Part shown: positions 1 through 57,132 of the stretch, piece by piece | How positions within the stretch are numbered: position 1 is the stretch's first letter | Layout of the letters: each line of letters starts with the position of its first letter | Source: a virus | Virus record (IMG/VR): IMGVR_UViG_3300048917_000273 | Coordinates: 1 to 57,132 of that record | Length of the DNA stretch: 57,132 nucleotides | Reading direction: 5' to 3' (one strand) | Program-made: the position numbers and the translations under genes | Notes under the pieces: model-generated | Told to the model about the DNA's origin: nothing | The model's database searches: none | What the model saw: only the letters and a program-made list of their open reading frames with translations

Positions 1-127
1 CGAAGTAGTCACCCGGCGACGTGTTCGGATTCGGCTGCTTCAGTGTCACCCACGCCGACCAGTCGGTCTGCTGCGCGTTGGCGTAGATCGCCGAGGCGCG
101 CCAGCGGTACGTCGCACCCGGCGTCAG
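1..127. repeat. terminal direct repeat identical to 57006..57132 (assembly overlap of a circular contig)
   Basis: Read directly: bases 1-127 equal 57006-57132. The repeat lies inside one uninterrupted minus-strand reading frame. Confidence 0.95.
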
Positions 128-1252
128 GCCGGTGACTGACGTCGTGTCCGCGTTCGTCGAGATCTGCGTCACCGTGCCGGTCGTGCCCAGCTGGCGCTGG
201 ATCACGTAGTTGACGAAGTTCGTCTTGTTCGTGCTCGTCTTCACCGTCGCCGAGCGACCCGAGATCTGAGCGACGACGCTGATGGTCGGCGCGGCCTTCG
301 GGGATGTCGCGAGCGTGACGGCCGCCGACCAGCTGGAATTGGCCGATGCAGTCCGAGCGCGGATCGAGATGTAGTAGAGCGTGCCCTCGGTCAGGCCGGT
401 GATCTTGTACGTGTCGTTCCACGGCGCGAGCGTGGTGGTGCTCGACGTGCTCGCGGCCGGGAAGGAGGGATCCTTGCTCCACCGGACCTCGTAGCCCGCG
501 AGCGCCGGGCCGTTGACGTCCTCCCACATGACGATCAGCGACGTCTGCGTCGGGCTCGACAGAATCGGCGTCAGGATCGGAGCCATCGGCAGGGTCGTGA
601 CGGATGCGTCGTTCGACTTCGGCGAGTAGCCCACCGAGTTGTGCGCGTAGACGCAGTAGTAGTACGTCGTCGCGGGCTGTACCGTGGCATCCGCGCGCGA
701 GCGGTTGTTCGCCGACGACACGTTCGTGTAGCCCGAGCCGTCCACCGGCGTCTTCGAGTTGCGACGCAGCAGGTACGTGTCGATGTTCGGGCCGCCGTCA
801 TCGCTCGGCGCCGACCAGGAGACCGTCACGCTGCGCGTGCTGATCGACGAGAACGTGGGCGTTCCCGGCTTGCTCGGCACCGTGCCGATGCGCGGGACCG
901 AGACACTAGCGGACACCGTGGTCGGGCCGCCGATGCCGCTCGTGCCCGTGCTCGGAATCGAGAACGAGAATGCCTGCGCGCCGAGCGTACCGTCCGAGGA
1001 GTGGTTGCGCTTCGTGTCGTTCCACGTCCCGAACGTGTACGTGCCGCTGCCGACGACGTCGTCCGTGCCCGACACTGCGGTGCCCGCCACCTTGCCAGTC
1101 CAGTGGATGCCGTAGGCGAACGTCGGCGAGGACGAGTTGATCAGCTGGAACTTGGTGTCGAACAGCGTGTAGTTGCCGGACTGGCTCTGCGTGTACGTGA
1201 TCACCATGCGGAGGGTTCCGCTGGTGCCAGTCTTCTTGTCGTAGTTTGTCAT
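1..1252 (-). CDS. minor tail/fibre protein with three fibronectin type III repeats, N-terminal ~417 codons; continues in frame across the junction at 57005->55825 (811 aa total)
   Basis: Hand translation from ATG 1252 (MTNYDKKTGTSG...) finds no stop down to base 2. FN3 signatures: SVTVSWSAPSDDGGPNIDTYLLRR, LIVMWEDVNGPALAGYEVRW, GLTPGATYRWRASAIY. The codon phase matches ORF 55825..57054 through the overlap. It is absent from the ORF track because it is open at the window edge. Confidence 0.85.
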   Translation of the reverse strand, partial: MTNYDKKTGTSGTLRMVITYTQSQSGNYTLFDTKFQLINSSSPTFAYGIHWTGKVAGTAVSGTDDVVGSGTYTFGTWNDTKRNHSSDGTLGAQAFSFSIPSTGTSGIGGPTTVSASVSVPRIGTVPSKPGTPTFSSISTRSVTVSWSAPSDDGGPNIDTYLLRRNSKTPVDGSGYTNVSSANNRSRADATVQPATTYYYCVYAHNSVGYSPKSNDASVTTLPMAPILTPILSSPTQTSLIVMWEDVNGPALAGYEVRWSKDPSFPAASTSSTTTLAPWNDTYKITGLTEGTLYYISIRARTASANSSWSAAVTLATSPKAAPTISVVAQISGRSATVKTSTNKTNFVNYVIQRQLGTTGTVTQISTNADTTSVTGLTPGATYRWRASAIYANAQQTDWSAWVTLKQPNPNTSPGDYF

Positions 1253-1262
1253 CGAGATCTCC

Positions 1263-3194
1263 CTACGGCGTGGTCACTGCGAGTGCGTCGGCGTACATGA
1301 CCAGCTGCGCACCGACGGCCCACGACGTCAGCTTTCCATACATCGAGACGCGCGCGATCGTGGCGCCAGCCGGGGGCTGGACACTCGCCACTGACAGCGC
1401 GCCGCCGCTCGCCGGGCCCGTGGTCAGATTGTCGACGCGCAGGGACGCCGACGCCGAGCGCCAGTCGATCTGCAGCTGCATGGAGCCGAGCACCGCGGTT
1501 CCCGCGAGCAGCTGCATCACGCCCCACATCGTGGCCGAGAAGCGGTACGCGGCATCCGTCGGCAGGGCGACATCCTGGTAGGCGCGCAGCGTGCCGTTCG
1601 TCCCGGCGTTCGTGGTGGTCACGGCGATCTTGAACGACGCCGTACCGACGGCGGCGAGGTCCGTGCTGCGCGCGCCGCTCGTCACGGCAGGTGTGAGGAC
1701 CGTCGACGACGCCGCCCAGCCCACGGCGTCCGTCTCCACCGACGGATTGATCGAGTGGTTCGTCGCGACGACCTGCGTGCCGGACGACGCCAGTTCGCCG
1801 GACGGGTACTCGGCCAGGTTCGTCGGAACGTCGGCAGCGAGGAGCGTGCCCCAGTTCGTGATCTCCGGCGTATAGCCGACGCCATACATACGCGGCTGCT
1901 CGGCCGTCAGGGTGAACTCGACGATGTAGCCCCAGCGCGCGTACGTGCCGCCGTAGCGCTCGCCGCGCTCGAGCTTCGTCTGGATGAGCGGAGCCGTCGT
2001 GCACTTCACGCCGTGCAGGACGCGGGTGTGCAGGTCGACGCGCGCGGTGTAGACCTCCCACGGCTCCTCGTCTGGATCGTAGGCCGGGGCGCACTCGACG
2101 AAGAACGTCATGTCGCTCGTTCCGCAGGACGAGCCGGGGTGCGTCGAGCACCCCTTCTCTGCGAGGCGCGAGTCGAGCCAGGAGAGCCCGTATTCGAGCC
2201 CGGCCTCCGACAGGGCAGTGAGCAGCACGCGGAAGCGCACAGCGCGCGACGTGCGCCGCTGGCGGCCGATCACGCCACCCTCGTCGATGCGCTCGACGAC
2301 CGGCGCCTGGTTCGTGGAGTCGGCGAGGTTCTCCGCCGAGATGCAGTAGACGCCGAGGAAGTCCTGCGAGTCGGCGTTGGTGAGCGCACCCTCGTCGTAC
2401 CAGGGCGCCTCGGAGATGTTGTCGTAGGAGTACAGCGTCGTCGGGTCGACGGGGTTCTCGGCGCGCGTCTCGTAGACGCTGGTCGAGGCATCCGGCGTCC
2501 CGGTCCACTCGTACTGGATCAGGCGGCCGCTCGGGTCGCTGCCGTCGAACGCGGGACCGGTGGTGCCGGATTCGGCGCACACGGACGAGACGTAGAACGT
2601 GGCGTACTCCGGGGTCAGGCCCGTCGAGTCGAACTCGAACAGCGCTGTCACCGCGCCCTCGGGTGGCACCTGCGTGGTGGAGACGATCGTCACCTGGTCG
2701 GTGGTCACCGCGGCGTCCGAGCCCGCGACCGGCGAGCCGATGGTTGCGCCGCCCGCGTCGCGCCAGGTGATCACGACGTGGAACGGGACCGAGCCAGCAT
2801 CGATGCACATCGACGCCTGCACGGTGAACGGGACATCCGGGGTGACCGGGACCGGAACGGTCCACTGCGCCTTCGTCGGCGTGACGCCGGAAGACACCAC
2901 CCAGAGGGCGGTGCCCATGTTGTTCGGCGCGTCGTCCTCGCGGCCCATGGCCACGGTCAGGCTGCCCCAGCCGGTGGTGTCGACGCCGCACTTCGGGTTC
3001 GTGACGAGGTTCGTGCGCACGACCGCCCACGGTGTGTACGTCGTCGTCTCGTCATCCGAAAGCATGTCGTAGATGCCATCGCACGGCACATCGTCGAACC
3101 AGTCGATCGGACACGGCGCCGTCTGCGCCGTCAGGATCGCCCTGGCGTTGTTGATGATCTCAGTGCCGCCGAAGCAGAAGTACCCGTCCCACAA
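1263..3194 (-). CDS. minor tail protein (first gene after tape measure) with carbohydrate-binding-module-like repeats
   Basis: ORF track, 643 aa. TTG start at 3194 with a GAGGGA SD 5 nt upstream. Repeated NLVTNP..TTGW and INPSVETDAVGW motifs. The FDGS..YEWTGT motif is shared with the 811-aa fibre. Confidence 0.75.
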   Translation of the reverse strand: MWDGYFCFGGTEIINNARAILTAQTAPCPIDWFDDVPCDGIYDMLSDDETTTYTPWAVVRTNLVTNPKCGVDTTGWGSLTVAMGREDDAPNNMGTALWVVSSGVTPTKAQWTVPVPVTPDVPFTVQASMCIDAGSVPFHVVITWRDAGGATIGSPVAGSDAAVTTDQVTIVSTTQVPPEGAVTALFEFDSTGLTPEYATFYVSSVCAESGTTGPAFDGSDPSGRLIQYEWTGTPDASTSVYETRAENPVDPTTLYSYDNISEAPWYDEGALTNADSQDFLGVYCISAENLADSTNQAPVVERIDEGGVIGRQRRTSRAVRFRVLLTALSEAGLEYGLSWLDSRLAEKGCSTHPGSSCGTSDMTFFVECAPAYDPDEEPWEVYTARVDLHTRVLHGVKCTTAPLIQTKLERGERYGGTYARWGYIVEFTLTAEQPRMYGVGYTPEITNWGTLLAADVPTNLAEYPSGELASSGTQVVATNHSINPSVETDAVGWAASSTVLTPAVTSGARSTDLAAVGTASFKIAVTTTNAGTNGTLRAYQDVALPTDAAYRFSATMWGVMQLLAGTAVLGSMQLQIDWRSASASLRVDNLTTGPASGGALSVASVQPPAGATIARVSMYGKLTSWAVGAQLVMYADALAVTTP

Positions 3195-3213
3195 AGGTAA
3201 TCCCTCATCTCTC

Positions 3214-6200
3214 TCAGAACAGCACTTCGGCGGCTCGGTTCAGCACGGCGAGCGCGGTGGCCGCGGGGTTCACTGCCCCCTGTACCACGATAGCGCCTGC
3301 CTCGATCGTGACCTCGCTGCCCGCACCGCGGATGCCGCCGGTCGCCATGGCCGTCGTGCTCGCCTTGCCCTGCGCGATCGCAGACAGCCAGCGCACCGAC
3401 GGGTCCACTCGGCTGAGGCTCCGGTCCAGCGGAACGACAGCCTCCGGGCCAGCCTCACCGATGAGCGCATACTCGGGGCCGGTCGTGATCGTACCGGCGG
3501 CGTGCGCCGTCGACTGGTTGCGGTTCTGGCCGGTCGTGATCTGCCCGTCGGCGCGCACCGTCATCGAGATGATGCGGCCGTCCCAGGTGTCGTAGAAGCT
3601 CGTCACCGCCTGGTTCGCGCCCTTGGTGTCGACGTGGATCGCTGTGTTCACGTTGCTCGGGATCAGGCCCAGCCGATCGGCGTAGTCCTGCGCCGCCTTC
3701 GACGACAGGCCCAGCTTCTCGAGTTGCTTCACCAGCGCGTCGCGACCCTTGAGGATCTCGATCGACGCGGCCGCCTGGTCGCCGGTCTGCTTCTCGATCG
3801 CCGCCGCGGCCGCCAGCGTCTTCTGGCCGACGGCATCCATGGCCGCCTGGTTCGCGCGGCCTGCCGCTGTCGACGTGTCGAAGTCCGTCTTCTGCGTGTT
3901 CAGAGCCGCGCCGTTGTTCTTCACCGACTGCGTCGCGGCGTCGAGCGCGCTCTGGTAGTCGCGGGACGCCGAGCGCGCGTCGTACGCCGTGCTGCTGAAG
4001 CCAGCAATCGTCTGCGACAGGTTGTCCGTGTCGGTCGACGTGGTGATCGACTGACCCGAGAGCACGCGCAGCTGGTCAGCCTGCGCAGCCGCGGCCGCCG
4101 CCGCGTCGATCTGCGCCTGCGTCTGGCCGGTCATGGCCAGCTGTACCAGGTTCGCGTTCGTCGCGACGAGACCCTGCGCGTTGGCCGCCTGCGTCAGGGC
4201 ATCCTTGAAGCCGGGCATATTGTTGATCATCGCGAGGATCTGCTCGTTCGACGCGCCAGCCTCGGTGGCGTACGCGCTGAACTGCGCGCTCGCGGCCGAG
4301 AGGTCCGTCCCGGCGAGCGTGGCGAGCGCCGGGTCCAGTTCGCCCAGCGTCGAGCGCAGGTCGTGCGCGGCATCCCCGAGGTCGGATGCGCCGATCGTCC
4401 ACCCGGCGAAGAACTCGCCGCCATGGGCATCTTCGTCGGCGATGCGCTGCAGTGCGCCGTGCAGGTTGTCGGCGTTCAGCTTCAGGTTGCCGAAGGCGTC
4501 GGTCGCGTTCTGCACGCCGCTCGTGTTCGCGAACTGCCCGAAGATGTCCTGGTACGACTGCAGCAGGCCCTTGTTCGCGGCGACCGCCTCGTTGGCCTTG
4601 CCCTCCCAGTCGTTCATCTTGTCGATGATCCCGGAGATGGCGGCACCGATGCCGACGCCGACCGCGGCGAACGCGCCGAGAAGGCCAGCCTTGCCGACCA
4701 TGCCGCCCAGCTTGCTGCCGAAGTCTGTCGCGCTGCCGGTCGCCTTCGTGAACGCGGTGTCAAGACCGGTGAGTTCGACGGCGACACCCTTCAGCGCGGC
4801 TGCCACGCCCTGAGACTTGGCGATCTGGCCGAAGATCTCGACGACGGCGATGCCCTCGGAGGCGATCTTCTCAAGGCTCCCGGCGAAGGTGGCGATGCCC
4901 TTCACGGCTGTGATGGCCACGAACCCGGCGGCGACAGCGACCAGGCCACCAGCGATCGCCTGCAGCACCGGCGCCGGGATCGCGTTCACGAAGTCGGCGG
5001 CCATCTGCACGAGCGGGGCGAGCGCGGTGGCGAGCGCGCCGAGCACGGTGGCCGCGCCGGTGATGGCATCGGAGAGCGCGCCAGACACGGCCGTGGCGAG
5101 CGCGGTCATGGACGGCGCGAGCGGCGACAGGGCGTCACCGACATCGGCGAGCGCCTGCGCGAGCAGGCCGAAGACGTTGAGGTCGCCGAGGATCTGCAGG
5201 AGCGTGGTGAGATCCGGGATGAAGTCGGTCAGGTTGTTGATGAAGATCGCCGTGCGGTTCACCGAGGCATCCGTCACCAGGTCGTTCAGCCCGCGGCCGA
5301 CAGCATCGAGCAGCGGGCCGAGCGCGCCGAAGATCGTCTGGGCGTGCGACATCCACTGGTCGAACCCGTTCGACTGGGTGAAGTTGTTGAACTGGGTCGC
5401 GAGCCGGTCGACGTAGTCGAGCAGACCCTTCACCAGGGGCTGAGCCTGGTTGATCGCGCGCACCATGGCCAGGCCGAACGTGCCAGCCGAGCCCGCCAGC
5501 TGCTCGAAGTTCGTCGCGGCCAGACCGATCATGGTCTGCACCTGCGTGAGCGCGTCGCCGCCGCCGGACAGCGACGTGGTGAACTCGTCGAAGACGTGAC
5601 CGGCGGCCTTGCCGAGCGTGGTGAACTGCGGGTTCAGCTGCTTCAGCACGCCCTCGAGGAGGGTGAAGTCGCCTGACATCTCGGAGATCGCGCCGCGGGT
5701 GATCTGCTCCTGCACGCCGACGAGCGCATCCTTCAGGCCGGTGAACTCGACGGCCGCGCCCTTCAGGTCGTCGGGCAGCTTCTTCGCGTCCTTGTTCAGT
5801 TCACTGAAGACGAGCGCGAGCGCGCCGACGCCACCGATCGCCGCGGTCGCCGCGCCGCCGAGCGCGAGGATGCCACCACCGGCGGCCGAGCCGAGCGCGG
5901 CGATCTCATCACCGGCCGACGCGATGACGCCGATGATGAGCGTCCACTGCCGGGTGTTCGCCGAGAGATCCTGCCAGCTGATCTTGAGTCGGTCGGACGC
6001 GCCGCGGTTCTTGTCCATCTCGGCGCGGAGGTTCGCGAAGCTCGGGATGACCTTGTCGGCCTCGTCCTTCAGTCGCCGCGCCTCCGACTCGGCGTGCTTC
6101 TGCGATCCGACCCAGTCGTCCAGCTGCTTCTGCGCCGCCTTGTAGGCGGCCGGGTGCAGGTTGGTCTCGTCGCGAAGCGTCTTCAGCTGTCGCTGCAGGT

Positions 6201-6549
6201 CACCGGCCGCCAGGTCGGCGTCGTCGAACTTCTTCGAGAAGTCATCGAGGAAGCCAGGGTCCAGGCGCAGCGACTCGAAGTTCTTCTGCGCCTTCTTGAC
6301 GTACGAGTCGAGGCGCTCGGACAGGCCCTTGCCGTAGGTGGTGCCGTCCTTCCGGCCCTGCTTCGTCCACTGGTCGTAGGACTTCTTGCCGGACTCGGTG
6401 AGGGTGTCCTTGAACCCCTTCTGCCACTTCTCGTCGTAGCCCTTCGCGCCAGCGGCACCGGCCTCCTGGCCGATCTTCTCAGCCTGAGCCGGAATGCGGT
6501 CGCCGTCCAGCGACCCGTTCCACTTGACACCGCCAACAACCTCGGCCAC
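3214..6549 (-). CDS. tape measure protein
   Basis: At 1111 aa this is the longest ORF. It is Ala/Gly-rich with long helical and hydrophobic stretches and lies directly downstream of the frameshifted chaperone pair. GTG start at 6549 with a GGGGAG SD. Confidence 0.9.
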   Translation of the reverse strand: MAEVVGGVKWNGSLDGDRIPAQAEKIGQEAGAAGAKGYDEKWQKGFKDTLTESGKKSYDQWTKQGRKDGTTYGKGLSERLDSYVKKAQKNFESLRLDPGFLDDFSKKFDDADLAAGDLQRQLKTLRDETNLHPAAYKAAQKQLDDWVGSQKHAESEARRLKDEADKVIPSFANLRAEMDKNRGASDRLKISWQDLSANTRQWTLIIGVIASAGDEIAALGSAAGGGILALGGAATAAIGGVGALALVFSELNKDAKKLPDDLKGAAVEFTGLKDALVGVQEQITRGAISEMSGDFTLLEGVLKQLNPQFTTLGKAAGHVFDEFTTSLSGGGDALTQVQTMIGLAATNFEQLAGSAGTFGLAMVRAINQAQPLVKGLLDYVDRLATQFNNFTQSNGFDQWMSHAQTIFGALGPLLDAVGRGLNDLVTDASVNRTAIFINNLTDFIPDLTTLLQILGDLNVFGLLAQALADVGDALSPLAPSMTALATAVSGALSDAITGAATVLGALATALAPLVQMAADFVNAIPAPVLQAIAGGLVAVAAGFVAITAVKGIATFAGSLEKIASEGIAVVEIFGQIAKSQGVAAALKGVAVELTGLDTAFTKATGSATDFGSKLGGMVGKAGLLGAFAAVGVGIGAAISGIIDKMNDWEGKANEAVAANKGLLQSYQDIFGQFANTSGVQNATDAFGNLKLNADNLHGALQRIADEDAHGGEFFAGWTIGASDLGDAAHDLRSTLGELDPALATLAGTDLSAASAQFSAYATEAGASNEQILAMINNMPGFKDALTQAANAQGLVATNANLVQLAMTGQTQAQIDAAAAAAAQADQLRVLSGQSITTSTDTDNLSQTIAGFSSTAYDARSASRDYQSALDAATQSVKNNGAALNTQKTDFDTSTAAGRANQAAMDAVGQKTLAAAAAIEKQTGDQAAASIEILKGRDALVKQLEKLGLSSKAAQDYADRLGLIPSNVNTAIHVDTKGANQAVTSFYDTWDGRIISMTVRADGQITTGQNRNQSTAHAAGTITTGPEYALIGEAGPEAVVPLDRSLSRVDPSVRWLSAIAQGKASTTAMATGGIRGAGSEVTIEAGAIVVQGAVNPAATALAVLNRAAEVLF

Positions 6550-6564
6550 TCGATCTCCCCTGCC

Positions 6565-6860
6565 TCAGCCGCCAGGCTGCAGCTGCTTGCGTGCGGCCTG
6601 GAAGATGGCGAACTCTTCCTGAGCCACCTTATCGCTGACGAAGCCCCGCTTGTGGTAGAGGGGCTCCTCCATCTCGGCGATCCACAGGTCGCGCGGCATC
6701 TCCGAGTCGAGGTTGTCGAGCGCCCACTTCTCGATGAGGGTCAGGAATCGGTGGAGGGGGAGGTCGAACGGATCGACCCCTTGCCAGGCGAGCGCCCCGT
6801 CGATCTCCGTCCACCAGCGGTTCGCGATGAAGAGGAGTCGGTGGACGGCTCCGTAGGGAA
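6565..6860 (-). CDS. tail assembly chaperone, -1 frame extension (T part of the G-T fusion)
   Basis: This frame is -1 relative to 6741..7193 and overlaps it. It has much higher third-position GC than the G frame across about 6745-6850 (LLFIANRWWTEIDGALAWQGVDPFDL...). It ends 15 nt before the tape measure start. Confidence 0.6.
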
Positions 6861-7193
6861 CTTCGAGAACTCCGCGAAGATCTGGTCGACCAGGCCGCCG
6901 TCGGGGTTCTCCTCCGATCCGCCGATGAGGTCGCCGAAGTCGATGCGCCGCGCCCACACCAGGTTCTGCACGGCACCGAGAGCCTCCTCGCCGAGCAGGC
7001 CCTCGATCAGCCGGAAGACGGACGCGAGCCGGGCGGCCCCGTCGGTCGTCGCCATGGCCATCGAGAGGAGCGCGGCCTGCGCCGTGGTGGGACGGCGGGC
7101 CAGGTAGACGGTGCCGTCGATCGGCACCTCCACGACCTGCTCATCCTTGGCGGCCTCGTGCGCCTCAGCGGCCACGTTGAAATTGATGCCCAT
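6741..7193 (-). CDS. tail assembly chaperone (G-like)
   Basis: ATG at 7193 (MGINFNVAAE...) preceded by an AAGGGA SD. It sits immediately upstream of the tape measure and overlaps a -1 frame ORF. Confidence 0.75.
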   Translation of the reverse strand: MGINFNVAAEAHEAAKDEQVVEVPIDGTVYLARRPTTAQAALLSMAMATTDGAARLASVFRLIEGLLGEEALGAVQNLVWARRIDFGDLIGGSEENPDGGLVDQIFAEFSKFPTEPSTDSSSSRTAGGRRSTGRSPGKGSIRSTSPSTDS

Positions 7194-7227
7194 CCGGGAT
7201 CCCTTCGTCCTGGTCAGGCTATCACCT

Positions 7228-7241
7228 GTATCACAGAAGTC
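7228..7241 (-). repeat. 14-bp exact repeat GACTTCTGTGATAC (minus sense), copy 1
   Basis: Identical 14-mer at 22910..22923. It is intergenic, 2 nt downstream (minus sense) of palindrome 7244..7259 and 34 nt upstream of ATG 7193. Confidence 0.8.
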
Positions 7242-7243
7242 GT

Positions 7244-7259
7244 GTCCCAAGCTTGGGAC
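7244..7259. repeat. 16-bp palindrome GTCCCA-N4-TGGGAC, copy
   Basis: GTCCCAAGCTTGGGAC. Intergenic, between the stop at 7263 and the chaperone ATG at 7193. Confidence 0.9.
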
Positions 7260-7262
7260 AGA

Positions 7263-7712
7263 TCACCCGAAGACGATGCCGCCGTGCTGGACGGCGATGC
7301 GCGTGCACGCCTTGTCGAGCCACTGATTCGGGCGTTGCCCGGCCAAGCCGCGAGTGCCGTAGAACTTCCCGAAGTGCTGACCGGCGTGCGGGCTCACCGT
7401 GTTCCGTCCGGGGCCGCCCGGCCCGAAGGCGTATAGCTTGCCCGGCGGTCGGCGGTTCGTGCCCTCGTGCACGAACTCGGCGTGGTCGGAGACGTTCGTG
7501 ATCTCCATCCGCACCTGGTACTGGTTCGAGCCGGGGAGGATGCTCGAGCGGTGCGCGGCCGCGAGTGCGCCCGAGCGCGACGGCGCGCTCGACACCGCGG
7601 CACGATGCATCTGCAGGCGCACCTTGTCCATCCAGCGGTAGCCGCTGCCCATCGGCAGGAACATCCGCTGGATGTTGGCCTCATAGACCTGCACTCGATA
7701 CGTGGTCGGCAT
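7263..7712 (-). CDS. head-tail connector / tail terminator-like protein (HK97 gp10-like)
   Basis: ORF track, 149 aa. The HAEFVHEGT motif resembles the gp10-family xAxxVEFGT motif. It is the last gene before the chaperones. Confidence 0.55.
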   Translation of the reverse strand: MPTTYRVQVYEANIQRMFLPMGSGYRWMDKVRLQMHRAAVSSAPSRSGALAAAHRSSILPGSNQYQVRMEITNVSDHAEFVHEGTNRRPPGKLYAFGPGGPGRNTVSPHAGQHFGKFYGTRGLAGQRPNQWLDKACTRIAVQHGGIVFG

Positions 7713-7713
7713 C

Positions 7714-8253
7714 TCAGGCCCAGCCGACGAAGCCGCTCCACAGGCCGCCAGAGCGGCCGCCCGCGTTGTCCAGCGGGGTCCACGTCCCGGCCTGCACGAC
7801 GATCGCCGGGCCGCCCGCCTGCTTCTGCTCGGCTGGCAGGCAGCACAGCAGGGCGCGCTTCATAGCGCGCATGTCCCCCATATAGAGACGAGCCGCGTCG
7901 AACGTGGCCTGCTTGTCCGGGAAGAGTTCGCGCCCCGTTGCGACCGGCGCGCACCGGGCGACGCCGAGTTCGACCTGGTACGCCAGCGGAGATGCGCACG
8001 ACGTCGACGCCACCTGGTTCGGGAGCGGGAATGACGTGCTCGGGAATCCCGACACCAGGCGCACCCACGCCACGCCACAGTCACCGTTCGAGCAGTCGGC
8101 CATGCCGAAGGGCGGCGGCGCGGCGCCGATCGCCAGACCGCAGTAACACAGACCGGGGCCGCCCGCGGCCTCGAGTTCCGAGCACAGGCAGTCCGAGAGC
8201 CGCGAGATCACCTCGAAGATCGGGTCGTCGACGAAGTCCGGACTCAGCCCCAT
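7714..8253 (-). CDS. head-to-tail stopper-like, Cys-rich connector protein
   Basis: ORF track, 179 aa. Position in the connector block, with a 10-nt overlap with the upstream gene. Confidence 0.5.
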   Translation of the reverse strand: MGLSPDFVDDPIFEVISRLSDCLCSELEAAGGPGLCYCGLAIGAAPPPFGMADCSNGDCGVAWVRLVSGFPSTSFPLPNQVASTSCASPLAYQVELGVARCAPVATGRELFPDKQATFDAARLYMGDMRAMKRALLCCLPAEQKQAGGPAIVVQAGTWTPLDNAGGRSGGLWSGFVGWA

Positions 8254-9077
8254 GTCGTCATCCTCGTCGGCATGACGTCGGGGGATGCCACGATCACGGG
8301 TGACTTCAGCTGGTTCGGGTTGTAGATGCGGATCAGGGCCTGCACTTCGGGGATGCCGGTGTCGCCGTTCACGAAGTCGATCATCGACAGGTCGAAGGTC
8401 TCGCCCGCGCGGGTCACGTTCGTCACGTTGTAGGGCAGGCGGCAGTTCGCGTCCTGGTCGCAGGCGAGAAGGAACTCATTGGCGAGCACGCCCGCCGCGC
8501 CGTTCGTCATCACGTTCGGCGCCGCGCCGCGGTAGTAGGTGACCGAGAATCCCTGCTGGTCGTTCTCCGTCATGTCCTGGCAGGCGGGCCACTCATCGCC
8601 GTCCAGGCGCACCAGGCGGTTCCCGTTCATCACCTTGTATGCCGAGCGCATCAGCTGCGTGCCGTCGACGTAGACCGAGACGATTGAGCCGACCGGCCCG
8701 GGCAGCACGACCTCGGAAAGGGCCGTGCATGAGCAGTCGGAGGGGCGGCATCCGCAGGCGTTCAGCCAGCGGCCGCCGGTGATGTACGGGTTGAACTGGC
8801 CGATGATGGCGGCAGGGAGCGCGGCCGTTCCGGACCCGCGCGCGATCGCCGTGACGTACGACGAGCCCTCGCCGAGGCACTGCGCCGCGCACGGGCGAAC
8901 CGTGATCGGGCAGGTGCCGATGCGGTACGCAGTCAGAGACGCGAGCAGGGACCAGGCGAACGCTTCGGCTCGATCGATCTTCGGACCCATGACAGGGTCT
9001 GCGCGCTGCTCGGCGAGTTCCTCGGCCGTCCAGCGGCACGACCAGTCCGTCGTGCTCGGGACACAGATGTCGGACAT
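8244..9077 (-). CDS. head-to-tail adaptor-like protein
   Basis: ORF track, 277 aa. The pattern AEAFAWSLL..CPITVRPC..LPGPVGSIVSVYVDG..WPACQD is typical of actinophage adaptors (recalled from memory, not searched). Confidence 0.5.
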   Translation of the reverse strand: MSDICVPSTTDWSCRWTAEELAEQRADPVMGPKIDRAEAFAWSLLASLTAYRIGTCPITVRPCAAQCLGEGSSYVTAIARGSGTAALPAAIIGQFNPYITGGRWLNACGCRPSDCSCTALSEVVLPGPVGSIVSVYVDGTQLMRSAYKVMNGNRLVRLDGDEWPACQDMTENDQQGFSVTYYRGAAPNVMTNGAAGVLANEFLLACDQDANCRLPYNVTNVTRAGETFDLSMIDFVNGDTGIPEVQALIRIYNPNQLKSPVIVASPDVMPTRMTTWG

Positions 9078-9086
9078 ACGGCCAAC

Positions 9087-9347
9087 CTATCCCACCCTCA
9101 GCGCCTGCACATGCGTGAGGATCATCTGGTCGGTGATGACGTTCTCGGCGCGGCCGGGCTGGTCGACACCGTTGGCGATCGCCGACTCATAGGCGTTGGC
9201 CATCTCGTCGTTGGCGACGAGTCCCCACACGTTGGCGTTGACCCAGGTGGCCGGATCCGGCACGCCCTCGAGTGCGGCGCATGCGGTGAGTCGACGATTC
9301 AGAAGGGGGTCCGAGACCATCCCGGCGATGATGTTGTACGAGGCCAT
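9087..9347 (-). CDS. hypothetical protein
   Basis: ORF track, 86 aa. GC3-rich and tightly packed between neighbouring genes. Confidence 0.7.
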   Translation of the reverse strand: MASYNIIAGMVSDPLLNRRLTACAALEGVPDPATWVNANVWGLVANDEMANAYESAIANGVDQPGRAENVITDQMILTHVQALRVG

Positions 9348-9348
9348 G

Positions 9349-10434
9349 TCATGCTCCCAGCTTTGCGAGGTTCCAGGTGGAGGTCTGCCTGGTCAGGAGG
9401 TAGGTGCCAGCGACGCGCGATGCGCCCTGGACGGTGGCTGTGCCGAGCACGATCACCGTGACCTGCGATCCAGGTGCGTTCGTGCCGAGGTTTGAGATCG
9501 TGTTGATCGTCACGTTCGCCCCGGTCGCGACCTCGACGACGGTCCCCGTGAACACGGAGATGCCACCGACGCTTCCTGAGATCGGCTGGTATGTGGGGGT
9601 GATGTAGGTATCCAGCCCTGCCGTCTGGATGTCACCCTGGACCTCGACGAAGTACGAGTCGTACTTCGGCGTGTACTGCATGTCGATGACGCCGTAGCTC
9701 GGGAAGCGCAGGATCGTCCGGTACGTCGGCGCGAACCCGTCGTTGAGGTAGTAGGTCTCGACGACGGCGGATGCCCCGACGAGTAGGGGGAGGTTCTCAT
9801 TGTCCGACGACGCGATCTCGGGGAAGTCTGCCTGCAGGCTGGTCGTCGTATAGATCCCGACGCCGGGCGTGCGGATGGCGTTGAGTTCGGCGCGCGAGTG
9901 GAAGACCGGCGGCTGGGCCTCAGCGGCGGATGCCGCGGCGGCAGAGGCACTTGCGGCCGCGGCATCCGCGTTCGCCTGCGTCTCAGCCACGGCCTGCAGC
10001 CAGTCGTCGAGCGACTGACCAGGGTCCGGCGGCACCGGAAACAGGGTCGTCAGGTCGACCGACCCAGACCCCTGCGGCAGCGCGAACGTGACCGTGTACG
10101 TCTTGAAATTCGGGACGGAGATCGTCGCCGTCCACGTCCAGTTCACCGGCTGCAGATCGGTGTCATCGGTGCAGATCAGGAACACGCCGACCTGGCCGTC
10201 CGGCGAGACCAGCTGTCCGGTGGCGTCGGTGAGAGCCTGGATCTGCGAGAAGAAGATCGTCACCGGCGGCGTGGCCGAGACGTTCTTCGCCTGCTGGATC
10301 GACGCGGCGAAGTTGACCTTGACGCCCTCGATCGGTACGCCGTCGGGATCGCGGTCAGGGTCGGCGCTGTCGATGACGGCATCCATCGCCGCCCATGTCA
10401 CCATGCGCGTCTGCACGTTCGATGGCAGTGTCAT
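9349..10434 (-). CDS. virion structural protein, two domains joined by an Ala-rich linker
   Basis: ORF track, 361 aa. Linker sequence ANADAAAASASAAAASAAEAQ. Lies within the structural block. Confidence 0.7.
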   Translation of the reverse strand: MTLPSNVQTRMVTWAAMDAVIDSADPDRDPDGVPIEGVKVNFAASIQQAKNVSATPPVTIFFSQIQALTDATGQLVSPDGQVGVFLICTDDTDLQPVNWTWTATISVPNFKTYTVTFALPQGSGSVDLTTLFPVPPDPGQSLDDWLQAVAETQANADAAAASASAAAASAAEAQPPVFHSRAELNAIRTPGVGIYTTTSLQADFPEIASSDNENLPLLVGASAVVETYYLNDGFAPTYRTILRFPSYGVIDMQYTPKYDSYFVEVQGDIQTAGLDTYITPTYQPISGSVGGISVFTGTVVEVATGANVTINTISNLGTNAPGSQVTVIVLGTATVQGASRVAGTYLLTRQTSTWNLAKLGA

Positions 10435-10459
10435 GTCACCCTCTCTGCACGGTGTGGAA

Positions 10460-10492
10460 GGGGCTCCTCTCGCGCGCTGCGAGAGGAGCCCC
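10460..10492 (-). terminator. strong GC hairpin after the major-tail-like gene
   Basis: GGGGCTCCTCTCGC-gcgct-GCGAGAGGAGCCCC gives a 14-bp perfect stem. No U tract. Confidence 0.6.
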
Positions 10493-10498
10493 CACGGA

Positions 10499-11437
10499 TC
10501 ACGCCTCGGTCGTGACGACCGACGTGGTGGTCCAGTTGATGCCGTTCTGCGACGCCATCACCGAGTACGTTCCGGCCTTCGCGTAGGTGTGCGAAGCGGC
10601 ACCAGGTGCCGCGACGTAGTCCCACTCGCCGTCGCCGAAGTCATACCAGACCGGGCCCGTCGAGGCGGGCGTGGTCGTGAACGCCACGTCGAGATCGGTG
10701 ACCACACCGGCCACGGCGGTGAATGCCGAGAGGGTGGGGTCGAGGACCGGGCGGGCGCCGACGGCGTCCGTCGGCGGGGCGACCGTGGTGATCTGCATGC
10801 GCAGCGCCGCGGTCGTGGACACCGGCTGGAACAGCGGGCCTGCCACGCCGAGTTCGTCCATCTCGACGGCGTAGGGGCCGTGGCCCCACTGGTTGCCGTC
10901 GCGAGTGGTCGCGCCCGTGATCTGGAAGGTGACCTCCTGGTTCTCGACCGAGAAGTCGCCGACGATGCCGCCCTGCAGGCGAGGGAGCAGCAGGTAGCCG
11001 TACTCGCCCTGAGCGTTCGGGTCGTCGCAGACGTTGCTGCCCTGCGCGCCGGTCCATGTCTCGAGCGCGAAGCCCTCGTCCTCGAGCGAGATCGCGGTGT
11101 CGACCTCGAGGCCGACCACGTCACCCGAGGCGTTGACGACGAGCGTCTGCTTCGTGATGATCTCGAACATCTCGAAGTCCACGCGGCAGAACGTGAGGTC
11201 GACGCCGTAGCCCGCAAGCTCGGTGACGGACGGCTCGTAGATGCAGCGCTTGCCCGCGAAGTTCGGGACGTTGATCTCGTCGGTGTCCGTGGTCTGAGCG
11301 GTGAACGCCGCGGTGATCACGCCCTCGGAGACGGCCTGGTTGTACTCGCCGGTGACGACGCGCCCGCAGTTGTCGAGGCGCGTCGCGCGGACGGCGCGAC
11401 CGCGGACTGCGGTCAGCGGAGTGGTGGTGCGAGGCAT
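10499..11437 (-). CDS. putative major tail (tube) protein with C-terminal PKD/Ig-like domain
   Basis: ORF track, 312 aa. C-terminal WYDFGDGEWDY..HTYAKAGTYSV is a PKD signature. The gene is followed by a strong hairpin, as the capsid gene is. Confidence 0.55.
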   Translation of the reverse strand: MPRTTTPLTAVRGRAVRATRLDNCGRVVTGEYNQAVSEGVITAAFTAQTTDTDEINVPNFAGKRCIYEPSVTELAGYGVDLTFCRVDFEMFEIITKQTLVVNASGDVVGLEVDTAISLEDEGFALETWTGAQGSNVCDDPNAQGEYGYLLLPRLQGGIVGDFSVENQEVTFQITGATTRDGNQWGHGPYAVEMDELGVAGPLFQPVSTTAALRMQITTVAPPTDAVGARPVLDPTLSAFTAVAGVVTDLDVAFTTTPASTGPVWYDFGDGEWDYVAAPGAASHTYAKAGTYSVMASQNGINWTTTSVVTTEA

Positions 11438-11440
11438 GCC

Positions 11441-11782
11441 TCAGTCCTCCTTCGTCTCGGCGCCATCCGCGGCCGCGGGGGCCTCGGGGGTCGCGTTGAT
11501 CTTGTCGATGATGTCGGCCTTCTTGGTCGCGTCACCGAGGTCGACGCCACGCTCGGCGGCGACGGCCTTGAGGTCCGCGACGGTGAGGTCGCTGAGATCC
11601 TTGTCGGTCCCGTCGGTCTCTACCGTCGAGTCCCCGATGGGAACCAGGAAGCCGCCGAGCGCGGCGCTCACGCGCACGAGCGTCTCGTCGACGCCCCGCT
11701 CGTTCGCCAGCTTCAGTGCCTTGAGCGCGTTCTCGCGTCCGCGCCCTGCGAGGAGTTCGTACCCCTCCGGGATGTTCGCCAT
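11441..11782 (-). CDS. small protein with SAP/HeH-like motif
   Basis: ORF track, 113 aa. LTVADLKAVAAERGVDLGDATKKADIIDKI resembles a SAP/HeH helix-extended-helix. Confidence 0.65.
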   Translation of the reverse strand: MANIPEGYELLAGRGRENALKALKLANERGVDETLVRVSAALGGFLVPIGDSTVETDGTDKDLSDLTVADLKAVAAERGVDLGDATKKADIIDKINATPEAPAAADGAETKED

Positions 11783-11796
11783 GACTCAGTCCTTCC

Positions 11797-12540
11797 TTAG
11801 GGTGCGGTCACGTTGATGAGGTGGCGGAAGTCGCAGTCGACGCCCGCCGCGTACACACGCTCGGCAATGCCCAGCGCCTTGTTCTCCGTCCACTGATCCA
11901 CCTGTCGAACGACAGGCGTACCGGCGTAGACCGAGAGCCCTCCGATGATGCCGACCTTGCCGTCGGGCACCTCGCCGGATGCCAGGACCGGCGTGCCGTG
12001 CGGCGACACCAGCTGGCCGTTCTCGCGCACCAGGGCGCTCGCGGCGAATGCTGCGTCAGCCTCATCGCGGGACATCACCAGGATCGGCTGGCCGACGTAT
12101 GCCGTGTCGGCGAACTGCTCGGCGGCACCGATCGCGGCGACGATGTTCGCCGCGGTGCCGGGGCTGGCGGCAGCGGCCACCCACACCCAGAGGGCCGCTT
12201 CGAGCGGCCGGTCCTCACCGGCGGCGAGCGCGTCGGCCGCCTGCTGCTGGAACGTTGGGCCGTCAGCGTCGCCACCGAGGTAGCACTCCACGCCCTTGTA
12301 GCGGGCGAACGGGCCCACCTGCATGTCGTACTGGGTGATGCCGTCGCCGACCTTGTCCTCGGCATCCTCCGGCTTGACGCAGTCGATCCACGTCGGGTTC
12401 GAGAACCCGCATGTAGCGTCCTCCCAGACCGGCGAACCTTCGGGTGCGTTCAGTCGGGCCTCGAGGATGAAGTCTCCGGCGACCGCCTTGATGCCACCCT
12501 GACGGGGCTTGCGGACCGGAGGCTGAACCTGAACTGCCAT
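11797..12540 (-). CDS. head-associated hypothetical protein
   Basis: ORF track, 247 aa. It is the first gene after the capsid hairpin. ATG at 12540 with a GAGAGGAGAGGG SD. Confidence 0.7.
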   Translation of the reverse strand: MAVQVQPPVRKPRQGGIKAVAGDFILEARLNAPEGSPVWEDATCGFSNPTWIDCVKPEDAEDKVGDGITQYDMQVGPFARYKGVECYLGGDADGPTFQQQAADALAAGEDRPLEAALWVWVAAAASPGTAANIVAAIGAAEQFADTAYVGQPILVMSRDEADAAFAASALVRENGQLVSPHGTPVLASGEVPDGKVGIIGGLSVYAGTPVVRQVDQWTENKALGIAERVYAAGVDCDFRHLINVTAP

Positions 12541-12562
12541 CGCCCTCTCCTCTCAGGTTGGT

Positions 12563-12599
12563 GGCCCCCGAACCAGGTGGCGAACCTGGCCCGGGGGCC
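12563..12599 (-). terminator. nested GC hairpin after the major capsid gene
   Basis: GGCCCCCG-aa-CCAGGT-ggcga-ACCTGG-cc-CGGGGGCC, located 9 nt after the capsid stop. Confidence 0.6.
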
Positions 12600-12607
12600 G
12601 ATCACGA

Positions 12608-14344
12608 TCAGGCGGCGGCGGGAGCGCCGATGGCCGGGTAGCCGCTGGCGCCGTTGGGGTTCAGCTGGAAGCCGACGCGCACACCGTAGCCACGGGTGTT
12701 CGCGATGGCGAAGCCCTCCTCGACGAACGCCGCGGTGTACTCGTTGCCCGTGAGCATGTCGTGGTCGTAGACCGCGTCCAGCGAGATGACGTCGTTGACG
12801 AGGCGGGTGTACGCACCGGCCGGGTAGAGCACGACCTCGGCCACGGTCGGCCAGATCGTGTTCGTGACGGTGCCACCGGCAGTGCCCTTGGCGCCGTCGA
12901 CGAGCGGCTGGTAGTCGTACGGGAACTGCAGCTTGATGCCGCGGAGCGCCAGCTGAGCCTCGATCTCCGAGTCCGGCACGTTGAACGGGTCAGCGATGCC
13001 GAGGCGGCGGGAGACGTCGGTGCGGAGCGCACCCTTCAGCCAGAACGGAGCGAAGCCCTCGATCGTGGCTGCGGGGTCCATGGCCAGGTTCTGGCGGATC
13101 CGCATGGCGTTCAGTTCGAGACCGCCGAGCACGTCGGCGTAGCCCGAGTTGGAACCGGCCGCGGCGACCGGGGCCCAGGCGTAGACCGTGGTGATGTCGG
13201 CGATGATGCGCTTGATCGACTCGGCGCTCTTGCGGCGCTGGTGGCCCAGGCCGAGCAGGTTCAGCACCCGCTTGGTCAGCTCGGGGTACGCCGCGTTGGT
13301 GAGCAGCGGGGCGGTCGCGCAGAAGCCGATGGCGTCCAGGCGCACCTCCTCGAAGGGCGGGCACTCGAGCGCGTAGCAGGGCTTCGTGGTCCCAGCCTCG
13401 GCCTGCGTCTCAGTCTGGATGAAGCCCGCGTCGGTGTCCGCGAAGATCGTCATGAAGTCCGGACCCTTGGTGAACTGGATGCCACCGCGCTTCGCCGTGA
13501 CCTCGGGGAGGTCGAGCAGGCCAGCGTTGGTCTCGTAGCCGAAGAGATCGTAGATCGTCTCCGACGGAGCGCACCAGCCACCGGCCGCGATGACCGAGTT
13601 GCCCGAGAGGGCGTTCTCGTCGGACGCCGCCATGATCGCAGCGAACTGCGCCTCGAGCGACATCTCACGGTCGACCGAGAACTCGCGGCCCTCGTGCTTG
13701 ATGCGGGCGACGCCGTAGCGCTGGGCGCGCGGCGACAGGTTGTAGGTGCCGGGCTTCATGTCCTGAGGCACCGAGCCGCCGAACGAAGCAGCGCGGGAGA
13801 GGAACGCGGTGGCGACCTCGTCCATGCCGTTCAGTTCCTGGCCGCTGTTGAACTCGGGAACATTGGCGGCTGCCACGATGCTGTTCACGGACTTGGGCTC
13901 CTGGTTCTCCTTGGGGATGATGACGGCCGGTGCCTGCTTCGAGGCGGCGCGGACGACGGGGCGCTTGCTGCCGGATGCCAGCACGGCCTCCGGCTCGGCG
14001 ACGACCTCCGCCTCGGGCTCCGGCTCGGGCTCGGCGGCGGCCTCGGGCTCCGGATCGGCGATGGGCTCCTCGACGGGAGTCTCGGCGGTCGGCTCGGCGA
14101 GCGCGTCGACGCGGGCACGGGTCGCTTCGAGGCGAGCGGCGCGCTCCTCGGCGGCGGTGTCGATCTCGCCGACACGGGCGTCGATGGCGTCGACGTGGTC
14201 GAGCACGCTGTCGAGCGCGTTGAGGTCTTCGTCGCTGGCGTCGGCACCGAGCGCGTTGAGGCGGTCGATCTCGGCGCGTGCGCGGATGCGAGCCTCGAGC
14301 AGGTCGTCGCGGTTGAGGTCTGCGATCTCGGGGATCACGAACAT
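12608..14344 (-). CDS. major capsid protein (HK97-fold type) with N-terminal coiled-coil/acidic scaffold-like extension
   Basis: ORF track frame. The likely start is ATG 14344 (MFVIPEIADLN) with an AGGAGA SD. It carries GGWCAPSE and KPCYALECPP motifs and is followed by a hairpin. Confidence 0.85.
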   Translation of the reverse strand: MFVIPEIADLNRDDLLEARIRARAEIDRLNALGADASDEDLNALDSVLDHVDAIDARVGEIDTAAEERAARLEATRARVDALAEPTAETPVEEPIADPEPEAAAEPEPEPEAEVVAEPEAVLASGSKRPVVRAASKQAPAVIIPKENQEPKSVNSIVAAANVPEFNSGQELNGMDEVATAFLSRAASFGGSVPQDMKPGTYNLSPRAQRYGVARIKHEGREFSVDREMSLEAQFAAIMAASDENALSGNSVIAAGGWCAPSETIYDLFGYETNAGLLDLPEVTAKRGGIQFTKGPDFMTIFADTDAGFIQTETQAEAGTTKPCYALECPPFEEVRLDAIGFCATAPLLTNAAYPELTKRVLNLLGLGHQRRKSAESIKRIIADITTVYAWAPVAAAGSNSGYADVLGGLELNAMRIRQNLAMDPAATIEGFAPFWLKGALRTDVSRRLGIADPFNVPDSEIEAQLALRGIKLQFPYDYQPLVDGAKGTAGGTVTNTIWPTVAEVVLYPAGAYTRLVNDVISLDAVYDHDMLTGNEYTAAFVEEGFAIANTRGYGVRVGFQLNPNGASGYPAIGAPAAA

Positions 14345-14509
14345 GATCAGTCTCCTAGATGAGTCGATGGGACAGACAGGAACGTCTTGACACCCCGTGA
14401 GGGGTGCGAGGGAATCCGGCTGCCTTCGGCCACCTTGGTACTGCTTCTGCTCAGGATCTTGGCACACCGTGAGCAGAATGCGCAACATGCGCGCGCGACA
14501 CGCCGCGGC

Positions 14510-14668
14510 TCAGGCTGGGCGCACCCGGTAGCCGGGGTTCTTCGATGCGGCCATGCGTGCGTCCGTCTCCGAGGAGTAGACCTTCACCAGGCTCCCGCTG
14601 CCGTCCAGCAGCAGGAACTTCTGCCCGGTCCCACCACTCTTCTTCGATCCGCAGTTGCACCCAGCCAT
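14510..14668 (-). CDS. small Cys-motif protein (52 aa)
   Basis: Hand translation: MAGCNCGSKKSGGTGQKFLLLDGSGSLVKVYSSETDARMAASKNPGYRVRPA. Strong GC3 bias. The ATG overlaps the upstream stop (TGATG). It is below the ORF-track size cutoff. Confidence 0.5.
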   Translation of the reverse strand: MAGCNCGSKKSGGTGQKFLLLDGSGSLVKVYSSETDARMAASKNPGYRVRPA

Positions 14669-17600
14669 CAGTCGTTCCTCTCGCTCTCGATCAGGCGCAA
14701 CACGCGCCCGCTCATGTCCTGCACGCGCAGGGTGTGCACCCGCGCGGCCAGTGCCTGTCGGCGCTCGTCGCGCCGCAGCTTCGCCACCACCTGGACGGCG
14801 ACGCGCGAGACGAACTGCTCGTGCGTCTCGCCGTCGTGCTCGTTCGCCGGATCGACCAGGCCGAGACCCAGCGCCGACATCTGCAGGTCGCCGTTGCCCT
14901 CCCAGGCGGGAGCCGCGGATGCCGCGAGCGAGTAGCCCGGGGTGTTCACCGACACGGCCGCGACCAGGTCGAGGCCGAACTTCGGGAACCGCCGCCAGTC
15001 GCCGGACAGCGAGCCGATCGCGCGCACGTCGTCGATCATCTCTTCGGTGACACCGGGGCGCAGGACGCCCGAGTACCAGATGCCGAAGCGGTCCTCGCCG
15101 ATGTTGACGAACGCGAACACGGCATCCGTCTGGTCGTAGTGCGCCGTCGCCGCGGCCGCGCGCAGCATCGGGTTCGCGTGGCCGATGCCGTACGTCAGCG
15201 TTCCGACGCTCTGCTCGCCCTGGTCGGTGTCAACCACGCCGTGCAGGAAGTTCGCGTAGTGCGACCCCGACTTCGGCGGCTTGGTGCATGCGCCGTTGAC
15301 ACCGATGTGGCACGAGTTCCACTGGGCCAGATGGCCGGAGATGCGGCCGGTCTGCTTGTCGATGTGCATCGGCGTGACGCCGGTGAAGCGCGGGTCGGCG
15401 AACCACTCGGCCGGGTACTCGCGGCGCTCGGATGCCTCTGTGCGCAGGGTGGCGATCGGCGACGGGAGTCCACCGGCCGCGGTCAGCGCCTGGCGCACAG
15501 CCTTGGCGTGGGTCGACGGCCAGAAGCCCAGGGCCTCCTTGTGCATGTTGGCGCACATCCCGGCCAGCCACTCGGGGTTCTGGACGTACTTCGCCAGCTG
15601 CGCGCGGCAGCGGTTGAAGTCGCCACCCTCGCCCCAGCGGATCTTCGCCGCGCCCTTGCCGTGCGTCCAGTAGCGCCGGATGCGCGCGGTCGGCACCGGG
15701 TGAGTGATCCAGCCGGGTCCGTCATGGGTACCGGGTGCGAATGCCGCGAGCGGCACGATGGTCTCGGGTCCGTCCGCGCCGACGAGCGCCAGGCGGTCAC
15801 TCGGGGTGATGACGCCGCCGGTCGCGAAAGAGTCGCCCTGCGTCGTCCAGTCCGCCGGGATCAGTGCCGACTGGCCGAGCGCGGCCGCGCGCTTCTTGAT
15901 GTGCTTCTTCACGGCGGCCGGGTCGCTCGCGCGGCCGATGGCCTGGATCGCGTTCTTGAGGTCGTCCACCGTCTTGATCGGGTAGCTGCCGTCAGGCATC
16001 GCCGCCCCGGCGTCCGCGAGATCCTTGCGCTCCTGCGTGCTGACATCGCGGAACGGAACAGCGAGGCTGGGGTCCGCGGCGATCGCGGCCTGGTATGCCT
16101 CCTCGTCGACCTCCTCGAGGCATCCGCAGGCGGTGAGCGCGTCGACCGCGGCCTGCTTGTCCTCGGGCGACATGTCCTCCTCGAACTCGTGGCCGAGCCC
16201 GGTGTACGACTCGGCGAACGCGGGGATGGGAACCTGCGTCGCGCCGGAGACGCGGGTGGTCTTGAACCAGCGGGTCGGGTTCTTGCCCTGCGACGTCGCC
16301 GCGTCGATGTACTCCTCGGTGTACGTCTCAACGTCGTCCGACATCTGGTCGGCGTCGATCGACAGGCCGGTCTTCACGCCGGACAGGATCGAGTTGATCG
16401 CCTCGGCGGCGTACGGCAGGGAGAGCACGATGGCGCCGGTGAAGCGCATCTGGCCGTCCTGCATCCAGGCGTTGTCGATGCGGCCGACGTCGTAGACCTC
16501 GGAGGTCTGGTTGCCGCCGTGCGAGCCGACCGCCTCGTAGCGGTACGGGATCGGCAGGGGGCGGGTCGACAGCGCGCCCGGGCGGAAGCCGCGGCCGTCG
16601 CCGGTCTCGACGTCCTCGACGGCGAGCACGCCGTGGATCGGAACCTCGGTGACGATCTCCTCGCCGTCGTCCGGCTCATCGGGCACCAGGTTATCCTCGG
16701 TGTCGACGGGCGGGGCCTCGGTCGTCGGTGCTGCAGCGGACGCGGTCACGGCGTCGCCTCCCATCGGGTAGTCGTGGTGCTCGCCGCCGAGCCACAGGCT
16801 GGCGCGGTCGAACGTGACGCTGGGCTCATCGTACTCGGACGCCGCCGGGCGCTCGGGATAGCCGAGCGTGACGTGCGGGGTGTACTCGGGGAACTGCTTC
16901 ACGGCGCCGTGCGCCGAGCCGACCTGCTCGTTCGAGAGCAGCTGGTCGCGCGCGGCGAGCAGTTCCGGCGTCGGATGCAGGAACGCGACGTCGGCGTTGT
17001 CGTCGCCGAGCGTGCCGCGGGATGCCACGGGCACCGTGATCGGGCCGGGCTGGTCAGCCGCCCACTGGCGGACCTCCTGCTGCAGGGTGTCCATGTCGAC
17101 CTGCGGGTTCTCCGCCGTGTCGCGGGACTGCATCTCGGCGAGGTCGCCGAACCAGACGAACGTCAGGTGAGCGGGCTCGGAGGATGCCGCGGTGACCGGG
17201 TCGTCGTCGGCGGGCACGAGCACCACGAGCGCGCCGGTGTACGGCGTGCCGTCGGGGTTCACGTTCTGTGCGGCGAACGCGCCGTCGTCGTCGGTGATGG
17301 TGAACGTGTTCGCGCTCATCGCCTCTCCCTCTCGCGATGCGGGCTGAGCCACGCATCGGCATTCGATCCAGACCTCGGGCGGCCCGACCGGTGCACCCGG
17401 GTAGGGCACCTTCGTCCCGGCGACATCCCAGGTGCTGCCGATCGGCACCACCTTGCCGTCGACGTCGCGATGGATCTCGCGCACCTTGGAGTCCTCCATC
17501 GTGCGCCACACCTTGGACCGGATGCCACGCCCATACGAGCCCGTCATGGTCCCCGCGTTGATCGCATACGTGGACAGCCAGCGGGTAATGCGGTCCACCT

Positions 17601-17880
17601 GCGTCTGGCCGACGCCGCCGTCAGGCTGGCCGGTCTTCTCGAGCGCGGCCGCCAGCGACGTGCGGAACCGGCGCTCGGCGTTCGCGTAGCTGCCGCCGGG
17701 GTTCTCCGCCTGGAAGTTCTCAAGCCAGATCTGCGCGGCCGCGTCGATGATCCCGGAGTCCCAGCCGTCCTCGCCGCTCGCGTACTTGCCGAGCCCCGCC
17801 TTCACGGCGGGCTCGAGGCGCTCGTCGGCGTCCGTCAGCGACTGGCGGCGCTGGGCGGCGAACGTCCCGCCGTCCATCAC
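14668..17880 (-). CDS. head morphogenesis polyprotein: MuF-like domain + 2H-phosphoesterase-like domain + prohead protease-like domain + C-terminal extension
   Basis: ORF track, 1070 aa. MuF-like region: REIHRDVDGKVVPIGSTWDV..WIECRCV. Two H-x-T-x motifs: H238 LTF at 17167-17169 and H336 VTL at 16873-16875. Protease-like region: IHGVLAVEDVETGDGRGF..GSHGGN..TGLSID. Also DGSYPI..NAIQAIGRA and GDFNRCRAQL motifs. Confidence 0.85.
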   Translation of the reverse strand: MMDGGTFAAQRRQSLTDADERLEPAVKAGLGKYASGEDGWDSGIIDAAAQIWLENFQAENPGGSYANAERRFRTSLAAALEKTGQPDGGVGQTQVDRITRWLSTYAINAGTMTGSYGRGIRSKVWRTMEDSKVREIHRDVDGKVVPIGSTWDVAGTKVPYPGAPVGPPEVWIECRCVAQPASREGEAMSANTFTITDDDGAFAAQNVNPDGTPYTGALVVLVPADDDPVTAASSEPAHLTFVWFGDLAEMQSRDTAENPQVDMDTLQQEVRQWAADQPGPITVPVASRGTLGDDNADVAFLHPTPELLAARDQLLSNEQVGSAHGAVKQFPEYTPHVTLGYPERPAASEYDEPSVTFDRASLWLGGEHHDYPMGGDAVTASAAAPTTEAPPVDTEDNLVPDEPDDGEEIVTEVPIHGVLAVEDVETGDGRGFRPGALSTRPLPIPYRYEAVGSHGGNQTSEVYDVGRIDNAWMQDGQMRFTGAIVLSLPYAAEAINSILSGVKTGLSIDADQMSDDVETYTEEYIDAATSQGKNPTRWFKTTRVSGATQVPIPAFAESYTGLGHEFEEDMSPEDKQAAVDALTACGCLEEVDEEAYQAAIAADPSLAVPFRDVSTQERKDLADAGAAMPDGSYPIKTVDDLKNAIQAIGRASDPAAVKKHIKKRAAALGQSALIPADWTTQGDSFATGGVITPSDRLALVGADGPETIVPLAAFAPGTHDGPGWITHPVPTARIRRYWTHGKGAAKIRWGEGGDFNRCRAQLAKYVQNPEWLAGMCANMHKEALGFWPSTHAKAVRQALTAAGGLPSPIATLRTEASERREYPAEWFADPRFTGVTPMHIDKQTGRISGHLAQWNSCHIGVNGACTKPPKSGSHYANFLHGVVDTDQGEQSVGTLTYGIGHANPMLRAAAATAHYDQTDAVFAFVNIGEDRFGIWYSGVLRPGVTEEMIDDVRAIGSLSGDWRRFPKFGLDLVAAVSVNTPGYSLAASAAPAWEGNGDLQMSALGLGLVDPANEHDGETHEQFVSRVAVQVVAKLRRDERRQALAARVHTLRVQDMSGRVLRLIESERND

Positions 17881-19760
17881 GCTGCCTCGTCGGCCAGCTC
17901 AAGCATGAGATGGCGGGCCAGGGAGCCGCGATCGTACGGCGCCTGCGTGCGGAGCAGGGTGAGCGCATACTGCTGCAGCGCGCTGCGGTAGCGGTGCATC
18001 TCGATGCCCGGGTACGTGACGCCGTCCAGCGATGACCATGCGTCGTCGAGCAGGCGCATGCAGTCCGACACCGGCAGGCGCGGCACCTGCAGGTACAGGT
18101 CGCGGGCGCGGCTCGTCACCGTGCCCGAGCCGATCTGCGACTTCAGCTTGTTGCCCGAGCGTTCGAGCGCGCGGAAGATCGACTGCTCGGCGGCGAGGAG
18201 GATCGCGTCGACGACGAACGGCGCGATCGGAACGACGGCGGCGGATGCCGCAATCGCCTCCGAGTCGGCCGGGTCGGGGATGTCGACCGTCGGATGCTGT
18301 TCCAGCGACGGCTGCGGCATCTCACCGCGCTGCTGGCCGCCCGCGTCCGACGGGATGCCGGTGAGGCCGAGCTTCGCGAGCGCGGCCGCCAGCTGGTCGG
18401 GAGACGCCGAGGTCTTGCGCGCCAGCTGGGAGAGGAACCAGGTCATCCGCTCCTTCTGGTCTGGCGCATCCGAGTCCGGGTCGAAGCCGTTCTCGATGAG
18501 CAGGGTGCGGCCGGAGATCTCGCCGCGGTCCCAAAGCTCGAACGCCTCCTGCGAGCGGTTCGGGCGCAGGCGCATCGCGGCGGTGTTCGCCTCGATGCTG
18601 TAGTCCTGCCAGTCCTCCACGTTCCACGCACGCAGGATCGGGTGCAGGTAGCCCTGCGTCAGCGAGGAGACGATGACGGCGAGCAGCGGCTCGGAGTGGA
18701 TCTTGATGGCCGCCTCGTCCGTCTGCCAGGACGACCAGTGGTTCATGTCGGCGGTGCCGGTGATGACCTCGGGCGGCATGTCCATGCCGACACCAACGGT
18801 CTTGCGCGCCTCCTCGCGGAGCTTCTGCGTGTACTCGTCGAAGCCGGTCCAGAAGTCGATCCACTGGACCTTCTCGAGGAACTCGCCCGGGGCGGCGATG
18901 ACCAGCGGGATGCCGGCGGCGGCCGAGTCGCGATCGCGCATCGCGATGGAGGCGATCTTGATCATCCGCTGGGTGAGCCCCTCGGAGATGCCGTCGGCCT
19001 GCTGGACGGACTGCATCTCCTCATCGGAGACGTCGAGCGTGGTGACCGGCATGGCGGGCATCTCGAGTTCGGACGGGACGAACAGGATGCCGTTGCCCTT
19101 CAGGCGTGAGTCGGCCTGCGACGCCACGACCTGATTGAGGCGCACGATCTCGGAGAGGGTCGGCAGCAGCGCGCGCGCCGGGCAGTCGCTGTCGATGGAG
19201 CTACGGGGGTGTGCCTTCCACAGGCGGATGGGCAGAGCGTTCGGGTCGATCGGCTCGCCCTCCACCGTCATGTTCCCGGTGGTCTCACCCTGCACTTCGA
19301 CGGACGCGACGACCATCCAGTCGTCGTCGTCGTTGGGATCCTTCGCGGGCGTGCCGATGATGAACGCCTCGCCCGCGACGGTGAAGTTCACGCCGAGCAG
19401 GCGGAGCATCTCCTCCTGGCCCTCGGTCCCGCCGAACAGCGACGCCATCGCGTCGAGCACGAGCGGGTCCGTGGCGGGCTTCCCGTCCTTGCCGACGGCG
19501 TACAGGATCGCCTTCGACAGCAGGTTGCCGACGTACGAACAGCCCGAGCGGAACTCGGGCACCTGGTCGTACATGTCCCAGAGGCTGTTCTGCCACTCGC
19601 TCCGCCTGGTCCGGCGGCCGACCTGGCGCAGCTTCTGCGCGCCGGGCCCACCGCCAGGAGCATAGGTCTTCGCCGATGCGACCAGCGAGTTGCTGGGTGT
19701 GCCCTCGATCGGACTGGGGGTGTTGACCACCTCGTACCGATAAACCGTTCCCCGCGGCAT
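17877..19760 (-). CDS. portal protein
   Basis: ORF track, 627 aa. Size and position between terminase and the MuF/protease gene support the call. Its stop overlaps the downstream start. Confidence 0.8.
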   Translation of the reverse strand: MPRGTVYRYEVVNTPSPIEGTPSNSLVASAKTYAPGGGPGAQKLRQVGRRTRRSEWQNSLWDMYDQVPEFRSGCSYVGNLLSKAILYAVGKDGKPATDPLVLDAMASLFGGTEGQEEMLRLLGVNFTVAGEAFIIGTPAKDPNDDDDWMVVASVEVQGETTGNMTVEGEPIDPNALPIRLWKAHPRSSIDSDCPARALLPTLSEIVRLNQVVASQADSRLKGNGILFVPSELEMPAMPVTTLDVSDEEMQSVQQADGISEGLTQRMIKIASIAMRDRDSAAAGIPLVIAAPGEFLEKVQWIDFWTGFDEYTQKLREEARKTVGVGMDMPPEVITGTADMNHWSSWQTDEAAIKIHSEPLLAVIVSSLTQGYLHPILRAWNVEDWQDYSIEANTAAMRLRPNRSQEAFELWDRGEISGRTLLIENGFDPDSDAPDQKERMTWFLSQLARKTSASPDQLAAALAKLGLTGIPSDAGGQQRGEMPQPSLEQHPTVDIPDPADSEAIAASAAVVPIAPFVVDAILLAAEQSIFRALERSGNKLKSQIGSGTVTSRARDLYLQVPRLPVSDCMRLLDDAWSSLDGVTYPGIEMHRYRSALQQYALTLLRTQAPYDRGSLARHLMLELADEAA

Positions 19761-19829
19761 GGCTACCCTTCTACACCGGTGCTCTGGCTGCGCCCCTCTG
19801 CGGCATCATAGCGCGAGGGGCATCGCCCG

Positions 19830-20192
19830 TCAGTCATTGCTGGCGGGCTCGTCCCGCACGATGACCATGCTGATCAGGTACGCGATCGCGCCCCATCCCC
19901 AGAATAGCCACCACGTCCAGGCGATCCAGACGACCGTGAACGAGAGCATGAACCAGCCGATGCACACCAGCGCCACCCACGGAGTCAGGCACCAGGGGCA
20001 GTACATGAGGTCGTTCCACGCCTGGTGGTTGTGCTTCACGACCCAGTTCGTCCAGGTCTGCCGCCACCACATGGCGGGCGGGAACTTGTCGTAGGTCGCC
20101 ACACGCACCCAGCGGCCGACGCCGAGCACGGCGACCCCCAGCGCGAACAGCGGCCACCAGTTCCCGATGGCAGCGATCAGACTCTCGACCAT
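19830..20192 (-). CDS. Trp-rich multi-pass membrane protein with CPWC motif
   Basis: C-terminal 120 aa of ORF 19830..21548, starting at ATG 20192 (MVESLIAAIGNWWPLF...). It has 3 hydrophobic segments and overlaps the terminase 3' end by 16 nt. Confidence 0.7.
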   Translation of the reverse strand: MVESLIAAIGNWWPLFALGVAVLGVGRWVRVATYDKFPPAMWWRQTWTNWVVKHNHQAWNDLMYCPWCLTPWVALVCIGWFMLSFTVVWIAWTWWLFWGWGAIAYLISMVIVRDEPASND

Positions 20193-21712
20193 GGCTTGCT
20201 CCTCTTGATCTCTCGCTTGCGGGCCAGCGACCCCGGCCCGCTGTAGTTGTCCTGCGTCAGCTTCTGGCTGAGCGTCTTGCTCGACGAGCCCATGTCGACG
20301 CGTCCGCCCGCGCGCGTCAGCGCGGATGCCACCCAGACCCAGGCGTCCAGCCGGTTCGGCGACTTGCCCTCGCCGGGGATCCACGACACCAGTTCGGACT
20401 CGAGCTTCGCCAGCTTGCCGCCGCGGCGGTGCCGGGCCATGTGCTGCTCGTACTTCGCCGAGATCGGCTCGGCTCGCATGCGCTTGCCGTCCGTCGCCTT
20501 CGCCTCGATGATGCGGCCCTTGAAGCCCTCGGCCTTCAGCGTCGCCCGACACATGTCGCCGCCGTAGTTCCGCTCGACCACGATCGCGTCGGCCTTGTAC
20601 TTCTCGTACGCGCCGATCGCTGCCTGCGCCCAGCCCGACGGCGAGAACTTCCCCGACAGGTCGTCGATCGCGTGCAGCATCTCGCCGCGCTTGCCGCCGA
20701 CGATGATGCCGGTCTGGTCCGAGCGCTTGTTGTTCGAGCCCGCCGGGTCGATGCCGACGAGCACGCGGTCCATCGACACGTCCTCGAGGTTGAAGTAGAA
20801 GTCCTCCTCGGAGAACTGCAGCGACGACCACAGCGCACCCTCGCGGTCGTCGATGATCTCTCCATGGATCTCCTGGCGGCCGAGGTAGGTGCCCTCGTAG
20901 CGCGCCAGGATCTTCTTCACGACGGATGCCGCGAGGTTGTCCATGTTGTCGTAGGTCGACCCGCCGACGTAGACGGTGTCGTCCTCGGCGATCAGCTTCT
21001 TGATGAACTCGCTCGGCAGCGGCGTCGTCGTGGCGAGCGCGTGCGGGCGCACGCCGATGCGGTTCGCGAACAGCGCCTGGTCCCACGCCTCCTGCGGGTC
21101 GTCCCAGTGCGCGGGCTCGTCCGCCCAGAAGTAGCCGAAGTTGCCGCCTCGGATTCGGGCCGGTTCCTCGGCCGTGTAGAGCGACGCGACCGCGCCGTTC
21201 TGGAATGTGAAGCGCGCCTTGGACGGCTCGTACATCCCCTTCTCGTACACGCCTGCGGCCTCGCAGGTACGGATCAGACCGGACGGACCCTCGATCATGA
21301 CGGAGCGCACGGCGGGGCCCGTGGGGCCGATGAGCGCGATGAACGGGATCTTGCTCGTGACGTAGAGGCTGTACTGCGAGCCGGTCCTGGTCTTGCCCGC
21401 GCCACGACCAGCGCCGAGCAGCCAGGTGTACCAGTCGGCGCCGAGCGGCGGGTACTGCGAGCCGCGCTGATCCTCGCGCTTCGAGCCGCGCGCGTGCGGG
21501 TAGTTGTAAACGCCGTGCGGGCGGCCGTCGCAGGTGCGATCGCCACAAAACCAGACCTTGCGCTCCTCGTCGAGGCGGCGATTCACCCGGCGGGACAGGT
21601 CCGCCTTGGCCTTCGGCGACATCTTCGCGATGTAGGCGCGCAGTTCCTCGGCCGAGGCATCCGGCCCGGGCGGCTCGGACTCTTTCGCCAGCCAGCGCTT
21701 CTCAGGCTCCAT
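20177..21712 (-). CDS. terminase large subunit
   Basis: ORF track, 511 aa. Walker A motif GAGRGAGKT, with a nuclease-type C-terminal half. Confidence 0.9.
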   Translation of the reverse strand: MEPEKRWLAKESEPPGPDASAEELRAYIAKMSPKAKADLSRRVNRRLDEERKVWFCGDRTCDGRPHGVYNYPHARGSKREDQRGSQYPPLGADWYTWLLGAGRGAGKTRTGSQYSLYVTSKIPFIALIGPTGPAVRSVMIEGPSGLIRTCEAAGVYEKGMYEPSKARFTFQNGAVASLYTAEEPARIRGGNFGYFWADEPAHWDDPQEAWDQALFANRIGVRPHALATTTPLPSEFIKKLIAEDDTVYVGGSTYDNMDNLAASVVKKILARYEGTYLGRQEIHGEIIDDREGALWSSLQFSEEDFYFNLEDVSMDRVLVGIDPAGSNNKRSDQTGIIVGGKRGEMLHAIDDLSGKFSPSGWAQAAIGAYEKYKADAIVVERNYGGDMCRATLKAEGFKGRIIEAKATDGKRMRAEPISAKYEQHMARHRRGGKLAKLESELVSWIPGEGKSPNRLDAWVWVASALTRAGGRVDMGSSSKTLSQKLTQDNYSGPGSLARKREIKRSKPWSRV

Positions 21713-22067
21713 CGTCGGGCTCCTTCCAGGAGATCAGCGAGCCGATCTCCCAGTCCCCGAAGATGGTCCCGGCCGGATCGAGCGCTCGGCTGCCATTCTC
21801 CCGCGTGATACGCGGGTCGCGCGCGAGCACGTCGTGCAGATCGCGCCCGGTGTCGAAGCATGCGAGTGCATACAGCGCGCGGCGGGCGTACGCGGCGGGC
21901 GACATGCGCCGCGCGCGCGCCGCGGCGAGGATCATCGGCCGCATCTCCTCCGAGATGAGCACGGAGAGCATTGGCTGCTTCGGCTGAGCGGCCGGGAGCG
22001 CGTCGACGTCAGCCAGGAGGGACGCCATGCGCTCATCCCGCGGCACAGGGCGGATCGGGCGGGCCAT
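21702..22067 (-). CDS. ribbon-helix-helix-like protein between the terminase subunits
   Basis: ORF track, 121 aa. LSVLISEEMRPMILAAARARRMSPAAYARRAL fits a beta-strand plus two-helix RHH pattern. Confidence 0.65.
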   Translation of the reverse strand: MARPIRPVPRDERMASLLADVDALPAAQPKQPMLSVLISEEMRPMILAAARARRMSPAAYARRALYALACFDTGRDLHDVLARDPRITRENGSRALDPAGTIFGDWEIGSLISWKEPDDGA

Positions 22068-22732
22068 CAGGCGTCGCCACCCTCCTCGGGAGTGCGCTCA
22101 ATCGCGGGGATCGCGTCCCATTCGATCACCTCGGCGTCCACGATGTCCTCGTGGCCGGACAGCTGCACCATCCGCTCCACCATCCGCTCGAGATCGACCT
22201 CGGTCGGGGTGAACTCGACCTTGGTGGGGGCCTTCGCCCCGGTGAGGGTAGCGATGTTCATCAGATCGCTCGATGCCTGCTGGTGCCATTGCAGCTTCTT
22301 GTCGTTCGCGACGCGCTCGCCGTCGTCGTCGACCAGATAGTCGGCTGTCGCCATGGCGATCGACTGCTTGTAGAGTTCCTCAGCCCGAGAGACGACGAGC
22401 GCGCGCTGCATGTCGATCTCTTCGGGGGTCAGTGTGGCCGCGATGACGGACTCGACGGCGCGCTTGGCGTCCATCGCGGTCGGGAAGTCGAGTTCCTCGG
22501 CGATCTCGAGGTACGAGAAGCCCCGCGACTTCAGCTTCATGGCCGCGCGGTTGCGGTTCGACACCCCGCGGCGGACCTCATCGCCCGTCAGCTGGGGCAC
22601 AGGCGCCGGAAGGTGCGGGATGCCGTGGCGATCTGCCCCGTCCTCACCGTCCCGGCCCCTGCGATTGCCCCCACCGGCCGCGTGACGGGGCGGGTTGGGC
22701 TCCTCGAAGTCCATGAACACGGCGTCCGTCAC
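22067..22732 (-). CDS. terminase small subunit (HTH)
   Basis: ORF 22067..22846 frame. GTG at 22732 with a GGAGGA SD and a GTGA overlap with the upstream small gene (alternative ATG at 22714). LuxR/sigma-r4-like HTH: GFSYLEIAEELDF. Confidence 0.6.
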   Translation of the reverse strand: MTDAVFMDFEEPNPPRHAAGGGNRRGRDGEDGADRHGIPHLPAPVPQLTGDEVRRGVSNRNRAAMKLKSRGFSYLEIAEELDFPTAMDAKRAVESVIAATLTPEEIDMQRALVVSRAEELYKQSIAMATADYLVDDDGERVANDKKLQWHQQASSDLMNIATLTGAKAPTKVEFTPTEVDLERMVERMVQLSGHEDIVDAEVIEWDAIPAIERTPEEGGDA

Positions 22733-22899
22733 TTCATCCTCCGCTTCACGGCTGTAGCCACCGCGTCCCGGACGAAATCTGAGCGAGCCTGCTCGCCGCG
22801 TGCGACGTTCATCGCCTCCATCTCCTCGAAGGAGAAGCGGACGCACACGGTCGAGTCTCGATTGACGCCCAGCACGGGCGGTCTCCCTGTCCTCGCCAT
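22729..22899 (-). CDS. small ribbon-helix-helix protein (56 aa)
   Basis: Hand translation: MARTGRPPVLGVNRDSTVCVRFSFEEMEAMNVARGEQARSDFVRDAVATAVKRRMK. Its stop overlaps the GTG of the next gene. It is below the ORF-track cutoff. Confidence 0.5.
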   Translation of the reverse strand: MARTGRPPVLGVNRDSTVCVRFSFEEMEAMNVARGEQARSDFVRDAVATAVKRRMK

Positions 22900-22909
22900 G
22901 ATCCCGAAC

Positions 22910-22923
22910 GTATCACAGAAGTC
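22910..22923 (-). repeat. 14-bp exact repeat GACTTCTGTGATAC (minus sense), copy 2
   Basis: Identical to 7228..7241. It overlaps the stop of 22922..23185 and lies 10 nt upstream of ATG 22899. Confidence 0.8.
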
Positions 22924-23185
22924 AGCGACGACCGTGGTGACGGTGCCAGCGCGCGTAGCTGGACGACAGCCCCCACCAGACGAAGTTGAACAGCGCGAGC
23001 GCCACGACGGCGACGATGAGCACGCCGACCACCCACTGGAAGAAGAAGATCGCGAGCACGACGCCGACCACGCCGAGCAGACCCCAGCCGATCGACTTCG
23101 TCAGGGCGACGGCATCCGCGCGCGCGGCGCGGCGCTCGTCCTTCACGACCTCCTCCTGCGACTTCAGCACGGTGACCATGGTCAC
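22922..23185 (-). CDS. small membrane protein
   Basis: ORF track, 87 aa, with two hydrophobic helices (IGWGLLGVVGVVLAIFFFQWVVGVLIVAVVALALF). Confidence 0.7.
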   Translation of the reverse strand: MTMVTVLKSQEEVVKDERRAARADAVALTKSIGWGLLGVVGVVLAIFFFQWVVGVLIVAVVALALFNFVWWGLSSSYARWHRHHGRR

Positions 23186-23574
23186 TCCCTCCCCGTCCCA
23201 AGCTTGGGACGCGCTGTCTCGATCCGGATGACGGGCGTCGTCCGGTTGTAAGTCTCCTCGCCGATCGGCTCCGGCAGAACGTCGATCGTGTAGACCCGCT
23301 GCTCATGTAGGTCGATGACGACCCAGTCGCCGCGGCGGATGTCAAACTCCCACGTCTGGCCGTCGGCCACGCGCTCGATCGTGAGGAACCAGTAGCATGC
23401 GCCACTGCTGTTGGTCTCGAACCGACTCTCGCGGAGGATGCCGCCGCGCGCGCGCAGTTCCTCGGCGAGTTCGGTGGTACCCTCCATCGCCCTCGCGTGC
23501 GTGCCGTCCCACTGGAAGACGACCTGCTCGAGGACGCGATGCTGCAGCATCGACGACGGGATGACGTGTCTCAT
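23182..23574 (-). CDS. hypothetical protein
   Basis: ORF track, 130 aa, with ATGA/GTGA overlaps at both ends. Confidence 0.75.
   Translation of the reverse strand: MRHVIPSSMLQHRVLEQVVFQWDGTHARAMEGTTELAEELRARGGILRESRFETNSSGACYWFLTIERVADGQTWEFDIRRGDWVVIDLHEQRVYTIDVLPEPIGEETYNRTTPVIRIETARPKLGTGRE
23195..23210. repeat. 16-bp palindrome copy
   Basis: GTCCCAAGCTTGGGAC. It lies in the 3' end of 23182..23574 (read as RPKLGT), 9 nt before the next start. Confidence 0.9.
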
Positions 23575-23843
23575 GAGAACGTCACCCCCATGTCACCCTC
23601 GAAGCACTTCCCGCATAGCGCATTCGGCTGGACGATGTGAACTTCGGCTGTTAGCCACGGCACCTTCGGGCTCAGCTGAATGCGCGTGAAATATGGCGAC
23701 CTTGAGCCGAGCACCTCGTGCGCGAGCACGCCGCGACGCTCGAGGTCGGCCGCCGACTCGGCGGCCCACCCGACCAACTGGCGAGAGCGAGCGACGAACG
23801 CCTCCGCTGCCTCCGCCTTGGTGTACTCCTCGGTGTCAAGCAT
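23571..23843 (-). CDS. hypothetical protein
   Basis: ORF track, 90 aa, with overlapping junctions. Confidence 0.7.
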   Translation of the reverse strand: MLDTEEYTKAEAAEAFVARSRQLVGWAAESAADLERRGVLAHEVLGSRSPYFTRIQLSPKVPWLTAEVHIVQPNALCGKCFEGDMGVTFS

Positions 23844-24267
23844 CCGCCTGCTCCACTTCTGCGGGGTCGATGACGGTCAGGCGCACGGCCATGCGAACGT
23901 CGCCCAGGGTTGCCTCGACGGTCTCGGTGGATCCGGCGCCGAGGAAGCGCGCGCGGCCGATCTGCATGGAGCGGCGACGCAGCTGGTCGATGCAGCCGCA
24001 GTACAGCGCGTAGCTGTACGCCTTCGCCGCCATCCACGAGATGTCGGCGACCTTGTCGCTGGTGAACTCGATGCGCAGCAGGATGCCCGCCGAGTCGGTC
24101 GACTGGTCGATGACGCCACGGCCGACGGCATAGGGCACCGGAACCCAGCGCCCGGAGCCATCGCTGAGGGCCTCGGACTCCATCTGGCGCTGCATCAGCT
24201 GCAGGGTCGAGTAGCCCCAGTCGCTCAGGTCGATGAGGCGGATGCGGGATTCGAGCTTGGTGCTCAT
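23836..24267 (-). CDS. hypothetical protein
   Basis: ORF track, 143 aa, with an ATGA overlap with the upstream gene. Confidence 0.75.
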   Translation of the reverse strand: MSTKLESRIRLIDLSDWGYSTLQLMQRQMESEALSDGSGRWVPVPYAVGRGVIDQSTDSAGILLRIEFTSDKVADISWMAAKAYSYALYCGCIDQLRRRSMQIGRARFLGAGSTETVEATLGDVRMAVRLTVIDPAEVEQADA

Positions 24268-24704
24268 CTCAGTTCCTCCATGTTCGGCTTGGGTGTGATG
24301 CGCCGGGCGTCAGCCCAGACTTTGCGGGATCCACGCCAGCCGACGTGGGGGTTGATCTGCCACATCGTCGACGACGAGCGCAGCAGGATGCCTGCCTTTC
24401 GCAGCGGGGCGATGGCGCGGTAGAAGTTCTTCGACGTGAGCCCAGCTTCGGTGGCGATCTCCGTCGCCGTCATCCGCGCCCAGGGCTGTCCCTCGCGATA
24501 GTCGGCGAGCACGACGTCGATGATCTTCATCTGCGTAGGCGACAGCGCCGAGAGGTACTCGGCCAGCGCGTGCACTGGGATCTGCATGTACATCACCTCT
24601 TCATCGGCGTACGCTCGGCGTTGCGGAGTCCTGACCTTGGCCGGAGTGATCTCGCCGTTCTCGTGAATCGTCCCGACTACGGGCCCGTTGAATTCCCCTG
24701 GCAT
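24264..24704 (-). CDS. winged-helix DNA-binding protein, first gene of the leftward arm
   Basis: ORF track, 146 aa. MTATEIATEAGLTSKNFYRAIAPLRKAGILLR resembles a MarR-like wHTH. Confidence 0.7.
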   Translation of the reverse strand: MPGEFNGPVVGTIHENGEITPAKVRTPQRRAYADEEVMYMQIPVHALAEYLSALSPTQMKIIDVVLADYREGQPWARMTATEIATEAGLTSKNFYRAIAPLRKAGILLRSSSTMWQINPHVGWRGSRKVWADARRITPKPNMEELR

Positions 24705-24735
24705 GGAAGTAACTATACCCCCAGGATGGAAGTAA
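24703..24735. repeat. direct repeats ATGGAAGTAA x2 (23-bp period), with a degenerate third copy at 24752..24759
   Basis: Copies at 24703-24712 and 24726-24735. The first overlaps the start codon of 24264..24704. Confidence 0.7.
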
Positions 24736-24741
24736 GGTCAC
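24712..24741 (-). promoter_or_regulatory. candidate leftward promoter giving a leaderless transcript
   Basis: In minus sense: GTGACC/TGACCT (-35-like), a 17-18 nt spacer, then TATAGT (-10, plus coordinates 24712-24717). The -10 ends 7 nt before ATG 24704. Confidence 0.4.
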
Positions 24742-24931
24742 CCCGAGGAGCGAAGTGACCGAATGGGCACCTTCCCCTACTCCCGACTGGGATCGCCCCG
24801 AGTCCTTGTGTCTTCTGTATCTATTCATCCCTCTCAGCCACCTCCTCAGGGTGACGAGCGCTGGGGTTCCCAGGGTGAGTCACGTCCCTCCACTTCTGTC
24901 TAACAAAATATCAGAGGCGACCCCTGCCCTC

Positions 24932-24948
24932 CATCTGTAATACAGATG
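24932..24948. repeat. 17-bp palindrome CATCTGTA-A-TACAGATG in the AT-richer control region
   Basis: Read directly. It is followed by a GTCCCGAG half-site. Confidence 0.7.
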
Positions 24949-25080
24949 TCCCGAGAACACACGCCCGAGTGGAGGACCGGGTAGCGTCCCCCCGCCGCGC
25001 CGCGGACCGAACGGGCGACGTGGGGGCCCGTGTGTGTGGGCCCGGTGGGCGGCATCCGGCGCGCGGCGCGTGGCAGACGG

Positions 25081-25125
25081 AGCGGCCGCCGATTTCCCCT
25101 CGCGGTGGGCTGATCGGCGGCCGCT
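25081..25125 (-). terminator. hairpin terminator of the stand-alone leftward gene
   Basis: AGCGGCCGCCGAT, a 19-nt loop, then ATCGGCGGCCGCT (13-bp perfect stem), 9 nt after the stop at 25135. Confidence 0.6.
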
Positions 25126-25134
25126 GTGGTTGCG

Positions 25135-25908
25135 TCAGACGTTGACGGTACGTCCGGCCGTGACTGCCTCCTCGACGGCGGCGCTGATCGCGGTGAACAC
25201 GGCGAGGTCGGATTCTGCGACCGTGAATCCCTTAACGCTGACGCGGCGTGCGACTTCGGACAGGAGGTCGGACAGGCCCGCCGCTCCCAGCGTGGCGGCT
25301 TTACCCTGCGGCGCGTCTTTGCCGTGCGACGCCGGGGCGGCGGATTCGGGTTCCGGCGCGCTGGTGTCGGCCGTGGACTTTGCGCCTGCCACGCGAGTCT
25401 GCGGGCCTCGCTTTTCGGTGCTGATCGCGGCCGCGTATTCTGCGGCGGCGGCGCGCTTCGCTTCGGCTTCCACGGCCTTGACCATTGCCGCGCCAGTGCG
25501 GCTCTTGGCGGCGGTGTCGACGGCGGCGAGGACGTCGGCGCTTCCGACGTAGTTGGCCAGGCTGACGACGGCGGCCGCGACGCTGACGCGCTGTGCGTCC
25601 GTCAGCTTCGGGCCGGTCTCGCCGACTGCGAGGATGGCCCGGGCGGCGACGTCGTAGCGGCCGATGCTGGACTTGCTGAATCCGCGGACGGGCGTGCCGC
25701 CGTTTGCGAACGTTACGGCCGCGACCATTTGGCGGATGCTGGACGCGCCCGCGGCTTTGAGGTCGACGATGGCCTGGACGCGGTTTCGTTCGTCCAGTGC
25801 GGTGACGCTGAACGCGTCGACGACACGGGTGAGCAGGTCCGGCGCGATGAGTGCGACCTCGGCGGGTGCCGTGGTGGCGGCGGGTGCGGTGCTGGTGGAC
25901 TTCGACAT
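25135..25908 (-). CDS. stand-alone leftward gene; Ala-rich protein with a possible HTH (candidate regulator)
   Basis: ORF track, 257 aa. GGGAGG SD. It has its own promoter-like element and terminator. SSIRQMVAAV..GFSKSSIGRYDVAARAI is HTH-like by eye only. Confidence 0.75.
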   Translation of the reverse strand: MSKSTSTAPAATTAPAEVALIAPDLLTRVVDAFSVTALDERNRVQAIVDLKAAGASSIRQMVAAVTFANGGTPVRGFSKSSIGRYDVAARAILAVGETGPKLTDAQRVSVAAAVVSLANYVGSADVLAAVDTAAKSRTGAAMVKAVEAEAKRAAAAEYAAAISTEKRGPQTRVAGAKSTADTSAPEPESAAPASHGKDAPQGKAATLGAAGLSDLLSEVARRVSVKGFTVAESDLAVFTAISAAVEEAVTAGRTVNV

Positions 25909-25950
25909 TTGGTGCCTCCCGGCGGTAGGTGCCGTTCCCCTGCGGAACGA

Positions 25951-25987
25951 CTAGGTACATAGTCCACCCTAGCGGGGCGAGTGTCAA
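25951..25987 (-). promoter_or_regulatory. leftward promoter PL with a CTAGG/CCTAG inverted repeat
   Basis: In minus sense: TTGACA (plus coordinates 25982-25987), then ctcgccccg, CTAGGG, tg, GACTAT. The inverted-repeat arms are at 25951-25955 and 25968-25972. The layout matches the three rightward promoters. Confidence 0.5.
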
Positions 25988-26008
25988 GTCTGGTTGCGCT
26001 GTGCAACT

Positions 26009-26024
26009 GTCCCGAGGTTGGGAC
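26009..26024. repeat. 16-bp palindrome copy (arm variant)
   Basis: GTCCCGAGGTTGGGAC. It sits exactly between the divergent -35 boxes at 25982-25987 and 26040-26045. Confidence 0.85.
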
Positions 26025-26039
26025 ACCTGCGGCGGCCGG

Positions 26040-26076
26040 TTGACACGGTCCCAGCTAGGGCATAGAGTTCTCCTAG
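26040..26076 (+). promoter_or_regulatory. rightward promoter PR1
   Basis: TTGACA, a 17-nt spacer, then TAGAGT (26063-26068). CTAGG (26055-26059) and CCTAG (26072-26076) flank the -10. Confidence 0.65.
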
Positions 26077-26137
26077 TTGTTCAGCCAAACGGGCTGAGCG
26101 TCGGACGCCGCGAGTGCGGCGGAATGGAGCGGTTCAG

Positions 26138-26278
26138 ATGGAACGACGTACACGCCTGGTGCCGAATTGGCAGGGCATCGGAACCTGGTGCCTGATCCTG
26201 GCGGCCGTGGCGCTCGCCGTCGCCGCCGCATATGTCCCGGCGATGGTTGCCCGGGCGGCCGTGGGGTGCGGCGCATGA
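26138..26278 (+). CDS. small membrane protein (46 aa)
   Basis: Hand translation: MERRTRLVPNWQGIGTWCLILAAVALAVAAAYVPAMVARAAVGCGA. ATGA overlap with the next gene. It is below the ORF-track cutoff. Confidence 0.4.
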   Translation: MERRTRLVPNWQGIGTWCLILAAVALAVAAAYVPAMVARAAVGCGA

Positions 26279-26763
26279 GCGCGCGTCGGCGGTCGACACA
26301 CGTTCCCGTGTCCCGACGTTGGGACGCGGCCGTAGCCGCGACCGTAGGCGCGTCCATCGTGGCGCTGATCACGGGCGGCGCGCTGGTTGCGGCGGGCGGA
26401 CACGCTGCCGAACCGGCCGCGGCCGCGCACGTCGTGAGCGTGCCGGGCGGCGCGTCGGACGCGCTCCGGATCCGACACACGGCACCCGTCCCGGATGCCG
26501 CGCCGCGCCCCGCTAAAGTGGCGCGGTTCACCCCGGACGCGCCCCGCGTGGCACCCGTCCCGAACCTGACCGGCGCGCTGGTGCCATGCACGTCGGAGGA
26601 TGCACCCGGCCCGTGCTACTGGGACGCCGGCACGGCCGGTAACGGCGTGGGCACGTCGTGGCTGGCCTGGCACGGCCGCGTGTGGTACCCGATCCCGCAT
26701 GGCGACACCAGCGTTACGTTCCGCGGCGTGACGTACTGGGACAGTGGCACGGCGTCGGAGTGA
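26275..26763 (+). CDS. signal-anchored/secreted protein
   Basis: ORF 26167..26763 frame, from ATG 26275 (MSARRRSTHVPVSRRWDAAVAATVGASIVALITGGALVAAG...). Cys/Trp-rich C-terminus. Confidence 0.65.
   Translation: MSARRRSTHVPVSRRWDAAVAATVGASIVALITGGALVAAGGHAAEPAAAAHVVSVPGGASDALRIRHTAPVPDAAPRPAKVARFTPDAPRVAPVPNLTGALVPCTSEDAPGPCYWDAGTAGNGVGTSWLAWHGRVWYPIPHGDTSVTFRGVTYWDSGTASE
26310..26325. repeat. 16-bp palindrome copy (arm variant)
   Basis: GTCCCGACGTTGGGAC. Coding, read as SRRWD. Confidence 0.85.
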
Positions 26764-26770
26764 CGTACGG

Positions 26771-26799
26771 CAGGCCGCGGCGCATGTCGTCGCGGCCTG
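26771..26799 (+). terminator. hairpin after 26275..26763
   Basis: CAGGCCGCG, an 11-nt loop, then CGCGGCCTG. It lies immediately before the PR2 -35. Confidence 0.5.
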
Positions 26800-26800
26800 C

Positions 26801-26837
26801 TTGACACGGTCTGAGCTAGGCCGTAGTTTGTACCTAG
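26801..26837 (+). promoter_or_regulatory. rightward promoter PR2
   Basis: TTGACA, a 17-nt spacer, then TAGTTT (26824-26829). CTAGG at 26816-26820 and CCTAG at 26833-26837. Confidence 0.65.
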
Positions 26838-26863
26838 TTGATCCGCCCGGGTCGACAGTGAGC

Positions 26864-26879
26864 GTCCCAAGGTCGGGAC
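26864..26879. repeat. 16-bp palindrome copy (arm variant)
   Basis: GTCCCAAGGTCGGGAC. It lies between PR2 and ATG 26896. Confidence 0.8.
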
Positions 26880-26895
26880 AGATTGTGAGGATGAC

Positions 26896-27123
26896 ATGAG
26901 CACCTACACTTCCACCGATGAGACCCTGATCGGCGAGACACCCGAACGCATGACCGGCGCCGAGCGCCGGGCGCACCGCCGCATGGCCGACGCTGAACGC
27001 CACCTCATCGCGGTGCTGACGTGGGGCACTGACGAACCGCCCACGGCCGCCGCCGTCGACGCGGCCGAAGCGCGATGCAACCGCGCATACCAAGTGTGGC
27101 GGCGGGCATGCGGGGCGCGCTGA
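26896..27123 (+). CDS. hypothetical protein
   Basis: ORF track, 75 aa, with a GAGGATGAC SD. Confidence 0.65.
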   Translation: MSTYTSTDETLIGETPERMTGAERRAHRRMADAERHLIAVLTWGTDEPPTAAAVDAAEARCNRAYQVWRRACGAR

Positions 27124-27140
27124 TCGCCGCCGCCGTGTGC

Positions 27141-27161
27141 GGCCAGGCATCCGGCCTGGCC
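27141..27161 (+). terminator. weak hairpin
   Basis: GGCCAGG-catccgg-CCTGGCC. Confidence 0.3.
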
Positions 27162-27254
27162 GCCGCGGCCGCCCGCGTGGCGTGGCGCCGAGTCCGGCAT
27201 CCCCGGCTGCCAGCCAGCCAGCCCAGTCGGGCCGCCGCCCGTCCCCGCCCGGCT

Positions 27255-27397
27255 GGTCAATGAAGATCGCTGCCCGGCCACCCGTCGGTCAATGAAGATC
27301 AGCCAGCCCCCGCGGCCGTGGTCAATGAAGATCGCGGTCGCGGGCTGGTCAATGAAGATCGGCTGTCCCAACCCTGGGACGCCGGTCAATGAACATC
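27255..27397 (+). repeat. iteron-like array: 5 direct copies of GGTCAATGAAGATC (last copy GGTCAATGAACATC)
   Basis: Copies at 27255-27268, 27287-27300, 27320-27333, 27347-27360 and 27384-27397, spaced 32, 33, 27 and 37 bp. The array is intergenic and AT-richer than its surroundings. Confidence 0.9.
27365..27380 (+). repeat. 16-bp palindrome copy
   Basis: GTCCCAACCCTGGGAC. It lies between iterons 4 and 5, 31 nt before ATG 27412. Confidence 0.9.
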
Positions 27398-27411
27398 GAA
27401 AGGAATCCCTG

Positions 27412-27759
27412 ATGAGCACCGAAAAACAGATCGCCGCTGATGTGGCCCGAGGACTGTACGCCGACGGCGTCATCGGCCTGCGAGCCATGCGCCCAGTGAG
27501 GGCTGCTGTCGAGCGAGCACTCAAGGAAGATCGAGCACAGCGTCCCAACGTTGGGACGGATGCTGCCGAAGAGGCGGCCGTCGACGAGGAGATGCTGTCG
27601 TCCGCCCAGTGGGTGGAGCGCACCGGCATCCGCATCCTCGACCCGGACGGCTGGCCGCGCAACGAGTTCGTCGCCGCATGGGAGAAGCCCATCACCCGCG
27701 CCGAGTTCATGGCACGAGCAGCGCTGTCCACCACCTGGGATCCGGAGGCCGCTCAATGA
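27412..27759 (+). CDS. hypothetical protein
   Basis: ORF 27292..27759 frame, from ATG 27412 with a CGAAAGGAATC SD block. The upstream part of the listed ORF is the iteron array. Confidence 0.7.
   Translation: MSTEKQIAADVARGLYADGVIGLRAMRPVRAAVERALKEDRAQRPNVGTDAAEEAAVDEEMLSSAQWVERTGIRILDPDGWPRNEFVAAWEKPITRAEFMARAALSTTWDPEAAQ
27542..27557. repeat. 16-bp palindrome copy
   Basis: GTCCCAACGTTGGGAC. Coding, read as RPNVGT. Confidence 0.9.
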
Positions 27760-28055
27760 AGACTCCCGAGCAGATCGCTGAGGAGATCGTTGCCCGCCAC
27801 GCAGACCTGACCCTCGACGACCTCGGCCTCGCAGCCGAGAGCATGATCGTCGAGGCGATCCATGCTGACCGTGCACAGATGAACGAGCCGGAGGACACAG
27901 GCCCCGGGAGCGGCGACCTCTGCGTGCTCGTTTCCACATTCACCGTCGAGCACTACCGATGTGACGAGTATGCCGACGGCACCAGAACAAGTTCGATCGA
28001 CGGCCATGTCGTCGTCCCGCCCAAGCCGGGCGCACTGAAGGGATTCAACCGATGA
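27756..28055 (+). CDS. hypothetical protein
   Basis: ORF 27609..28055 frame, from ATG 27756 (ATGA overlap). Confidence 0.7.
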   Translation: MKTPEQIAEEIVARHADLTLDDLGLAAESMIVEAIHADRAQMNEPEDTGPGSGDLCVLVSTFTVEHYRCDEYADGTRTSSIDGHVVVPPKPGALKGFNR

Positions 28056-28504
28056 AGATCCACAGCGACACGCTGACCCACGCTGACATCGCCGACGCCA
28101 CCCGTGCGGCGGGGATGACCGGCGTCTACACCGCGAACGAGTTCGAGCGCGGCTCCCGCTCCCGTGACCACGGCTTCGAGGTCACGCTGCGCGGGACGTC
28201 GGGCCGCCGTCCCAATCCTGGGACAGGGGGCCGCGACTACGATCCGGACGAGCGTGCTGCCACCTGGGACGAGTGGGGCATGTTCATCCACGCCCTGTTC
28301 GAGCGGGATCCCGAGGCGATCGTCGGGATGTACGCCAGCCAGTCGGCGTTCGATGCCTTCACCTGCGGACGCTTCAGCCACCTGACTGCGGACCATCAGC
28401 ACCGCAACCACCGCTGGTCGTTCGACTTCGTCGACCGCCGCCTGGCCTGCAAGTGCGGCGCAGTGCAGGACCGCGCCGCCGCACTCTTGCCTACGCTTGA
28501 CTAA
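28052..28504 (+). CDS. hypothetical protein
   Basis: ORF track, 150 aa, with an ATGA overlap. Confidence 0.75.
   Translation: MKIHSDTLTHADIADATRAAGMTGVYTANEFERGSRSRDHGFEVTLRGTSGRRPNPGTGGRDYDPDERAATWDEWGMFIHALFERDPEAIVGMYASQSAFDAFTCGRFSHLTADHQHRNHRWSFDFVDRRLACKCGAVQDRAAALLPTLD
28209..28224 (+). repeat. 16-bp palindrome copy
   Basis: GTCCCAATCCTGGGAC. Coding, read as RPNPGT. Confidence 0.9.
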
Positions 28505-28513
28505 CCATCCAGT

Positions 28514-28529
28514 GTCCCAACCCTGGGAC
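28514..28529 (+). repeat. 16-bp palindrome copy
   Basis: GTCCCAACCCTGGGAC. Intergenic, 22 nt before ATG 28552 and followed by CGAAAGGGAATCGC. Confidence 0.9.
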
Positions 28530-28551
28530 GCACTCATCGAAAGGGAATCGC

Positions 28552-28752
28552 ATGATGCGCTTCATCGCACTGCACAACCACGTCGGAGGTGGGCTCGTGT
28601 TCGTGAACATGGCCACCATCCGCACCATCGTTGACTCGCCGACCGGCGGATCGCTCATCACCATCGGCGCGACGGTGCCGCTGAAGGTCAAGGAAGACTC
28701 GGGCCAGGTCTTCACCATCATGCGCCAGGCATCCGAGACGGAGGGACTGTGA
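28552..28752 (+). CDS. hypothetical protein
   Basis: ORF track, 66 aa. Confidence 0.7.
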   Translation: MMRFIALHNHVGGGLVFVNMATIRTIVDSPTGGSLITIGATVPLKVKEDSGQVFTIMRQASETEGL

Positions 28753-29141
28753 TGGCCGCGCTCAAGATCGAGCCGCGCGTCGGCGACACGGTACTGCTCA
28801 CGCAGAGCAACGGCGTTACCGTGAAGGGGCCCATCACCGGGCTCAGCCGCCAGGCGCTCACGCTTGGCAATGGCGCGTACGAGAGCACGGCGGTGCCCAC
28901 CGACTGCATCGTCACCGTCGAGATCCTGGAACGGGCGAAGCGTCCGCTCCCCACCAAGCCGGGCATCTACGTCTCGGCTGGCGCTGACGCCCTCCACATG
29001 GCCCGCCTGTTCCGGCTCGATGCTCTCGGCCATTGGTCTGAGCCTGACGCCCCAATCAGCGAGAGCCGCGCGCTGGCCATCGTCAAGACGATCCACCGGG
29101 AGTTCGGACTCATCCGTCTGGCGAAGGAGACGGAGCAGTGA
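28749..29141 (+). CDS. hypothetical protein
   Basis: ORF track, 130 aa. GTG at 28749 or ATG at 28752 overlaps the upstream stop. Confidence 0.7.
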   Translation: MMAALKIEPRVGDTVLLTQSNGVTVKGPITGLSRQALTLGNGAYESTAVPTDCIVTVEILERAKRPLPTKPGIYVSAGADALHMARLFRLDALGHWSEPDAPISESRALAIVKTIHREFGLIRLAKETEQ

Positions 29142-29503
29142 CCGTCACGACCGCCGAGATCCTGGCATCCATCGACGCCGACACGCCGCTCGCCGAACTG
29201 GTCGACGTCGTGATCCGCAAGCTGCGCACCGCAGAGCTGCCCGAACTGGTCAAGGAAGAAGTGACCGACGATGGTGAGACGTACTGGGCACTGCGCTGCC
29301 CGGTCTGCGAGGAACTGGTCAGCGACTCCGACGATCTCTACACGGTCGACTTCGCCGAGCGCTGGTCATCCGTGACGCCGCGCGACGAGGACTGGGTCGA
29401 GGTGTCGGAGGGCGACTCGACGTTCGACGGCGCGTACTACCTGCACGACAGGGGTCCGCGCCACCTGGTCCGTCTGCCCGACGGGTGGACGGAGGAGTGG
29501 TGA
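29138..29503 (+). CDS. hypothetical protein (CPVC motif)
   Basis: ORF track, 121 aa, with a GTGA overlap. Confidence 0.7.
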   Translation: MTVTTAEILASIDADTPLAELVDVVIRKLRTAELPELVKEEVTDDGETYWALRCPVCEELVSDSDDLYTVDFAERWSSVTPRDEDWVEVSEGDSTFDGAYYLHDRGPRHLVRLPDGWTEEW

Positions 29504-29688
29504 GCGCGCTCGCCGTCCGCTGCCCGTCGTGCAATTCGGCGCCGGGCATGCTGTGCACCCAGCCTGACAGTCGCTCACGCCACGTCGTGACGCGAACCCA
29601 CTTCGTCCGCGAGCACCTCGCTGACGACATCGAGAAGGGGCGCGTGATCAACGCGCCGACGATCAGTCCCAGCCTTGGGACAGAGTAG
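29500..29688 (+). CDS. small Cys-containing protein
   Basis: ORF 29485..29688 frame. GTG at 29500 gives a GTGA overlap after GGAGGAG. The start is uncertain (alternatives 29485 and 29497). Confidence 0.55.
   Translation: MSALAVRCPSCNSAPGMLCTQPDSRSRHVVTRTHFVREHLADDIEKGRVINAPTISPSLGTE
29666..29681 (+). repeat. 16-bp palindrome copy
   Basis: GTCCCAGCCTTGGGAC. It occupies the last codons of 29500..29688 (SPSLGT), 16 nt before ATG 29698. Confidence 0.9.
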
Positions 29689-29697
29689 GAGAACGAC

Positions 29698-30027
29698 ATG
29701 TTCATGGTCATGCGAATCGACGAGAACGGCGTGCCGACGGGCACCGCGTGGGATGCGTTCTACAAGCCCGACAAGGCGGCGGCGGAGGCCGACCGCCTGA
29801 CGGCGCTCGATATGGGTACCGGGATCGGCGAGCACTGGAAGTTCAAGGTCATCCCCGTGCGAGACATCCTCGACCTGGCCGACCTGGTGCAGAACGCATC
29901 ATTCCAGGGTGACGGGCTGGGCTACCGCGCCAGCCTCGGGGAACTCTCATCGAAGATCCGCGAGGAGTACTGGAAGCGGCCGCTTCGATGGGTGCGTCCC
30001 AACGTTGGGACGGAGGCCCAGTCGTGA
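29698..30027 (+). CDS. hypothetical protein
   Basis: ORF track, 109 aa, with an AGGAGA SD. Confidence 0.75.
   Translation: MFMVMRIDENGVPTGTAWDAFYKPDKAAAEADRLTALDMGTGIGEHWKFKVIPVRDILDLADLVQNASFQGDGLGYRASLGELSSKIREEYWKRPLRWVRPNVGTEAQS
29996..30011. repeat. 16-bp palindrome copy
   Basis: GTCCCAACGTTGGGAC. It occupies the last codons of 29698..30027 (RPNVGT), 12 nt before GTG 30024. Confidence 0.9.
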
Positions 30028-30638
30028 GCAAGGGCACGCCGATCACCGACGAGTCATGGATCGAAACGATCCGCGAGGCCACGTTCGAGGCCGCCACCGA
30101 GGGCGACGACCAATCACCCATCGGCTGCTTCTGGAAGATCGACTCGTTCGGTCGGCCGATGGTGGCCCGACAGGACAGCTTCGGCATCTTCTCGACCTCC
30201 GCATTCGACACCGAGGAGGAGCGCGACCGCTACTTCCAGGATCTGCTCAACGCCTACTGGCAGTGGGATGCGGAGGTATCGGACGAGGATCTGGTCGCCG
30301 CGATCAACGGCTTCCGCGAGGCGCTGCTGTTCACGGCCGACCAGACCTGGCCGGACGACGTCGTGCCGTCGTGGAGTGCGGCCGCACAGCAGCAGATTAT
30401 CGACGAGGTCACCGAGTTCGTGACGTCGAACGCGCCGGAGATCCGCGAGTTCCTGGATGCCACCGGACATGAGTGGACGCAGGTCGGCATCGACTTCGCC
30501 TTCACCCGCAACCACGAGGGCGCCGGGTTCTGGGACCGTGGCGCTGGCGAGCCGGGCAAGGTGCTGACCGAGATGTCCCACCCGTGGGGCGAGGTCCGCG
30601 CCGTGCTCGGCGACGACGAAGAGATGGTCATCGAATGA
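30024..30638 (+). CDS. acidic hypothetical protein
   Basis: ORF 29988..30638 frame. GTG at 30024 with a GGAGG SD and a GTGA overlap. Strongly acidic composition. Confidence 0.7.
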   Translation: MSKGTPITDESWIETIREATFEAATEGDDQSPIGCFWKIDSFGRPMVARQDSFGIFSTSAFDTEEERDRYFQDLLNAYWQWDAEVSDEDLVAAINGFREALLFTADQTWPDDVVPSWSAAAQQQIIDEVTEFVTSNAPEIREFLDATGHEWTQVGIDFAFTRNHEGAGFWDRGAGEPGKVLTEMSHPWGEVRAVLGDDEEMVIE

Positions 30639-30859
30639 GCAACGAGAAAGTCAACGTCGTCCCGCCGCAGTGCATGTTCTGCAGCACGCCGCCGGAGAAG
30701 ATCACCGTCGACCTCGAGGCGTACGAGCGCTGGGTCGAGGGCGAACTGATCCAGGTGGCGTTCCCGGAGATGTCGGACGACGACCGCGAGACGCTCAAGT
30801 CCGGCATCCATGGTGCCTGCTGGCACGCCATGTTCGGATCGATGGAGGACGAGGAGTAA
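30635..30859 (+). CDS. hypothetical protein (Cys/His-containing)
   Basis: ORF 30473..30859 frame, from ATG 30635 (ATGA overlap). Confidence 0.65.
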   Translation: MSNEKVNVVPPQCMFCSTPPEKITVDLEAYERWVEGELIQVAFPEMSDDDRETLKSGIHGACWHAMFGSMEDEE

Positions 30860-31128
30860 TGCCGCGCTCGAAGGGCTGGCTCAAGGCTGACGCGCTGCGC
30901 ACGGCGTACATCCGTGAGCAGTACGCCACCATCGGTCCGGACGGCTGCCGTCACGTCGTCGAGTTGTACTGGGACGGGCAGCAAAACCAGTACGTGGTCA
31001 CGCAGCGTGACTACTCGGGGCCGCAGGAGATGCGGTTCAAGCACACCGACGTCCGCTTCTTGGAGAGCCAGCTGGGCGAGGCGCGCGAGTGCTTCACCGA
31101 GGCCGTCGCCGAGATCGAGTCCGCTTGA
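30859..31128 (+). CDS. hypothetical protein
   Basis: ORF 30670..31128 frame, from ATG 30859 (TAATG overlap). Confidence 0.65.
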   Translation: MPRSKGWLKADALRTAYIREQYATIGPDGCRHVVELYWDGQQNQYVVTQRDYSGPQEMRFKHTDVRFLESQLGEARECFTEAVAEIESA

Positions 31129-31164
31129 CACGGACTCACCACTAGGGTAGGGTTATACCCTAGT
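31125..31164 (+). promoter_or_regulatory. rightward promoter PR3
   Basis: TTGACA, a 17-nt spacer, then TAGGGT (31148-31153). A 9-bp inverted repeat, ACTAGGGTA (31141-31149) and TACCCTAGT (31156-31164), spans the -10. Confidence 0.6.
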
Positions 31165-31198
31165 CAAGCAACACCGGGGCATCCGCTCCACCGACACC

Positions 31199-31214
31199 GT
31201 CCCAACCCTGGGAC
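31199..31214 (+). repeat. 16-bp palindrome copy
   Basis: GTCCCAACCCTGGGAC. It lies 18 nt before ATG 31233 and is followed by CGCGAAGGGAATCGC. Confidence 0.9.
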
Positions 31215-31232
31215 ACCGCGAAGGGAATCGCA

Positions 31233-32240
31233 ATGACCATCACCGCATCGACCACGACGTCCACGCTCGCCGGGTTCATGGACGGACGCAACTGGATCGG
31301 CCACGCCGACGAGCGCCGCGTCTACGACGGGGCCGTCCCCACGCAGGACGCCATCGACCTGCTCAGCTACCCGCTCGTCGAGGCCAACCTCACCGCCACC
31401 TGGATCGACGAGAACGGCGTGTCGAGCGTCGACCTGCCCGACCGCAAGGCGATCGTCCGGGCTGACACGGGCGTCGAGTTCGGCATCTTCAAGGGCGGCT
31501 ACCAGATCCACCACCCGGCCGAGTGGCTCGTTGAGCGACTCGACCTGCTCACCCACGGCGGGCTGCAGATCGCGACCGTCGCCGTCACCAACGGCGGGGC
31601 TCGCGTCATCGTCCAGGCCCAGCTGCCCGAGACGATCACGGCAACGGCGCCCGGCGCCGAGCCCGTGCAGCACCGGCCGTGGGCATCGGCGGCAACGTCG
31701 ATGGACGGCACCATCGCCACGACGTACGGCGTCGGCGAGACGCTGCTCATCTGCGAGAACCAGCTGCACCTGCCCGGCTTCCGCCAGTTCATCGCGAACT
31801 TCAACGCGGTGCACAAGGTGAAGCACAGCCGCAACTCGCTGCTCCGTCTCAACGAAGCGCGCCTCTCGCTCGGCCTGGTCGTCGAGCAGGTGGCCGACGA
31901 GTTCGACCGCGAGTTCAAGGAACTGGTGTCGGCCTACGTCAGCGACGCCAAGTTCAACGAGATCGTCAAGGCGTTCACCGGCGTCGACACGGCGAAGGAT
32001 GGGCGCTCGAAGACCATGGCCGAGAACAAGGTCCGTGCGCTGAACGACCTGTGGCGCAATGACGAGCGCGCCGCGTCGTGGAGGAACTCGCAGTACGGCG
32101 TGCTCGCCGCGTTCAACACCGCCCAGCAGTGGGAGTTCGGCTCGGACAAGGGGCGCACCGAGCGCAACCAGAACAACCTCATCACCGGCAAGCGCGAGCA
32201 GTTCGACGCGAACATCCTGCGCATGCTGCAGACCGCCTGA
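31233..32240 (+). CDS. DUF932-like (phage/plasmid-associated) protein
   Basis: ORF track, 335 aa. The pattern KAIVRADTGVEFGIFKGGYQIHH..GGARVIVQAQLP..TSMDGTIATTYGVGETLLICENQL recalls the DUF932 family (from memory). Confidence 0.7.
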   Translation: MTITASTTTSTLAGFMDGRNWIGHADERRVYDGAVPTQDAIDLLSYPLVEANLTATWIDENGVSSVDLPDRKAIVRADTGVEFGIFKGGYQIHHPAEWLVERLDLLTHGGLQIATVAVTNGGARVIVQAQLPETITATAPGAEPVQHRPWASAATSMDGTIATTYGVGETLLICENQLHLPGFRQFIANFNAVHKVKHSRNSLLRLNEARLSLGLVVEQVADEFDREFKELVSAYVSDAKFNEIVKAFTGVDTAKDGRSKTMAENKVRALNDLWRNDERAASWRNSQYGVLAAFNTAQQWEFGSDKGRTERNQNNLITGKREQFDANILRMLQTA

Positions 32241-32252
32241 CCATCACCACAC

Positions 32253-32279
32253 GGGGGCGGGTCCGAACGACCCGCCCCC
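32253..32279 (+). terminator. GC hairpin after the DUF932-like gene
   Basis: GGGGGCGGGTC-cgaac-GACCCGCCCCC gives an 11-bp perfect stem. Confidence 0.6.
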
Positions 32280-32287
32280 ACTGATCC

Positions 32288-32303
32288 GTCCCAAGGTTGG
32301 GAC
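32288..32303. repeat. 16-bp palindrome copy
   Basis: GTCCCAAGGTTGGGAC. It lies 18 nt before ATG 32322 and is followed by GCGAAGGGAATCGC. Confidence 0.9.
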
Positions 32304-32321
32304 AGCGAAGGGAATCGCATC

Positions 32322-32450
32322 ATGGCAACAGCAGAAGAGATCGTGGGCAACGCGATCAACGAGATCGCCGACGGCAGCTACACGAACACGCACTATGCAT
32401 TCGCCGTCACGGCCGTGCAGTTCGCACTCGACCACGGGTTCGGTGAATGA
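32322..32450 (+). CDS. small hypothetical protein (42 aa)
   Basis: Hand translation: MATAEEIVGNAINEIADGSYTNTHYAFAVTAVQFALDHGFGE. It is preceded by the palindrome plus SD block. Confidence 0.5.
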   Translation: MATAEEIVGNAINEIADGSYTNTHYAFAVTAVQFALDHGFGE

Positions 32451-32451
32451 C

Positions 32452-32685
32452 ATGACCAACTACCTCACCAAGCAGCAGGGCAGCCGCCAGCGGGCGGCGC
32501 TCACCCGGGCGATCAACACCGGCGACCCGGCCAAGATCGAGGCCGCCGTCCGCAAGACGGTCGGCGAGTGGAACGACGGGCACTTCGCCTGGCCTGACGA
32601 CTGGTCTCGCTGGCAGCGGGCGCTCGACGACAGCCGTCCATGGAGCGCGCCGTACCTCGACATCACCGCGGTGGACTTCGCATGA
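32452..32685 (+). CDS. hypothetical protein
   Basis: ORF 32059..32685 frame, from ATG 32452 (MTNYLTKQQG...). Confidence 0.65.
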   Translation: MTNYLTKQQGSRQRAALTRAINTGDPAKIEAAVRKTVGEWNDGHFAWPDDWSRWQRALDDSRPWSAPYLDITAVDFA

Positions 32686-32948
32686 GCGCCGGACTGCCCG
32701 GGCGCTCCGAGCGTGGCTTCGGCTACATGCGATTCGAGTACAAGGACTACCGCGGGGGCGAGCCGCGCTCGTTCAGCGTGCAGGAGTCGAGCCTCGCCAC
32801 TGAGCAGAAGCTCTGGGTTGGGCCCGACGAGTCGCACATCAATGACCATGGCATCATCTTCGAGGCGCCCCGCGCACACCTCGGCATCGAGGAAGTGCGC
32901 AAGGTGCGCGACGCCCTGACGGCATGGCTGGAAGAGGTCGACCAATGA
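32682..32948 (+). CDS. hypothetical protein
   Basis: ORF 32640..32948 frame, from ATG 32682 (ATGA overlap). Confidence 0.65.
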   Translation: MSAGLPGRSERGFGYMRFEYKDYRGGEPRSFSVQESSLATEQKLWVGPDESHINDHGIIFEAPRAHLGIEEVRKVRDALTAWLEEVDQ

Positions 32949-33556
32949 GCACGCCGCTCACCCGCCGCGCCACCGCCCACTACCGCCGCGCCACCGCTGT
33001 GCAGATCAGCGCCGGGCACCGCTGGTACGTCGAGGCGCACGACGTCGCCGCCGACCAGGCCCAGACGTACGGCGTCACGCTCGAGGTCGCTGCGGGCGTC
33101 ATCGCTGCGACGTCGCCACGTCTGGGCTGGGGTCCGAATGTGATGATCGCTGAGCGCATGCTGATGTCCGGCGGCACGCTGGACCGCGGTGCACTCGGCC
33201 GCTCGCTGGCCCAGGCTCGCCGCATCCACGCTGGCGAGGAGCCGGATGCCGTGCTGCGTGGCCCGAAGACCAACGCGTTCTTCCACGCGATCGTCACTGC
33301 CGGGGCATCGCCGGACCCGGTCATCGACCGGCACGCATGGGACATGCTCGTCGGCGAGCGCGGTGCGACGCCGCCGACCCGGGCGCAGTACCGCGTTGCC
33401 GCCGGGCTCATGCACCGTGCCGCGAAGATCCTCGCCGTCGGCGTGCACGAGATGCAGGCGACGACGTGGCTGGTGCAGCGCCAGCTGTACTGGCAGCCCG
33501 GTGCCTGGGATGGGCGCCGTCAACCGATGCTCGAAGGGAGCGAGTCGTGGGCATGA
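32945..33556 (+). CDS. hypothetical protein
   Basis: ORF 32924..33556 frame, from ATG 32945 (ATGA overlap). Confidence 0.7.
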   Translation: MSTPLTRRATAHYRRATAVQISAGHRWYVEAHDVAADQAQTYGVTLEVAAGVIAATSPRLGWGPNVMIAERMLMSGGTLDRGALGRSLAQARRIHAGEEPDAVLRGPKTNAFFHAIVTAGASPDPVIDRHAWDMLVGERGATPPTRAQYRVAAGLMHRAAKILAVGVHEMQATTWLVQRQLYWQPGAWDGRRQPMLEGSESWA

Positions 33557-33795
33557 GGTCGATCCGCGCTCGACGCCGGAAGTTCGAGCACGCCGCAACG
33601 CAGCTGGGTATCGTCGTCGGTGCCTCGCTGCTGTCCGGTCACACGGTGACGGCGACGTCGGCCGCCGTCGTGAGGAAGCTCAACGAGTATGAGGCCGCCC
33701 GTGCCGCGTACTTCCAGGACGAGTTCCCCGCTCGAGGTCCGGAAGTCGGGCCCGCGTACACCGACGAATTCACCCATTGGAGGGAGAAGCAGTGA
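33553..33795 (+). CDS. hypothetical protein
   Basis: ORF 33337..33795 frame, from ATG 33553 (ATGA overlap). Confidence 0.6.
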   Translation: MRSIRARRRKFEHAATQLGIVVGASLLSGHTVTATSAAVVRKLNEYEAARAAYFQDEFPARGPEVGPAYTDEFTHWREKQ

Positions 33796-34190
33796 AGACG
33801 GAAGATGAGATCGCCGAGCAGACCATCGAGGCTGGTGAATCCCGGCCTGGCTACCGTGTCAGCCGCGCCGGGAACATCATCCTCTCGTACGCCCTGCTCA
33901 AGGAACTGATCGCCGAGGCGGTCACGGTCGACCGCGAGCAGCACTACGTCATCGTGCAGGGTGGCGGCATCCAGGACTCGTCGGTCGGTCTGCGCACGGT
34001 CGACCTGGACTGGATGGACTCGGTCGAGCCGGACGACATACCTGACCTGGATGATCTCATGGAGATGCGCGACATCCTGGATCTCGCGATCTCTGAGTTC
34101 GGCCTGTGGCAGGACGAGCGCAATGAGATCGACAACATCATCGAGGGTGAGTTGCGGATCCACGGTCTCGCCGAGGAGGACTTCCGATGA
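33792..34190 (+). CDS. acidic hypothetical protein
   Basis: ORF 33777..34190 frame. GTG at 33792 with a GGAGGGAGAAG SD and a GTGA overlap. Confidence 0.65.
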   Translation: MKTEDEIAEQTIEAGESRPGYRVSRAGNIILSYALLKELIAEAVTVDREQHYVIVQGGGIQDSSVGLRTVDLDWMDSVEPDDIPDLDDLMEMRDILDLAISEFGLWQDERNEIDNIIEGELRIHGLAEEDFR

Positions 34191-34594
34191 CGGAGGATGA
34201 ACTCAACGAACGGGTGTTCGACACGCTCGTCGCCGACGGGCACAAGGTGCTCGCCGATGAGTACGCCGAGAAGAACGGCGCACCGCATGCCGACCAGCCG
34301 AGCGTGCTCGGCGCCATCACCCGAGCGCAGGCGCGCGCCGCTGAGTACGATGACTCGGCACCGGCGCACTTCAAGAACGGGAACTGGAAGCCGGGCGCGA
34401 CCGAAGAGGTCGAGGCGGCAGGACCGGTGGTCGAGGCGCTGCATGACCTGATCGCCGCGGTCGAGTTCGAGCGGGCACAGATCGTGACCGTCCTGCGCTC
34501 GGCGTTCGGTCGCCGCGCGGAGGGCTCGTTCGACGACGGGAGGATCGCGCTCTCGCAGGAGATCGCAAACATCCTCGGATGGGAGGAGGGCTGA
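34187..34594 (+). CDS. hypothetical protein
   Basis: ORF track, 135 aa, with an ATGA overlap. Confidence 0.75.
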   Translation: MTEDELNERVFDTLVADGHKVLADEYAEKNGAPHADQPSVLGAITRAQARAAEYDDSAPAHFKNGNWKPGATEEVEAAGPVVEALHDLIAAVEFERAQIVTVLRSAFGRRAEGSFDDGRIALSQEIANILGWEEG

Positions 34595-34827
34595 TGTCCC
34601 AAGCTTGGGACGCCGACAATCCACGGTTCACCGTGGAGACGTACGAGGGCATGTTCACCGGCGTGCTCGACCGACAGCGCGACCTGTTCGCTTGGGTCCG
34701 TGAGGCGGTCGGCCATGACGGTCAGCCGACAGCGCAGGGCCGAGCCCAGCGCATGGCCGACCGGCTGAACTCGGGCGAGGACACCACGACCGGGTTCATA
34801 TGGGAGCAGATCCCCGACACGGACTGA
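34594..34827 (+). CDS. hypothetical protein
   Basis: ORF 34579..34827 frame, from ATG 34594 (TGATG overlap, GGGAGGAGGG SD). Confidence 0.7.
   Translation: MSQAWDADNPRFTVETYEGMFTGVLDRQRDLFAWVREAVGHDGQPTAQGRAQRMADRLNSGEDTTTGFIWEQIPDTD
34596..34611. repeat. 16-bp palindrome copy
   Basis: GTCCCAAGCTTGGGAC. It starts at the third base of start codon 34594 and is read as SQAWD. Confidence 0.9.
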
Positions 34828-34885
34828 GGCGCTGTGCGCCCCGTAGGCGCGACAGAATCTCGCACCCTAACAACCACACCAGGAC

Positions 34886-34920
34886 GGTGCCGTTCGCCAC
34901 AGAGCGAGGCGCACGGCACC
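34886..34920 (+). terminator. hairpin after 34594..34827
   Basis: GGTGCCGT-t-CGCC, a 9-nt loop, then GGCG-c-ACGGCACC. Confidence 0.5.
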
Positions 34921-34945
34921 GCTCCGCCTACCTCAAGGAGTATCG

Positions 34946-35137
34946 ATGAGCCAGCAGTTACCCATCCCCGACCCGAGCCCCTACGCCGAGAGCGACATCG
35001 AGCGCGAGATCGGCAACGCGATCGCCATGTGGAACGGCGTCTGCGCCGGGCACGTCGACAATCCGCGTGGCCTGAGCCAGCGCGAGTTCATCGCCGACCG
35101 ACTCTCCCGCCACTTCACGTTCGTGCCGAGGCGCTGA
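34946..35137 (+). CDS. hypothetical protein
   Basis: ORF track, 63 aa, with an AAGGAG SD. Confidence 0.7.
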   Translation: MSQQLPIPDPSPYAESDIEREIGNAIAMWNGVCAGHVDNPRGLSQREFIADRLSRHFTFVPRR

Positions 35138-35403
35138 TGGCACGCGGCAAGCGGATCCCGTGGGATCAGGTCGCGGCCATGGCTCGCCAGGCCGACGGCG
35201 CCTGGCGAGTGCACCCATCGCTCGCCGTCGCCAACGAGCACACCCTGCGCCACGCACGCCGTCGCGTTCCGCAGATGGACCCCCAACCTGACGGCACATT
35301 CGAGTTCGCCCGGGGCGACGTCGCCAAGGATGAACTTGGCCGCCCCATCTTCAGCCTCTTCGTGAGGTTCGTTCGGAAGGAAGACCATGACCAAGACACC
35401 TGA
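35137..35403 (+). CDS. hypothetical protein
   Basis: ORF 34834..35403 frame, from ATG 35137 (TGATG overlap). Confidence 0.65.
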   Translation: MARGKRIPWDQVAAMARQADGAWRVHPSLAVANEHTLRHARRRVPQMDPQPDGTFEFARGDVAKDELGRPIFSLFVRFVRKEDHDQDT

Positions 35404-35668
35404 CGAGTACCCCCTGCCCGACCCTGGCCGGGAGCGCTTCTGGCACGGAGTGCACAACCCGAGCAGCGTGAAGACGCCGCTCACCCTCGAGCTTCGCGAG
35501 CGCACCGTGGCCAACGCCAAGGCTGCTGTCACGTTCTCGAAGCTCATCGCCAAGCAGCCGACGATCGCCGACCCGAAGGCGGTCAAGGAAGCAGCTGACG
35601 AGATCCTCATCCGCGCCGAGCGGGTCGACGACTTCATCGGCATCCTCAAGGAAGGAGAGGCCGCCTGA
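35387..35668 (+). CDS. hypothetical protein
   Basis: ORF track, 93 aa, with a GGAAGGAAG SD. Confidence 0.7.
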   Translation: MTKTPDEYPLPDPGRERFWHGVHNPSSVKTPLTLELRERTVANAKAAVTFSKLIAKQPTIADPKAVKEAADEILIRAERVDDFIGILKEGEAA

Positions 35669-35943
35669 TGCCCACCCAGGATCTGCGCAAGATCACCCTG
35701 CCCAAGACGCTCGACAAGCGCGTGAAGCGGTACGCCGCGAAGCACGGCATGAGCGAGTCTGAGGTCATCCGCACCGCGATGACCCAGTTCGAGGTCGCCC
35801 GCTACCCGGCCGAGAAGCCGGAGATGGTGAGCAAGACCATCTACATCTCACCGCCCGAGTACGGCGCCTTCACCACGAAGGCACGCAAGTCCCACACCAC
35901 CATCCGCCACGCCCTCGAGATCGCCTTGGAGAACCTGCTTTGA
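35668..35943 (+). CDS. ribbon-helix-helix DNA-binding protein (possibly tandem RHH)
   Basis: ORF track, 91 aa. ITLPKTLDKRVKRYAAKHGMSESEVIRTAM is followed by a second similar unit, IYISPPEYGAFTTKARKSHTTIRHALEIAL. Confidence 0.7.
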   Translation: MPTQDLRKITLPKTLDKRVKRYAAKHGMSESEVIRTAMTQFEVARYPAEKPEMVSKTIYISPPEYGAFTTKARKSHTTIRHALEIALENLL

Positions 35944-36242
35944 AGAACATCGTCACCCTCACCATCGCCGGACCCGACGAGGAGCCGGAAGACGGCAGCC
36001 TCGACCTGACGTTCAGCATCGACTCGAAGGGGCCGGACCTGGACGCCGTCGTCGCCCTGACGATGCAGGCGCTGTTCTCCTACCTGGCCACGCACATGCT
36101 GGGCAAGATCGAGGAGACGTCGCCGGGGATCAACGGCGAGATCGCTGACGCGCTGTCCTCGATGAACGCCCGCATCCAGCTGATGGATGCTGTGATCCAC
36201 GCCGCCGAGCCCAGCACGAAGGGCTTCATCCTCGACCTCTGA
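35940..36242 (+). CDS. hypothetical protein
   Basis: ORF track, 100 aa. TTG start with a TTGA overlap. Confidence 0.6.
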   Translation: MKNIVTLTIAGPDEEPEDGSLDLTFSIDSKGPDLDAVVALTMQALFSYLATHMLGKIEETSPGINGEIADALSSMNARIQLMDAVIHAAEPSTKGFILDL

Positions 36243-36243
36243 T

Positions 36244-36259
36244 GTCCCAACCCTGGGAC
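36244..36259 (+). repeat. 16-bp palindrome copy
   Basis: GTCCCAACCCTGGGAC. It lies 1 nt after the stop at 36242 and 6 nt before the terminator hairpin. Confidence 0.9.
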
Positions 36260-36265
36260 AAAGGA

Positions 36266-36304
36266 AGACCCCCGGCAGCCTGGTTCAACCAGGGCCGGGG
36301 GTCT
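36266..36304 (+). terminator. nested GC hairpin ending the first early operon block
   Basis: AGACCCCCGGC-ag-CCTGGTT-c-AACCAGG-GCCGGGGGTCT. Confidence 0.6.
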
Positions 36305-36395
36305 AAGCTGAGAGTGTCCAAGCCCTCACGCCGTTCCGTCGGTAGCAAGTCTACCTTGCGGCGTGGGGCATCCGTCAATCCGCGAGGAGACATCC

Positions 36396-36455
36396 ATGCG
36401 CACATCTAGTGCCACGTCATCCACCTACCCCCAGATCTTGGGGTGCGAGCGATGA
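36396..36455 (+). CDS. 19-codon upstream ORF translationally coupled to the initiator gene
   Basis: GAGGAGA SD followed by ATG 36396 (MRTSSATSSTYPQILGCER). Its TGA overlaps ATG 36452 (ATGA). Confidence 0.35.
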   Translation: MRTSSATSSTYPQILGCER

Positions 36456-37222
36456 GCATCCGCCGCACACGCCTCGCCTTCGAGGACCACTTCACGCAGG
36501 TGCCGAACCAGTGGGTTCGCGATAAGCGGCTTACCCGCAAGGCTCGCGGCCTGCTTGTCGAGCTGATGAGCCACCGTCTCGGGTGGGAGATCACGATCGA
36601 ATCCCTCATCCGTGACGGCATCGAAGGCCGCGACTCCATCCGTTCAGCGATCCAGGAACTCGAGGATGCTGGCTATCTGCATCGAGAGCGCGAGCGCAAC
36701 AGTGACGGAACGCTGGCAGGCACGGACTATGTGATCGTCGATCCATGGAGTGCGGATGAACCTACGTCGGATAATCCTACGCAGGCTAATCCACCCACAA
36801 AGAAGACCATCACTACAGAAGACCATCATCAAGAACTCTCTCGAGTAGCGGATCATTCATCTGCCATCGACGCCGAGTTCGCCGCCATCTGGGAGGCGTG
36901 GCCGAGGAAGGTCGGCAAGGACAGCGCACACAAGCGCTGGTCAGCCATGAGCCCGAGGCTGCGCACCGAGGTGACCTCCATCCTCGTCGAGCACGCCAAC
37001 GTCTACCGGACGTACCCGGCGCAGGAGAAGCAGTTCATCCCGCACCTGGCGACCTGGCTCAACCAGAAGCGCTGGGAGGACGAGACGCCGCAGACGCGCG
37101 CTGCCGACGGCAAGGTCAAGCCGCCGGAGCCGAAGCAGCCTGAGCGCTTCACTCTGCCGCCCGGGCACGTCCGCGTCTACGACGAGGTCACCGGCCAGGT
37201 CATCGGAACGAGGCCCGCATGA
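36452..37222 (+). CDS. replication initiator / helicase-loader-like protein (N-terminal winged helix)
   Basis: ORF 36443..37222 frame, from ATG 36452. wHTH region GRDSIRSAIQELEDAGYLHRERE. C-terminal region FAAIWEAWPRKVGK..IPHLATWLNQKRWEDE. It lies directly upstream of the helicase. Confidence 0.6.
   Translation: MSIRRTRLAFEDHFTQVPNQWVRDKRLTRKARGLLVELMSHRLGWEITIESLIRDGIEGRDSIRSAIQELEDAGYLHRERERNSDGTLAGTDYVIVDPWSADEPTSDNPTQANPPTKKTITTEDHHQELSRVADHSSAIDAEFAAIWEAWPRKVGKDSAHKRWSAMSPRLRTEVTSILVEHANVYRTYPAQEKQFIPHLATWLNQKRWEDETPQTRAADGKVKPPEPKQPERFTLPPGHVRVYDEVTGQVIGTRPA
36802..36828 (+). repeat. direct repeat GAAGACCATCA x2 (16-bp period) in a lower-GC patch of the initiator gene
   Basis: Copies at 36802-36812 and 36818-36828, with neighbouring TAATCC x2. 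Confidence 0.6.
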
Positions 37223-38496
37223 GCACGCTGATGAGCCTGCCTGAGTCGGAGGCCGTGGTCATCGCCGAGATCATCCGCAGCCGTGGCGAGTACCTCGACG
37301 AGTGCGGGCTCACCGACGAGGACTTCACTGTCAACGAAGCTGGCTGGGCGTTCGCCGCCATGGTCCGCATGCAGGCGAAGGGCGAACCGATCGATGCGTT
37401 CTCCGTCGGCCTGCGCGAGCCGCGCGCCGAGGCATGGGTGCTGAAGATCTACGACACCCCGACGTACGCCTCGCACTTCCACACCCACGAGGTGCGGCAG
37501 GCTACCGTGCGGCGCCGACTGCGCGAGGTCGCGGCGACCATCATGCGCGACGTCACCGAGACCGAGGATCCCGAGGGACTCATCGACTCGGCGCGAGCAC
37601 GCATCGACTCGGCCAACGCCGGGATGATGCAGCCGCTGACGTACGTCGGCGACATCATCGACGAGGTCATCGAACAGGCGGGCAACCCGCGCCTGGTCTA
37701 CGCCTCGCCGTGGGCATCCGTCACCGACACACTCGGCGGCGGGTTCCGACCCGGCGCGCTGTACGTCCTGGCCGCCCGGCCCGGCATCGGCAAGTCGGCC
37801 GTCGCCATGCAGATCGCATCGGCGCTCGCCGAGCACGGGCCCGTCGCGTTCTCCTCGCTCGAGATGCCGCGTGAGGAGATCGTCCGGCGCATCATCGCCC
37901 AGCAGAACAAGATGCCGCACCACTTGCTCGAGTCCGGCAAGCCGCTGCCCGACCTGTGGAAGGCGCGCATCGACGGCTGGCAGCAGCAGGCACCGCGCTC
38001 CATGGCGATCGCGATGGATGACCGGGCATCCGTGACGATCGCCGACGTGCGTTCGTTCGCACGGAGCGTCCGGCGTCCGGCCGGTCGCATCGCCGGTGTG
38101 GTCATCGACTACCTGCAGCTGATGGGTGGGCCGAAGGGGCAGTCGCGCTACGAGATCGTCTCGGAGAACAGCCGCCTCTGCAAGGTCATGGCCATGGAAC
38201 TGCACTGCCCGGTGATCATGCTGTCGCAGCTGAACCGCAACAGCGAGAACCGCATCGACCGGCGGCCGGGGCTCGCCGACCTGCGCGACTCCGGCGCGAT
38301 CGAGCAGGACGCCGACGTCGTGATGATGCTGTCGCGTGACCCGAACTGGGAACCGCCGGGACCGGGCATGCCGCCCGAGCCCATGCCGCTCGACCTGGAC
38401 GTGCTCAAGAATCGGCACGGCCCGGCGGGCAACCACACCCTCTACTGGGAGGGATCGCAGATGAGAACGTACGACGCCACGAACACAGAATGGTGA
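37219..38496 (+). CDS. dnaB: DnaB-type replicative helicase
   Basis: ORF track, 425 aa. Motifs: ARPGIGKS (Walker A), SLEM, VVIDYLQLM (Walker B), LSQLNR, DLRDSGAIEQDAD. Confidence 0.9.
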   Translation: MSTLMSLPESEAVVIAEIIRSRGEYLDECGLTDEDFTVNEAGWAFAAMVRMQAKGEPIDAFSVGLREPRAEAWVLKIYDTPTYASHFHTHEVRQATVRRRLREVAATIMRDVTETEDPEGLIDSARARIDSANAGMMQPLTYVGDIIDEVIEQAGNPRLVYASPWASVTDTLGGGFRPGALYVLAARPGIGKSAVAMQIASALAEHGPVAFSSLEMPREEIVRRIIAQQNKMPHHLLESGKPLPDLWKARIDGWQQQAPRSMAIAMDDRASVTIADVRSFARSVRRPAGRIAGVVIDYLQLMGGPKGQSRYEIVSENSRLCKVMAMELHCPVIMLSQLNRNSENRIDRRPGLADLRDSGAIEQDADVVMMLSRDPNWEPPGPGMPPEPMPLDLDVLKNRHGPAGNHTLYWEGSQMRTYDATNTEW

Positions 38497-38502
38497 GGAG
38501 CC

Positions 38503-38817
38503 ATGCCGACATACCAGCCCATCCGGGCCACGAACATCACCCACATCGCGCCGCGCGGCCTCGGCTCTCGGGTCTGTCAGCGCTGCGGCGTGGTCGCGAA
38601 GGATGCCCGCCAGGACCGCGACATCTGTCGTGACTGCTCCGGGACCGAGCGTCTCATCGCACTGTTCGCCGACCACGGCGTCGACGTCGGCACCATCGAG
38701 GATGCCGACTGGGCGCAGATCGAGGCGGCCGCCGGGATGAAGCCGAAGTCCCGCAGCGCAAAGTACAAGGCGATCGCTGAGTCGATCAACGAACGGCGCT
38801 TCCAGGTGGCGTCGTGA
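38503..38817 (+). CDS. zinc-ribbon protein
   Basis: ORF track, 104 aa. CQRCG..CRDCSG. Confidence 0.7.
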   Translation: MPTYQPIRATNITHIAPRGLGSRVCQRCGVVAKDARQDRDICRDCSGTERLIALFADHGVDVGTIEDADWAQIEAAAGMKPKSRSAKYKAIAESINERRFQVAS

Positions 38818-39035
38818 GCCTGCGGCCCGGCCGCCCACAGCTGCACGTCGCCATGCACCCGAAGGTCGACGAGGCGCTGCGCTACGTCGCCGAGGAGACG
38901 GCATCCACGAAGAGCGCCGCGATGGCTCGCGGCGTGATGCTCTACAAGACCCTGCTCGAGATCACCGAACAGGGCGGACTCATCTACGTGATCGAACCAG
39001 ACGGCACCCGCCGCGACATCATCATCCTCGACTGA
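38814..39035 (+). CDS. small RHH-like protein
   Basis: ORF track, 73 aa. GTGA overlap. LHVAMHPKVDEALRYVAEETASTKSAAMARGV. Confidence 0.6.
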   Translation: MSLRPGRPQLHVAMHPKVDEALRYVAEETASTKSAAMARGVMLYKTLLEITEQGGLIYVIEPDGTRRDIIILD

Positions 39036-39049
39036 AGGGAACCCACCAC

Positions 39050-39463
39050 ATGAGCACCAACGACGACAACTTCTTCAACCGCCTCCTCGGCATCCAGTCC
39101 GAGATTAAGCTCGGCATGGACTGCGACGTGGTCATCGGCAAGGACGACTCGTTCTTCGACGAGCACGGCGCACCCGACGGGCGCTTCTACTTCCAGATCC
39201 AGTGCTGGCGGCGCGACACGATCACCGGCAAGATGGGCCTGGGGTACGGCGGCAAGGCGTACCTCTCGCCGCACGCCACGGACAGCGAACTGATCCAGAC
39301 CGCGTTCGGCCTCTACAAGGGCTACTGGGAGCACGAAGCGCGCGAGACGTTCCAGTGGCGCGACCGCCGCCCGTTCGGCCCGCACATCTCAACTGAGGCC
39401 CTGTGGGACGTGGCTCGCCGCGTCGACGTCCGCTCGGCCAAGCATGTCGAGGACAAGGCATGA
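39050..39463 (+). CDS. hypothetical protein
   Basis: ORF track, 137 aa, with a GAAGGGAAC SD block. Confidence 0.75.
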   Translation: MSTNDDNFFNRLLGIQSEIKLGMDCDVVIGKDDSFFDEHGAPDGRFYFQIQCWRRDTITGKMGLGYGGKAYLSPHATDSELIQTAFGLYKGYWEHEARETFQWRDRRPFGPHISTEALWDVARRVDVRSAKHVEDKA

Positions 39464-39753
39464 CGCTCGAAGCGGCGCGCGCCGCCGCCAACGAACGGCT
39501 CGCCGATCCGTGGGTCGCCGACGACTCGGGCATCTTCATGCGAGCCGACCACCTGCGAGCACTGCTGGCCGCCGCCGAGAGGCCCGCGCCGCTCGCCGAC
39601 GCCGACCTGCGCAAGAAGGCGAATAACGCCTACTACGCGATGATCGCCGAAGCTGGGGAGAACGGCGGCTGGTACGGCTTCAGCCACCAGCGCGACGCCT
39701 ACGACCAGGGCTACATGGACGGCCACCGAGCAGCGGAGGAAGCCAATGGCTAG
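39460..39753 (+). CDS. hypothetical protein
   Basis: ORF 39403..39753 frame, from ATG 39460 (ATGA overlap). Confidence 0.65.
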   Translation: MTLEAARAAANERLADPWVADDSGIFMRADHLRALLAAAERPAPLADADLRKKANNAYYAMIAEAGENGGWYGFSHQRDAYDQGYMDGHRAAEEANG

Positions 39754-39928
39754 CGGGCGCGGGCGCGTCGAGGAGCGCACGTATCTCCACACGGAGCGCG
39801 TCTATCTCGACGCCGACGGGAACACCCTCGGCACTAAGCGCATGCATGACGATGCGTGGCAGGGCACAACCAGCACCCGTCATATGAGCGACAGCGAGAT
39901 GGAGGACTGGGGGCTCGCCAATGAATGA
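39746..39928 (+). CDS. hypothetical protein
   Basis: ORF track, 60 aa, with a GGAGGAAG SD. Confidence 0.6.
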   Translation: MASGRGRVEERTYLHTERVYLDADGNTLGTKRMHDDAWQGTTSTRHMSDSEMEDWGLANE

Positions 39929-40136
39929 GGATCTCATCACGGCGATCGTCGTCACGTCTGTGATCCTCGGCGTGATCCTCATCATCGTTGGCATCACGCT
40001 CACCGGGAGCACGAGCGCCCTGCAGGATCGCATCGCCGATGTGCTCGTCATCGGCGGTGGGCTGATGATCGTCATCCCGCTGCTCGCAGTCATCGGGTAC
40101 GGAGTCACGTCGCTCTGGATCGGAGGACTCACGTAG
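39921..40136 (+). CDS. two-pass membrane protein
   Basis: ORF track, 71 aa, with two hydrophobic helices. Confidence 0.7.
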   Translation: MNEDLITAIVVTSVILGVILIIVGITLTGSTSALQDRIADVLVIGGGLMIVIPLLAVIGYGVTSLWIGGLT

Positions 40137-40145
40137 GACAACCAG

Positions 40146-40174
40146 TTGACCTAGTGTGTGGCACACACTAAGAT
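40146..40174 (+). promoter_or_regulatory. promoter with an embedded 19-bp perfect palindrome (operator-like)
   Basis: TTGACC (40146-40151), a 17-nt spacer, then TAAGAT (40169-40174). The spacer is TAGTGTGTG-G-CACACACTA (40152-40170). The intergenic patch is AT-richer than its surroundings. Confidence 0.6.
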
Positions 40175-40203
40175 GTATTACATAAGTCACCGAAGGGAAT
40201 CAG

Positions 40204-40410
40204 ATGACTGAACAGCAGGCACGACAGACGAAGTTCGTCGTCTTCGACGAAGCCAGCACGGACGACGAACGCATGGCAGCCGTGCTCATATCGAAGGATG
40301 CCGAGACCGGCGCACTCAAGGCGCACGTCAAGGCCGGACCCGGCCGCAGCGAGCCCGACCCCGAGATCGTGGCGGCGCTGGTGCAGGCCACGGAGATCGC
40401 GAACTTGTGA
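40204..40410 (+). CDS. hypothetical protein
   Basis: ORF track, 68 aa, with a CGAAGGGAATC SD block. Confidence 0.7.
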   Translation: MTEQQARQTKFVVFDEASTDDERMAAVLISKDAETGALKAHVKAGPGRSEPDPEIVAALVQATEIANL

Positions 40411-40637
40411 TGGCCGACAGCGAACTCACGCGGATCGTGACGGCGAGCGGATGCACCGTCCGCGTCATTGACGGCGACGCCTTCCCCGCCGTCGTCGAAC
40501 AGCACGGCGAGGGCGTCATGCTCACGCTCGACATGGACCAGGACTACGACCACCGGCATGCCGAAGTGTGGCTCGACGAGTCATCGATCGACGCCGTGAT
40601 CGCAGGGCTGACCAAGCACAAGGAGATGTTCATCTGA
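40407..40637 (+). CDS. hypothetical protein
   Basis: ORF track, 76 aa. GTG at 40407 or ATG at 40410. Confidence 0.7.
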   Translation: MMADSELTRIVTASGCTVRVIDGDAFPAVVEQHGEGVMLTLDMDQDYDHRHAEVWLDESSIDAVIAGLTKHKEMFI

Positions 40638-40942
40638 TGCGCCGAGGCACCGCGATCGTCAAGCATCCGACCGAGGATCGACACCACACCGTCGAGGTCG
40701 TGCACATCGAGACGCCGCAGGATCTCGCCGACCTCGCCGCCGACGCCGACTGGCACGGCGGCAAGATGTCGGTCCTCCGCATCAAGGGCGTCCCCACCCA
40801 GGGGTGCATCGCACCCAAGCCGCCGCGCGGCGCAGGCGGCATCCGGTTCATGCCGGGTGCCTACATCACCAAGGACGAAGAGGGGCGCTTCTCGTTCCTC
40901 CGCAACGAAGCGGCATTCGTGCCGCAGGAAGAGACCGCATGA
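40637..40942 (+). CDS. hypothetical protein
   Basis: ORF 40568..40942 frame, from ATG 40637 (TGATG overlap). Confidence 0.65.
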   Translation: MRRGTAIVKHPTEDRHHTVEVVHIETPQDLADLAADADWHGGKMSVLRIKGVPTQGCIAPKPPRGAGGIRFMPGAYITKDEEGRFSFLRNEAAFVPQEETA

Positions 40943-41370
40943 ACATCACCATCCGGGCACTGAAGATGGCGCCCCGCGTGGACGGAGGAGAGACGGACGG
41001 ATCCTTCTTCGCCGTGCTACCCGGCGCTGAGACCTCGGTCGAGATCACAGCCGACGGTATCGAAGACTCCGGCATCCTGACCACCGTGCTCGCTCACACG
41101 TTCGAGACGGCGGCCGCGCTGCGTCATCTTGCCACCGGCGAACTGCAGGCCGAGGGCGAGTGGGTCTCTGTCGACGAGCCGACACCCATGCCGGGCGTGA
41201 CGCCCGACTGGCAGCCCGAGCGTCCCAACCCTGGGACGGATGCCGACGCCAAGGTCGGCATCGACATCGAGGCCGTCGCCGACGCCATCAAGCACGGGCC
41301 GAAGCTCTCCCGCTACGAGCGCGAGTTCCTGACCACCGTCATCACCAGCCACTCCATCGACCGCTCCTGA
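40939..41370 (+). CDS. hypothetical protein
   Basis: ORF 40804..41370 frame, from ATG 40939 (ATGA overlap). Confidence 0.7.
   Translation: MNITIRALKMAPRVDGGETDGSFFAVLPGAETSVEITADGIEDSGILTTVLAHTFETAAALRHLATGELQAEGEWVSVDEPTPMPGVTPDWQPERPNPGTDADAKVGIDIEAVADAIKHGPKLSRYEREFLTTVITSHSIDRS
41222..41237 (+). repeat. 16-bp palindrome copy
   Basis: GTCCCAACCCTGGGAC. Coding, read as RPNPGT. Confidence 0.9.
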
Positions 41371-41380
41371 GAGGAACCCC

Positions 41381-41428
41381 ATGGCCAACGAGACCCTTAT
41401 CACCGTCGTCGGCAACCTGACCGCCTGA
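41381..41428 (+). pseudogene. orphaned 5' end of ssb (15 codons then stop)
   Basis: GAGGAA SD followed by ATG. The MANETLITVVGNLTA-stop peptide matches the first 15 residues of the intact SSB ([15 protein letters not shown]) at 12 of 15 aa. Confidence 0.7.
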
Positions 41429-41994
41429 ATCCAACTACACTGAACTCATGATTACTCACGAAGAGATCGTGCTCGCAAGGCGAGTCACTGAGTTCTGGAT
41501 GGACGTAGCAATCGACGGCGACGAGTCGGCCTGCTGGCCCTGGCTCGGCTATGAAGAGGACGGCTACGGTCGCTTCTACTTCGACGGCCGGATGATGGGG
41601 GCGCACGAGCTTGCCCTCACATTCTCGACGGGTGAACGCCGCCTCGAACGCCTCGACACCTGTCACTCCTGCAATAATCCCATCTGCTGCAACCCGCATC
41701 ACCTTCGCTTCGGAACCAGGCAGTCCAATGTCGACGACATGGTCGCCGCGGGGACAGCGCGGAATGGCAGCACTCGACTCACAGAGAGCGATGTCGTCAC
41801 GCTCCGAGAGCGGTACGCAAACGGCGCACCGCAGGCGATTCTCTCCCGCGACTTTCGTGTATCAGGATCCCTGATCAGCGCGATCGTCCGCGGGCGCCGC
41901 TGGCCAAACGCTGGTGGCCCTATCATCACCGAGAGGAAGTACAACCGAGATGGCAAATGAAACCATCGTCACAGTCGTTGGTAACTTGGTAGCA
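41429..41994 (+). mobile_element. free-standing HNH homing-endonuclease cassette inserted after ssb codon 15, carrying a recoded replacement ssb 5' end
   Basis: This segment has visibly lower GC. The HNH ORF overlaps the new ssb start. The first 15 ssb codons use A/T-ending codons that are atypical for this genome. Confidence 0.6.
41448..41960 (+). CDS. HNH homing endonuclease
   Basis: ORF track, 170 aa. [49 protein letters not shown]. Confidence 0.85.
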
Positions 41995-42420
41995 GATCCC
42001 GAGATCCGCTACACGCAGAACGGATTGCCCGTCGCGAACTTCACCATCGCATCCACGCCCCGACACTTCGACAAGGCGAAGAACGAATGGGTCGACGACG
42101 AGGCGCTGTTCCTGCGAGCATCCATCTGGCGCGAGTTCGCCGAGAACGTCGCCGGTTCGCTCTCCAAGGGCACCCGCGTCGTCGCCACCGGCCGCCTCAA
42201 GCAGCGCTCCTACGAAGACCGCGAGGGCAACAAGCGCGTCTCGGTCGAACTCGAGGTCGATGAGATCGGCCCGTCGCTGCGCTACGCCACGGCCGCCGTG
42301 CAGCGCGTGCAGCGCGACAGCAGCCAGACCCGCCAGCAGCCGTCTGCGTACCAGCAGGAGCAGGAGGACGCCTGGGCCACGCCCCAGGCCGAGACCTACG
42401 GCGACGACACCCCTTTTTAA
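41950..42420 (+). CDS. ssb: single-stranded DNA-binding protein
   Basis: ORF 41914..42420 frame, from ATG 41950. OB-fold N-terminus [30 protein letters not shown]. Acidic tail DDTPF. Confidence 0.9.
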
Positions 42421-42432
42421 TCGGAGACCAAC

Positions 42433-42627
42433 GTGAACGTCATCGAACTCATCCAGAAGCTGCAGCGAGCACTGCGCGATGGGAGGCTCGAGGAGGATGA
42501 CTTCGTCATGCTCCGAGACCCGGAAGTATCCGACGGAGCGGTGGAAGCGGGCAGCGACCCGTACACCGACGAGATCGAGATCCTCTTCCCCGGCGACGGG
42601 CGAGTGGTTCTCCTGGTCTCAGAGTGA
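42433..42627 (+). CDS. hypothetical protein
   Basis: ORF track, 64 aa. GTG start with a GGAGA SD. Confidence 0.65.
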   Translation: MNVIELIQKLQRALRDGRLEEDDFVMLRDPEVSDGAVEAGSDPYTDEIEILFPGDGRVVLLVSE

Positions 42628-43040
42628 GCGAAGGCAAGGCGGCCGCATCTCCAGGTGCGGCCGCCCGGCCCCGCCGGAACCGCAAGTCCGCCAAGAAAGC
42701 GGGCACGTCGTTCGAGCGAGCCATCGCCGACTGCCTCGCTGAGCACGTCGATGACCGCATCGACCGCGCGGTGAAGCGCGGCGCCATGGATCCTGGCGAC
42801 ATCGCAGGGCTCCGCACTGTGCACGGACAGAAGATCGCCGTCGAGTGCAAGGACGTCAACACCATGGCGCTGCCCCAGTGGCTGCGCGAGGCGGCCGTCG
42901 AGCGGGACAACATCGCAGCGATCGCCGGGGTCGTGGTGCACAAGCGCCGCGGCATCACTGACCCGCTCGAGCAGTACGTGACCATGACCATGCGCGAGTT
43001 CATCGCGCTCGTGAAGATCAGCAGAGAGGGGCTGGACTGA
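42624..43040 (+). CDS. PD-(D/E)XK nuclease, Holliday-junction-resolvase-like
   Basis: ORF track, 138 aa. GTSFERAIADCL..DPGDIAGL..IAVECKD. Confidence 0.65.
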   Translation: MSEGKAAASPGAAARPRRNRKSAKKAGTSFERAIADCLAEHVDDRIDRAVKRGAMDPGDIAGLRTVHGQKIAVECKDVNTMALPQWLREAAVERDNIAAIAGVVVHKRRGITDPLEQYVTMTMREFIALVKISREGLD

Positions 43041-43483
43041 TGGCGCTGACCAAGGCGCAGATCGAGAAGATCGTCACGCAGGTGAAGGACACCCCTGACC
43101 GCGAGATAATCCTGCCCAAGCGCTACGCCTGGAAGGACCGCGAGCAGCCGTACATCTACGTCGACAGTCGACCGATGCCGCTGGTGCGCTACCTCTGGTG
43201 CGTCATCATCGGGCCGTGTCCCATTCCGGACGGCATGAAGCTGCGTCCCAAGGTTGGGACATCCCGGGCCAACGTGAACCCCTACCTGTGGGAGATCGTG
43301 CCGCAGGTGAAGCCAAAGCCGATCGGCCCGCGGCGCAACACGCTGGCCGACATCAACCGCGCGAAGACGACTTGCCCGAAGGGGCACGAACTCGTGCGCC
43401 GCAAGAGCGGCAAGCGGCTGTGCCTCGAGTGCCCGAGGGAATCCAAGCGCCAGTACCGCGAACGACAGAAGAGGGAATCGTGA
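43040..43483 (+). CDS. hypothetical protein with C-terminal zinc-ribbon (CPKGHEL..CLEC)
   Basis: ORF track, 147 aa. Confidence 0.7.
   Translation: MALTKAQIEKIVTQVKDTPDREIILPKRYAWKDREQPYIYVDSRPMPLVRYLWCVIIGPCPIPDGMKLRPKVGTSRANVNPYLWEIVPQVKPKPIGPRRNTLADINRAKTTCPKGHELVRRKSGKRLCLECPRESKRQYRERQKRES
43245..43260. repeat. 16-bp palindrome copy
   Basis: GTCCCAAGGTTGGGAC. Coding, read as RPKVGT. Confidence 0.9.
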
Positions 43484-43758
43484 GCAAGAAGAAGCCGAAG
43501 CCGCAGACGCACGAACAGATGGCGGATGTGCTGCTGCAGTGCGTTGCCGAGATCGACCACACCGAAGTGCAGATGCTGCGCGTCGGCGTGGCGCAGGTGC
43601 ACGCCACGCTCGCACTCGTCGAGCAGCAGCGCATCGCGAACCAGATCGCGCTCGCCGGATGGATCGTCAACGGCGAAGGCGAGGGGAACATTCGCAGATC
43701 GATCGAGGCATTCCGCCCCCGCATCGCCGACGAGATCTGGAAAGGGTTGGGGCTGTGA
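43480..43758 (+). CDS. hypothetical protein
   Basis: ORF 43198..43758 frame. GTG at 43480 after GAGGGAATC, with a GTGA overlap. Confidence 0.6.
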   Translation: MSKKKPKPQTHEQMADVLLQCVAEIDHTEVQMLRVGVAQVHATLALVEQQRIANQIALAGWIVNGEGEGNIRRSIEAFRPRIADEIWKGLGL

Positions 43759-44042
43759 AGGATCTCGCCCGGCGACTGCTGGACTACGTCGAGTGGTGGC
43801 GGGAGAACCCGCATAACTCCGACACGATCAATGCCATGGTGCACATGGTGCCCGGCCTCGACGAGCCGATCGAGGAGGAGCGCGAGATCACCGCGACCAT
43901 GCTCGTCGAAGCGGCCACCACCATCCAGGCCCTACAGGCCGAGAACATCCGGCTCGTCCGACATCTTCGCTCGCTCGACCAGGCCGAGAACGTCGGAACC
44001 CCCGACCACACTGAGACCAACGCACAGGGAGATCAGCAATGA
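43755..44042 (+). CDS. hypothetical protein
   Basis: ORF 43539..44042 frame. GTG at 43755 with a GTGA overlap. Confidence 0.6.
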   Translation: MKDLARRLLDYVEWWRENPHNSDTINAMVHMVPGLDEPIEEEREITATMLVEAATTIQALQAENIRLVRHLRSLDQAENVGTPDHTETNAQGDQQ

Positions 44043-45112
44043 CCATCGAGACTATCCACCTCACGCCCATCGAGGGCCCCGCCTACGACCCACTCAAGCC
44101 GGAGACCAAGCAGGCGTGGCTCGACTTCCGCCGCGAAGGCATCACGGCCACGCAGATCCGCGACTGGGGCATCGCATCCCGGCGCCGCAAGATCATCGAA
44201 GAGAAGGTCACCGGCCAGTTCGAGGATCTGTCGCACATCGCCGCCGTCTCCCACGGCACGCTGCGCGAGCCCGCCATCGCCGACTGGATCAAGCGGCGGT
44301 TCGGTATCGAGCCGTGCGACTCCGTGTTCGCCAGCCCGACCAACAGCCGCCACCTGGCATCCCCCGACGGTGTGACCCGCGACCCGTTCACCGGCGAACT
44401 CACCGTCGGCCCGGCGGCCGCGCTCTCCGAGATCAAGACGAGCAAGCACAACCTGGTGCCCGGCCGACTCGACGCGAGCCGCAACCTCGTCGAGATCGAC
44501 TACTCGTCGGACTTCGCCCGGTCGAACTACTACACGCAGATGCAGTGGCAGATGGCCGTCATGGGCGCTGGCCTGACGCTGTTCGCCTGGGAACAGCACG
44601 ACAACATCATCGACCCGGAGACCGGAACATTCACGCCGCTCGGCGCACCCGAGTGGTGCTGGATCCCGCGTGACGAGAACCTCATCCAGGTGCTGCTCAC
44701 CACCGTCGCCCCCGACGCACTGCGCACCATCGACGAGGCGCGCGCGGCGATCACCGTCACCGACCTGCCGCCGGTGAGCGCCGTCGACTCCGAGCGAGCC
44801 ATCCTCATCGCCGACCTGGTCAAGGCACGGCAGGCCGAGGCGCTCGCAAAGGCCGCCAAGGAACAGGCGTGGGCGAAGCTGCAGGCGTTCTACCTCGCCG
44901 AGGGCACGGAGGATCTGGACAAGGTCGACGCCGGTGTAGCGTACGTCACCGTCTCCACGTCGTCGTCGATCAAGAACACGCCCGACATGGACGCTGCCCG
45001 CAAGCGCGCACCGAAGCTGGTCGCCAACTATGAGGCGCTCGTGAAGCGCTACACGAAGCCGGTCACCACGACGACGCGCCGCCTCACCATCACCGAGAAG
45101 AAGGCCGAGTGA
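44039..45112 (+). CDS. YqaJ/lambda-Exo-type recombination exonuclease
   Basis: ORF track, 357 aa. GTLREPAIADW..ASPDG..SEIKTSK..YYTQMQWQMAV. Confidence 0.8.
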   Translation: MTIETIHLTPIEGPAYDPLKPETKQAWLDFRREGITATQIRDWGIASRRRKIIEEKVTGQFEDLSHIAAVSHGTLREPAIADWIKRRFGIEPCDSVFASPTNSRHLASPDGVTRDPFTGELTVGPAAALSEIKTSKHNLVPGRLDASRNLVEIDYSSDFARSNYYTQMQWQMAVMGAGLTLFAWEQHDNIIDPETGTFTPLGAPEWCWIPRDENLIQVLLTTVAPDALRTIDEARAAITVTDLPPVSAVDSERAILIADLVKARQAEALAKAAKEQAWAKLQAFYLAEGTEDLDKVDAGVAYVTVSTSSSIKNTPDMDAARKRAPKLVANYEALVKRYTKPVTTTTRRLTITEKKAE

Positions 45113-45279
45113 TGCACCACACCTACCTCCACTACAGCTGGGACGACGACGGCATCCACCTGGTCTGCCGGGACTGCCCAAGCTTCGACCAGCGACTCGG
45201 CTACGAGCCCCCCGTCGGCGCCGTCATCGAGGCATCCGCCGAGCACCACAAGACCACCATCGAAGGGAATCCCGAATGA
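45112..45279 (+). CDS. small hypothetical protein (55 aa)
   Basis: Hand translation: MHHTYLHYSWDDDGIHLVCRDCPSFDQRLGYEPP... Its junctions with both neighbouring genes overlap (TGATG upstream, ATGA downstream). Confidence 0.55.
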   Translation: MHHTYLHYSWDDDGIHLVCRDCPSFDQRLGYEPPVGAVIEASAEHHKTTIEGNPE

Positions 45280-46256
45280 CCAGCCAGGAACTCGTCGTCC
45301 AGTCCACCGCCTACAGTCGCGCCTCACTCGAGGAGCGTCAGCGCTACACCGCGGCGCTTGCCACCGCAGGCGACCTGCTGCCCGGCAGCATGCAGACCAT
45401 GCAGCGCGTCGACGGCCAGATGAAGAAGGTCGGCGACCGCGGCAAGGTGATGCTCATGGCGGAGACCGGCGACATGCTCGGCATCCACCCCATCGCCGCG
45501 CTCACCGGCGTGCACATCATCGAGGGCAAGCCGTCCATCTCGGCGAACCTGATGGGCGGCCTGGTGCGCAAGGCGGGCCACCGCCTCCGCGTCCGCACCG
45601 AGGGCAAGCTCGAGGACAAGACGCTCACCGCCACGGCGACGCTCGTGCGCAGCGACGACCCCGACTTCGAGTTCAAGGTCGTCTGGGACGTGGCCAAGGC
45701 CGAGCGCGCCGGGCTCTACCCCGGTAAGCCCAAGTCGAACTGGCAGACGTACACGGAGGCCATGCTCAAGGCGCGAGCGATCTCCGAGGTCATCCGCGAG
45801 GGTGCGCCCGACGTGCTCATGGGCGGCAACGTCTACACGCCGGAGGAACTCGGCGCGCAGGTCACCGAGCAGGGCGACCCGGTCGAGTACGAGGCCGCGC
45901 CGAGCGAGCCGCGCCCGGCCGTGCCGCCGCAGGAGAAGGTCGCTACGCCGATCGTCGACGAATCGACCGGCAACGCGGATGCCGCACAGGGATTCGCCGA
46001 CGCCGCGGCCGCCGCCGGGACGCGCGAGGACGTGCTCGAGATCTTCCGCCAGGCCAAGATGGCTGGCCAACTCTCCACGCTGATCTTCGTCGGCGACGAG
46101 GAACAGGAACTCGGGCAGTTCATCATCGGCATCGGACAGGCCATGGCCGTCGCCGAGACGGAGAACGGCGAGCCGATCCCCGACGAGGGTGAGCCCGTCG
46201 TCATGGACGAGGAGGTCGTCATCGCCGAGGTCGTCGAGGATGGCAGTGACTCGTGA
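45276..46256 (+). CDS. recT: RecT-family single-strand annealing protein
   Basis: ORF track, 326 aa. GIHPIAALTGVHIIEGKPSISANLMGGLVRKAGH. It is adjacent to the exonuclease. Confidence 0.8.
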   Translation: MTSQELVVQSTAYSRASLEERQRYTAALATAGDLLPGSMQTMQRVDGQMKKVGDRGKVMLMAETGDMLGIHPIAALTGVHIIEGKPSISANLMGGLVRKAGHRLRVRTEGKLEDKTLTATATLVRSDDPDFEFKVVWDVAKAERAGLYPGKPKSNWQTYTEAMLKARAISEVIREGAPDVLMGGNVYTPEELGAQVTEQGDPVEYEAAPSEPRPAVPPQEKVATPIVDESTGNADAAQGFADAAAAAGTREDVLEIFRQAKMAGQLSTLIFVGDEEQELGQFIIGIGQAMAVAETENGEPIPDEGEPVVMDEEVVIAEVVEDGSDS

Positions 46257-46549
46257 GCGATCGCATCCTCAATGTCCGGGTCTCCGAGGATGAGATGGCG
46301 AAGGTCGACGACCTCGCCGTGAAGATCGGGTCGACGCGGTCGGAGGCCGTGCGCTACCTCATCTTCCGCAACCTGCCGACGCCCATCGATCTCGACGAGG
46401 GTATCTGGCTGACGCGGTATCGCAACGATCCGCTCTCAGTGGGGGTCGACTTCTGGGCTGACGAGACGACAGCCCTGCGCGCGGCGAACAAAGACGAGAG
46501 TCTCATCGCCGAGCGGCATCCCGTCCGGCGGGCAGATGCCCGCGCGTAA
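46253..46549 (+). CDS. ribbon-helix-helix (CopG-like) protein
   Basis: ORF track, 98 aa. LNVRVSEDEMAKVDDLAVKIGSTRSEAVRYLI. Confidence 0.7.
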   Translation: MSDRILNVRVSEDEMAKVDDLAVKIGSTRSEAVRYLIFRNLPTPIDLDEGIWLTRYRNDPLSVGVDFWADETTALRAANKDESLIAERHPVRRADARA

Positions 46550-46739
46550 GACGGCGGCAGCCAAGGGCACCCCGGAGGTCTTCGAGATCGACGGGGTGCC
46601 CACCGCGGCCGGGCTCGCACGGATGGGCAGGGAGTACGCCTACCGCGTCGAGCGCGGCATCACCATCACGGCCAAGGGGCACGCGCTCCTCGGCAACATA
46701 CTCCGCGAGCGAGGTCTCGCACGAAGGGAATCACCATGA
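46536..46739 (+). CDS. hypothetical protein
   Basis: ORF track, 67 aa. Confidence 0.6.
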   Translation: MPARKTAAAKGTPEVFEIDGVPTAAGLARMGREYAYRVERGITITAKGHALLGNILRERGLARRESP

Positions 46740-47038
46740 AAGACACCATCACCGAGAGCGAACTGACCGCAATCGGCCGGAAATTCCGGAACGACCCGCG
46801 CGCCATGGACACTGAAGGCATCATGCGCTTCGCCTTGTCGGAGGTCGGCATCACCGTCGTCCCGGACCCGACCCCTGAACCGGAAGGCGACGTGATCGTG
46901 GTGGACAAGGACGGTGACGCATGGCTGCGCACTGGCTCAGGCTGGTTGAACGAGCGGACCGAGATCCAGCCGTGGGAGTGGGAGAACGTGATCTCCGAGT
47001 ACGGCCCCGTGAAGATCTACCGGGCGGAGGAGTCATGA
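46736..47038 (+). CDS. hypothetical protein
   Basis: ORF track, 100 aa. CGAAGGGAATC SD block and an ATGA overlap. Confidence 0.7.
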   Translation: MKDTITESELTAIGRKFRNDPRAMDTEGIMRFALSEVGITVVPDPTPEPEGDVIVVDKDGDAWLRTGSGWLNERTEIQPWEWENVISEYGPVKIYRAEES

Positions 47039-47592
47039 GCACCCTCGAAGACGAAGCCCGCGCCGAGGCTGCGCGACTGTATCCGCACGGGGATGGACTC
47101 GGGGAGAGCATCACCATTTCCCTCCGCAGTGCGTATCGCGCTGGTGCAGAGTTCGCCGCATCCCGACGTGAGCCTTCCGAGCCCCCGATCTATCTCGCAC
47201 TCGACCTGTGGATGGCGCTTGGCATGGACTCGCGCGGATTCGATGGCTACTACGAGCGCAACGGGTGGGCAACGACATGGTCAGTCCTGCTGGATGCTGT
47301 GCGAACTGCCGACCACTGCGAAATGCCCATCACCATGGACGAAGACTGCGTGCTCCGAACCGGTCACATCGGGCCGCACATGGGTCCGAGCGACGTCGGT
47401 TCATCCGAGCCGCTACCTCGCGTCCCCGAGCCGTCCGACACCGACGAGCGCGAGTGGGAGTACACCGCGCGTCCGGATCGCTCGTACACGTACATTTCGC
47501 TGGCGCGCATCCGCGACGCTCATCCGACACCCGAGAGGGTCTACCGTCGGCGCAAGGCTGGTCCGTGGGAGGTGGTTCCCGATGCCGAGTGA
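47035..47592 (+). CDS. hypothetical protein
   Basis: ORF 46921..47592 frame, from ATG 47035 (ATGA overlap). Confidence 0.7.
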   Translation: MSTLEDEARAEAARLYPHGDGLGESITISLRSAYRAGAEFAASRREPSEPPIYLALDLWMALGMDSRGFDGYYERNGWATTWSVLLDAVRTADHCEMPITMDEDCVLRTGHIGPHMGPSDVGSSEPLPRVPEPSDTDEREWEYTARPDRSYTYISLARIRDAHPTPERVYRRRKAGPWEVVPDAE

Positions 47593-47755
47593 CGAGGAGC
47601 GCGAGGCGCTGCGACAGGTGGTCTACGAGAGCATCGAGCGGTGGGCTGACTTGCTCCCCACGCCCGATGTCGCGGGCTACGTCGCCGACGCGGTTGCGAA
47701 CGCTGGCTTCCATCGTCAGGGGCAGATCACCGAGGCGAGTCGGGGTGAGGACTGA
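47582..47755 (+). CDS. small hypothetical protein (57 aa)
   Basis: C-terminal part of ORF 47093..47755, from ATG 47582 (MPSDEEREALRQVVYESIERW...). Confidence 0.5.
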   Translation: MPSDEEREALRQVVYESIERWADLLPTPDVAGYVADAVANAGFHRQGQITEASRGED

Positions 47756-48219
47756 TGGGTTCGCTCATTGACCTAACCGGGCGACGCTTTGGAAAGCGCG
47801 TCGTCATCCGACGAGAGTATCTCCCCGGCGAAGCCGGTAAGACTCACTGGCTCGTGCGATGCGACTGCGGACGCGAAGACGTGGTGCAGGGAGGGCACCT
47901 GCGCCGCGGGGAGCGTGCGCAGCAGTGTCGCGACTGTCAGGGGCTCGCCAGGAGACAGGAGATTCCCCGGTACCTTAGGGCGCACGATCGCGTGCGACGA
48001 GCACGCGGCAACGCCAGCGACTACCCCTGCGTGGAGTGTGCCGCTGGCGCTCGTGAGTGGGCGCTGATGCACGAGACGACCGAGCGTCTTACCGGCGAGT
48101 GCAATGGAGTCGTCATGGAGTACTCGCGCAACGTGGATGACTACCAGCCGATGTGCACGCGGTGCCACCGGAGGTACGACGCTGACCATCGAGCCGCAGA
48201 GGAGGCACGCCGTGGCTGA
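47755..48219 (+). CDS. HNH-type endonuclease-like protein
   Basis: ORF track, 154 aa. Multiple CxxC pairs and YQPMCTRCHRRYD. Confidence 0.6.
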   Translation: MGSLIDLTGRRFGKRVVIRREYLPGEAGKTHWLVRCDCGREDVVQGGHLRRGERAQQCRDCQGLARRQEIPRYLRAHDRVRRARGNASDYPCVECAAGAREWALMHETTERLTGECNGVVMEYSRNVDDYQPMCTRCHRRYDADHRAAEEARRG

Positions 48220-48640
48220 GCAGGATGCCGCGCTCGTCGCAGAACTGCGTATCGAAGAGGCGGAGACCTACGAGGGCTCCATCTACAGCCGTGCCGCCGA
48301 CACCATCGAAGCCCAGGCCAAGGAGATCTCCGACCTCGAGGACTGGGTGATCCGCACGGGCGACATGCTGTCCGCGATCGTACGCATCTGCCGGGGAGAC
48401 CCGCCATCGCTCACGTCGTGGTCTACGCATGACGCGGTGGATCAGGTGCAAGCGCTGCGCGAGCGCGTCAAGAAGGCCGAGCAGGAGCGTGACGCCTACG
48501 CCGCGCAACTTGAAGCCGTGCGCGGGTTCTGCGACAAGGCGCTCGACGTCAAGGCCGCGGGGTCTGACGAAGGTGAGACAGCGATGGCCGCACTGGCCGC
48601 CGTAATCAAGCGGGAAGCACTGGGAGAAACATACTCATGA
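48212..48640 (+). CDS. coiled-coil hypothetical protein
   Basis: ORF 48104..48640 frame. GTG at 48212 with a GAGGAGG SD. Confidence 0.6.
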   Translation: MAEQDAALVAELRIEEAETYEGSIYSRAADTIEAQAKEISDLEDWVIRTGDMLSAIVRICRGDPPSLTSWSTHDAVDQVQALRERVKKAEQERDAYAAQLEAVRGFCDKALDVKAAGSDEGETAMAALAAVIKREALGETYS

Positions 48641-49155
48641 CCGACAGCGACGAGCGTCCCAACCTTGGGACAGAGAGCTACGGCGGAACACGAGGTTACT
48701 CGGCGGGCGCCAGCCAGGACGCGGCATACGCCGACCTGGTGAGCGGGATCACGAACAAGACCCAACGCTACGTGCTCATCATGGCGACGCAGGCTGGCGA
48801 GCGTGGCGTCACATCAGCCGAACTCGAGGAGACCGGCGGCAAGCTTCACCACGGTCGCGTCTCGAGCGCCCTCACGAAGATGCACATCGCAGGCCGCCTC
48901 GTGGCGCTCACGGAGCGCAGGAACCACGCCGGGGTATACGTGCTACCCGAGCACGTTTCAGGCCGCGAGACGCGCTCCTACCGCCGCCAGCTGCCGAAGC
49001 GCAGCGAGGGCATCATCGCCGAAGTGCTCTACGACCACCAGAACAACGGCGTCGACTACGGATACAACTGCGCCTGTGGGTTCATCCCGAGCAAGGGCAA
49101 CACCTACGAACAGCACGTCGCGCACGAGATAGTCGAGGCACTGACCGCGCCCTGA
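48637..49155 (+). CDS. winged-helix DNA-binding protein, last gene of the rightward arm
   Basis: ORF track, 172 aa. QRYVLIMATQAGERGVTSAELEETGGKLHHGRVSSALTKMHIAGRLV. Confidence 0.7.
   Translation: MTDSDERPNLGTESYGGTRGYSAGASQDAAYADLVSGITNKTQRYVLIMATQAGERGVTSAELEETGGKLHHGRVSSALTKMHIAGRLVALTERRNHAGVYVLPEHVSGRETRSYRRQLPKRSEGIIAEVLYDHQNNGVDYGYNCACGFIPSKGNTYEQHVAHEIVEALTAP
48656..48671 (+). repeat. 16-bp palindrome copy
   Basis: GTCCCAACCTTGGGAC. It covers codons 7-12 of 48637..49155 and is read as RPNLGT. Confidence 0.9.
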
Positions 49156-49186
49156 TAGGCTGAGCGAGCAGATTCCCAACGTGCAC

Positions 49187-49219
49187 AGAGCCCCCCACCT
49201 GGATCAGGTGGGGGGCTCT
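49187..49219. terminator. bidirectional terminator between the convergent arms
   Basis: AGAGCCCCCCACC-tggatca-GGTGGGGGGCTCT gives a 13-bp perfect stem. On the plus strand it is followed by a T-rich sequence, acgtgtttct. Confidence 0.75.
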
Positions 49220-49233
49220 ACGTGTTTCTGGAC

Positions 49234-49743
49234 TCAGCTGGAAGACGCGCCCGAGTCGCCAGCGCCGCCAGCAGGACCGACCGTCGGCGGCGTGACCTGG
49301 ATCGTGGGCGCCTCGGGAACGACGACAACCGGCGCAACCGTGGGATCCTTCGGCAGGGTCGCCAGGATCAGGCGGAGCAGCGACACAAGGGCGGCGATCG
49401 CGGCCGCCTGCAGGACAGCAGTCCATGGCACATCGGTGATCAGGGTCGCGCCAACGAAGCCAGACACCAGGGCCTGCGCGAACGTCTTCACCACGCGCTC
49501 GACGGCGGCCAGCCACCACGGCAGGTCGACGCCCTCGGCCTCGGGGATGCCAGCGAGCGACGTGGCCAGCGAGGCGACGAAGCCCATGGCGGCAGTGAGC
49601 GCGATCGTCACCCAAGGAATGTCCTTGATCAGCGCGCCGCCGAGGTACGGCACCGCAATCGAGAGCGCCGTGTAGAGAGCGCGCAGTAGCGCCGCCTTCC
49701 ACCAGGCGGCGGATGTGATGGTCTTCATGTGGCTCCCCTTCAT
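49234..49743 (-). CDS. holin-like four-helix membrane protein
   Basis: ORF track, 169 aa, with 4 hydrophobic segments. Alternative start ATG 49728 with an AAGGGGAG SD. It is the last gene of the lysis block. Confidence 0.7.
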   Translation of the reverse strand: MKGSHMKTITSAAWWKAALLRALYTALSIAVPYLGGALIKDIPWVTIALTAAMGFVASLATSLAGIPEAEGVDLPWWLAAVERVVKTFAQALVSGFVGATLITDVPWTAVLQAAAIAALVSLLRLILATLPKDPTVAPVVVVPEAPTIQVTPPTVGPAGGAGDSGASSS

Positions 49744-50597
49744 GGAGTCGGAGTCGGCGCCGGGCTCGGCGTCGGGATGCAGGCTACCGCCTGCGTGCGA
49801 TGGAACGTGCCGAACTGCGAGTCGGCGACAGAGAGCCAGACGGTCGTCGCGGTATAGCCGTCAGGGCACGTCGGCCCCGGCGGCCCGGTTGCGCCGTCGG
49901 TCCCGTCCTTGCCGTTCGTCCCGTTCATGCCATCCTTGCCAGCCGGGCCCTGGCATTCGTTGTTCACGGTGCAGTAGTCCTGCACGGCCTCACCCACCTG
50001 GGCATCCGTGGCGTTCTGCCCATCGGTCCCGTTCGTGCCGTTCATCCCGGCCGTGCCGTCGACGCCGTTCGCACCGTTCGCGCCCGCGGCCCCAGTCTTG
50101 CCGGTGTCACCGCGGCAGAAGTTCAGCCCAGCGCAGTACCCGGCGACGGCATCCGCCACCTGATTGTCGGTGGCGTTCGCGCCCGGCGTGCCTGTCGCGC
50201 CGGTCGGACCCACTGGTCCTGCCTGCCCGTTCTGACCCGCCGGACCCGGCACGATGTCGGACGGGTTCGATCCATTCGGCTTCTCGCCCAGCTGGATCAG
50301 CTGGTCGTACAGCGTCTTCGCGTTGTCGTTCGATGCGGATATCTCATCCGACAGCTTCGAGATCGTGTGGTTCTGCTCGGAGATGCGCGCGGCCAGCGTG
50401 TTGTTCCGCGACAGCGTGCTGTAGATGAACCAGATGCACACCGCGAGCAGCGCAAGGATCGCGAGCGCGGAGACGATGAAGAGCGCCGTCTGTCGACGCG
50501 GAGCCTCAGGCGGCGGCGTCACCAGCATCGCGCCAGGCGAGACGTCCTGCACAATCGGCGTCGGCCCCGTCGCTGTGGGTTCGCTGTCCATCGTCAT
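49740..50597 (-). CDS. membrane-anchored collagen-like (G-X-Y) repeat protein
   Basis: ORF 49740..50675 frame, from ATG 50597 (GGGAGG SD, ATGA overlap). N-terminal TM segment ALFIVSALAILALLAVCIWFIY. Three G-X-Y runs are separated by repeated NATDxQVxxAVxxYC modules. Confidence 0.8.
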   Translation of the reverse strand: MTMDSEPTATGPTPIVQDVSPGAMLVTPPPEAPRRQTALFIVSALAILALLAVCIWFIYSTLSRNNTLAARISEQNHTISKLSDEISASNDNAKTLYDQLIQLGEKPNGSNPSDIVPGPAGQNGQAGPVGPTGATGTPGANATDNQVADAVAGYCAGLNFCRGDTGKTGAAGANGANGVDGTAGMNGTNGTDGQNATDAQVGEAVQDYCTVNNECQGPAGKDGMNGTNGKDGTDGATGPPGPTCPDGYTATTVWLSVADSQFGTFHRTQAVACIPTPSPAPTPTP

Positions 50598-50965
50598 CCT
50601 CCCGTGATCCCCAGATGCGCAAATACGTACCCCGCGATGATCGCGATGACGGGCGCGAGCGCGATGCTCAGCCACTGCCAGGACGTCTGCCGCCTAATCT
50701 TCTCGCGTTCGCGTGCCTCATGGATAGTCGCATCAGACGCCTTCTGCTCGGCGGCCAGGCGAGCGCTGACCTCCGACGTCAGGCTCGTCTTCAGTTCGCC
50801 GATCTCCCGACCCTGGCTCTGGATCATCCCGTCGACCCGTCGCTGCTCATCCCGGAACGACTCGCGCGTCACGAGATTGTCCAGCCTGGCATTGAACTCC
50901 GTCCGCATGGAGGCAAAGTCTTCACGCAGGATCTGGAACTGCTGCGAGGACATCTCGTCCGCCAT
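50594..50965 (-). CDS. coiled-coil protein with C-terminal transmembrane helix (lysis-associated)
   Basis: ORF track, 123 aa. TM segment WQWLSIALAPVIAIIAGYVFAHL. GAGGGGGTGA SD. Confidence 0.7.
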   Translation of the reverse strand: MADEMSSQQFQILREDFASMRTEFNARLDNLVTRESFRDEQRRVDGMIQSQGREIGELKTSLTSEVSARLAAEQKASDATIHEAREREKIRRQTSWQWLSIALAPVIAIIAGYVFAHLGITGG

Positions 50966-50983
50966 GGGTCACCCCCTCACACG

Positions 50984-51016
50984 CCTCGGGCGCGGGATAC
51001 GATTCCGCGCCCGAGG
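50984..51016 (-). terminator. hairpin after the LysM endolysin gene
   Basis: CCTCGGGCGCGG, a 9-nt loop, then CCGCGCCCGAGG (12-bp stem). Confidence 0.5.
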
Positions 51017-51037
51017 TCCGGCCGTCAAGCCTGTTGA

Positions 51038-51856
51038 CTACAGCTTGATCTTCTGGCCAGGGTGGATGAGGTCCGGGTTCTTGATCCCGTTCTTCTTGAC
51101 CAGCGCCGCGACGGTGGTGCCGAACCGGGATGCGATCCCCGACAGGGTGTCGCCACTCTTGACGGTGTACGTCTTCGTCGGCGACTTCGGGGGTGCCGAC
51201 GTCGTCGAGCCGGAGAGCTTCAACACCTGGCCCGGATGGATCAGGTCCGGGTTCGAGATGCCGTTGGCAGCGACGAGCTTCGCGACGGTGGTGCCATAGC
51301 GCGAGGCGATCCCGCTCAGGGTGTCACCGCTCTTCACGGTGTAGGTGCCGGACGCCACGGGCTTCGCGGCAGGCTTGCTCGGAGCGGGCTTGCTCGGCGC
51401 CGGGGTGGACGAGCCACCCCACAGCGCCTTGCGGATCTCGATCGCGCGCTCGTCGTTGCGCCGATAGTTCGAGCCGGTCGGGTCGAACGAGTTCTGGACT
51501 GCCTGCGCGGCACCCCAGTTCGTCATCGCCTTCCAGTTCTTCTGGCGGAGCGCGTCGATGAACTTGTCGGTCGAGACCTCGACGTTCATGAGGTCGGGCA
51601 CGGTGCCCCACCACTGCGGCTGCTGCTGGAACAGGCCGACGGATGCGTGGTCCGAGCCGACCTTGTCGTGCGGCAGGTCGAGGCTCTGCTGGTTGTGCGC
51701 GTTCGCGTACATGTAGCCGTTGCTCTCGGTGAGCACGGTCTCGACGGCGATGTCGCCCATGCGGCGAGCCTCGTCGTTGTCGCCGAAGCGGCTCTTGATC
51801 CGGTTGAGAACCCTCTGGATGTTCCCCTGCTGCTTTGCGTCCAGCCCTGCGGTCAT
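51038..51856 (-). CDS. endolysin: lysozyme-like N-terminal domain plus two C-terminal LysM repeats
   Basis: ORF 51038..51883 frame, from ATG 51856 with an AGGAGA SD. The LysM unit [15 protein letters not shown](Y/F)GTTVA..NG(I)[10 protein letters not shown] occurs twice. N-terminal motif [13 protein letters not shown]. Confidence 0.85.
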
Positions 51857-51915
51857 GCGCGTGTCTCCTATCGACGTAGCCAAGGTTACCGTGGAGAGTG
51901 CGAGAGGTAGGGCAC

Positions 51916-52758
51916 TCAGGTGTGTGCGCCGCGGAAGACCGCGTTGGTCACCTTGAGGTTCACGCCGACGGCTGTCGCGCGGAAACGCAGGCGCTGGTTG
52001 GAATCGAGGGCGATGGGCGGCACCACGACCTGGCCCATCCAGTTGCCCGACGTGAAGCCGATCTCGGTCGTTCCGAGACTCACCGACTTGGTCGGGTTGA
52101 GGTTGCTGTCGACCGTGTCAACGTACGGCGCGATGTTCAGCGACGCGCCCGCCGGATCCTTGACGTCACCGGTCGGCTCGACGTTGATGTAGAGCGCGCC
52201 CCACACTGTGCCGATCTTCCCCACAGCGACCGACTGGTCGTGCTCGGGGTAGTTGATGTAGACGACGGTCTCCTTGTCGGTGATCGTCTGACCCGCCTTG
52301 AAGGGCTTGTAGATATTCTGCACTTCGTCATCCCCTCCCGAGGAACTCTGGACTGTGATGTCGGACCCCATGATCCAGTCGGACCAGAAGAGGTAGTCGC
52401 GATCGGTGAGCGACTTGCGTCCCGCGATCGAGGTCTTGCCGACCTGGCCCCACGTCGGCTGGTCCGTCGCCGCATGGCTGCTCGAGTCAGGCCCGGCAAT
52501 GAAGACGTCACCATCCATGTTCCCGTCGCTGTGACGGCGGCCGAGCCAGATCGCCGCACCGTACGGCGGGTTCTCGTCGTAGTGGCGGCGCGACGCCGGG
52601 ACCGCCATGGCGGCCGCGTAGGCCGTGGCGTAGGTGCCGACGTAGTCCGCGCCCGCCGCCTCGTATGCGTTCGAGCAGTAGTACAGGCACGACCCGGGAT
52701 GCTGCAGCGGGTCATACGTCTGCAGGGTGCTCCACGCCTTCTTTCCGTCAGCGCTCAT
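51916..52758 (-). CDS. putative cysteine peptidase/amidase-like cell-wall hydrolase with beta-rich C-terminal domain
   Basis: ORF 51916..52773 frame, from ATG 52758 (GGTGGAG SD). [32 protein letters not shown] looks like an NlpC/P60-CHAP Cys..His pair. The function is tentative. Confidence 0.6.
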
Positions 52759-52762
52759 GGCG

Positions 52763-52939
52763 TCATTCTCCACCCATCAGGAGCGGTTCGCCGGGAACCA
52801 GGCGCCCCACCATGTCCCGGCGGTAGTGCACCTGTACCTGCTCGCCGGTCGCCTGGTCGATGTCGATGATCACGACGCCGTCCGGATCACCGTCAACGAC
52901 GGTGCCGTCGGCGGGGCCGCCATGCAGTGTGGCGCTCAC
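52763..52939 (-). CDS. small hypothetical protein (58 aa)
   Basis: Hand translation from GTG 52939 (VSATLHGGPADGTVVDGDPDGVVIIDIDQATGEQVQVHYRRDMVGRLVPGEPLLMGGE). GTGA overlap upstream. GC3-rich. Confidence 0.45.
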   Translation of the reverse strand: MSATLHGGPADGTVVDGDPDGVVIIDIDQATGEQVQVHYRRDMVGRLVPGEPLLMGGE

Positions 52940-53253
52940 GCCGCGTCACCCTCGGCGGGTGATTCTTCAGCAGCGGCGGCTGCAGCGGCCACGGCCTCGG
53001 TGGCCACGATGGACTGCACGGCGGAGAGGATCGCGCCGTCCGAGATGACCGCCTCGTCCGAGCCGGGGTCCGTCTTGCCTGCCGCGCGCGCCGACGCCCA
53101 GTTGTCGCCCCACCCGGGCTGGGAGGCAAGCTCCCACGAGTGGTCCGCGACCCACTGATTCGGCTCCGGGATCTTCTGCTCCCACGCGCACGCAAGCTCG
53201 CGCTGCATCAGGCTCCCGCTCGAGGCCATCTGCGAGATATCCATGTACGCCAT
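52936..53253 (-). CDS. hypothetical protein
   Basis: ORF track, 105 aa. Confidence 0.7.
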   Translation of the reverse strand: MAYMDISQMASSGSLMQRELACAWEQKIPEPNQWVADHSWELASQPGWGDNWASARAAGKTDPGSDEAVISDGAILSAVQSIVATEAVAAAAAAAEESPAEGDAA

Positions 53254-53262
53254 CGTGTTCTC

Positions 53263-54189
53263 CTAGTCCACGTCGTAATCGACCGGCACCTCGAGGGTGA
53301 CCCCGCTGGCCAGCACCTGGCCCGGGAATGTCCCGGCGGTCAGGTCGAATGCACCCGCTGTGTTCGCCGTCCCGCGCACGCGGACCATGAACCCGGGGTA
53401 GCCCGACACCTGCGCGACGACGAACTCATCCTTGGAGTTCGACATCCGCCACCCGGTGGGCATGCGGATGAACGTCGTCTGGTCGGAGAGGTTCGCGTCC
53501 GACCCCGCCGTCAGCGCCGTCCCGGAATACTTGACCGAGACAACCCCGTGCACGCGGCCGTTCTTGTTGCGCAGGGCATAGCTGTCGATCGACCAGCCAG
53601 ACGCGGGCGTGATCGTGAGCCCGGACGTGATCAGCCCGGAGTCGTACAGCAAGACACTCTGGGTGTTCTTCGGGATGTGCGCGTAGTTCCCGACGCCATT
53701 GCGGGCGAACCAGATGGCATCGTTGGACGCCCCACTGAACGGCTCCATGCCGATGTATGTGGCATCGGTGTCCGATGTTGCAGCACCGGTCATGCGGCTG
53801 GTGGAGAAGTAAGAGCGACCCGTCGATGTCGATTCGCCGATGTGCGCACTCATCTCCTGCGCCCAAGCCGACCACGTCGCACCGTTGTCCTTCGAGTATC
53901 GGTAGTACTCGCGACCATCGGGCGTTCCGATGGCGAACCCTGTCTGCAGGATCGTGTTCCCATTGACGGTCGCCGATACTTCGACGGCCCAGTAGTTTTC
54001 ACCGACGCCAGGCTGGTTAGCGGCCATGTACCCCCAGTACCAGCCAGCCCCGGTGGCCGCGTTCCAGTCGGTGACCTTCTGGCCAACCCGCGAGAGGCGA
54101 GCCGGGACAGGGAATCGCCGCTGCTCCTGGCGCACCATCCGCGACTCGTTGTCGACAACGAGTCCCTCGAAGGACTTGTTGATCAGCAT
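53263..54189 (-). CDS. minor tail protein (possible receptor-binding component)
   Basis: ORF track, 308 aa. Beta-rich and Gly/Ser/Thr-rich, located at the distal end of the tail block. Confidence 0.7.
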   Translation of the reverse strand: MLINKSFEGLVVDNESRMVRQEQRRFPVPARLSRVGQKVTDWNAATGAGWYWGYMAANQPGVGENYWAVEVSATVNGNTILQTGFAIGTPDGREYYRYSKDNGATWSAWAQEMSAHIGESTSTGRSYFSTSRMTGAATSDTDATYIGMEPFSGASNDAIWFARNGVGNYAHIPKNTQSVLLYDSGLITSGLTITPASGWSIDSYALRNKNGRVHGVVSVKYSGTALTAGSDANLSDQTTFIRMPTGWRMSNSKDEFVVAQVSGYPGFMVRVRGTANTAGAFDLTAGTFPGQVLASGVTLEVPVDYDVD

Positions 54190-54193
54190 TTGG

Positions 54194-54640
54194 CTATGCC
54201 TGCTCCCGGAAGCTGGCCAGCCAGTAGAGCACGCCGGTCGACGGGTTCGTCAGGGCCGTGAAGGTCGCGACCAGATAGCCGGTCTTGTTCACCGTCGGCA
54301 GGGTCGACTGCATCGAGACGTACGTCTGGCCCGTGAAGGTCACCGTCGATGCCGCCGTCCGGTTGATGAAGTAGGTCATCTCCTGGCCTGCGGCGACTGG
54401 CGCCGGGAGCGTGACCGCGAGCGCGGCCGCCGTCGCCATGTCGATCTTCACGCCGGATGGCAGACCCGCCGGGGTGATGTACGTGCTCGTCACCACGCCA
54501 GGGAGGACGTAGCTGCTGTCCGCCTGAAGCTCGATGATGTACGGGTCGTTGGCGTTGCCCGTGCCCGTCAGGGCTAGACCTGCGCCGACCTGGATCGCGC
54601 ACCCGCACGAGCTACCACTGCATCCGCAGTTCCGAGGCAT
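54194..54640 (-). CDS. minor tail protein with Cys-rich N-terminus
   Basis: ORF 54194..54649 frame, from ATG 54640 (AAAGGTGGG SD). MPRNCGCSGSSCGC. Confidence 0.7.
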   Translation of the reverse strand: MPRNCGCSGSSCGCAIQVGAGLALTGTGNANDPYIIELQADSSYVLPGVVTSTYITPAGLPSGVKIDMATAAALAVTLPAPVAAGQEMTYFINRTAASTVTFTGQTYVSMQSTLPTVNKTGYLVATFTALTNPSTGVLYWLASFREQA

Positions 54641-54658
54641 GTCGCCCACCTTTCAGTT

Positions 54659-55828
54659 CTACGAGTCGTCCTCGTCATCGGAGTCCAGCGAGGATGCCGG
54701 GGAGAGTGTAACCTGGACCGTCTCGCCGGTGGAGTCCTCCGACACGGTGACCAGGTCGATCTTCTGCAGCTGCGAGACCTTCTTCACGTTCAGGGTAGCA
54801 AGCAGCGGCACGCGCACGCCGGGCACCAGGTCGTTGATCGTAAGGGTGTCACTGAGGTAGACGTTCGAGTTGTCCGGCACCCGGACCTCGAACGGCACCG
54901 GCGAGCGCCCAGCGATGTTGCGCTGCGCCTGCGAGTCGAGATCGCCGATGGTCGGCAGGGTCGCCGAGTCCGACTCGTCGTACGTCGTGAAGATCTTCGT
55001 CCACGGGCCGTAGTAGTTGTAGTTCTTCGCGGGCGACGTAGCGCGGCCGACCAGGTTATCCTCGCCGTCCGTCGGCACGAGCGCGAACTCGGCATGGTCC
55101 GAGCCGTACGACGAGCCGACGATCGTGTTGTTGAAGTCGTTGTCGACCATCGTGCGCGTCTGGCCCAGCGGACGCGACGTATCCCAGACGTGCAGCGCCC
55201 GGCCGACCACGGTGTAATCGATGCCGGAGACGCGCGCCAGCGACTGGATGTGGTCGCCCACGCTCATCTGGTACGGCTGCGTCGTCGCCGAGGTCTGCGC
55301 CTCGTTCGGGAAGTGGTGCGCCACCAGGTAGGGCAGCACGTTCACCGGCGGGTCGAGAGACTCCCATGCGGGCGTCGTGAAGTCCGGGCCGCCTGCGGGA
55401 TCCGGCATCGGGAAGCCGTGCGTCAGTTCGTACGCCATGATGTCGGCGATGCGCTGGGTGACTGTCCCAACGTTGGGATAGGCGTTCGACCACACCTTCG
55501 TCAGTGGCGTGTAGAGCAAGTACTGGAAGATGTCGTACGCCATGATCTGGAACGGGTCGTCGTCGGTGGCCCGGTTGATGGGCCCCTCCCAGACGCGGTC
55601 GTCGCCGCGGAAGATCACCAGTTCGTGGCGGTGCGGCTCGATCATCTCGAGCACGTCCGCCTGTGGTCCGCAGTCGGCACCGAGGATCGTCACCGTCGCC
55701 TGCGACACCTGGTCGCGGCCGCGGTTCCACTTCACGGATGCCAGGTTCTCAAGCTGGCGGATGCGCTTGCGGCCGCCGCGGTCGTAGATGTAGGCGGTGT
55801 GCGTCGTCACGCAGGAGCTATCGCTCAC
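54659..55828 (-). CDS. minor tail protein
   Basis: ORF 54659..55936 frame. GTG at 55828 with a GGGAGG SD and a GTGA overlap with the fibre gene stop. Confidence 0.7.
   Translation of the reverse strand: MSDSSCVTTHTAYIYDRGGRKRIRQLENLASVKWNRGRDQVSQATVTILGADCGPQADVLEMIEPHRHELVIFRGDDRVWEGPINRATDDDPFQIMAYDIFQYLLYTPLTKVWSNAYPNVGTVTQRIADIMAYELTHGFPMPDPAGGPDFTTPAWESLDPPVNVLPYLVAHHFPNEAQTSATTQPYQMSVGDHIQSLARVSGIDYTVVGRALHVWDTSRPLGQTRTMVDNDFNNTIVGSSYGSDHAEFALVPTDGEDNLVGRATSPAKNYNYYGPWTKIFTTYDESDSATLPTIGDLDSQAQRNIAGRSPVPFEVRVPDNSNVYLSDTLTINDLVPGVRVPLLATLNVKKVSQLQKIDLVTVSEDSTGETVQVTLSPASSLDSDDEDDS
55464..55479. repeat. 16-bp palindrome copy (one terminal mismatch)
   Basis: GTCCCAACGTTGGGAT. Coding on the minus strand, read as YPNVGT. 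Confidence 0.7.
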
Positions 55829-57132
55829 TGATACCTCCCGACGAGTTCGACGGCGATGTCCACGTTGTTCGGAGCCTCGGTCGACGGGGTGTCGACGACG
55901 ACGAAGTACGAGATGCCGCACGTCAGCACCGGCCACGTCGGCGGCGCGTCGTCCGATCCGTAGAGCAGGTGCGATGCTGTCGTCGCCGCGCCACCAGAAA
56001 CCTCAGCCCATGCGCCGCCGGATACGCCGTCGATGGTCAGGGTCGAGTTCGCCGGGATGTACGAGATCACCTGGTCAGAGCACCAGTCGTCACCGTCGAT
56101 CTGGTCGAACGTGCGATTGAACGGGTTTGCGTAGAAGCGCACGCGCACCTGGCGCTCGGCCTGGTCGCCGGTGGTCAGCACGACGATCGGCACCGAGTCG
56201 AAGAACTCGGCCACCTGGCCCGTCTTGATCACACCCCAGTAGCGCTGCCACTCGATGATCGTGTCGATGCACGCGTCATCGATGACCGGCGGCCGCGGCG
56301 GCGTCGGCGGCGGCGGGCAGTCGGGATCTGCGAGCGGGTCCACCACCGCGGTGTTCACCATGCGGATCGACTGCGACGCGTTCGTCGTGTCCAGCCACGA
56401 GTAGAGGTAGCTCGCGTCGTTCGGCGTGCTGCCATCGAAGTAGGGGTACAGCGTCGTCAGGGTGATCGCGATGCCGTCGGCGAGGATGGTGTCACCACCG
56501 ACCCAGATCGACCAGCCCGTCGAGCCAGGGGCATCCATTGCCGACACGCGCCCGTGCACGGCGCCGATCGGCGCGGTGCCGGTGGCGATGAGGCGTGTCG
56601 GGGAGTCGGTGGTCACAGCGACGACGTCGCCCAGGGAGCGCCCGACCTCGACGCCCGCGGCATCCGACCAGACGAGCACCGCGCGCATCGGCTGAGGGCG
56701 CGACGGCTGGACGTGGATGGATCCCCAGTACGTCGCGCCGCCGACGACATCGGCCAGCGTCGCGAGATCGATCGTCATGCCGAACTCGTACCCTGCGCTC
56801 GCTGGGTTCTGATCGGAGATCACGGTGTAGAGCACCGAGTAGTTCCCGAACATGCCGCCCGTGCTGCGCTGGCACGCGACGTTGCCACCGAGGTCTGTCA
56901 GGGCGGCCCACCCGGTGGGAACCCATCCCCGTGCGACCGACTTGGACTTGTTCACCGTGCCGGTCCACTGGTAGTCGATGTCTGCCGAGTCCGCGGTCGC
57001 GCCGTCGAAGTAGTCACCCGGCGACGTGTTCGGATTCGGCTGCTTCAGTGTCACCCACGCCGACCAGTCGGTCTGCTGCGCGTTGGCGTAGATCGCCGAG
57101 GCGCGCCAGCGGTACGTCGCACCCGGCGTCAG
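55825..57132 (-). CDS. C-terminal part of the 811-aa FN3 fibre gene (same gene as 1..1252; 57006..57132 duplicates 1..127)
   Basis: ORF 55825..57054 is in phase with the open frame at 1..1252 once the overlap is collapsed. The YFDG..Y.W.GT..S.S motif occurs twice. There is a PPPPTPPRPP linker. Confidence 0.85.
   Translation of the reverse strand: MTPGATYRWRASAIYANAQQTDWSAWVTLKQPNPNTSPGDYFDGATADSADIDYQWTGTVNKSKSVARGWVPTGWAALTDLGGNVACQRSTGGMFGNYSVLYTVISDQNPASAGYEFGMTIDLATLADVVGGATYWGSIHVQPSRPQPMRAVLVWSDAAGVEVGRSLGDVVAVTTDSPTRLIATGTAPIGAVHGRVSAMDAPGSTGWSIWVGGDTILADGIAITLTTLYPYFDGSTPNDASYLYSWLDTTNASQSIRMVNTAVVDPLADPDCPPPPTPPRPPVIDDACIDTIIEWQRYWGVIKTGQVAEFFDSVPIVVLTTGDQAERQVRVRFYANPFNRTFDQIDGDDWCSDQVISYIPANSTLTIDGVSGGAWAEVSGGAATTASHLLYGSDDAPPTWPVLTCGISYFVVVDTPSTEAPNNVDIAVELVGRYQ
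57006..57132. repeat. terminal direct repeat identical to 1..127
   Basis: Read directly. Confidence 0.95.

Follow-up and report, generated by a model that had tools for sequence, protein, structure and literature searches.

The window analysed here, a stretch of 57,132 nucleotides of viral DNA, encodes a head-morphogenesis polyprotein of 1070 amino acids in which residues 214-374 almost certainly form a 2H phosphoesterase enzyme domain, placed between a MuF-like domain and protease- and scaffold-like parts. The open reading frame (14668..17880) begins with a GTG start codon and lies on the minus strand, as do all of its parts described below; the 2H domain occupies 16759..17241, and its assignment draws on Pfam, the catalytic motifs, a structural model, Foldseek and the size of the family. 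The initial annotation had placed two motifs in this 1070-residue reading frame, and its coordinates proved exact: motif I is His238-Leu-Thr240 (HLT; 17161-17169, with the His238 codon CAC at 17167-17169) and motif II is His336-Val-Thr338 (HVT; 16867-16875, with the His336 codon CAC at 16873-16875), the two histidines being 98 residues apart. Judged from the sequence, both catalytic HxT motifs are intact. The whole polyprotein contains three H-x-[TS] tripeptides, two of which are these motifs, and a pair of H-hydrophobic-[TS]-hydrophobic motifs spaced 70-130 residues apart arose in 0.33% of 20,000 shuffled versions of the polyprotein.

The Pfam family PF13563 (2_5_RNA_ligase2) was matched by the full polyprotein (E=5.4e-6, 27.0 bits; gathering threshold 27), by the isolated domain (E=3e-7, 31 bits) and by 34/34 aligned homologues of the domain. 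A 2H fold had been read from the motifs, and an AlphaFold2 model of residues 195-385 (pLDDT 90.6, pTM 0.85) bore this out: all 25 Foldseek matches in the PDB at E<=0.001 were 2H-superfamily proteins with probability 1.00, as were nearly all of the 50 PDB matches listed, and matches in BFVD were likewise 2H proteins. The matched structures included LigT, plant CPDase, YjcG, the rotavirus VP3 PDE, Usb1, AKAP18 and Acb1. The LigT/2H pattern described around the motifs was also recovered in the model, with a strand (22-29, model numbering) formed by VVLVPA before motif I and a helix (111-121) formed by LLAARDQLL, the earlier L..AR..L, before motif II; the extent first given to the domain located it correctly and was slightly too narrow. 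Across homologous domains of 30-70% identity, His238/Thr240 and His336/Thr338 were invariant in 111/112 cases, and many residues around them were also invariant.

The phage clade to which the domain belongs is large (E<=1e-30 to 484 clusters at 50% identity), and hundreds of clusters carry it as a free-standing domain of enzyme size; an experimentally characterised member of this clade was not found. A phmmer search of the PDB with the domain stayed at noise level (best match flagellin, E=0.12; Acb1, E=0.57), and a profile search of the PDB returned a single match, the penguinpox cGAMP PDE, at E=0.0098. By sequence, these comparisons weakly suggest that the nearest solved relatives are immune-signal phosphodiesterases. 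The weak sequence relatives seen were the penguinpox enzyme and, around motif II, T4 Acb1.

The kinship to Acb1 proposed in the initial annotation stood at the level of the 2H superfamily and not at that of the Acb1 family. T4 Acb1 (gene 57B; anti-CBASS; Hobbs et al. 2022, PMC9117128) shares the 2H fold and the two catalytic histidines, and motif II reads YTPHVTLGYP here and YTPHITLSYN in Acb1 (43% identity over 28 columns, hhalign E=2.5e-5). However, Acb1 is a free protein of 152 amino acids with 69 residues between the histidines and a C-terminal lid, as opposed to the spacing of 98 found here. The Acb1 Pfam family PF23474, whose gathering threshold is 27 bits, gave 18.6 bits for the full protein and 21.8 bits for the isolated domain, aligning profile positions 87-119 only, that is, about 30 residues around motif II, and Acb1 ranked 42nd among the 50 Foldseek matches listed. 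On these sequence comparisons the domain is not a member of the Acb1 family.

The best structural matches were ThpR/LigT and CPDases (5ldm, E=7.7e-7; 1jh6, TMq 0.55). ThpR was the best Foldseek match by E-value, although its TMq was only 0.43, and an hhalign comparison with E. coli ThpR aligned both HxT motifs over 100 columns (E=0.0025) at a probability of only 12%. PF02834 (LigT_PEase) did not match the domain and matched 9/34 homologues. The context is viral and structural here and housekeeping for ThpR/LigT, to which the domain is only distantly related. Because the domain is not of the Acb1 family and is structurally nearest to housekeeping LigT/CPDase proteins (modest TM-scores, 0.4-0.55), substrate specificity cannot be read from homology.

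The polyprotein reading frame carries a real coding signal (GC3 0.93, GC2 0.50) and has more than 200 homologues; the public gene call for it, P0012, is 1069 amino acids long. It is flanked by a gene in the portal position (17877-19760) and, on the other side, by a 52-aa ORF, beyond which lies the major capsid gene (12608-14344), giving a head module in the order terminase, 120-aa ORF, 627-aa portal-position gene, polyprotein and capsid. Its place directly after the portal gene supports MuF membership by position, and OneinaGillian is annotated with the identical order; the polyprotein is syntenic with gene 22 of that Microbacterium phage and with gene 23 of Curtobacterium phage Kithara. The genome is complete and circular, at 57 kb with a 127-bp terminal overlap on the contig, and belongs to an actinobacterial siphophage related to Microbacterium cluster EG phages. 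Among the annotated genes no integrase was seen in a non-exhaustive search, and a look-up of the DnaB-like ORF gave no exact match.

Upstream of the 2H domain lies a MuF-like minor head protein domain (residues ~35-187, 17320..17778) that ends in W-I-x-C-R-C (Cys174/Cys176). PF04233 (MuF) scored under its gathering threshold of 29.6 (E=5.5e-6, 27.5 bits), and the sole NCBIfam match on the polyprotein, SPP1 gp7 (TIGR01641), was also below threshold (16.4 bits against a cutoff of 39.65). Several PHROG head-morphogenesis families nevertheless matched this region at 1e-10 to 5e-15 (phrog_2468, 5e-15; phrog_3517, 3.5e-12), so that MuF homology is likely despite the Pfam score. Together with the protease-like model found downstream, these matches agree with the initial placement of the 2H domain between MuF and protease domains. 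At the junction (17317..17333), Met188 (ATG, 17317-17319) is preceded in the DNA sequence by a Shine-Dalgarno-like purine-rich tract, gagagggagagg (17322-17333). Of the homologues that contain MuF, 100/101 have a methionine here, set within G-[ED]-x-M-[ST]; from its sequence setting, Met188 might possibly, purely as a hypothesis, serve as an in-frame internal start yielding a 2H-protease product without MuF.

Downstream, an acidic Pro/Ala/Thr-rich linker (residues 375-414, 16639..16758) separates the 2H domain from the first protease-like domain. It shows low pLDDT at the C-terminal end of the 195-385 model and variable alignment columns. The first beta-rich domain (residues 415-565, 16186..16638) is likely a prohead serine protease, with HK97 gp4-like motifs comprising TGDGRGF, His454 (codon 16519-16521) and Ser507 in GLSID (16360-16362); Ser507 is invariant and His454 is kept in at least 90% of homologues. 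The polyprotein itself did not match Pfam Peptidase_S78, which was matched by 1/14 homologues of residues 415-565 (E=0.0014), and hhalign against HK97 gp4 placed the serine in the correct register with Ser114 at a score that was not significant. There follow a helical scaffold-like region (residues 566-700, 15781..16185), which carries a DGSYPI...NAIQAIGRA motif, is helical in the model and matches the C-terminal part of phrog_80 ('head maturation protease', E=4.8e-6), and a small helical domain (residues 725-800, 15481..15708) with the motif YWTHGKGAAKIRWG..GDFNRC, invariant columns and a match to phrog_6439 at E=3.9e-25. By eye only, the small domain resembles the HYGVKGMRWG motif of DUF7211, for which a literature search found nothing. 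In stand-alone relatives DUF7211 comes after the 2H domain, and these 2H-DUF7211 proteins are always encoded in head/packaging gene clusters.

The C-terminal beta-rich domain (residues 820-985, 14926..15423) shows its own HK97 gp4-like motif order, with GHLAQW, His914 in AHYD, GEDRFGIWYSGVL and Ser959 in SGDW, has invariant residues, and matches phrog_18402 ('head maturation protease', 9e-40) and phrog_29860 ('virion structural protein', 1.4e-39); it may be a second assemblin-like domain. The spacing is 53 residues from His454 to Ser507 and 45 from His914 to Ser959, and both pairs are conserved. A model of residues 406-1070 matched herpesvirus assemblin proteases (E=3.5e-5, probability 1.0) and T4 gp21 (E=0.07); as predicted by this model, the region downstream of the 2H domain carries an assemblin/gp21 fold, the match being to the model as a whole and not resolved to the first or the C-terminal beta-rich sub-domain. 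Neither HK97 gp4 alignments (C-terminal domain, E=0.035, not significant) nor PHROG names settled which of the two is the protease, and Pfam gave no match on the four remaining segments of the polyprotein. The idea that the two beta-rich domains are duplicates was rejected, since hhalign detected no relationship between them. The protein ends in a long alpha-helix (residues 1018-1069, 14674..14829), a single helix at 615-664 in the model. Prohead proteases typically have tails of this kind, which target the capsid or resemble a scaffold, and this helix is inferred to act as one. A cleavage-site motif could not be defined in the polyprotein.

The 2H domain is an optional cassette in the linker between the MuF-like and protease/scaffold parts. 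Among 131 relatives, 85 have the order MuF-2H-protease, 19 are MuF-protease proteins lacking the 2H domain and 16 are 2H-protease proteins lacking MuF. One relative (P0065) has lost all of the 2H domain but its two ends, and some homologues hold a different module of ~50 aa in the same slot. In P0061 the portal is followed directly by a 2H-protease protein, a genuine case, and because the 16 relatives fuse 2H to protease without MuF, delivery by MuF is not obligatory. The apparent 2H-first gene of P0067 was rejected as a sign of a separate MuF gene, the call arising from truncation at the contig end. Also rejected was the idea that large inserts in some homologues are inteins in the 2H active site, which would have spoken for the importance of catalysis: the intein of P0046 and P0060 is located in the MuF ECRC motif, and P0047, P0059 and P0075 have within their 2H domain low-complexity stretches of ~170 aa that contain no intein motifs.

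Fusions of 2H domains to MuF or portal proteins, among phage 'polyvalent' and head-packaged effector proteins, were published by Iyer, Aravind and colleagues in 2017 (PMC5512222, section 'The 2H phosphoesterase domain') and treated again in 2022 (PMC9503650, section 3.4.5). Both sections propose that the fused domain is carried in the virion and injected, and that it acts against (oligo)nucleotide immune signalling. The fusion class and the idea of injected anti-immunity are thus already published, and the polyprotein is not new in kind. As in the fusions of Iyer et al., 2H and MuF share a polypeptide that is encoded among head genes, and no linked RNA ligase was found. Unlike in those fusions, the 2H domain is internal, with a prohead protease, a scaffold-like region and a second protease-like domain behind it, which makes the effector a component of the assembly polyprotein. 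The exact MuF-2H-protease architecture is absent from the running text, figures aside, of the relevant parts of Iyer et al. 2017 and 2022.

A close counterpart in cultured phages is the 'Capsid maturation protease and MuF-like fusion protein' of cluster EG (Hyperion, Squash, OneinaGillian; PMC7302621), encoded by an orthologous gene after the portal. These orthologues are 39-42% identical over the whole protein, with the MuF-2H-protease order kept and the 2H domain ~50% identical. The window's phage is of a distinct lineage, its DNA matches to cluster EG being only short (~230 bp, 83-87% identity). Because the cluster EG publication (Jacobs-Sera et al. 2020, PMC7302621) and the GenBank names cover only MuF and protease, the 2H domain has gone unremarked in these phages.

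Indirect evidence for virion delivery, which the initial annotation had proposed, comes from Gordonia phage GMA2 (Dyson et al. 2015, PMC4524720), in which Orf10 was detected in purified virions by mass spectrometry (Table S5) with peptides that include SEVGDYDAYTPHITAVTGQQAR, spanning HxT motif II of a related 2H domain. Like the polyprotein gene, the Orf10 gene adjoins a portal-position gene, and its 2H domain matches the same family HMM (E=2e-8). Orf10 differs in that its 2H domain is C-terminal and paired with an ADP-ribosyltransferase-like region, no protease domain was detected, and the sequence is distant. The polyprotein also differs from MuF polymorphic toxins (Jamet et al. 2017), in which the toxin is C-terminal and not internal, a cognate immunity gene is present and the phages are mostly temperate, whereas here a 52-aa ORF and then the capsid gene lie downstream; no 2H/LigT domains were listed among the MuF toxins in that study.

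A candidate mechanism can be outlined from this arrangement. The polyprotein would assemble into the procapsid by contacts between MuF and portal and by its scaffold-like C-terminal helix, and the neighbouring protease would cut the flexible linkers and release the compact 2H domain. The freed domain would be retained in the head, in the manner of T4 internal proteins and Alt, and ejected with the DNA. T4 internal proteins and Alt are capsid-targeted, cleaved by the gp21 prohead protease and ejected with the DNA, and by analogy the proposed model likewise has an effector entering the prohead, being trimmed by the head protease and being delivered with the genome. In T4, effector and protease are encoded by separate genes and a short N-terminal sequence targets the capsid, whereas here they would be one polypeptide. 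The introduction of PMC5512222 also underlies this comparison. At the onset of infection, the pre-made enzyme would hydrolyse host immune nucleotides (cyclic oligonucleotides or 2'-5'-linked signals) or, alternatively, act on RNA ends or RNA 3' termini with 2',3'-cyclic phosphate.

Taken as a whole, the best explanation is a cargo 2H enzyme that is carried in the head polyprotein, freed, injected and active on nucleotides or RNA ends, a reading to which we give slightly less than an even chance. That the domain is packaged virion cargo is, considered separately, probable, and that it degrades nucleotide immune signals is possible but doubtful. The fullest version, in which a prohead-loaded, protease-freed and injected enzyme destroys the signals of CBASS, type III CRISPR or related systems before phage expression and the MuF-protease linker is a general 'cargo slot', is unlikely.

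A packaged or early-acting 2H enzyme might instead work on RNA, either trimming it as the 3'-5' exoribonuclease Usb1/Mpn1 does or acting as an RNase whose products have 2',3'-cyclic ends; we consider this quite unlikely. Host RNAs such as tRNA or crRNA would be its substrates. Action on RNA is one of two options in the section of Iyer et al. 2017 on the domain (PMC5512222), where the argument is an analogy with PBECR RNase domains, which are likewise joined to MuF or portal. Usb1 structures were among the Foldseek matches (5v1m, 4h7w, 6d31; E ~1e-3, TMq ~0.5), although these were weaker than the LigT and CPDase matches, and Pfam showed no accessory domain for RNA binding in the polyprotein; RNA and small-molecule substrates are indistinguishable in silico. 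The genome search bears on this reading and on RNA repair in opposite ways. No RNA ligase (Rnl, RtcB), polynucleotide kinase or Tpt1/KptA was found in the scanned ORFs or precomputed Pfam calls, which together covered most of the genome and left outside both ~4 kb with small ORFs only (roughly 38.5-42 kb). The lack of a partner ligase favours an RNA-directed enzyme, and it weakens the RNA-repair option of the initial annotation, in which the domain would be a 2',3'-cyclic phosphodiesterase that heals tRNA or mRNA after cleavage by host anticodon nucleases or HEPN RNases. In favour of repair are the best structural matches (ThpR/LigT and CPDases of plants or bacteria), the LigT_PEase matches among the homologues and the GenBank label 'RNA ligase' on homologues in Kithara and Gordonia phages. 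However, a CPDase alone leaves a 2'-phosphate that cannot be sealed (PMC9503650, section 3.7.3), the clade is described in the 2H section of Iyer et al. as never linked to RNA ligases (PMC5512222), and the location within a head-assembly polyprotein is hard to account for; repair is very unlikely.

It is highly improbable that the domain is an assembly-only or vestigial spacer, chaperone-like or scaffolding module that the protease destroys and that does nothing in the infected cell. The remaining parts of the polyprotein are assembly factors, and the 19 relatives without a 2H domain are consistent with such a module. In HK97, T4 and lambda, maturation usually destroys the protease and scaffold pieces or drives them out of the head, which is also a counterpoint to retention of the 2H domain in the capsid. 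Against this, the related 2H domain persists in mature GMA2 virions, and the invariance of the catalytic His and Thr residues with many of their neighbours and the stand-alone, enzyme-sized occurrence of the same clade argue for selection on catalysis and not on bulk.

If the 2H enzyme is packaged and active, as in the cargo reading, phages would deliver ready-made enzymes that degrade nucleotide signals or process RNA ends together with their DNA, and abortive-infection systems based on signalling would be defeated at time zero. Known Acb1 and Apyc1 enzymes are made after entry; an injected enzyme that destroys immune signals would, if demonstrated, be the first second-messenger phosphodiesterase shown to be delivered by a virion. 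Experiments are tractable because the cultured phages Hyperion, Squash and OneinaGillian, whose host is Microbacterium foliorum, carry orthologues. Dozens of GenBank records label these proteins only 'capsid maturation protease (and MuF-like fusion)' or 'RNA ligase'; the latter label is misleading, and the 2H domain deserves annotation as a phosphoesterase.

The head-morphogenesis polyprotein is encoded by an ORF of 1070 codons on the minus strand (window 14668-17880), and its codon-position pattern (GC3 0.93, GC2 0.50, in a window of 67-70% GC) is that of a genuine gene. A long overlapping ORF on the plus strand is a shadow of this reading frame. Two HxT motifs start at His238 (motif I, H-L-T-F; CAC codon 17167-17169) and His336 (motif II, H-V-T-L; CAC codon 16873-16875), and both codon positions and the 98-residue spacing agree exactly with the initial annotation. 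Only three H-x-[ST] tripeptides occur in the entire polyprotein, and an H-hydrophobic-[TS]-hydrophobic pair with suitable spacing arose in 0.33% of 20,000 shuffles. Pfam 2_5_RNA_ligase2 (PF13563) matched residues 233-348 of the polyprotein (E=5.4e-6) at 27.0 bits, exactly the gathering score, and the isolated domain at 31 bits. PHROG families labelled 'RNA ligase', the historical label of 2H/LigT proteins, also matched this domain.

The AlphaFold2 model of residues 195-385 (mean pLDDT 90.6, pTM 0.85) displayed a 2H fold: in a Foldseek comparison with the PDB all 25 matches at E<=0.001 were 2H enzymes, and of the 50 structures listed nearly all belonged to the 2H superfamily. They included E. 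coli LigT/ThpR (5ldm, E=7.7e-7), Arabidopsis cyclic phosphodiesterase (1jh6, TMq 0.55), B. subtilis YjcG, the rotavirus VP3 2-5A phosphodiesterase, Usb1 and AKAP18, with phage Acb1 (7t27) at rank 42 (E=6.7e-3) and the penguinpox cGAMP PDE in the lower part of the list. Pfam, PHROG and the structural model therefore agree on the 2H domain that had been proposed from its motifs. TM-scores to the PDB matches were modest (0.4-0.55), indicating that the domain is a divergent superfamily member and no close copy of any solved enzyme. Among viral models (BFVD), the nearest was the orthologous part of the Microbacterium phage OneinaGillian 'capsid morphogenesis protein' (E=3.7e-22); others nearby were Rhodococcus phage ReqiPepy6 gp013, several Gordonia phage 'RNA ligase' proteins and a 'putative structural protein' of Gordonia phage GMA2.

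The 2H domain was also aligned across 34 sequences (alignment A1). At the sequence level the solved relatives detected were immune-signal phosphodiesterases only, and weakly so. The penguinpox cGAMP PDE was matched at E=0.0098, the motif II region of T4 Acb1 showed 43% identity over 28 columns (hhalign E=2.5e-5), and E. coli ThpR aligned at both motifs with a probability of just 12%. The suggested kinship with Acb1 holds only at superfamily level: the Pfam Acb1 family scored under threshold against both the polyprotein and the isolated domain. The domain appears to form a separate clade within the 2H superfamily, such that its substrate is not deducible by homology.

A search with the full polyprotein retrieved >200 homologues (the window's own protein included). 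Those from Microbacterium cluster EG phages, about 40% identical, are named 'capsid maturation protease and MuF-like fusion protein'. His238, Thr240, His336 and Thr338 were each kept in 111 or 112 of 112 extracted 2H domains, the sole exception being a fragment, and about 60 additional positions were >90% conserved, which is the pattern expected under active-site selection. When 1.84 billion cluster representatives were searched with the 2H-domain profile, 2127 proteins matched at E<=1e-3, of which 788 also passed E<=1e-10 and 484 passed E<=1e-30; the majority are 280-750 aa long and have the 2H domain N-terminal. By tblastn the domain was located in 125 sequenced actinophages, whose hosts are Gordonia, Microbacterium, Arthrobacter, Streptomyces, Rhodococcus and Curtobacterium. 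The domain belongs to a large clade and is a good, tractable experimental target, though no conceptual surprise.

A survey of 131 related proteins found the MuF-2H-protease architecture in 85, MuF-protease without 2H in 19, 2H-protease without MuF in 16, and 2H alone or with DUF7211 in the other 11. The slot normally holding the 2H domain was inspected in 2H-less relatives (P0064, P0069, P0073, P0074, P0120, P0121 and P0065). In P0065 just the first and last few 2H residues were left, the footprint of a deletion, and in some of these relatives the slot was occupied by an unrelated module of ~50 aa ('YYGPF...W...GDGEYGVI'). In these sequences the MuF-protease linker acts as a site where cargo domains are exchanged. 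Elsewhere, a 2H-protease directly followed the portal in one phage, and in Gordonia, Rhodococcus (Pepy6-like) and metagenomic phages the 2H clade was fused both to DUF7211 and to a basic tail, in genes located just upstream of the large terminase amid structural genes. Across these architectures the 2H domain invariably accompanies head and packaging genes, yet would be dispensable for assembly. Such mobility is the behaviour of accessory virion cargo.

In three homologues (P0047, P0059 and P0075) the 2H domain itself contains a ~170-aa low-complexity insert, rich in Gly, Ser, Arg and Glu, after motif II ('PHVT') and before the last two strands ('VTFDR.GLW'). No intein motifs were found in these inserts, which may be in-frame mobile insertions.

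Within the polyprotein, a MuF-like domain (residues about 35-187; Pfam 27.5 bits, just below threshold, and PHROG head-morphogenesis families down to 5e-15) precedes the 2H domain (residues 214-374, by Pfam, model and conservation). Met188 (ATG, window 17317-17319, minus strand) lies exactly at the MuF/2H junction, with a purine-rich, Shine-Dalgarno-like tract 'gagagggagagg' upstream (window 17317-17333 region, minus strand), and a junction Met in the context G-[ED]-x-M-[ST] was present in 100 of 101 MuF-containing homologues. Met188 may serve as a nested in-frame start for a 2H-protease isoform that lacks MuF, an arrangement likened to lambda C/Nu3. A Hint/intein domain ending '...VHN|CRC' interrupts the MuF 'ECRC' motif of two metagenomic homologues, P0060 and P0046 (in the latter at residues about 190-470), an insertion suggesting that this motif is functionally critical.

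Downstream, an acidic variable linker (residues 375-414) leads to a first beta-rich, protease-like domain (415-565; window 16186-16638, minus strand), a helical region with a 'DGSYPI' motif common to the C-terminal parts of phage proteases (566-700; phrog_80), a small helical domain (725-800; window 15481-15708, minus strand; phrog_6439), a second beta-rich domain (820-985; window 14926-15423, minus strand) and a long terminal helix (1018-1069). Residues 406-1070 were modelled with AlphaFold2 (pLDDT 79), and a search with the whole model, which assigns no sub-domain, found herpesvirus assemblin proteases (E=3.5e-5, probability 1.0) and T4 gp21. A predicted prohead-protease fold therefore lies downstream of the 2H domain, where the initial annotation had placed one. 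The first beta-rich domain contains TGDGRGF, His454 and an invariant Ser507 within 'GLSID', and one of 14 homologues of this region matched Pfam Peptidase_S78. The second follows a parallel motif order (GHLAQW, His914, GEDRFGIWYSGVL, Ser959), so that conserved His/Ser pairs occur in both (His454/Ser507 and His914/Ser959). HK97 gp4 aligned with each in the correct register, although not significantly, and no homology was detectable between the two. From its motifs, the polyprotein seems to hold two separate beta-rich domains, each with an HK97 gp4-like motif order. The surrounding gene order (terminase, small ORF, 627-aa portal-position gene, polyprotein ORF, 52-aa ORF, capsid) agrees with that annotated in the actinophages OneinaGillian and Kithara.

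By eye only, 'YWTHGKGAAKIRWG' in the small helical domain (window 15481-15708, minus strand) resembles 'HYGVKGMRWG' of the 25-aa Pfam motif DUF7211. In stand-alone relatives (P0003, P0005, P0011, L002:5815-7533 and L004:6818-8431) DUF7211 comes after the 2H domain, and it is also found in another protein between TerL and portal (locus L005, 5845-6762). It may be a common virion-targeting or portal-binding motif; a literature search on DUF7211 found none.

A parallel for virion packaging is provided by GMA2 Orf10 (L009 7981-10629), an 883-aa protein whose gene follows the portal-position gene. In this protein an ADP-ribosyltransferase-like region (residues 552-707; phrog_3895, E=1.4e-5) is joined to a C-terminal 2H domain (residues 704-875; family HMM E=2e-8). 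Mass spectrometry of purified GMA2 virions yielded 18 Orf10 peptides, of which SEVGDYDAYTPHITAVTGQQAR (residues 825-846) covers the second HxT motif (PMC4524720 Table S5), demonstrating that mature particles physically contain a related 2H domain. The peptides fall in both the ART-like and 2H parts, and Orf10 appears to be a packaged two-enzyme effector. Packaging of the window's own 2H domain is thereby supported indirectly, by analogy. In phage T4 (L011 3592-4411), acb1 (57B, annotated 'RNA ligase') directly adjoins ipI, the gene of the packaged internal protein I; this is a positional curiosity only, and packaging of Acb1 is not known from any evidence.

Fusions of 2H to MuF or portal domains have been described, with the proposal that they act as RNases or degrade nucleotides from nucleotide-activated defence systems (Iyer, Burroughs, Anand, de Souza and Aravind 2017, PMC5512222). 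The interpretation in the initial annotation is therefore a repeat of a published hypothesis and is supported in part; its observation of a 2H domain at this position stands. Nudix domains fused to a capsid-processing serine peptidase have also been reported (Iyer et al. 2022, PMC9503650). The cluster EG MuF-protease fusion was described without mention of 2H (PMC7302621), and GenBank names of homologues are mostly 'capsid maturation protease (and MuF-like fusion protein)', with a few 'RNA ligase', 'hydrolase' or 'phosphoesterase'. The specific nesting of 2H between MuF and protease may be new.

Regarding activity, degradation of nucleotide immune signals ranks highest, as a tentative reading. 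Viral LigT-like phosphodiesterases are a recurrent anti-immunity device (reviewed in PMC11410667; Acb1 in PMC9117128). An RNA-directed, Usb1-like activity ranks next and is rather unlikely. End-healing of cleaved RNA, the repair role raised earlier, is more doubtful still: no RNA ligase, polynucleotide kinase or Tpt1 was found by PHROG scan and precomputed Pfam calls covering most of the genome, apart from a ~4-kb stretch (roughly 38.5-42 kb) that holds small ORFs, which argues against a classical RNA-repair pathway. This agrees with the report that 2H domains of this kind are never linked to ligases (PMC5512222). Least probable, and only a slight prospect, is a role confined to assembly.

An exact 127-bp direct repeat at the ends (window 1-127 and 57006-57132) indicates a complete circular assembly of ~57,005 bp (~57.0 kb), with the structural genes on the minus strand from ~21.7 kb via the contig origin to ~49.7 kb. 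A PHROG scan of the ten largest non-structural ORFs identified a DnaB-like helicase, an endolysin, tail proteins and proteins resembling RecE/RecT. Among non-structural ORFs of unassigned role, the largest (window 31233-32240, plus strand, 335 aa) matched Pfam DUF932 and phrog_1221.

Follow-up and report, generated by a model that had tools for sequence, protein, structure and literature searches.

The genes of the virus IMGVR_UViG_3300048917_000273 run in two arms that diverge at a single site (positions 25909-26137), where two promoter-like sequences, PL and PR1, lie back to back, each with an inverted repeat built on CTAG around its -10 box. This locus raises the question of whether the repeat is an intrinsic part of the promoters, a structure that acts in DNA or RNA, or a binding site through which several promoters are controlled jointly. 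The window, i.e., the entire stretch of 57,132 nucleotides analyzed, ends with 127 nt that duplicate its initial 127 nt and thus represents a circular assembly and a complete genome of ~57,005 bp (about 57.0 kb). Its minus strand encodes terminase, portal, a MuF fusion protein, and a tape-measure protein, with the lysis and tail genes spanning the assembly junction, and its plus strand contains, between 26.1 and 49.2 kb, small early genes, DUF932, DUF7178, a DnaB-like helicase, an SSB, and RecET-like recombination genes. The highest protein identities to cultured phages were 40% (portal) and 42% (DUF7178), both to Microbacterium phages; those closest by portal we take to be lytic. Megablast of 8 kb of the window against 50,697 phage records gave no match, and no named phage cluster could be assigned to a genome whose nearest cultured proteins are ~40% identical. 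The genome is of the siphovirus type, and the phage is probably lytic and belongs to an uncultured high-GC (actinobacterial-type) clade.

A sequence-only reading of this DNA had described four near-identical TTGACA promoters, each with a CTAGG/CCTAG inverted repeat, hereafter the dyad, bracketing the -10 box. All four were found where it had placed them (Table 1), with the -10 boxes that it had named (TAGAGT, TAGTTT, TAGGGT, and GACTAT) at 17 bp from TTGACA, and the repeat at PR3 indeed extends to 9 bp. The description as near-identical did not hold, since PL, PR1, and PR2 agree at just 25 to 29 of 38 positions, and the layout TTGACAC-N8-CTAGG, reported as common to the four, applies to all except PR3, which has N10. 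Each of the four sequences combines TTGACA, a 17-bp spacer, and (T/G)AnnnT, is intergenic, and points into downstream genes. The geometry and orientation are those of sigma-70/SigA-type promoters, and this geometry is kept in 24 cassettes from 6 genomes. Judged by sequence, PL, PR1, PR2, and PR3 are therefore very probably sigma-A/sigma-70-type promoters with a common dyad site over the -10 box. In the window the dyad has the form (A/G)CTAGG-N12-CCTAGT; its left half lies between the -35 and -10 boxes, ending 1 to 3 bp upstream of the latter, and its right half spans the position where transcription is predicted to start. The predicted starts fall within CCTAGT near 25952 (PL), 26075 (PR1), 26836 (PR2), and 31160 (PR3). 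The -35 box of PR3 shares bases with the stop codon that ends the preceding ORF.

Table 1. Features of the divergent region and the rightward early arm, in window coordinates; promoters, start sites, and transcripts are predicted
Feature	Position	Strand	Details
Weak winged-HTH protein	24264..24704	-	Candidate regulator
Hairpin	25081..25125	-	Perfect 13-bp arms; directly after the 257-aa gene; no U-tract
PL gene	25135..25908	-	257 aa, Ala-rich, no family match; first, probably sole gene of the PL transcript
PL cassette	25951..25987	-	-35 TTGACA 25982-25987; -10 GACTAT 25959-25964
PL dyad arms	25951-25955, 25968-25972	-	CTAGG and CCTAG; predicted start site near 25952
Palindrome GTCCCG-AGGT-TGGGAC	26009..26024	.	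In the 52-bp PL/PR1 spacer, upstream of both -35 boxes; predicted to be untranscribed
PR1 cassette	26040..26076	+	-35 26040-26045; -10 TAGAGT 26063-26068; dyad arms 26055-26059, 26072-26076
PR1 operon	26138..26763	+	Genes 26138-26278 and 26275-26763; two small predicted membrane-anchored proteins
Hairpin GGCCGCG...CGCGGCC	26773-26797		Just upstream of PR2, after the PR1 operon
PR2 cassette	26801..26837	+	-35 26801-26806; -10 TAGTTT 26824-26829; dyad arms 26816-26820, 26833-26837
Palindrome copy in PR2 5' UTR	26864..26879	+	16 nt upstream of the ATG at 26896
PR3 cassette	31125..31164	+	-35 31125-31130; -10 TAGGGT 31148-31153
PR3 dyad arms (9 bp)	31141-31149, 31156-31164	+	ACTAGGGTA and TACCCTAGT
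Conserved PR3 5' UTR	31176..31232	+	Hairpin GGGGC-AUCC-GCUCC 31176-31189; palindrome 31199-31214
Start-associated motif in PR3 5' UTR	31220-31229	+	GAAGGGAATC, then the DUF932 ATG at 31233
Tandem ribbon-helix-helix protein (Arc/CopG-like)	35668..35943	+	Late in the PR3 operon
Promoter of a second class	40146..40174	+	TTGACC-17-TAAGAT; own dyad CCTAGTGTGTG/CACACACTAAG, different from the CTAG dyad

The number of promoter-like matches was not significant by itself, as 4 were found against 1.6 expected and at least 4 occurred in 10 of 100 simulations; it is the dyad, together with position and conservation, that makes the set significant. A relaxed genome-wide scan of both strands returned only PR1, PR2, PR3, and the promoter at 40146, all of them intergenic and in the correct orientation. 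The dyad stood out clearly: CTAGG-N12-CCTAG occurs exactly at four sites (25951, 26055, 26816, and 31142; about 0.3 expected), and with one mismatch allowed there were 5 matches against 0.28 expected, a number reached in none of 100 shuffles. The scarcity of CTAG outside these sites, also part of the sequence-only reading, was borne out by the counts, with 15 occurrences against 64 expected (~4-fold depletion), 8 of which fall within the four dyads. A dyad built on CTAG would gain high specificity in this genome.

We propose that the host primary sigma factor reads PL, PR1, PR2, and PR3 (TTGACA, 17 bp, TAGRRT-like -10) and that these promoters would initiate immediate-early units. The PR2 unit would comprise ~12 small genes and the PR3 unit DUF932, DUF7178, and further genes up to that of the ribbon-helix-helix (RHH) protein, while the hairpin that follows the 257-aa gene likely marks the end of the PL transcript. 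The 40146 promoter class is conserved in seven genomes and carries no CTAG dyad.

Related uncultured genomes were gathered by a DNA-pattern scan, by alignment-based locus searches, and by a protein search; they comprise L004/L007, L008, L011, L012, and L022 to L025. Relatives of DUF932 numbered 90. Single-protein locus searches for relatives gave no matches. Chance-level pattern matches in unrelated low-GC contigs (L001-3, L005, L006, L020, and L021) were excluded as evidence, and a site at 17597 of L008 was ruled out as a CTAG-class site, being the orthologue of the 40146 promoter. One genome of the L022 to L025 group stems from a Hadza gut metagenome. Promoters of the same class were found at the orthologous PL, PR1, PR2, and PR3 positions in five relatives (L007, L008, L022, L024, and L025), and the genes that separate PL from PR3 are mostly unconserved among relatives. 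The partial L011 contig provided no CTAG-class promoter, and the L023 lineage has a homologous PR1, with its -35 box and spacer, that lacks the dyad.

The 24 cassettes gave the consensus TTGAC(A/C)-N10-11-(A)CTAGG-(g)TAnnnT-(n)gtaCCTAGT(T). When the arms were compared at 10 positions, 78% of the cells were complementary, against 23 to 45% with a slid partner, and the core dyad pairs were retained in 19 to 24 of the 24 cassettes. Compensatory double changes occurred in PR1 of L008 and L025 (CTACG/CGTAG) and in PR1 of L007 (CTAGT/ACTAG), and the covariation score of 0.233, compared with 0.129 in shuffles, was reached in none of 500 trials. The anatomy of the dyad, its statistics, its conservation, and its covariation are matters of observation. 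The centers of its half-sites are 17 to 18 bp apart (~1.65 helical turns, with 1-bp variation), and a 5-bp shift of the left arm is seen in the PL of two genomes, L008 and L025. Such a spacing fits a simple HTH dimer awkwardly. The most conserved arm, CCTAGT, sits on the start site and may in part reflect a preference for an initiation sequence, and the G's of the left arm fall at about -14/-15, in the zone of extended -10 contacts.

These last positions bear on the possibility that the dyad is an intrinsic promoter or structural feature, in which the G's make the -14/-15 contacts, the right arm provides the initiation sequence, and the symmetry results from quasi-palindrome correction or from selection for a cruciform that is extruded under supercoiling and thereby tunes the strength of the promoter. 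The L007 genome argues for this explanation, since its arms are symmetrically extended to 9 to 13 bp with outer sequences that differ from promoter to promoter and fold at -6.8 to -14.2 kcal/mol (z of -5 to -8), which hints at selection or mutational bias for self-complementarity; the strong conservation of CCTAGT at the predicted +1 is also compatible with it. In the window, however, three of the four sites, with arms of 5 bp and a loop of 12 nt (z about -1), cannot fold into a meaningful hairpin, and yet their core is kept. The single strands of PL, PR1, and PR2 fold at -2.5 to -3.5 kcal/mol (z of -0.4 to -1.1), no better than shuffled sequences, and a hairpin or cruciform was therefore rejected as the common mechanism for the window. 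Furthermore, the 40146 class and PR1 of L023 share the -35 box and the spacer but do without the dyad, which indicates that the dyad is an add-on regulatory site and not a promoter component, and the CTACG/CGTAG compensation preserves the core symmetry where arguments from the -14 G and from +1 predict nothing. We thus regard an intrinsic or structural origin as improbable. The site-specific, symmetric extension of the L007 arms is not predicted by independent recognition of half-sites.

A role in RNA was considered for both repeats of this region, the dyad and the palindrome between PL and PR1: dyads located in read-through transcripts would form hairpins for processing, termination, or insulation, and palindromes would form mRNA hairpins next to Shine-Dalgarno sequences that control translation or stability. 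This explanation, to which we assign a very low likelihood, gains from the location of PR2 and PR3 downstream of PR1 on the same strand and from the neighboring hairpin in the PR3 5' UTR, which shows RNA-type covariation that includes a G.U pair. With respect to the dyad, it is opposed by the fact that PL and PR1 bear one despite having no upstream transcription, and by the left arm of each dyad, which lies upstream of the start site of its own promoter and would not be transcribed from it. No U-tracts of the type that characterizes intrinsic terminators follow the dyads or palindromes of the window, and these elements matched no Rfam family.

The properties that remain are those of an operator: the dyad overlies the -10 box and +1, is common to the promoters, and is conserved beyond what promoter function needs. 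Because five relatives retain this layout, the dyad is most likely a common repressor-binding site, and from its sequence and placement we consider it most likely to be an operator at which a dimeric or tetrameric regulator would occlude the -10 box and the start site. That the promoters are active, that a protein binds the dyad, which protein this is, and that it represses are all inferred from sequence, and repression is preferred to activation on the basis of position. In the mechanism that we propose, a single phage-encoded dimeric or tetrameric DNA-binding protein would occupy the dyad at all four promoters and prevent open-complex formation, so that the early regulon, including PL, would be switched off jointly as infection proceeds. 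PL would be autoregulated if the protein that binds the dyad is its own product. An overall explanation that combines four early host-type promoters, a common dyad operator, and a separate palindrome system appears correct to us with slightly better than even confidence.

Three proteins are candidate regulators. The tandem RHH protein is a candidate binder of either the palindrome or the dyad; its gene was present at the same position in 9 of 9 related loci, it scored 24.1 bits with RHH_1 (cut-off 20.5), and it gave Arc/CopG-like PHROG matches. The winged-HTH gene has a promoter-like site of its own (GTGACC-18-TATAGT, 24741-24712) and almost no leader, and all contigs with homologues of this gene end short of the divergent region. 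The window also encodes a second RHH protein (RHH2, 46253-46549) and a Zn-finger protein (29485-29688). The 257-aa product of PL is a candidate on positional grounds, as a leftward gene of 246 to 296 aa comes first at the PL position in every relative. It matched nothing in Pfam, PHROG, or PDB, even with a 4-sequence profile, and a search of 5.8 billion proteins detected no homologues; a single-sequence AlphaFold model was of low confidence (pLDDT 53), and residues ~57-98 look HTH-like by eye.

If the 257-aa protein were a CI-like repressor that binds the dyads at PR1, PR2, and PR3 and at its own promoter, with the palindrome as a second operator, the region would be a lysis-lysogeny switch. 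The constant position of this gene within a divergent PL/PR1 arrangement, the HTH-like stretch, and the presence of the same dyad at PL, as autoregulation would predict, are all consistent with such a switch, and dispersed sites of the Cluster A type, to which the palindromes can be compared, are typical of temperate actinophages (PMC6550527). However, the HTH reading found no support in the databases, and no integrase, partition system (ParAB), or recognizable repressor/Cro family was found in any of the scanned ORFs. Two scans of 185,579 species genomes provided neither a prophage relative nor a host clue, and the nearest cultured relatives by portal are the Microbacterium phages mentioned above. 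The gene content thus does not support a lambdoid switch, and we judge a lysis-lysogeny decision at this locus to be unlikely. The sequence-only reading had seen here a classical divergent switch; this part of it was not sustained, as neither a recognizable CI/Cro pair nor an integrase was found and PL would drive a single gene, that for the 257-aa protein.

The palindrome between PL and PR1 had been read as a 16-bp element centered between the two promoters and as a second operator type of the switch. The distance of 52 bp given for the two promoters is correct when measured between the -35 hexamers, and the palindrome is present at 26009-26024, although it is imperfect, with 5 perfect arm pairs and one G/T position, and its center is 3 bp off the midpoint of the hexamers. 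It is a real element with a conserved placement, but it is one of a family of 18 dispersed copies and thus not a private second operator of PL and PR1. GTCCC-N6-GGGAC was found in 18 exact copies, and 21 matches were obtained with one mismatch, against 4.6 expected. The family has the form GTCCCA-N4-TGGGAC, or YGTCCCA-N4-TGGGACR with its flanks, and 16 of the 18 copies are in or adjoin the rightward early arm. Eleven to 12 of the 18 either precede a start codon by 9 to 50 nt (mostly 9 to 31 nt) or immediately follow a stop codon, and the start-associated motif GAAGGGAATC, present in 9 plus-strand copies, often follows the start-proximal palindromes.

A palindrome was located in the PL/PR1 spacer of 7 of 7 genomes, namely, the window, L022, L023, and L024, with one copy each, and L007, L008, and L025, with two each. 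Within each genome the arms do not vary, and between genomes they switch in concert: they read GCCCCA-N3-TGGGGC in L007, GTCTCA-N3-TGAGAC in L011 and L023, and GTCCCA-N3-TGGGAC in L008, L022, L025, and L012, with both GTCCCA and ATCCCA in L024. The flanks show a Y...R half-site preference and are non-complementary in 7 of the 18 copies. Taken together, the concerted switching of invariant arms, the Y...R flanks, and the spacer copy make a double-stranded DNA site that is recognized by its sequence more likely than a pure RNA hairpin. The RNA-level explanation outlined above draws on the proximity of so many copies to start or stop codons and on a strand bias of the loop in L008 (GCC/CCC/GCA/TCC in 16 right-arm sites and GGC/GGG/GGA in 3). 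It does not account for the copies in the untranscribed PL/PR1 spacer of all seven genomes, nor for a stem that is invariant within each genome instead of being merely complementary, and the concerted change of this stem points to sequence-specific recognition. The orientation bias of the central bases was inconsistent between genomes. Start-codon proximity and the biased loop of L008 are compatible with a role of the palindrome at the RNA level.

In the explanation that we prefer, the palindrome would be an element separate from the dyad, and a second phage protein that co-evolves with it would most likely be its binder, with the tandem RHH protein as the best candidate. Copies in the divergent spacer and upstream of the ribosome-binding sites of many early genes may act like a symmetric "stoperator." A comparison of the beta-strand residues of the RHH protein with the palindrome arms in nine genomes revealed no clear correlation. 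One may tentatively go further and propose a cis code of two layers, in which the CTAG dyad would define the immediate-early regulon and the palindrome (15 to 16 bp, genome-specific), placed in the divergent spacer and just ahead of the ribosome-binding sites of most early genes, would be read by the co-evolving tandem RHH protein as a symmetric stoperator that acts as a roadblock, a translational operator, or both; we consider this version possible but doubtful. If it were true, the concerted switching among the arms GTCCCA, GCCCCA, GTCTCA, and ATCCCA would mark groups of immunity-like specificity among phages without a lysogeny module.

These data define the early control region of a phage clade that has no cultured member closer than ~40% protein identity. 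They provide a testable regulon made up of four promoters joined by one dyad, a promoter class for contrast, and candidate regulators, and the copy of the palindrome in a non-transcribed spacer, together with the universal RHH gene, makes the question of DNA site versus RNA hairpin directly testable. The palindrome is a clean example of the concerted evolution of a cis element, and similar repeats occur in phages of Clusters O and K. For work in high-GC hosts, the compact, CTAG-based operator-promoter cassettes could supply orthogonal parts. None of these findings alters how phage regulation is understood at present; they concern an ordinary kind of phage control that is real and conserved.

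Several known systems invite comparison. Small RHH repressors such as Arc and Mnt of P22 bind dyads that overlap the -10 box or the start site, RHH tetramers of the NikR type recognize half-sites about two helical turns apart, and the palindromic operator of Mnt measures about 17 bp. The half-site spacing of NikR thus resembles that of CTAGG-N12-CCTAG, and the style of the Mnt operator resembles that of the GTCCCA palindrome. Every genome of the window clade contains an Arc/CopG-like RHH gene, whose product is a candidate binder, but this protein differs from those repressors by its tandem, two-module architecture.

The immunity system of Cluster A mycobacteriophages combines the Pleft operator with dispersed stoperators, asymmetric 13- to 14-bp sites that follow the direction of transcription and are recognized by a monomeric repressor of the L5 gp71 type (PMC6550527, PMC9283540). 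Common to both systems are a two-arm genome whose junction carries an early lytic promoter and a single motif that is found in the region of the early promoter, recurs at many places along the transcription units, and co-varies with the genome; in the window this site is dispersed in 18 copies, one of them in the PL/PR1 spacer. In contrast to the Cluster A motif, the site described here is palindromic and not an asymmetric, oriented target of a gp71-like protein, and the promoter-proximal operator, the CTAG dyad, is distinct from the dispersed motif. Neither a gp71-like repressor nor an integrase was found in the window. A further parallel is provided by the start-associated sequences (SAS and extended SAS) of Cluster K mycobacteriophages, which are reported to place a conserved motif, preceded by an inverted repeat, right in front of many start codons (PMC3203893), in the order in which palindrome, GAAGGGAATC, and start codon occur here. 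The sequences differ; in addition, not all of the palindromes described here are associated with starts, and one is in a non-transcribed spacer.

A likeness in kind was found with the Cluster O mycobacteriophages (Corndog group), which have 8 to 9 SigA-like promoters and more than 30 occurrences of a 17-bp dyad, TGTTCGG-N3-CCGAACA (PMC4351075). In both cases high-GC actinophages possess a few strongly predicted host-type promoters, including a divergent pair, and a short, scattered dyad that lies largely in short intergenic regions and partly within genes, that has arms invariant in each genome, and whose function is putative (PMC4351075). The resemblance is one of kind only, since the Cluster O sequence TGTTCGG-N3-CCGAACA is unrelated to the repeat described here: the arms are of 6 bp with N3/N4 instead of 7 bp with N3, there are 18 copies that are concentrated in the early arm, and the phages themselves are unrelated, the best portal identity of the window to any cultured phage being 40%. 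Cluster O promoters are also not described as having a common dyad over the -10 box (PMC4351075), and in the literature searched no CTAG dyad was reported for the promoters of actinophages. By analogy, the architecture reported here appears to resemble the combination of promoters and dispersed repeats seen in Clusters O, K, and A, without being a member of any of them by sequence or protein, and the system as a whole would work like known early-promoter/operator regulons of phages.

The window is a circular assembly and the complete genome of ~57,005 bp, because its first and last 127 nt are identical (1-127 and 57006-57132). Its two arms diverge at ~26.0 kb and converge at ~49.2 kb. On the left of the divergent region, the 257-aa gene transcribed leftward from PL, one of the four predicted early promoters, is followed by a non-coding gap that is locally richer in AT. 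This gap contains several hairpins, a direct repeat, TTACTTCCAT(C/G)C, that occurs twice, and a promoter-like GTGACC-18-TATAGT element from which the mRNA of the adjacent weak winged-HTH (wHTH) gene would be almost leaderless. This gap is a possible location for a late-control region or for the ends of the genome. All of the Logan contigs that carry a homologue of the wHTH gene (L014-L019) break off at 88-858 nt 5' of this homologue, either within the homologue of the PL gene or shortly past it. These breaks may reflect a repeat close to the divergent region that disrupts assembly, or the physical ends of the genome.

Features of the window and their counterparts in related phage contigs
Feature	Position in window	Strand	Details and positions in relatives
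tRNA-Thr(CGT) call (ARAGORN)	2473-2550	+	Antisense inside 643-aa ORF 1263-3194(-)
MuF-like virion-associated protein, 1070 aa	14668-17880	-	
Non-coding gap 3' of PL gene, 430 nt	24705-25134	-	
Promoter-like element in gap	24741-24712		
Start-associated motif GAAGGGAATC	27398, 28037, 28540, 31220, 32307, 39034, 40192, 45262, 46723	+	
PR3 5' UTR hairpin, GGRGC-AUCC-GCYCC	31176-31189		L007 8466-8479; L008 8283-8296; L022 ~9944-9957
RHH protein	35668-35943		Positional orthologues in 8 loci
Fifth predicted host-type promoter, TTGACC-17-TAAGAT	40146-40203		L007 20393; L008 17597; L022 20363; L023 18088; L024 20713; L025 20009

The early promoters share a CTAGG/CCTAG dyad around the -10 box, and a similar layout, TTGACAC-N8/9-CTAGG(GG)-N-(CC)CCTAG(T), was also found 5' of a gene in seven unrelated low-GC viral contigs from IMG/VR with 41-48% GC (L001-L003, L005, L006, L020, and L021). 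L001 and L006 retain the arms and differ in the spacer. The number of these matches is near chance expectation, and they were therefore left out as evidence. A promoter of a different class is predicted at 40146. Its spacer holds another dyad of 23 bp, CCTAGTGTGTG-G-CACACACTAAG, and ATGTAtTACAT is found downstream. This promoter is kept in six related phages, where it precedes the same gene and is devoid of the CTAG dyad.

The dispersed palindrome, GTCCCA-N4-TGGGAC in the window, is also present at a homologous site inside the DUF7178 gene in L011 (4160) and L012 (143). Since these homologous copies carry genome-specific arms (GTCTCA versus GTCCCA), in-gene copies take part in the concerted change as well. 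L024, a 60.6-kb contig from a Hadza gut metagenome, holds two variants, GTCCCA-N3-TGGGAC (n = 5) and ATCCCA-N3-TGGGAT (n = 5). An extra HTH_17 (excisionase-like) gene was noted in the left arm of this contig.

Among the encoded proteins, the RHH protein was found at the same position in 9/9 genomes, and it appears to consist of two RHH-like modules in tandem on a single chain, namely, an N-terminal strand-helix-helix and a second module, 'TIYISP...TIRHALEIAL'. The MuF-like protein carries a fused 2H-phosphoesterase/2'-5' RNA ligase-like domain. The match of this protein to the anti-CBASS protein Acb1 was weak (E = 0.0016) and fell short of the cut-off. The tRNA-Thr(CGT) call is probably a false positive.

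The 5' UTR behind PR3 contains a small, conserved hairpin that covaries in an RNA-type manner, with a G.U pair in the window, A-U in L007 and L008, and G-C in L022; a different hairpin takes its place in L024. This element may act as a 5' stabilizer of the mRNA of DUF932, the first gene behind PR3. A further motif, GAAGGGAATC, consists of a Shine-Dalgarno sequence between invariant flanking bases, and nine plus-strand copies of it were found directly 5' of start codons. On both strands of the window, there were 10 matches versus 1.9 expected, and a copy of the palindrome often precedes the motif. This motif is reminiscent of the start-associated sequences of Cluster K.

Follow-up and report, generated by a model that had tools for sequence, protein, structure and literature searches.

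A lineage-specific palindrome family in the early operon of a lytic-type actinobacterial phage, with features of a DNA operator

The genome of a lytic-type actinobacterial phage (IMG/VR virus record IMGVR_UViG_3300048917_000273, positions 1-57,132, the whole 57-kb stretch analysed and referred to below as the window) contains a family of GTCCCA-N4-TGGGAC dyads, with 15 exact and five one-mismatch copies, which is real and far beyond chance. Judging from the sequence patterns, we consider it somewhat better than an even bet that the dyad is a double-stranded DNA operator, consisting of two 6–7 bp half-sites (Y-GTCCCA-A) read by a sequence-specific DNA-binding protein that acts as a symmetric dimer and is most probably encoded by the phage. 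A direct repeat of 127 bp at the termini shows that the window is a complete genome of ~57.0 kb, and the label 'genome-wide', given to the family in the first-pass annotation, is therefore justified.

A scan for exact GTCCCANNNNTGGGAC returned the 15 copies, compared to none in 100 dinucleotide shuffles, the control that the first-pass annotation had proposed, while allowing up to two mismatches gave 21 matches versus 3.3 expected; the single two-mismatch match, at 18528, is probably due to chance. The one-mismatch copies start at 26009, 26310, 26864, 30575 and 55464, and the mismatch-tolerant rescan recovered all 19 copies listed originally, as well as the degenerate one at 30575, each at the correct coordinate. 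Lone GTCCCA hexamers are not enriched (26 outside full sites versus a median of 44 for hexamers of the same composition), so the unit is the dyad and not the half-site. The concentration of copies in the early arm is also confirmed: 16 of them (17 with 30575) lie within 26009-48671, and 14 of the 20 within 26009-36259, a segment that makes up 18% of the window and covers the first 10 kb of the rightward early operon (binomial p = 5e-7). Apart from the copy at 26009, described below, the dyads (listed without strand) and the hairpin that follows one of them are:

26310..26325, one mismatch, 5' portion of the early transcript, a putative GTG start following after 33 nt at 26359
26864..26879, one mismatch (A·C in the sense RNA), ATG 26896 following after 16 nt
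27365..27380, 31 nt upstream of ATG 27412, inside an array of TCAATGAAGATCG direct repeats
27542..27557, intragenic, translated R-P-N-V-G-T
28209..28224, intragenic, translated R-P-N-P-G-T
28514..28529, junction, 9 nt past a stop codon, ATG 28552 following after 22 nt
29666..29681, junction, 16 nt before ATG 29698
29996..30011, final codons of gene 29698-30027, GTG 30024 following after 12 nt
30575..30590, degenerate copy GTCCCACCCGTGGGGC, intragenic, in a frame different from the other intragenic copies, of doubtful membership
31199..31214, junction, followed after 18 nt by the ATG of the DUF932 gene 31233-32240
32288..32303, junction, 18 nt before ATG 32322
34596..34611, 1 nt past a stop codon, overlapping the in-frame ATG 34594, 21 nt before GTG 34633
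36244..36259, 1 nt past the stop of the last early-operon gene, the terminator hairpin following after 8 nt
36268..36304, plus strand, G+C-rich hairpin without a T tract, probable terminator of the immediate-early operon
41222..41237, intragenic, R-P-N-P-G-T, replication/recombination region
43245..43260, intragenic, R-P-K-V-G-T
48656..48671, 19 nt inside gene 48637-49155, R-P-N-L-G-T
7244..7259, leftward structural operon, 3 nt past a stop and 50 nt before the next start
23195..23210, leftward operon, final codons of gene 23182-23574, the start of gene 22922-23185 following after 9 nt
55464..55479, one mismatch, inside the minus-strand gene 54659-55828

Ten of the 20 copies end 9–33 nt 5' of a called start codon, versus 8% of positions by chance (p = 1e-6), in agreement with the ten or so copies near starts counted originally, and those at 34596, 36244, 23195 and 29996 overlap a start or stop codon. 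The copy at 7244 forms with its flanks a full 18-bp palindrome. The copy at 36244 adjoins a strong hairpin, as had been described, and the 76-nt segment containing this hairpin folds at -47.7 kcal/mol (z = -6.2). The reading frame shared among intragenic copies results from coding constraints and carries no weight for the operator interpretation.

The control region at the head of the operon contains the following elements:

26009..26024, dyad copy GTCCCGAGGTTGGGAC, listed without strand, one mismatch, between the -35 boxes of P_L and P_R
26040..26068, plus strand, predicted rightward early promoter P_R, TTGACA-17-TAGAGT, matching the consensus at 10/12 positions
25959..25987, minus strand, predicted leftward promoter P_L, TTGACA-17-GACTAT, a consensus match with a weak -10, which would drive gene 25135-25908

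The dyad thus lies between the two divergent -35 boxes, as first annotated, starting 21 nt past the end of the P_L box and ending 15 nt before the P_R box, and this copy is probably untranscribed; that both promoters are consensus matches only counts against the operator. P_L mirrors P_R, both having GCTAGGG in the spacer and CCTAGT downstream of the -10, and a lone GTCCCA half-site is found at 26048-26053, within the P_R spacer. All eight relatives in which the control region was recovered have at least one copy in the corresponding place, between divergent -35 boxes and thus upstream of the two predicted promoters; P_R counterparts in relatives read TTGACC-17-TAGACT/TAAGGT, and the P_L match is kept as TTGACA in six relatives. 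The distance from the site to the P_R -35 box varies between 5 and 24 bp across genomes and reaches 228 bp in L013, a variability easier to reconcile with a repressor or nucleation site than with a phase-dependent activator.

Nine metagenomic relatives bear dyads, each with its own version. GTCCCA-N4 is found in the window and L020, GTCCCA-N3 in L012, L018, L019 and L023, RTCCCA-N3 in L015, GTCTCAC-N-GTGAGAC in L013 and TGAGTCA-N3-TGACTCA in L021, while the Hyperion dyad is GATCAACC-NN-GGTTGATC. Within one genome the copies are identical at 12 positions and between genomes all of them change together, which requires a trans-acting reader co-evolving with its sites. The first-pass annotation had suggested a test of conservation in related phages, and three positions are indeed kept: upstream of the DUF932 gene (in 9/9 motif-bearing relatives, each with the dyad of its lineage), before the operon terminator (equivalents of 36244 in L012, L015, L018, L019, L020 and L023) and between the divergent early promoters.

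Could the dyads act in RNA instead? On the polycistronic early mRNA each would form a 6-bp stem with a 3–4 nt loop, which would cover the start codon or lie directly 5' to the Shine-Dalgarno sequence and be the target of a phage RNA-binding protein or endoribonuclease; this protein would either repress translation or cut the message into stable monocistronic units. T4 RegA, gp43 and MS2 coat protein are translational repressors of the former kind. We regard this explanation as unlikely, even though the positions of the copies speak for it: about half are tied tightly to ribosome-binding sites or start codons, as those of a translational operator would be, and this counts against the DNA operator. 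Relatives show the same spacing of 9–25 nt from dyad to start, even when the copy is inside the last codons of the upstream gene, and about eight copies in L021 contain ATG. The hairpin is predicted to form (~-9.7 kcal/mol) and to leave the ribosome-binding site free. The stem is constant while the would-be loop is N3 or N4, and both spacings can occur inside a single genome (L012 at 9403; L021 at 778 and 822); a hairpin would accommodate this easily, whereas a rigid dimer bound to the same half-site would not. Variants internal to the stem are five G·U versus two A·C, and two Hyperion copies have symmetric AATCAACC..GGTTGATT as the terminal pair, which would be compensatory in RNA and is another point against the operator.

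However, an RNA target does not explain the copy upstream of both predicted promoters, nor the conserved copy after the last operon gene, where no start codon follows, nor several copies deep inside genes. The would-be loop bases are moreover self-complementary in a lineage-specific way (A..T in the window and L020, C..G in L013, G..C in L019 and L023, C..G plus Y-R in Hyperion), and this would leave a loop of only 1–2 nt in RNA. In L015 positions 1 and 15 vary independently (A..T 7, G..C 5, A..C 3, G..T 3; Fisher p = 0.34), and the outer flanks are Y...R in 90–94% of copies and not complementary. Taking all variants together, the sense RNA would contain 7–8 G·U versus 9 A·C, that is, no wobble bias; the absence of G-U pairing at 26864, noted originally, holds as an A·C mismatch. 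The same dyad adjoins genes for ParB DNA-binding proteins in bacteria, and the window yielded no candidate for an RNA-binding protein or RNase. The centre ACCC occurs five times in the window and GGGT never, so the orientation bias reported earlier is present here, but it does not extend to relatives, as L012 has GGT and ACC both ways at junctions, and it carries no weight. The choice between operator and hairpin had been left undecided; because of the probably untranscribed copy, the symmetry extending past RNA pairing and the lack of G·U bias, the operator now appears better supported and we infer that recognition takes place at the DNA level. The half-sites are 9–10 bp apart centre to centre, a distance close to one helical turn and well matched to a dimer on one face of the DNA.

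The proteins of the window considered as readers of such an operator are:

25135..25908, minus strand, g27, 257-aa Ala-rich protein, divergent from the early operon
35668..35943, plus strand, g52, ribbon-helix-helix (RHH) protein, apparently tandem, RHH_1 24.1 bits versus a cut-off of 20.5
46253..46549, plus strand, g75, small RHH-like protein and weaker candidate, RHH_1 19.7 bits, just under the cut-off
24264..24704, minus strand, g26, weak winged-HTH match

The g27 motif GFSKSSIGRY resembles an HTH recognition helix, syntenic homologues exist in seven relatives and the terminator-like hairpin at 24912-24926 is apparently its own; searches against Pfam, PHROG and PDB gave no support for g27, and its AF2 model (pLDDT 58) has no fold match. 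g52, whose gene is the last but one in the motif-laden operon, is kept in most relatives. Against the operator, g52-type RHH proteins are also found in a motif-negative phage (L022) and g27 lacks family, structure or profile support. g26, which may be translated from a leaderless mRNA from the promoter match 24741-24712, is unlikely to read the dyad because among relatives it is present only in L012.

The dyad is not confined to this phage group: it is multi-copy in unrelated low-GC viral contigs, while control dyads are not, and in 53/120 bacterial loci (Clostridia, Paraburkholderia, others) a ParB-like gene is found no more than 8 kb from TGTCCCAASTTGGGACA, versus 0/269 control or other viral loci, with the control loci being viral and the bacterial ParB background an estimate, which weakens the comparison. 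Pfam identifies ParB_N, with or without HTH_ParB, at four dyad loci (L466, L515, L444, L476), and two viral contigs with multi-copy dyads (L044, L058) encode ParB-like proteins. In these bacteria, at least, the dyad is a protein-DNA site, which we count in favour of the operator. The phage dyad could also be a loading site of the parS/O_B type for a protein of the ParB/KorB family, either a cryptic, highly diverged phage protein or one from the host or a resident mobile element, which would slide or spread and so silence the early operon at long range or organise the phage DNA, rather than act as a classical site-bound repressor. The variable site-promoter distance fits a sliding or spreading protein, and S-K-S-x-I-x-R-Y in g27 resembles the recognition helices of the dyad-linked ParBs. 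The SopB site TGGGACCACGGTCCCA in F plasmid sopC uses the same hexamers, but in opposite relative order, so the binding geometry differs and we count this order against a loading site. In neither the window nor L012-L023 did we detect a ParB_N or ParB-HTH protein, the ParB-HTH profile does not match the g27 family (E > 9; hhalign probability 0.15%), and the different half-sites of L013, L021 and Hyperion argue for a phage-specific reader. A loading site is therefore, in our opinion, improbable.

More doubtful still is the proposal that a conserved host factor binds the sites, or that they serve mainly as short homologies for cassette exchange between co-infecting relatives, in analogy to the PeSL motifs of T4-type phages, with the regulatory appearance being secondary. 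The same half-site does occur in phages of 35–69% GC, relatives differ more in the motif-laden operon than anywhere else in the genome, a YqaJ exonuclease and RecT are among the phage's gene products, and ~30 bp, comprising the dyad and a conserved ribosome-binding site, are common to the junctions. However, close relatives differ in the half-site (GTCCCA, GTCTCA, GAGTCA), unlike the site of a conserved factor, and positions kept while the sequence turns over point to selection on function at each site. Recombination leaves the promoter-spacer copy and the perfect dyad symmetry unexplained, and the authors describing Cluster O mycobacteriophages saw no link between their 17-bp repeats and rearrangements.

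We return, then, to the operator. One dyad sits between the mirror-image P_L and P_R, and ~13 more are distributed over the 10 kb of the immediate-early operon as far as its terminator, most of them where a short gap separates a stop codon from the next ribosome-binding site. Their occupancy would shut down or tune this operon and the divergent gene 25135-25908, by action at the promoter region combined with roadblocking, bridging or spreading along the operon. That occupancy leads to repression, and which candidate protein is responsible, are guesses on our part. A promoter scan of the window detected no promoters at the internal sites, where an effect of binding is thus speculative, a further point against the operator.

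The family is not a new kind of element but a new member of a described and unexplained class of repeats, which the first-pass annotation had missed: Microbacterium Cluster EG phages, the nearest cultured relatives, have published 18-bp inverted repeats in the same position, with no assigned function, and for the 17-bp repeats of Cluster O the authors predicted dimeric DNA-binding proteins. The proposed roadblocking, bridging or spreading along the operon is modelled on KorB of plasmid RK2 or the L5 repressor at its stoperators. The term 'stoperator-like', used originally, holds as an analogy only, since the sites in the window are symmetric rather than oriented and no repressor or integrase was found there.

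The palindrome family picked out by eye in the first-pass annotation withstands a shuffled control: an exact scan of the window for GTCCCANNNNTGGGAC found 15 copies, against none in 100 dinucleotide-preserving shuffles. When up to two mismatches are allowed there are 21 matches against 3.3 expected, namely the 15 exact copies, five with a single mismatch (26009, 26310, 26864, 30575 and 55464, all of them variants listed in that annotation) and a match at 18528, which is probably due to chance. Outside full sites the half-site hexamers are not enriched (26 in the window, compared with a median of 44 for hexamers of the same composition) and therefore the repeated unit is the dyad.

The window has a G+C content of 67% and carries an exact 127-bp terminal direct repeat (1-127 is identical to 57006-57132), which identifies it as a complete phage genome; the repeat reflects either a circular assembly or a short direct terminal repeat, as in the Cluster EG Microbacterium phages (roughly 200 bp). 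Gene calls here are our own, made from codon usage, and they give two blocks, listed together with the features discussed below.

25908 down to 1, continuing through 57054 down to 49234, minus strand: block with terminase, portal, a 1069-aa gene, tape measure, tail genes, LysM lysin and holin
26359-49155, plus strand: block of early and replication genes
25959-25987, minus strand: predicted early promoter P_L
26040-26068, plus strand: predicted early promoter P_R
25135-25908, minus strand: candidate regulator gene g27
24264-24704, minus strand: weak winged-HTH protein gene
35668-35943, plus strand: ribbon-helix-helix (RHH) protein gene
46253-46549, plus strand: RHH-like protein gene

A strong hairpin at 36268-36304 divides the plus-strand block in two. 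The first part is an operon of 10 kb with about 25 small genes. Most of these are orphans, most lack a Pfam domain, and they include DUF932, DUF7178 and the RHH protein; the second part is a replication/recombination region with an HTH_36 protein, DnaB, SSB, YqaJ exonuclease and RecT. The portal is 40% identical to that of the Cluster EG phages. Megablast found no close cultured relative, distant blastn matched the DUF932 gene only, and IMG/VR scans with the DUF932 protein and with an exact ACCC copy of the dyad returned chance singletons only.

The distribution of the dyads is far from even. The interval 26009-36259, 18% of the genome, holds 14 of the 20 copies (p = 5e-7), and a called start codon lies 9-33 nt downstream of the copy end in ten of the 20 (p = 1e-6), with a mode of the dyad-to-start distance at 16-18 nt in the window and relatives alike. 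At a typical junction the stop codon is followed, after 1-10 nt, by the dyad and then, 0-8 nt further on, by a strong ribosome-binding site, often CGAAGGGAATC, and the ATG. Copy 26009 is flanked by a rightward TTGACA-17-TAGAGT match and a mirror-image leftward TTGACA-17-GACTAT match, and the copy at the operon end sits 1 nt past the last stop codon and 8 nt short of the terminator hairpin. Two copies lie at structural-operon junctions and seven or eight are intragenic. The idea that junction copies are promoters was rejected, given the gap of only 9-25 nt between dyad and start, the symmetry of the dyad and the lack of a conserved -10 box or a detected phage RNA polymerase.

The intragenic N4 copies all occupy one reading frame (12 of 12, encoding R-P-N/K-x-G-T; p = 6e-6). 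A peptide motif or an in-frame insertion was considered as the cause and rejected, as coding constraints suffice: the arms shun the frames GTC|CCA and TGG|GAC (Trp), and the N4 spacer then leaves a single frame for both. In the N3 genomes the intragenic copies occupy exactly the two frames that this rule allows. These data do show that the dyad is kept up against coding pressure, and the repeat family is real and under selection.

Other repeated elements accompany the dyads. The control region (25940-26090) has a mirror-image design in which each promoter consists of TTGACA, a spacer with GCTAGGG, the -10 box and then CCTAGT near the predicted transcription start, and the CTAGG/CCTAGT elements recur in relatives. 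A minus-strand promoter match GTGACC-18-TATAGT (24704-24741) stops 7 nt short of the ATG at 24704, which suggests a leaderless mRNA for the winged-HTH protein; a terminator-like hairpin with a T-rich tail (24912-24926) separates this gene from g27. The ribosome-binding region CGAAGGGAATC(GC) occurs six times against 1.5 expected (31216-31231, 32304-32319, 28535-28551, and at 40191, 45261 and 46722), with its AGGGAA Shine-Dalgarno predicted in the loop of a 4-bp hairpin (GCGA/UCGC). A second family, (GG)TCAATGAAGATCG, also has six copies, against 0.17 expected (27255-27400 and 27521-27533). Within a non-coding gap of 290 bp they follow one another at intervals of 27-37 bp, on both sides of the 27365 dyad, and another copy lies 8 nt upstream of the 27542 dyad; the array is iteron-like and may serve as an origin or as a further set of operators. 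Related TCAA(C/T)GAAGATC elements adjoin the dyads of the relatives L012, L018 and L023, while in L021 and in the Cluster EG phage Hyperion 'CTCAACGAA' directly follows the dyads.

Relatives were collected, over ±10 kb, as contigs encoding homologues of the DUF932 protein, and palindromes were searched de novo in each. Every relative with the architecture of the window has its own multi-copy dyad, with 9-27 copies apiece in the nine metagenomic relatives and half-sites of the forms GTCCCA, GTCTCA, GAGTCA and GATCAACC across the dyad-bearing genomes. The more distant DUF932 phages L022 and L024, which differ in architecture, have no multi-copy dyad.

Dyads of the metagenomic relatives (contig; dyad; copies).
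L012; GTCCCA-N3-TGGGAC; 13
L018; GTCCCA-N3-TGGGAC; 20
L019; GTCCCA-N3-TGGGAC; 14
L023; GTCCCA-N3-TGGGAC; 21
L015; RTCCCA-N3-TGGGAY; 16-17
L020; GTCCCAA-NN-TTGGGAC, as in the window; 9-10
L013, L014; GTCTCAC-N-GTGAGAC; 13-15 (L013)
L021; TGAGTCA-N3-TGACTCA; 25-27 in 11 kb

The first-pass annotation had proposed positional conservation in related phages as a check, and three positions are indeed kept while the sequence turns over. All nine relatives have a dyad 14-31 nt ahead of the DUF932 start. A second one follows the last operon gene, before a terminator-like hairpin, in six relatives as well as in the window (seven genomes), and the third separates the divergent -35 boxes wherever the control region of a relative was recovered (eight of eight). 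As separate observations, L013 has an insert of about 230 bp of GC-rich, repetitive GCGCGTGCGC-like sequence between the promoter-spacer dyad and P_R (4695-4920), and weak or faint LAGLIDADG matches in the L012 terminase (1-1351, 875 aa) and the L013 DnaB (15393-17642, 749 aa) suggest inteins or homing endonuclease insertions.

What would bind such a site? On balance, and judging from placement and symmetry, we favour the view that the dyad is a multi-site operator in double-stranded DNA, through which a dimeric regulator, probably encoded by the phage, acts on the immediate-early operon and the divergent gene. The alternative that the copies act in the mRNA, as hairpin operators for translation or processing, appears unlikely to us. 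In the window and eight relatives the conserved promoter-spacer copy is upstream of both promoters, which are predictions rather than mapped starts, and so should not be transcribed, while RNA-hairpin operators of the MS2, boxB or RegA type are transcribed in all copies. The innermost bases are self-complementary in a lineage-specific manner (A..T in the window and L020, C..G in L013, G..C in L019 and L023, C..G plus Y-R in Hyperion), with a chance of about 0.004 that four independent classes would all match, and in RNA such pairing would leave an impossible loop of 1-2 nt. The two arms vary independently at the terminal positions in L015, the outer flanks (Y...R) are not complementary, and arm spacing equals about one helical turn. 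Variant copies show no clear wobble bias overall (7-8 G·U against 9 A·C), with 5 G·U against 2 A·C at internal stem positions, and all of these counts are small. On the side of RNA stand the close coupling of the dyads with start codons and ribosome-binding sites, some copies even occupying the last codons of the gene upstream, the copies in L021 that contain the ATG itself, and a predicted hairpin that is stable and leaves the ribosome-binding site free; N3 and N4 spacers occur with identical arms, and two Hyperion copies have compensatory changes. Weighing both, we judge DNA recognition about three to four times likelier than RNA recognition.

For the operator reading, the first candidate binding protein is the product of g27. 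This divergent gene is read from the mirror-image promoter and appears to possess a terminator-like hairpin of its own; seven relatives keep it in synteny. The motif G-F-S-K-S-S-I-G-R-Y in its product looks like the recognition helix of an HTH and is altered in exactly the two relatives with other half-sites (SRGTVTRV in L013, SQSTVTRA in L021). The resulting match between putative helix and half-site (K..RY with GTCCCA, R..RV with GTCTCA, Q..RA with GAGTCA) is suggestive and is confounded by phylogeny. The g27 product has no Pfam or PHROG match, only a handful of homologues by word search and no sequence match in the PDB; its AF2 model has a pLDDT of 58 and no Foldseek match below E = 1, and hhalign comparisons with ParB and with the control-region protein of the viral scan locus L060 were negative, as was a ParB-HTH profile. 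The second candidate, the RHH protein, is over the Pfam threshold and conserved in the operon, and is also present in the motif-negative L022. Each chain apparently has two ribbon-helix-helix units (RKITLPK... and KTIYISP...), an arrangement kept in six relatives, and by this reading of its sequence the protein would be a single-chain pseudo-dimer. The RHH-like protein and the winged-HTH protein are weaker candidates; a likeness of STRSEAVRYLIFRNLP in the former to the ParB HTH is best taken for the usual 'SRSE' with which helix B of a ribbon-helix-helix protein begins. A search for a protein whose closest relative tracks the N4 spacer (the window and L020) gave no clear signal.

The dyad is found well beyond this phage family. 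At least 120 IMG/VR stretches matched the pattern GTCCCANNNTGGGACAGA, which included 'AGA', and among the matches listed 18 have at least two copies and 12 at least three, with multi-copy viral contigs split across loci in these counts and contigs of 35-51% G+C among them. Two composition-matched control dyads matched 41 and 97 IMG/VR stretches, none of them multi-copy (Fisher p = 5e-7), and the variant dyads of L021 and L013 are not multi-copy in single loci elsewhere. In the multi-copy viral contigs the copies are again mostly right upstream of a ribosome-binding site and ATG. In low-GC contigs a sigma-70-type promoter match, TTGACA-17-TATAGT, is preceded at about 12 nt by one copy and has an extra half-site by the -35 box, the same layout as at P_R of the window. 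Further multi-copy examples are L042, L044 and L061. The contigs L060, L090 and L129 carry 9-10 copies each and have one gene in common with Pelagibacter phage Greip and Roseobacter phage CRP-5; Greip, like Paschalis, is without the dyad. The marine contigs with this shared gene are L060, L090, L129, L059, L139 and L029 (all six 35-37% GC) and L042 (46% GC); they have 5-10 copies of TGTCCCAAGTTGGGACA at gene starts, and one L060 gene product belongs to the Mycobacterium phage L5 gp82 family (Pfam E = 1e-25).

In bacterial genomes TGTCCCAASTTGGGACA was found at no fewer than 120 loci, and among the matches listed 23 of 120 have at least two copies within 8 kb. A small ParB profile matches 53 of these 120 listed loci, all for the N3 dyad, and two viral multi-copy loci, against 0 of 269 control or other viral loci, the comparison set being viral and not bacterial. 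At the bacterial loci (L417-L536) TGTCCCAA(G/C)TTGGGACA adjoins ParB-family genes in Clostridia MAGs, Paraburkholderia and others, often as two or three clustered copies just up- or downstream of the gene (for example L466 at 5167, 5703 and 5902, L476 at 4520-4623, L444 and L515), and by its position looks like an undescribed parS-type site. Pfam ParB_N scores 98-100 bits in three proteobacterial loci (L466 and L444 from Paraburkholderia, and L515), and a Clostridia locus has ParB_N plus HTH_ParB. The dyad-ParB link in bacteria is an association of genes with the N3 dyad, and the window has an N4 spacer.

These loci raise the alternative that the dyad is a loading site of ParB/KorB type. By analogy, this lytic-type phage family would silence or organise its immediate-early operon through a clamp or spreading protein bound at parS/O_B-like dyads, which we regard as doubtful. 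Plasmid RK2 has 12 KorB operators through which KorB silences globally, and phage-plasmid N15 has dispersed SopB sites. Such systems share with the window a palindrome of 13-16 bp, dispersed copies and a variable distance to promoters, and their known readers are HTH dimers. They differ in that neither a ParB-family protein nor a ParA could be detected in the window and its relatives: a ParB profile run against six-frame translations of the window and L012-L023 gave nothing at E < 1e-4, and Pfam scans were negative too. Partition also makes no obvious sense for a lytic phage. Candidates for the clamp would be a cryptic and highly diverged protein of the phage, for instance the g27 product, or one supplied by a resident mobile element. 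In F plasmid sopC, SopB has the site TGGGACCACGGTCCCA (PMC3177203), which contains the same two hexamers as the dyad in the opposite relative order. Whichever protein reads it, this spread of matches is a strong lead and suggests that the GTCCCA dyad is a widely distributed protein-DNA site. On a broader reading, actinophages, pelagiphage-like marine phages and integrative or conjugative elements of Clostridia and Burkholderiales would share a widespread and uncharacterised family of regulators with GTCCCA(A)-N-(T)TGGGAC as its conserved operator; the presence of the dyad in unrelated marine phage contigs and beside bacterial ParB genes suggests such a family to be much wider than noticed so far.

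If the preferred operator reading is true, a family of lytic-type phages would control a 10-kb host-takeover operon via about 15 identical sites, a regulon packed into one transcription unit, and the dyad with its binding protein would be a compact, orthogonal repression module for high-GC hosts. Multi-copy dyads of actinobacteriophages (Clusters O and EG) have been on record for a decade without an assigned function or binding protein. The window and its nine metagenomic relatives provide a natural series of four half-site variants at conserved positions, and so material for finding the binding protein by covariation and for designing binding and reporter experiments.

How does the family compare with repeats already described? 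The stoperator likeness raised in the first-pass annotation holds only in part. The Cluster A stoperators, bound by the L5 gp71 repressor (properties in part as summarised in PMC4351075), are likewise dozens of copies of one short site, placed along operons in short intergenic gaps or over start and stop codons, with one site at the early promoter and a proposed block to elongating RNA polymerase. However, stoperators are asymmetric 13-bp sites oriented with transcription, whereas the site of the window is a perfect dyad, and in relatives the asymmetric centres face either way. What binds stoperators is a temperate phage's immunity repressor, and here neither an integrase nor a CI-like repressor was found among about 70 proteins scanned, nor prophage relatives in 185,579 genomes. 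The PeSL cassettes of T4-type phages each combine an early promoter with a stem-loop at an ORF boundary, and no sigma-70-like promoter was found at the internal junction copies of the window. The SAS and ESAS elements of Cluster K mycobacteriophages and Cluster EF Microbacterium phages (Pope et al., 2011, PMC3203893; PMC7302621) are also motifs repeated at the translation starts of a subset of genes, and ESAS are imperfect inverted repeats just upstream. SAS are asymmetric and include the ribosome-binding site and ESAS are weakly conserved, in contrast to the perfect dyad of the window, which is 5' of the ribosome-binding site and occurs also away from start codons. Microbacterium phage Merry (L016, PP763431.1) has at least 12 annotated 33-bp 'repeat_region' features (GCTAGACTATAGGTGTAAGCCAAACC...), all of which precede a start codon by 10-25 nt; being asymmetric and promoter-like, they were rejected as the same element and would, from their sequence, be a different solution at the same genomic position.

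The closest parallels are two classes of unassigned function. Cluster O mycobacteriophages carry more than 30 copies of the 17-bp dyad TGTTCGGNNNCCGAACA (Cresawn et al., 2015, PMC4351075), for which the authors predicted dimeric DNA-binding proteins with a role other than promoter control, noting both similarities to and differences from stoperators and SAS elements. As in the window, the arms are invariant (7 bp in Cluster O), the centre is variable (3 bp) and orientation shows no preference; the repeats are denser in the non-structural arm, about one third are intragenic and the phages are not obviously temperate. The lineage is unrelated, however, the sequence is another one, and the Cluster O repeats are not closely tied to translation starts (PMC4351075), whereas those of the window are. 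In Cluster EG Microbacterium phages the 18-bp inverted repeat GATCAACCNNGGTTGATC occurs 8-10 times in small gaps between genes, with a start codon 14-22 bp downstream; divergent EG genomes conserve the copies, which were likened to the Cluster O repeats (Jacobs-Sera et al., 2020, PMC7302621). In Hyperion, the one EG genome that we verified, GATCAACCNNGGTTGATC occurs in 8 exact and 4 variant copies, and the junctions read stop codon, 'cc', dyad, 'aga', ribosome-binding site and ATG. These phages are related to the window, with the same genome architecture and junction layout, a perfect multi-copy dyad in the arm transcribed opposite to the structural genes, and a repeat kept in sequence and position despite divergent flanks. 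The half-site is a different one, the arms are arranged as 8+2+8 in EG and as 6(7)+4(2)+6(7) in the window, which has about twice the copies, and intragenic copies and a copy between divergent promoters are features of the window not reported for EG. The window thus shares with EG many perfect repeats in short gaps near start codons, at positions kept in relatives, and its sequence (GTCCCA-N4-TGGGAC) is not the EG consensus; it therefore belongs to the same class and not to the same sequence family. Since the EG and Cluster O repeats are already described, the family of the window is a new member of this known, still unexplained class, in a form particular to its lineage.
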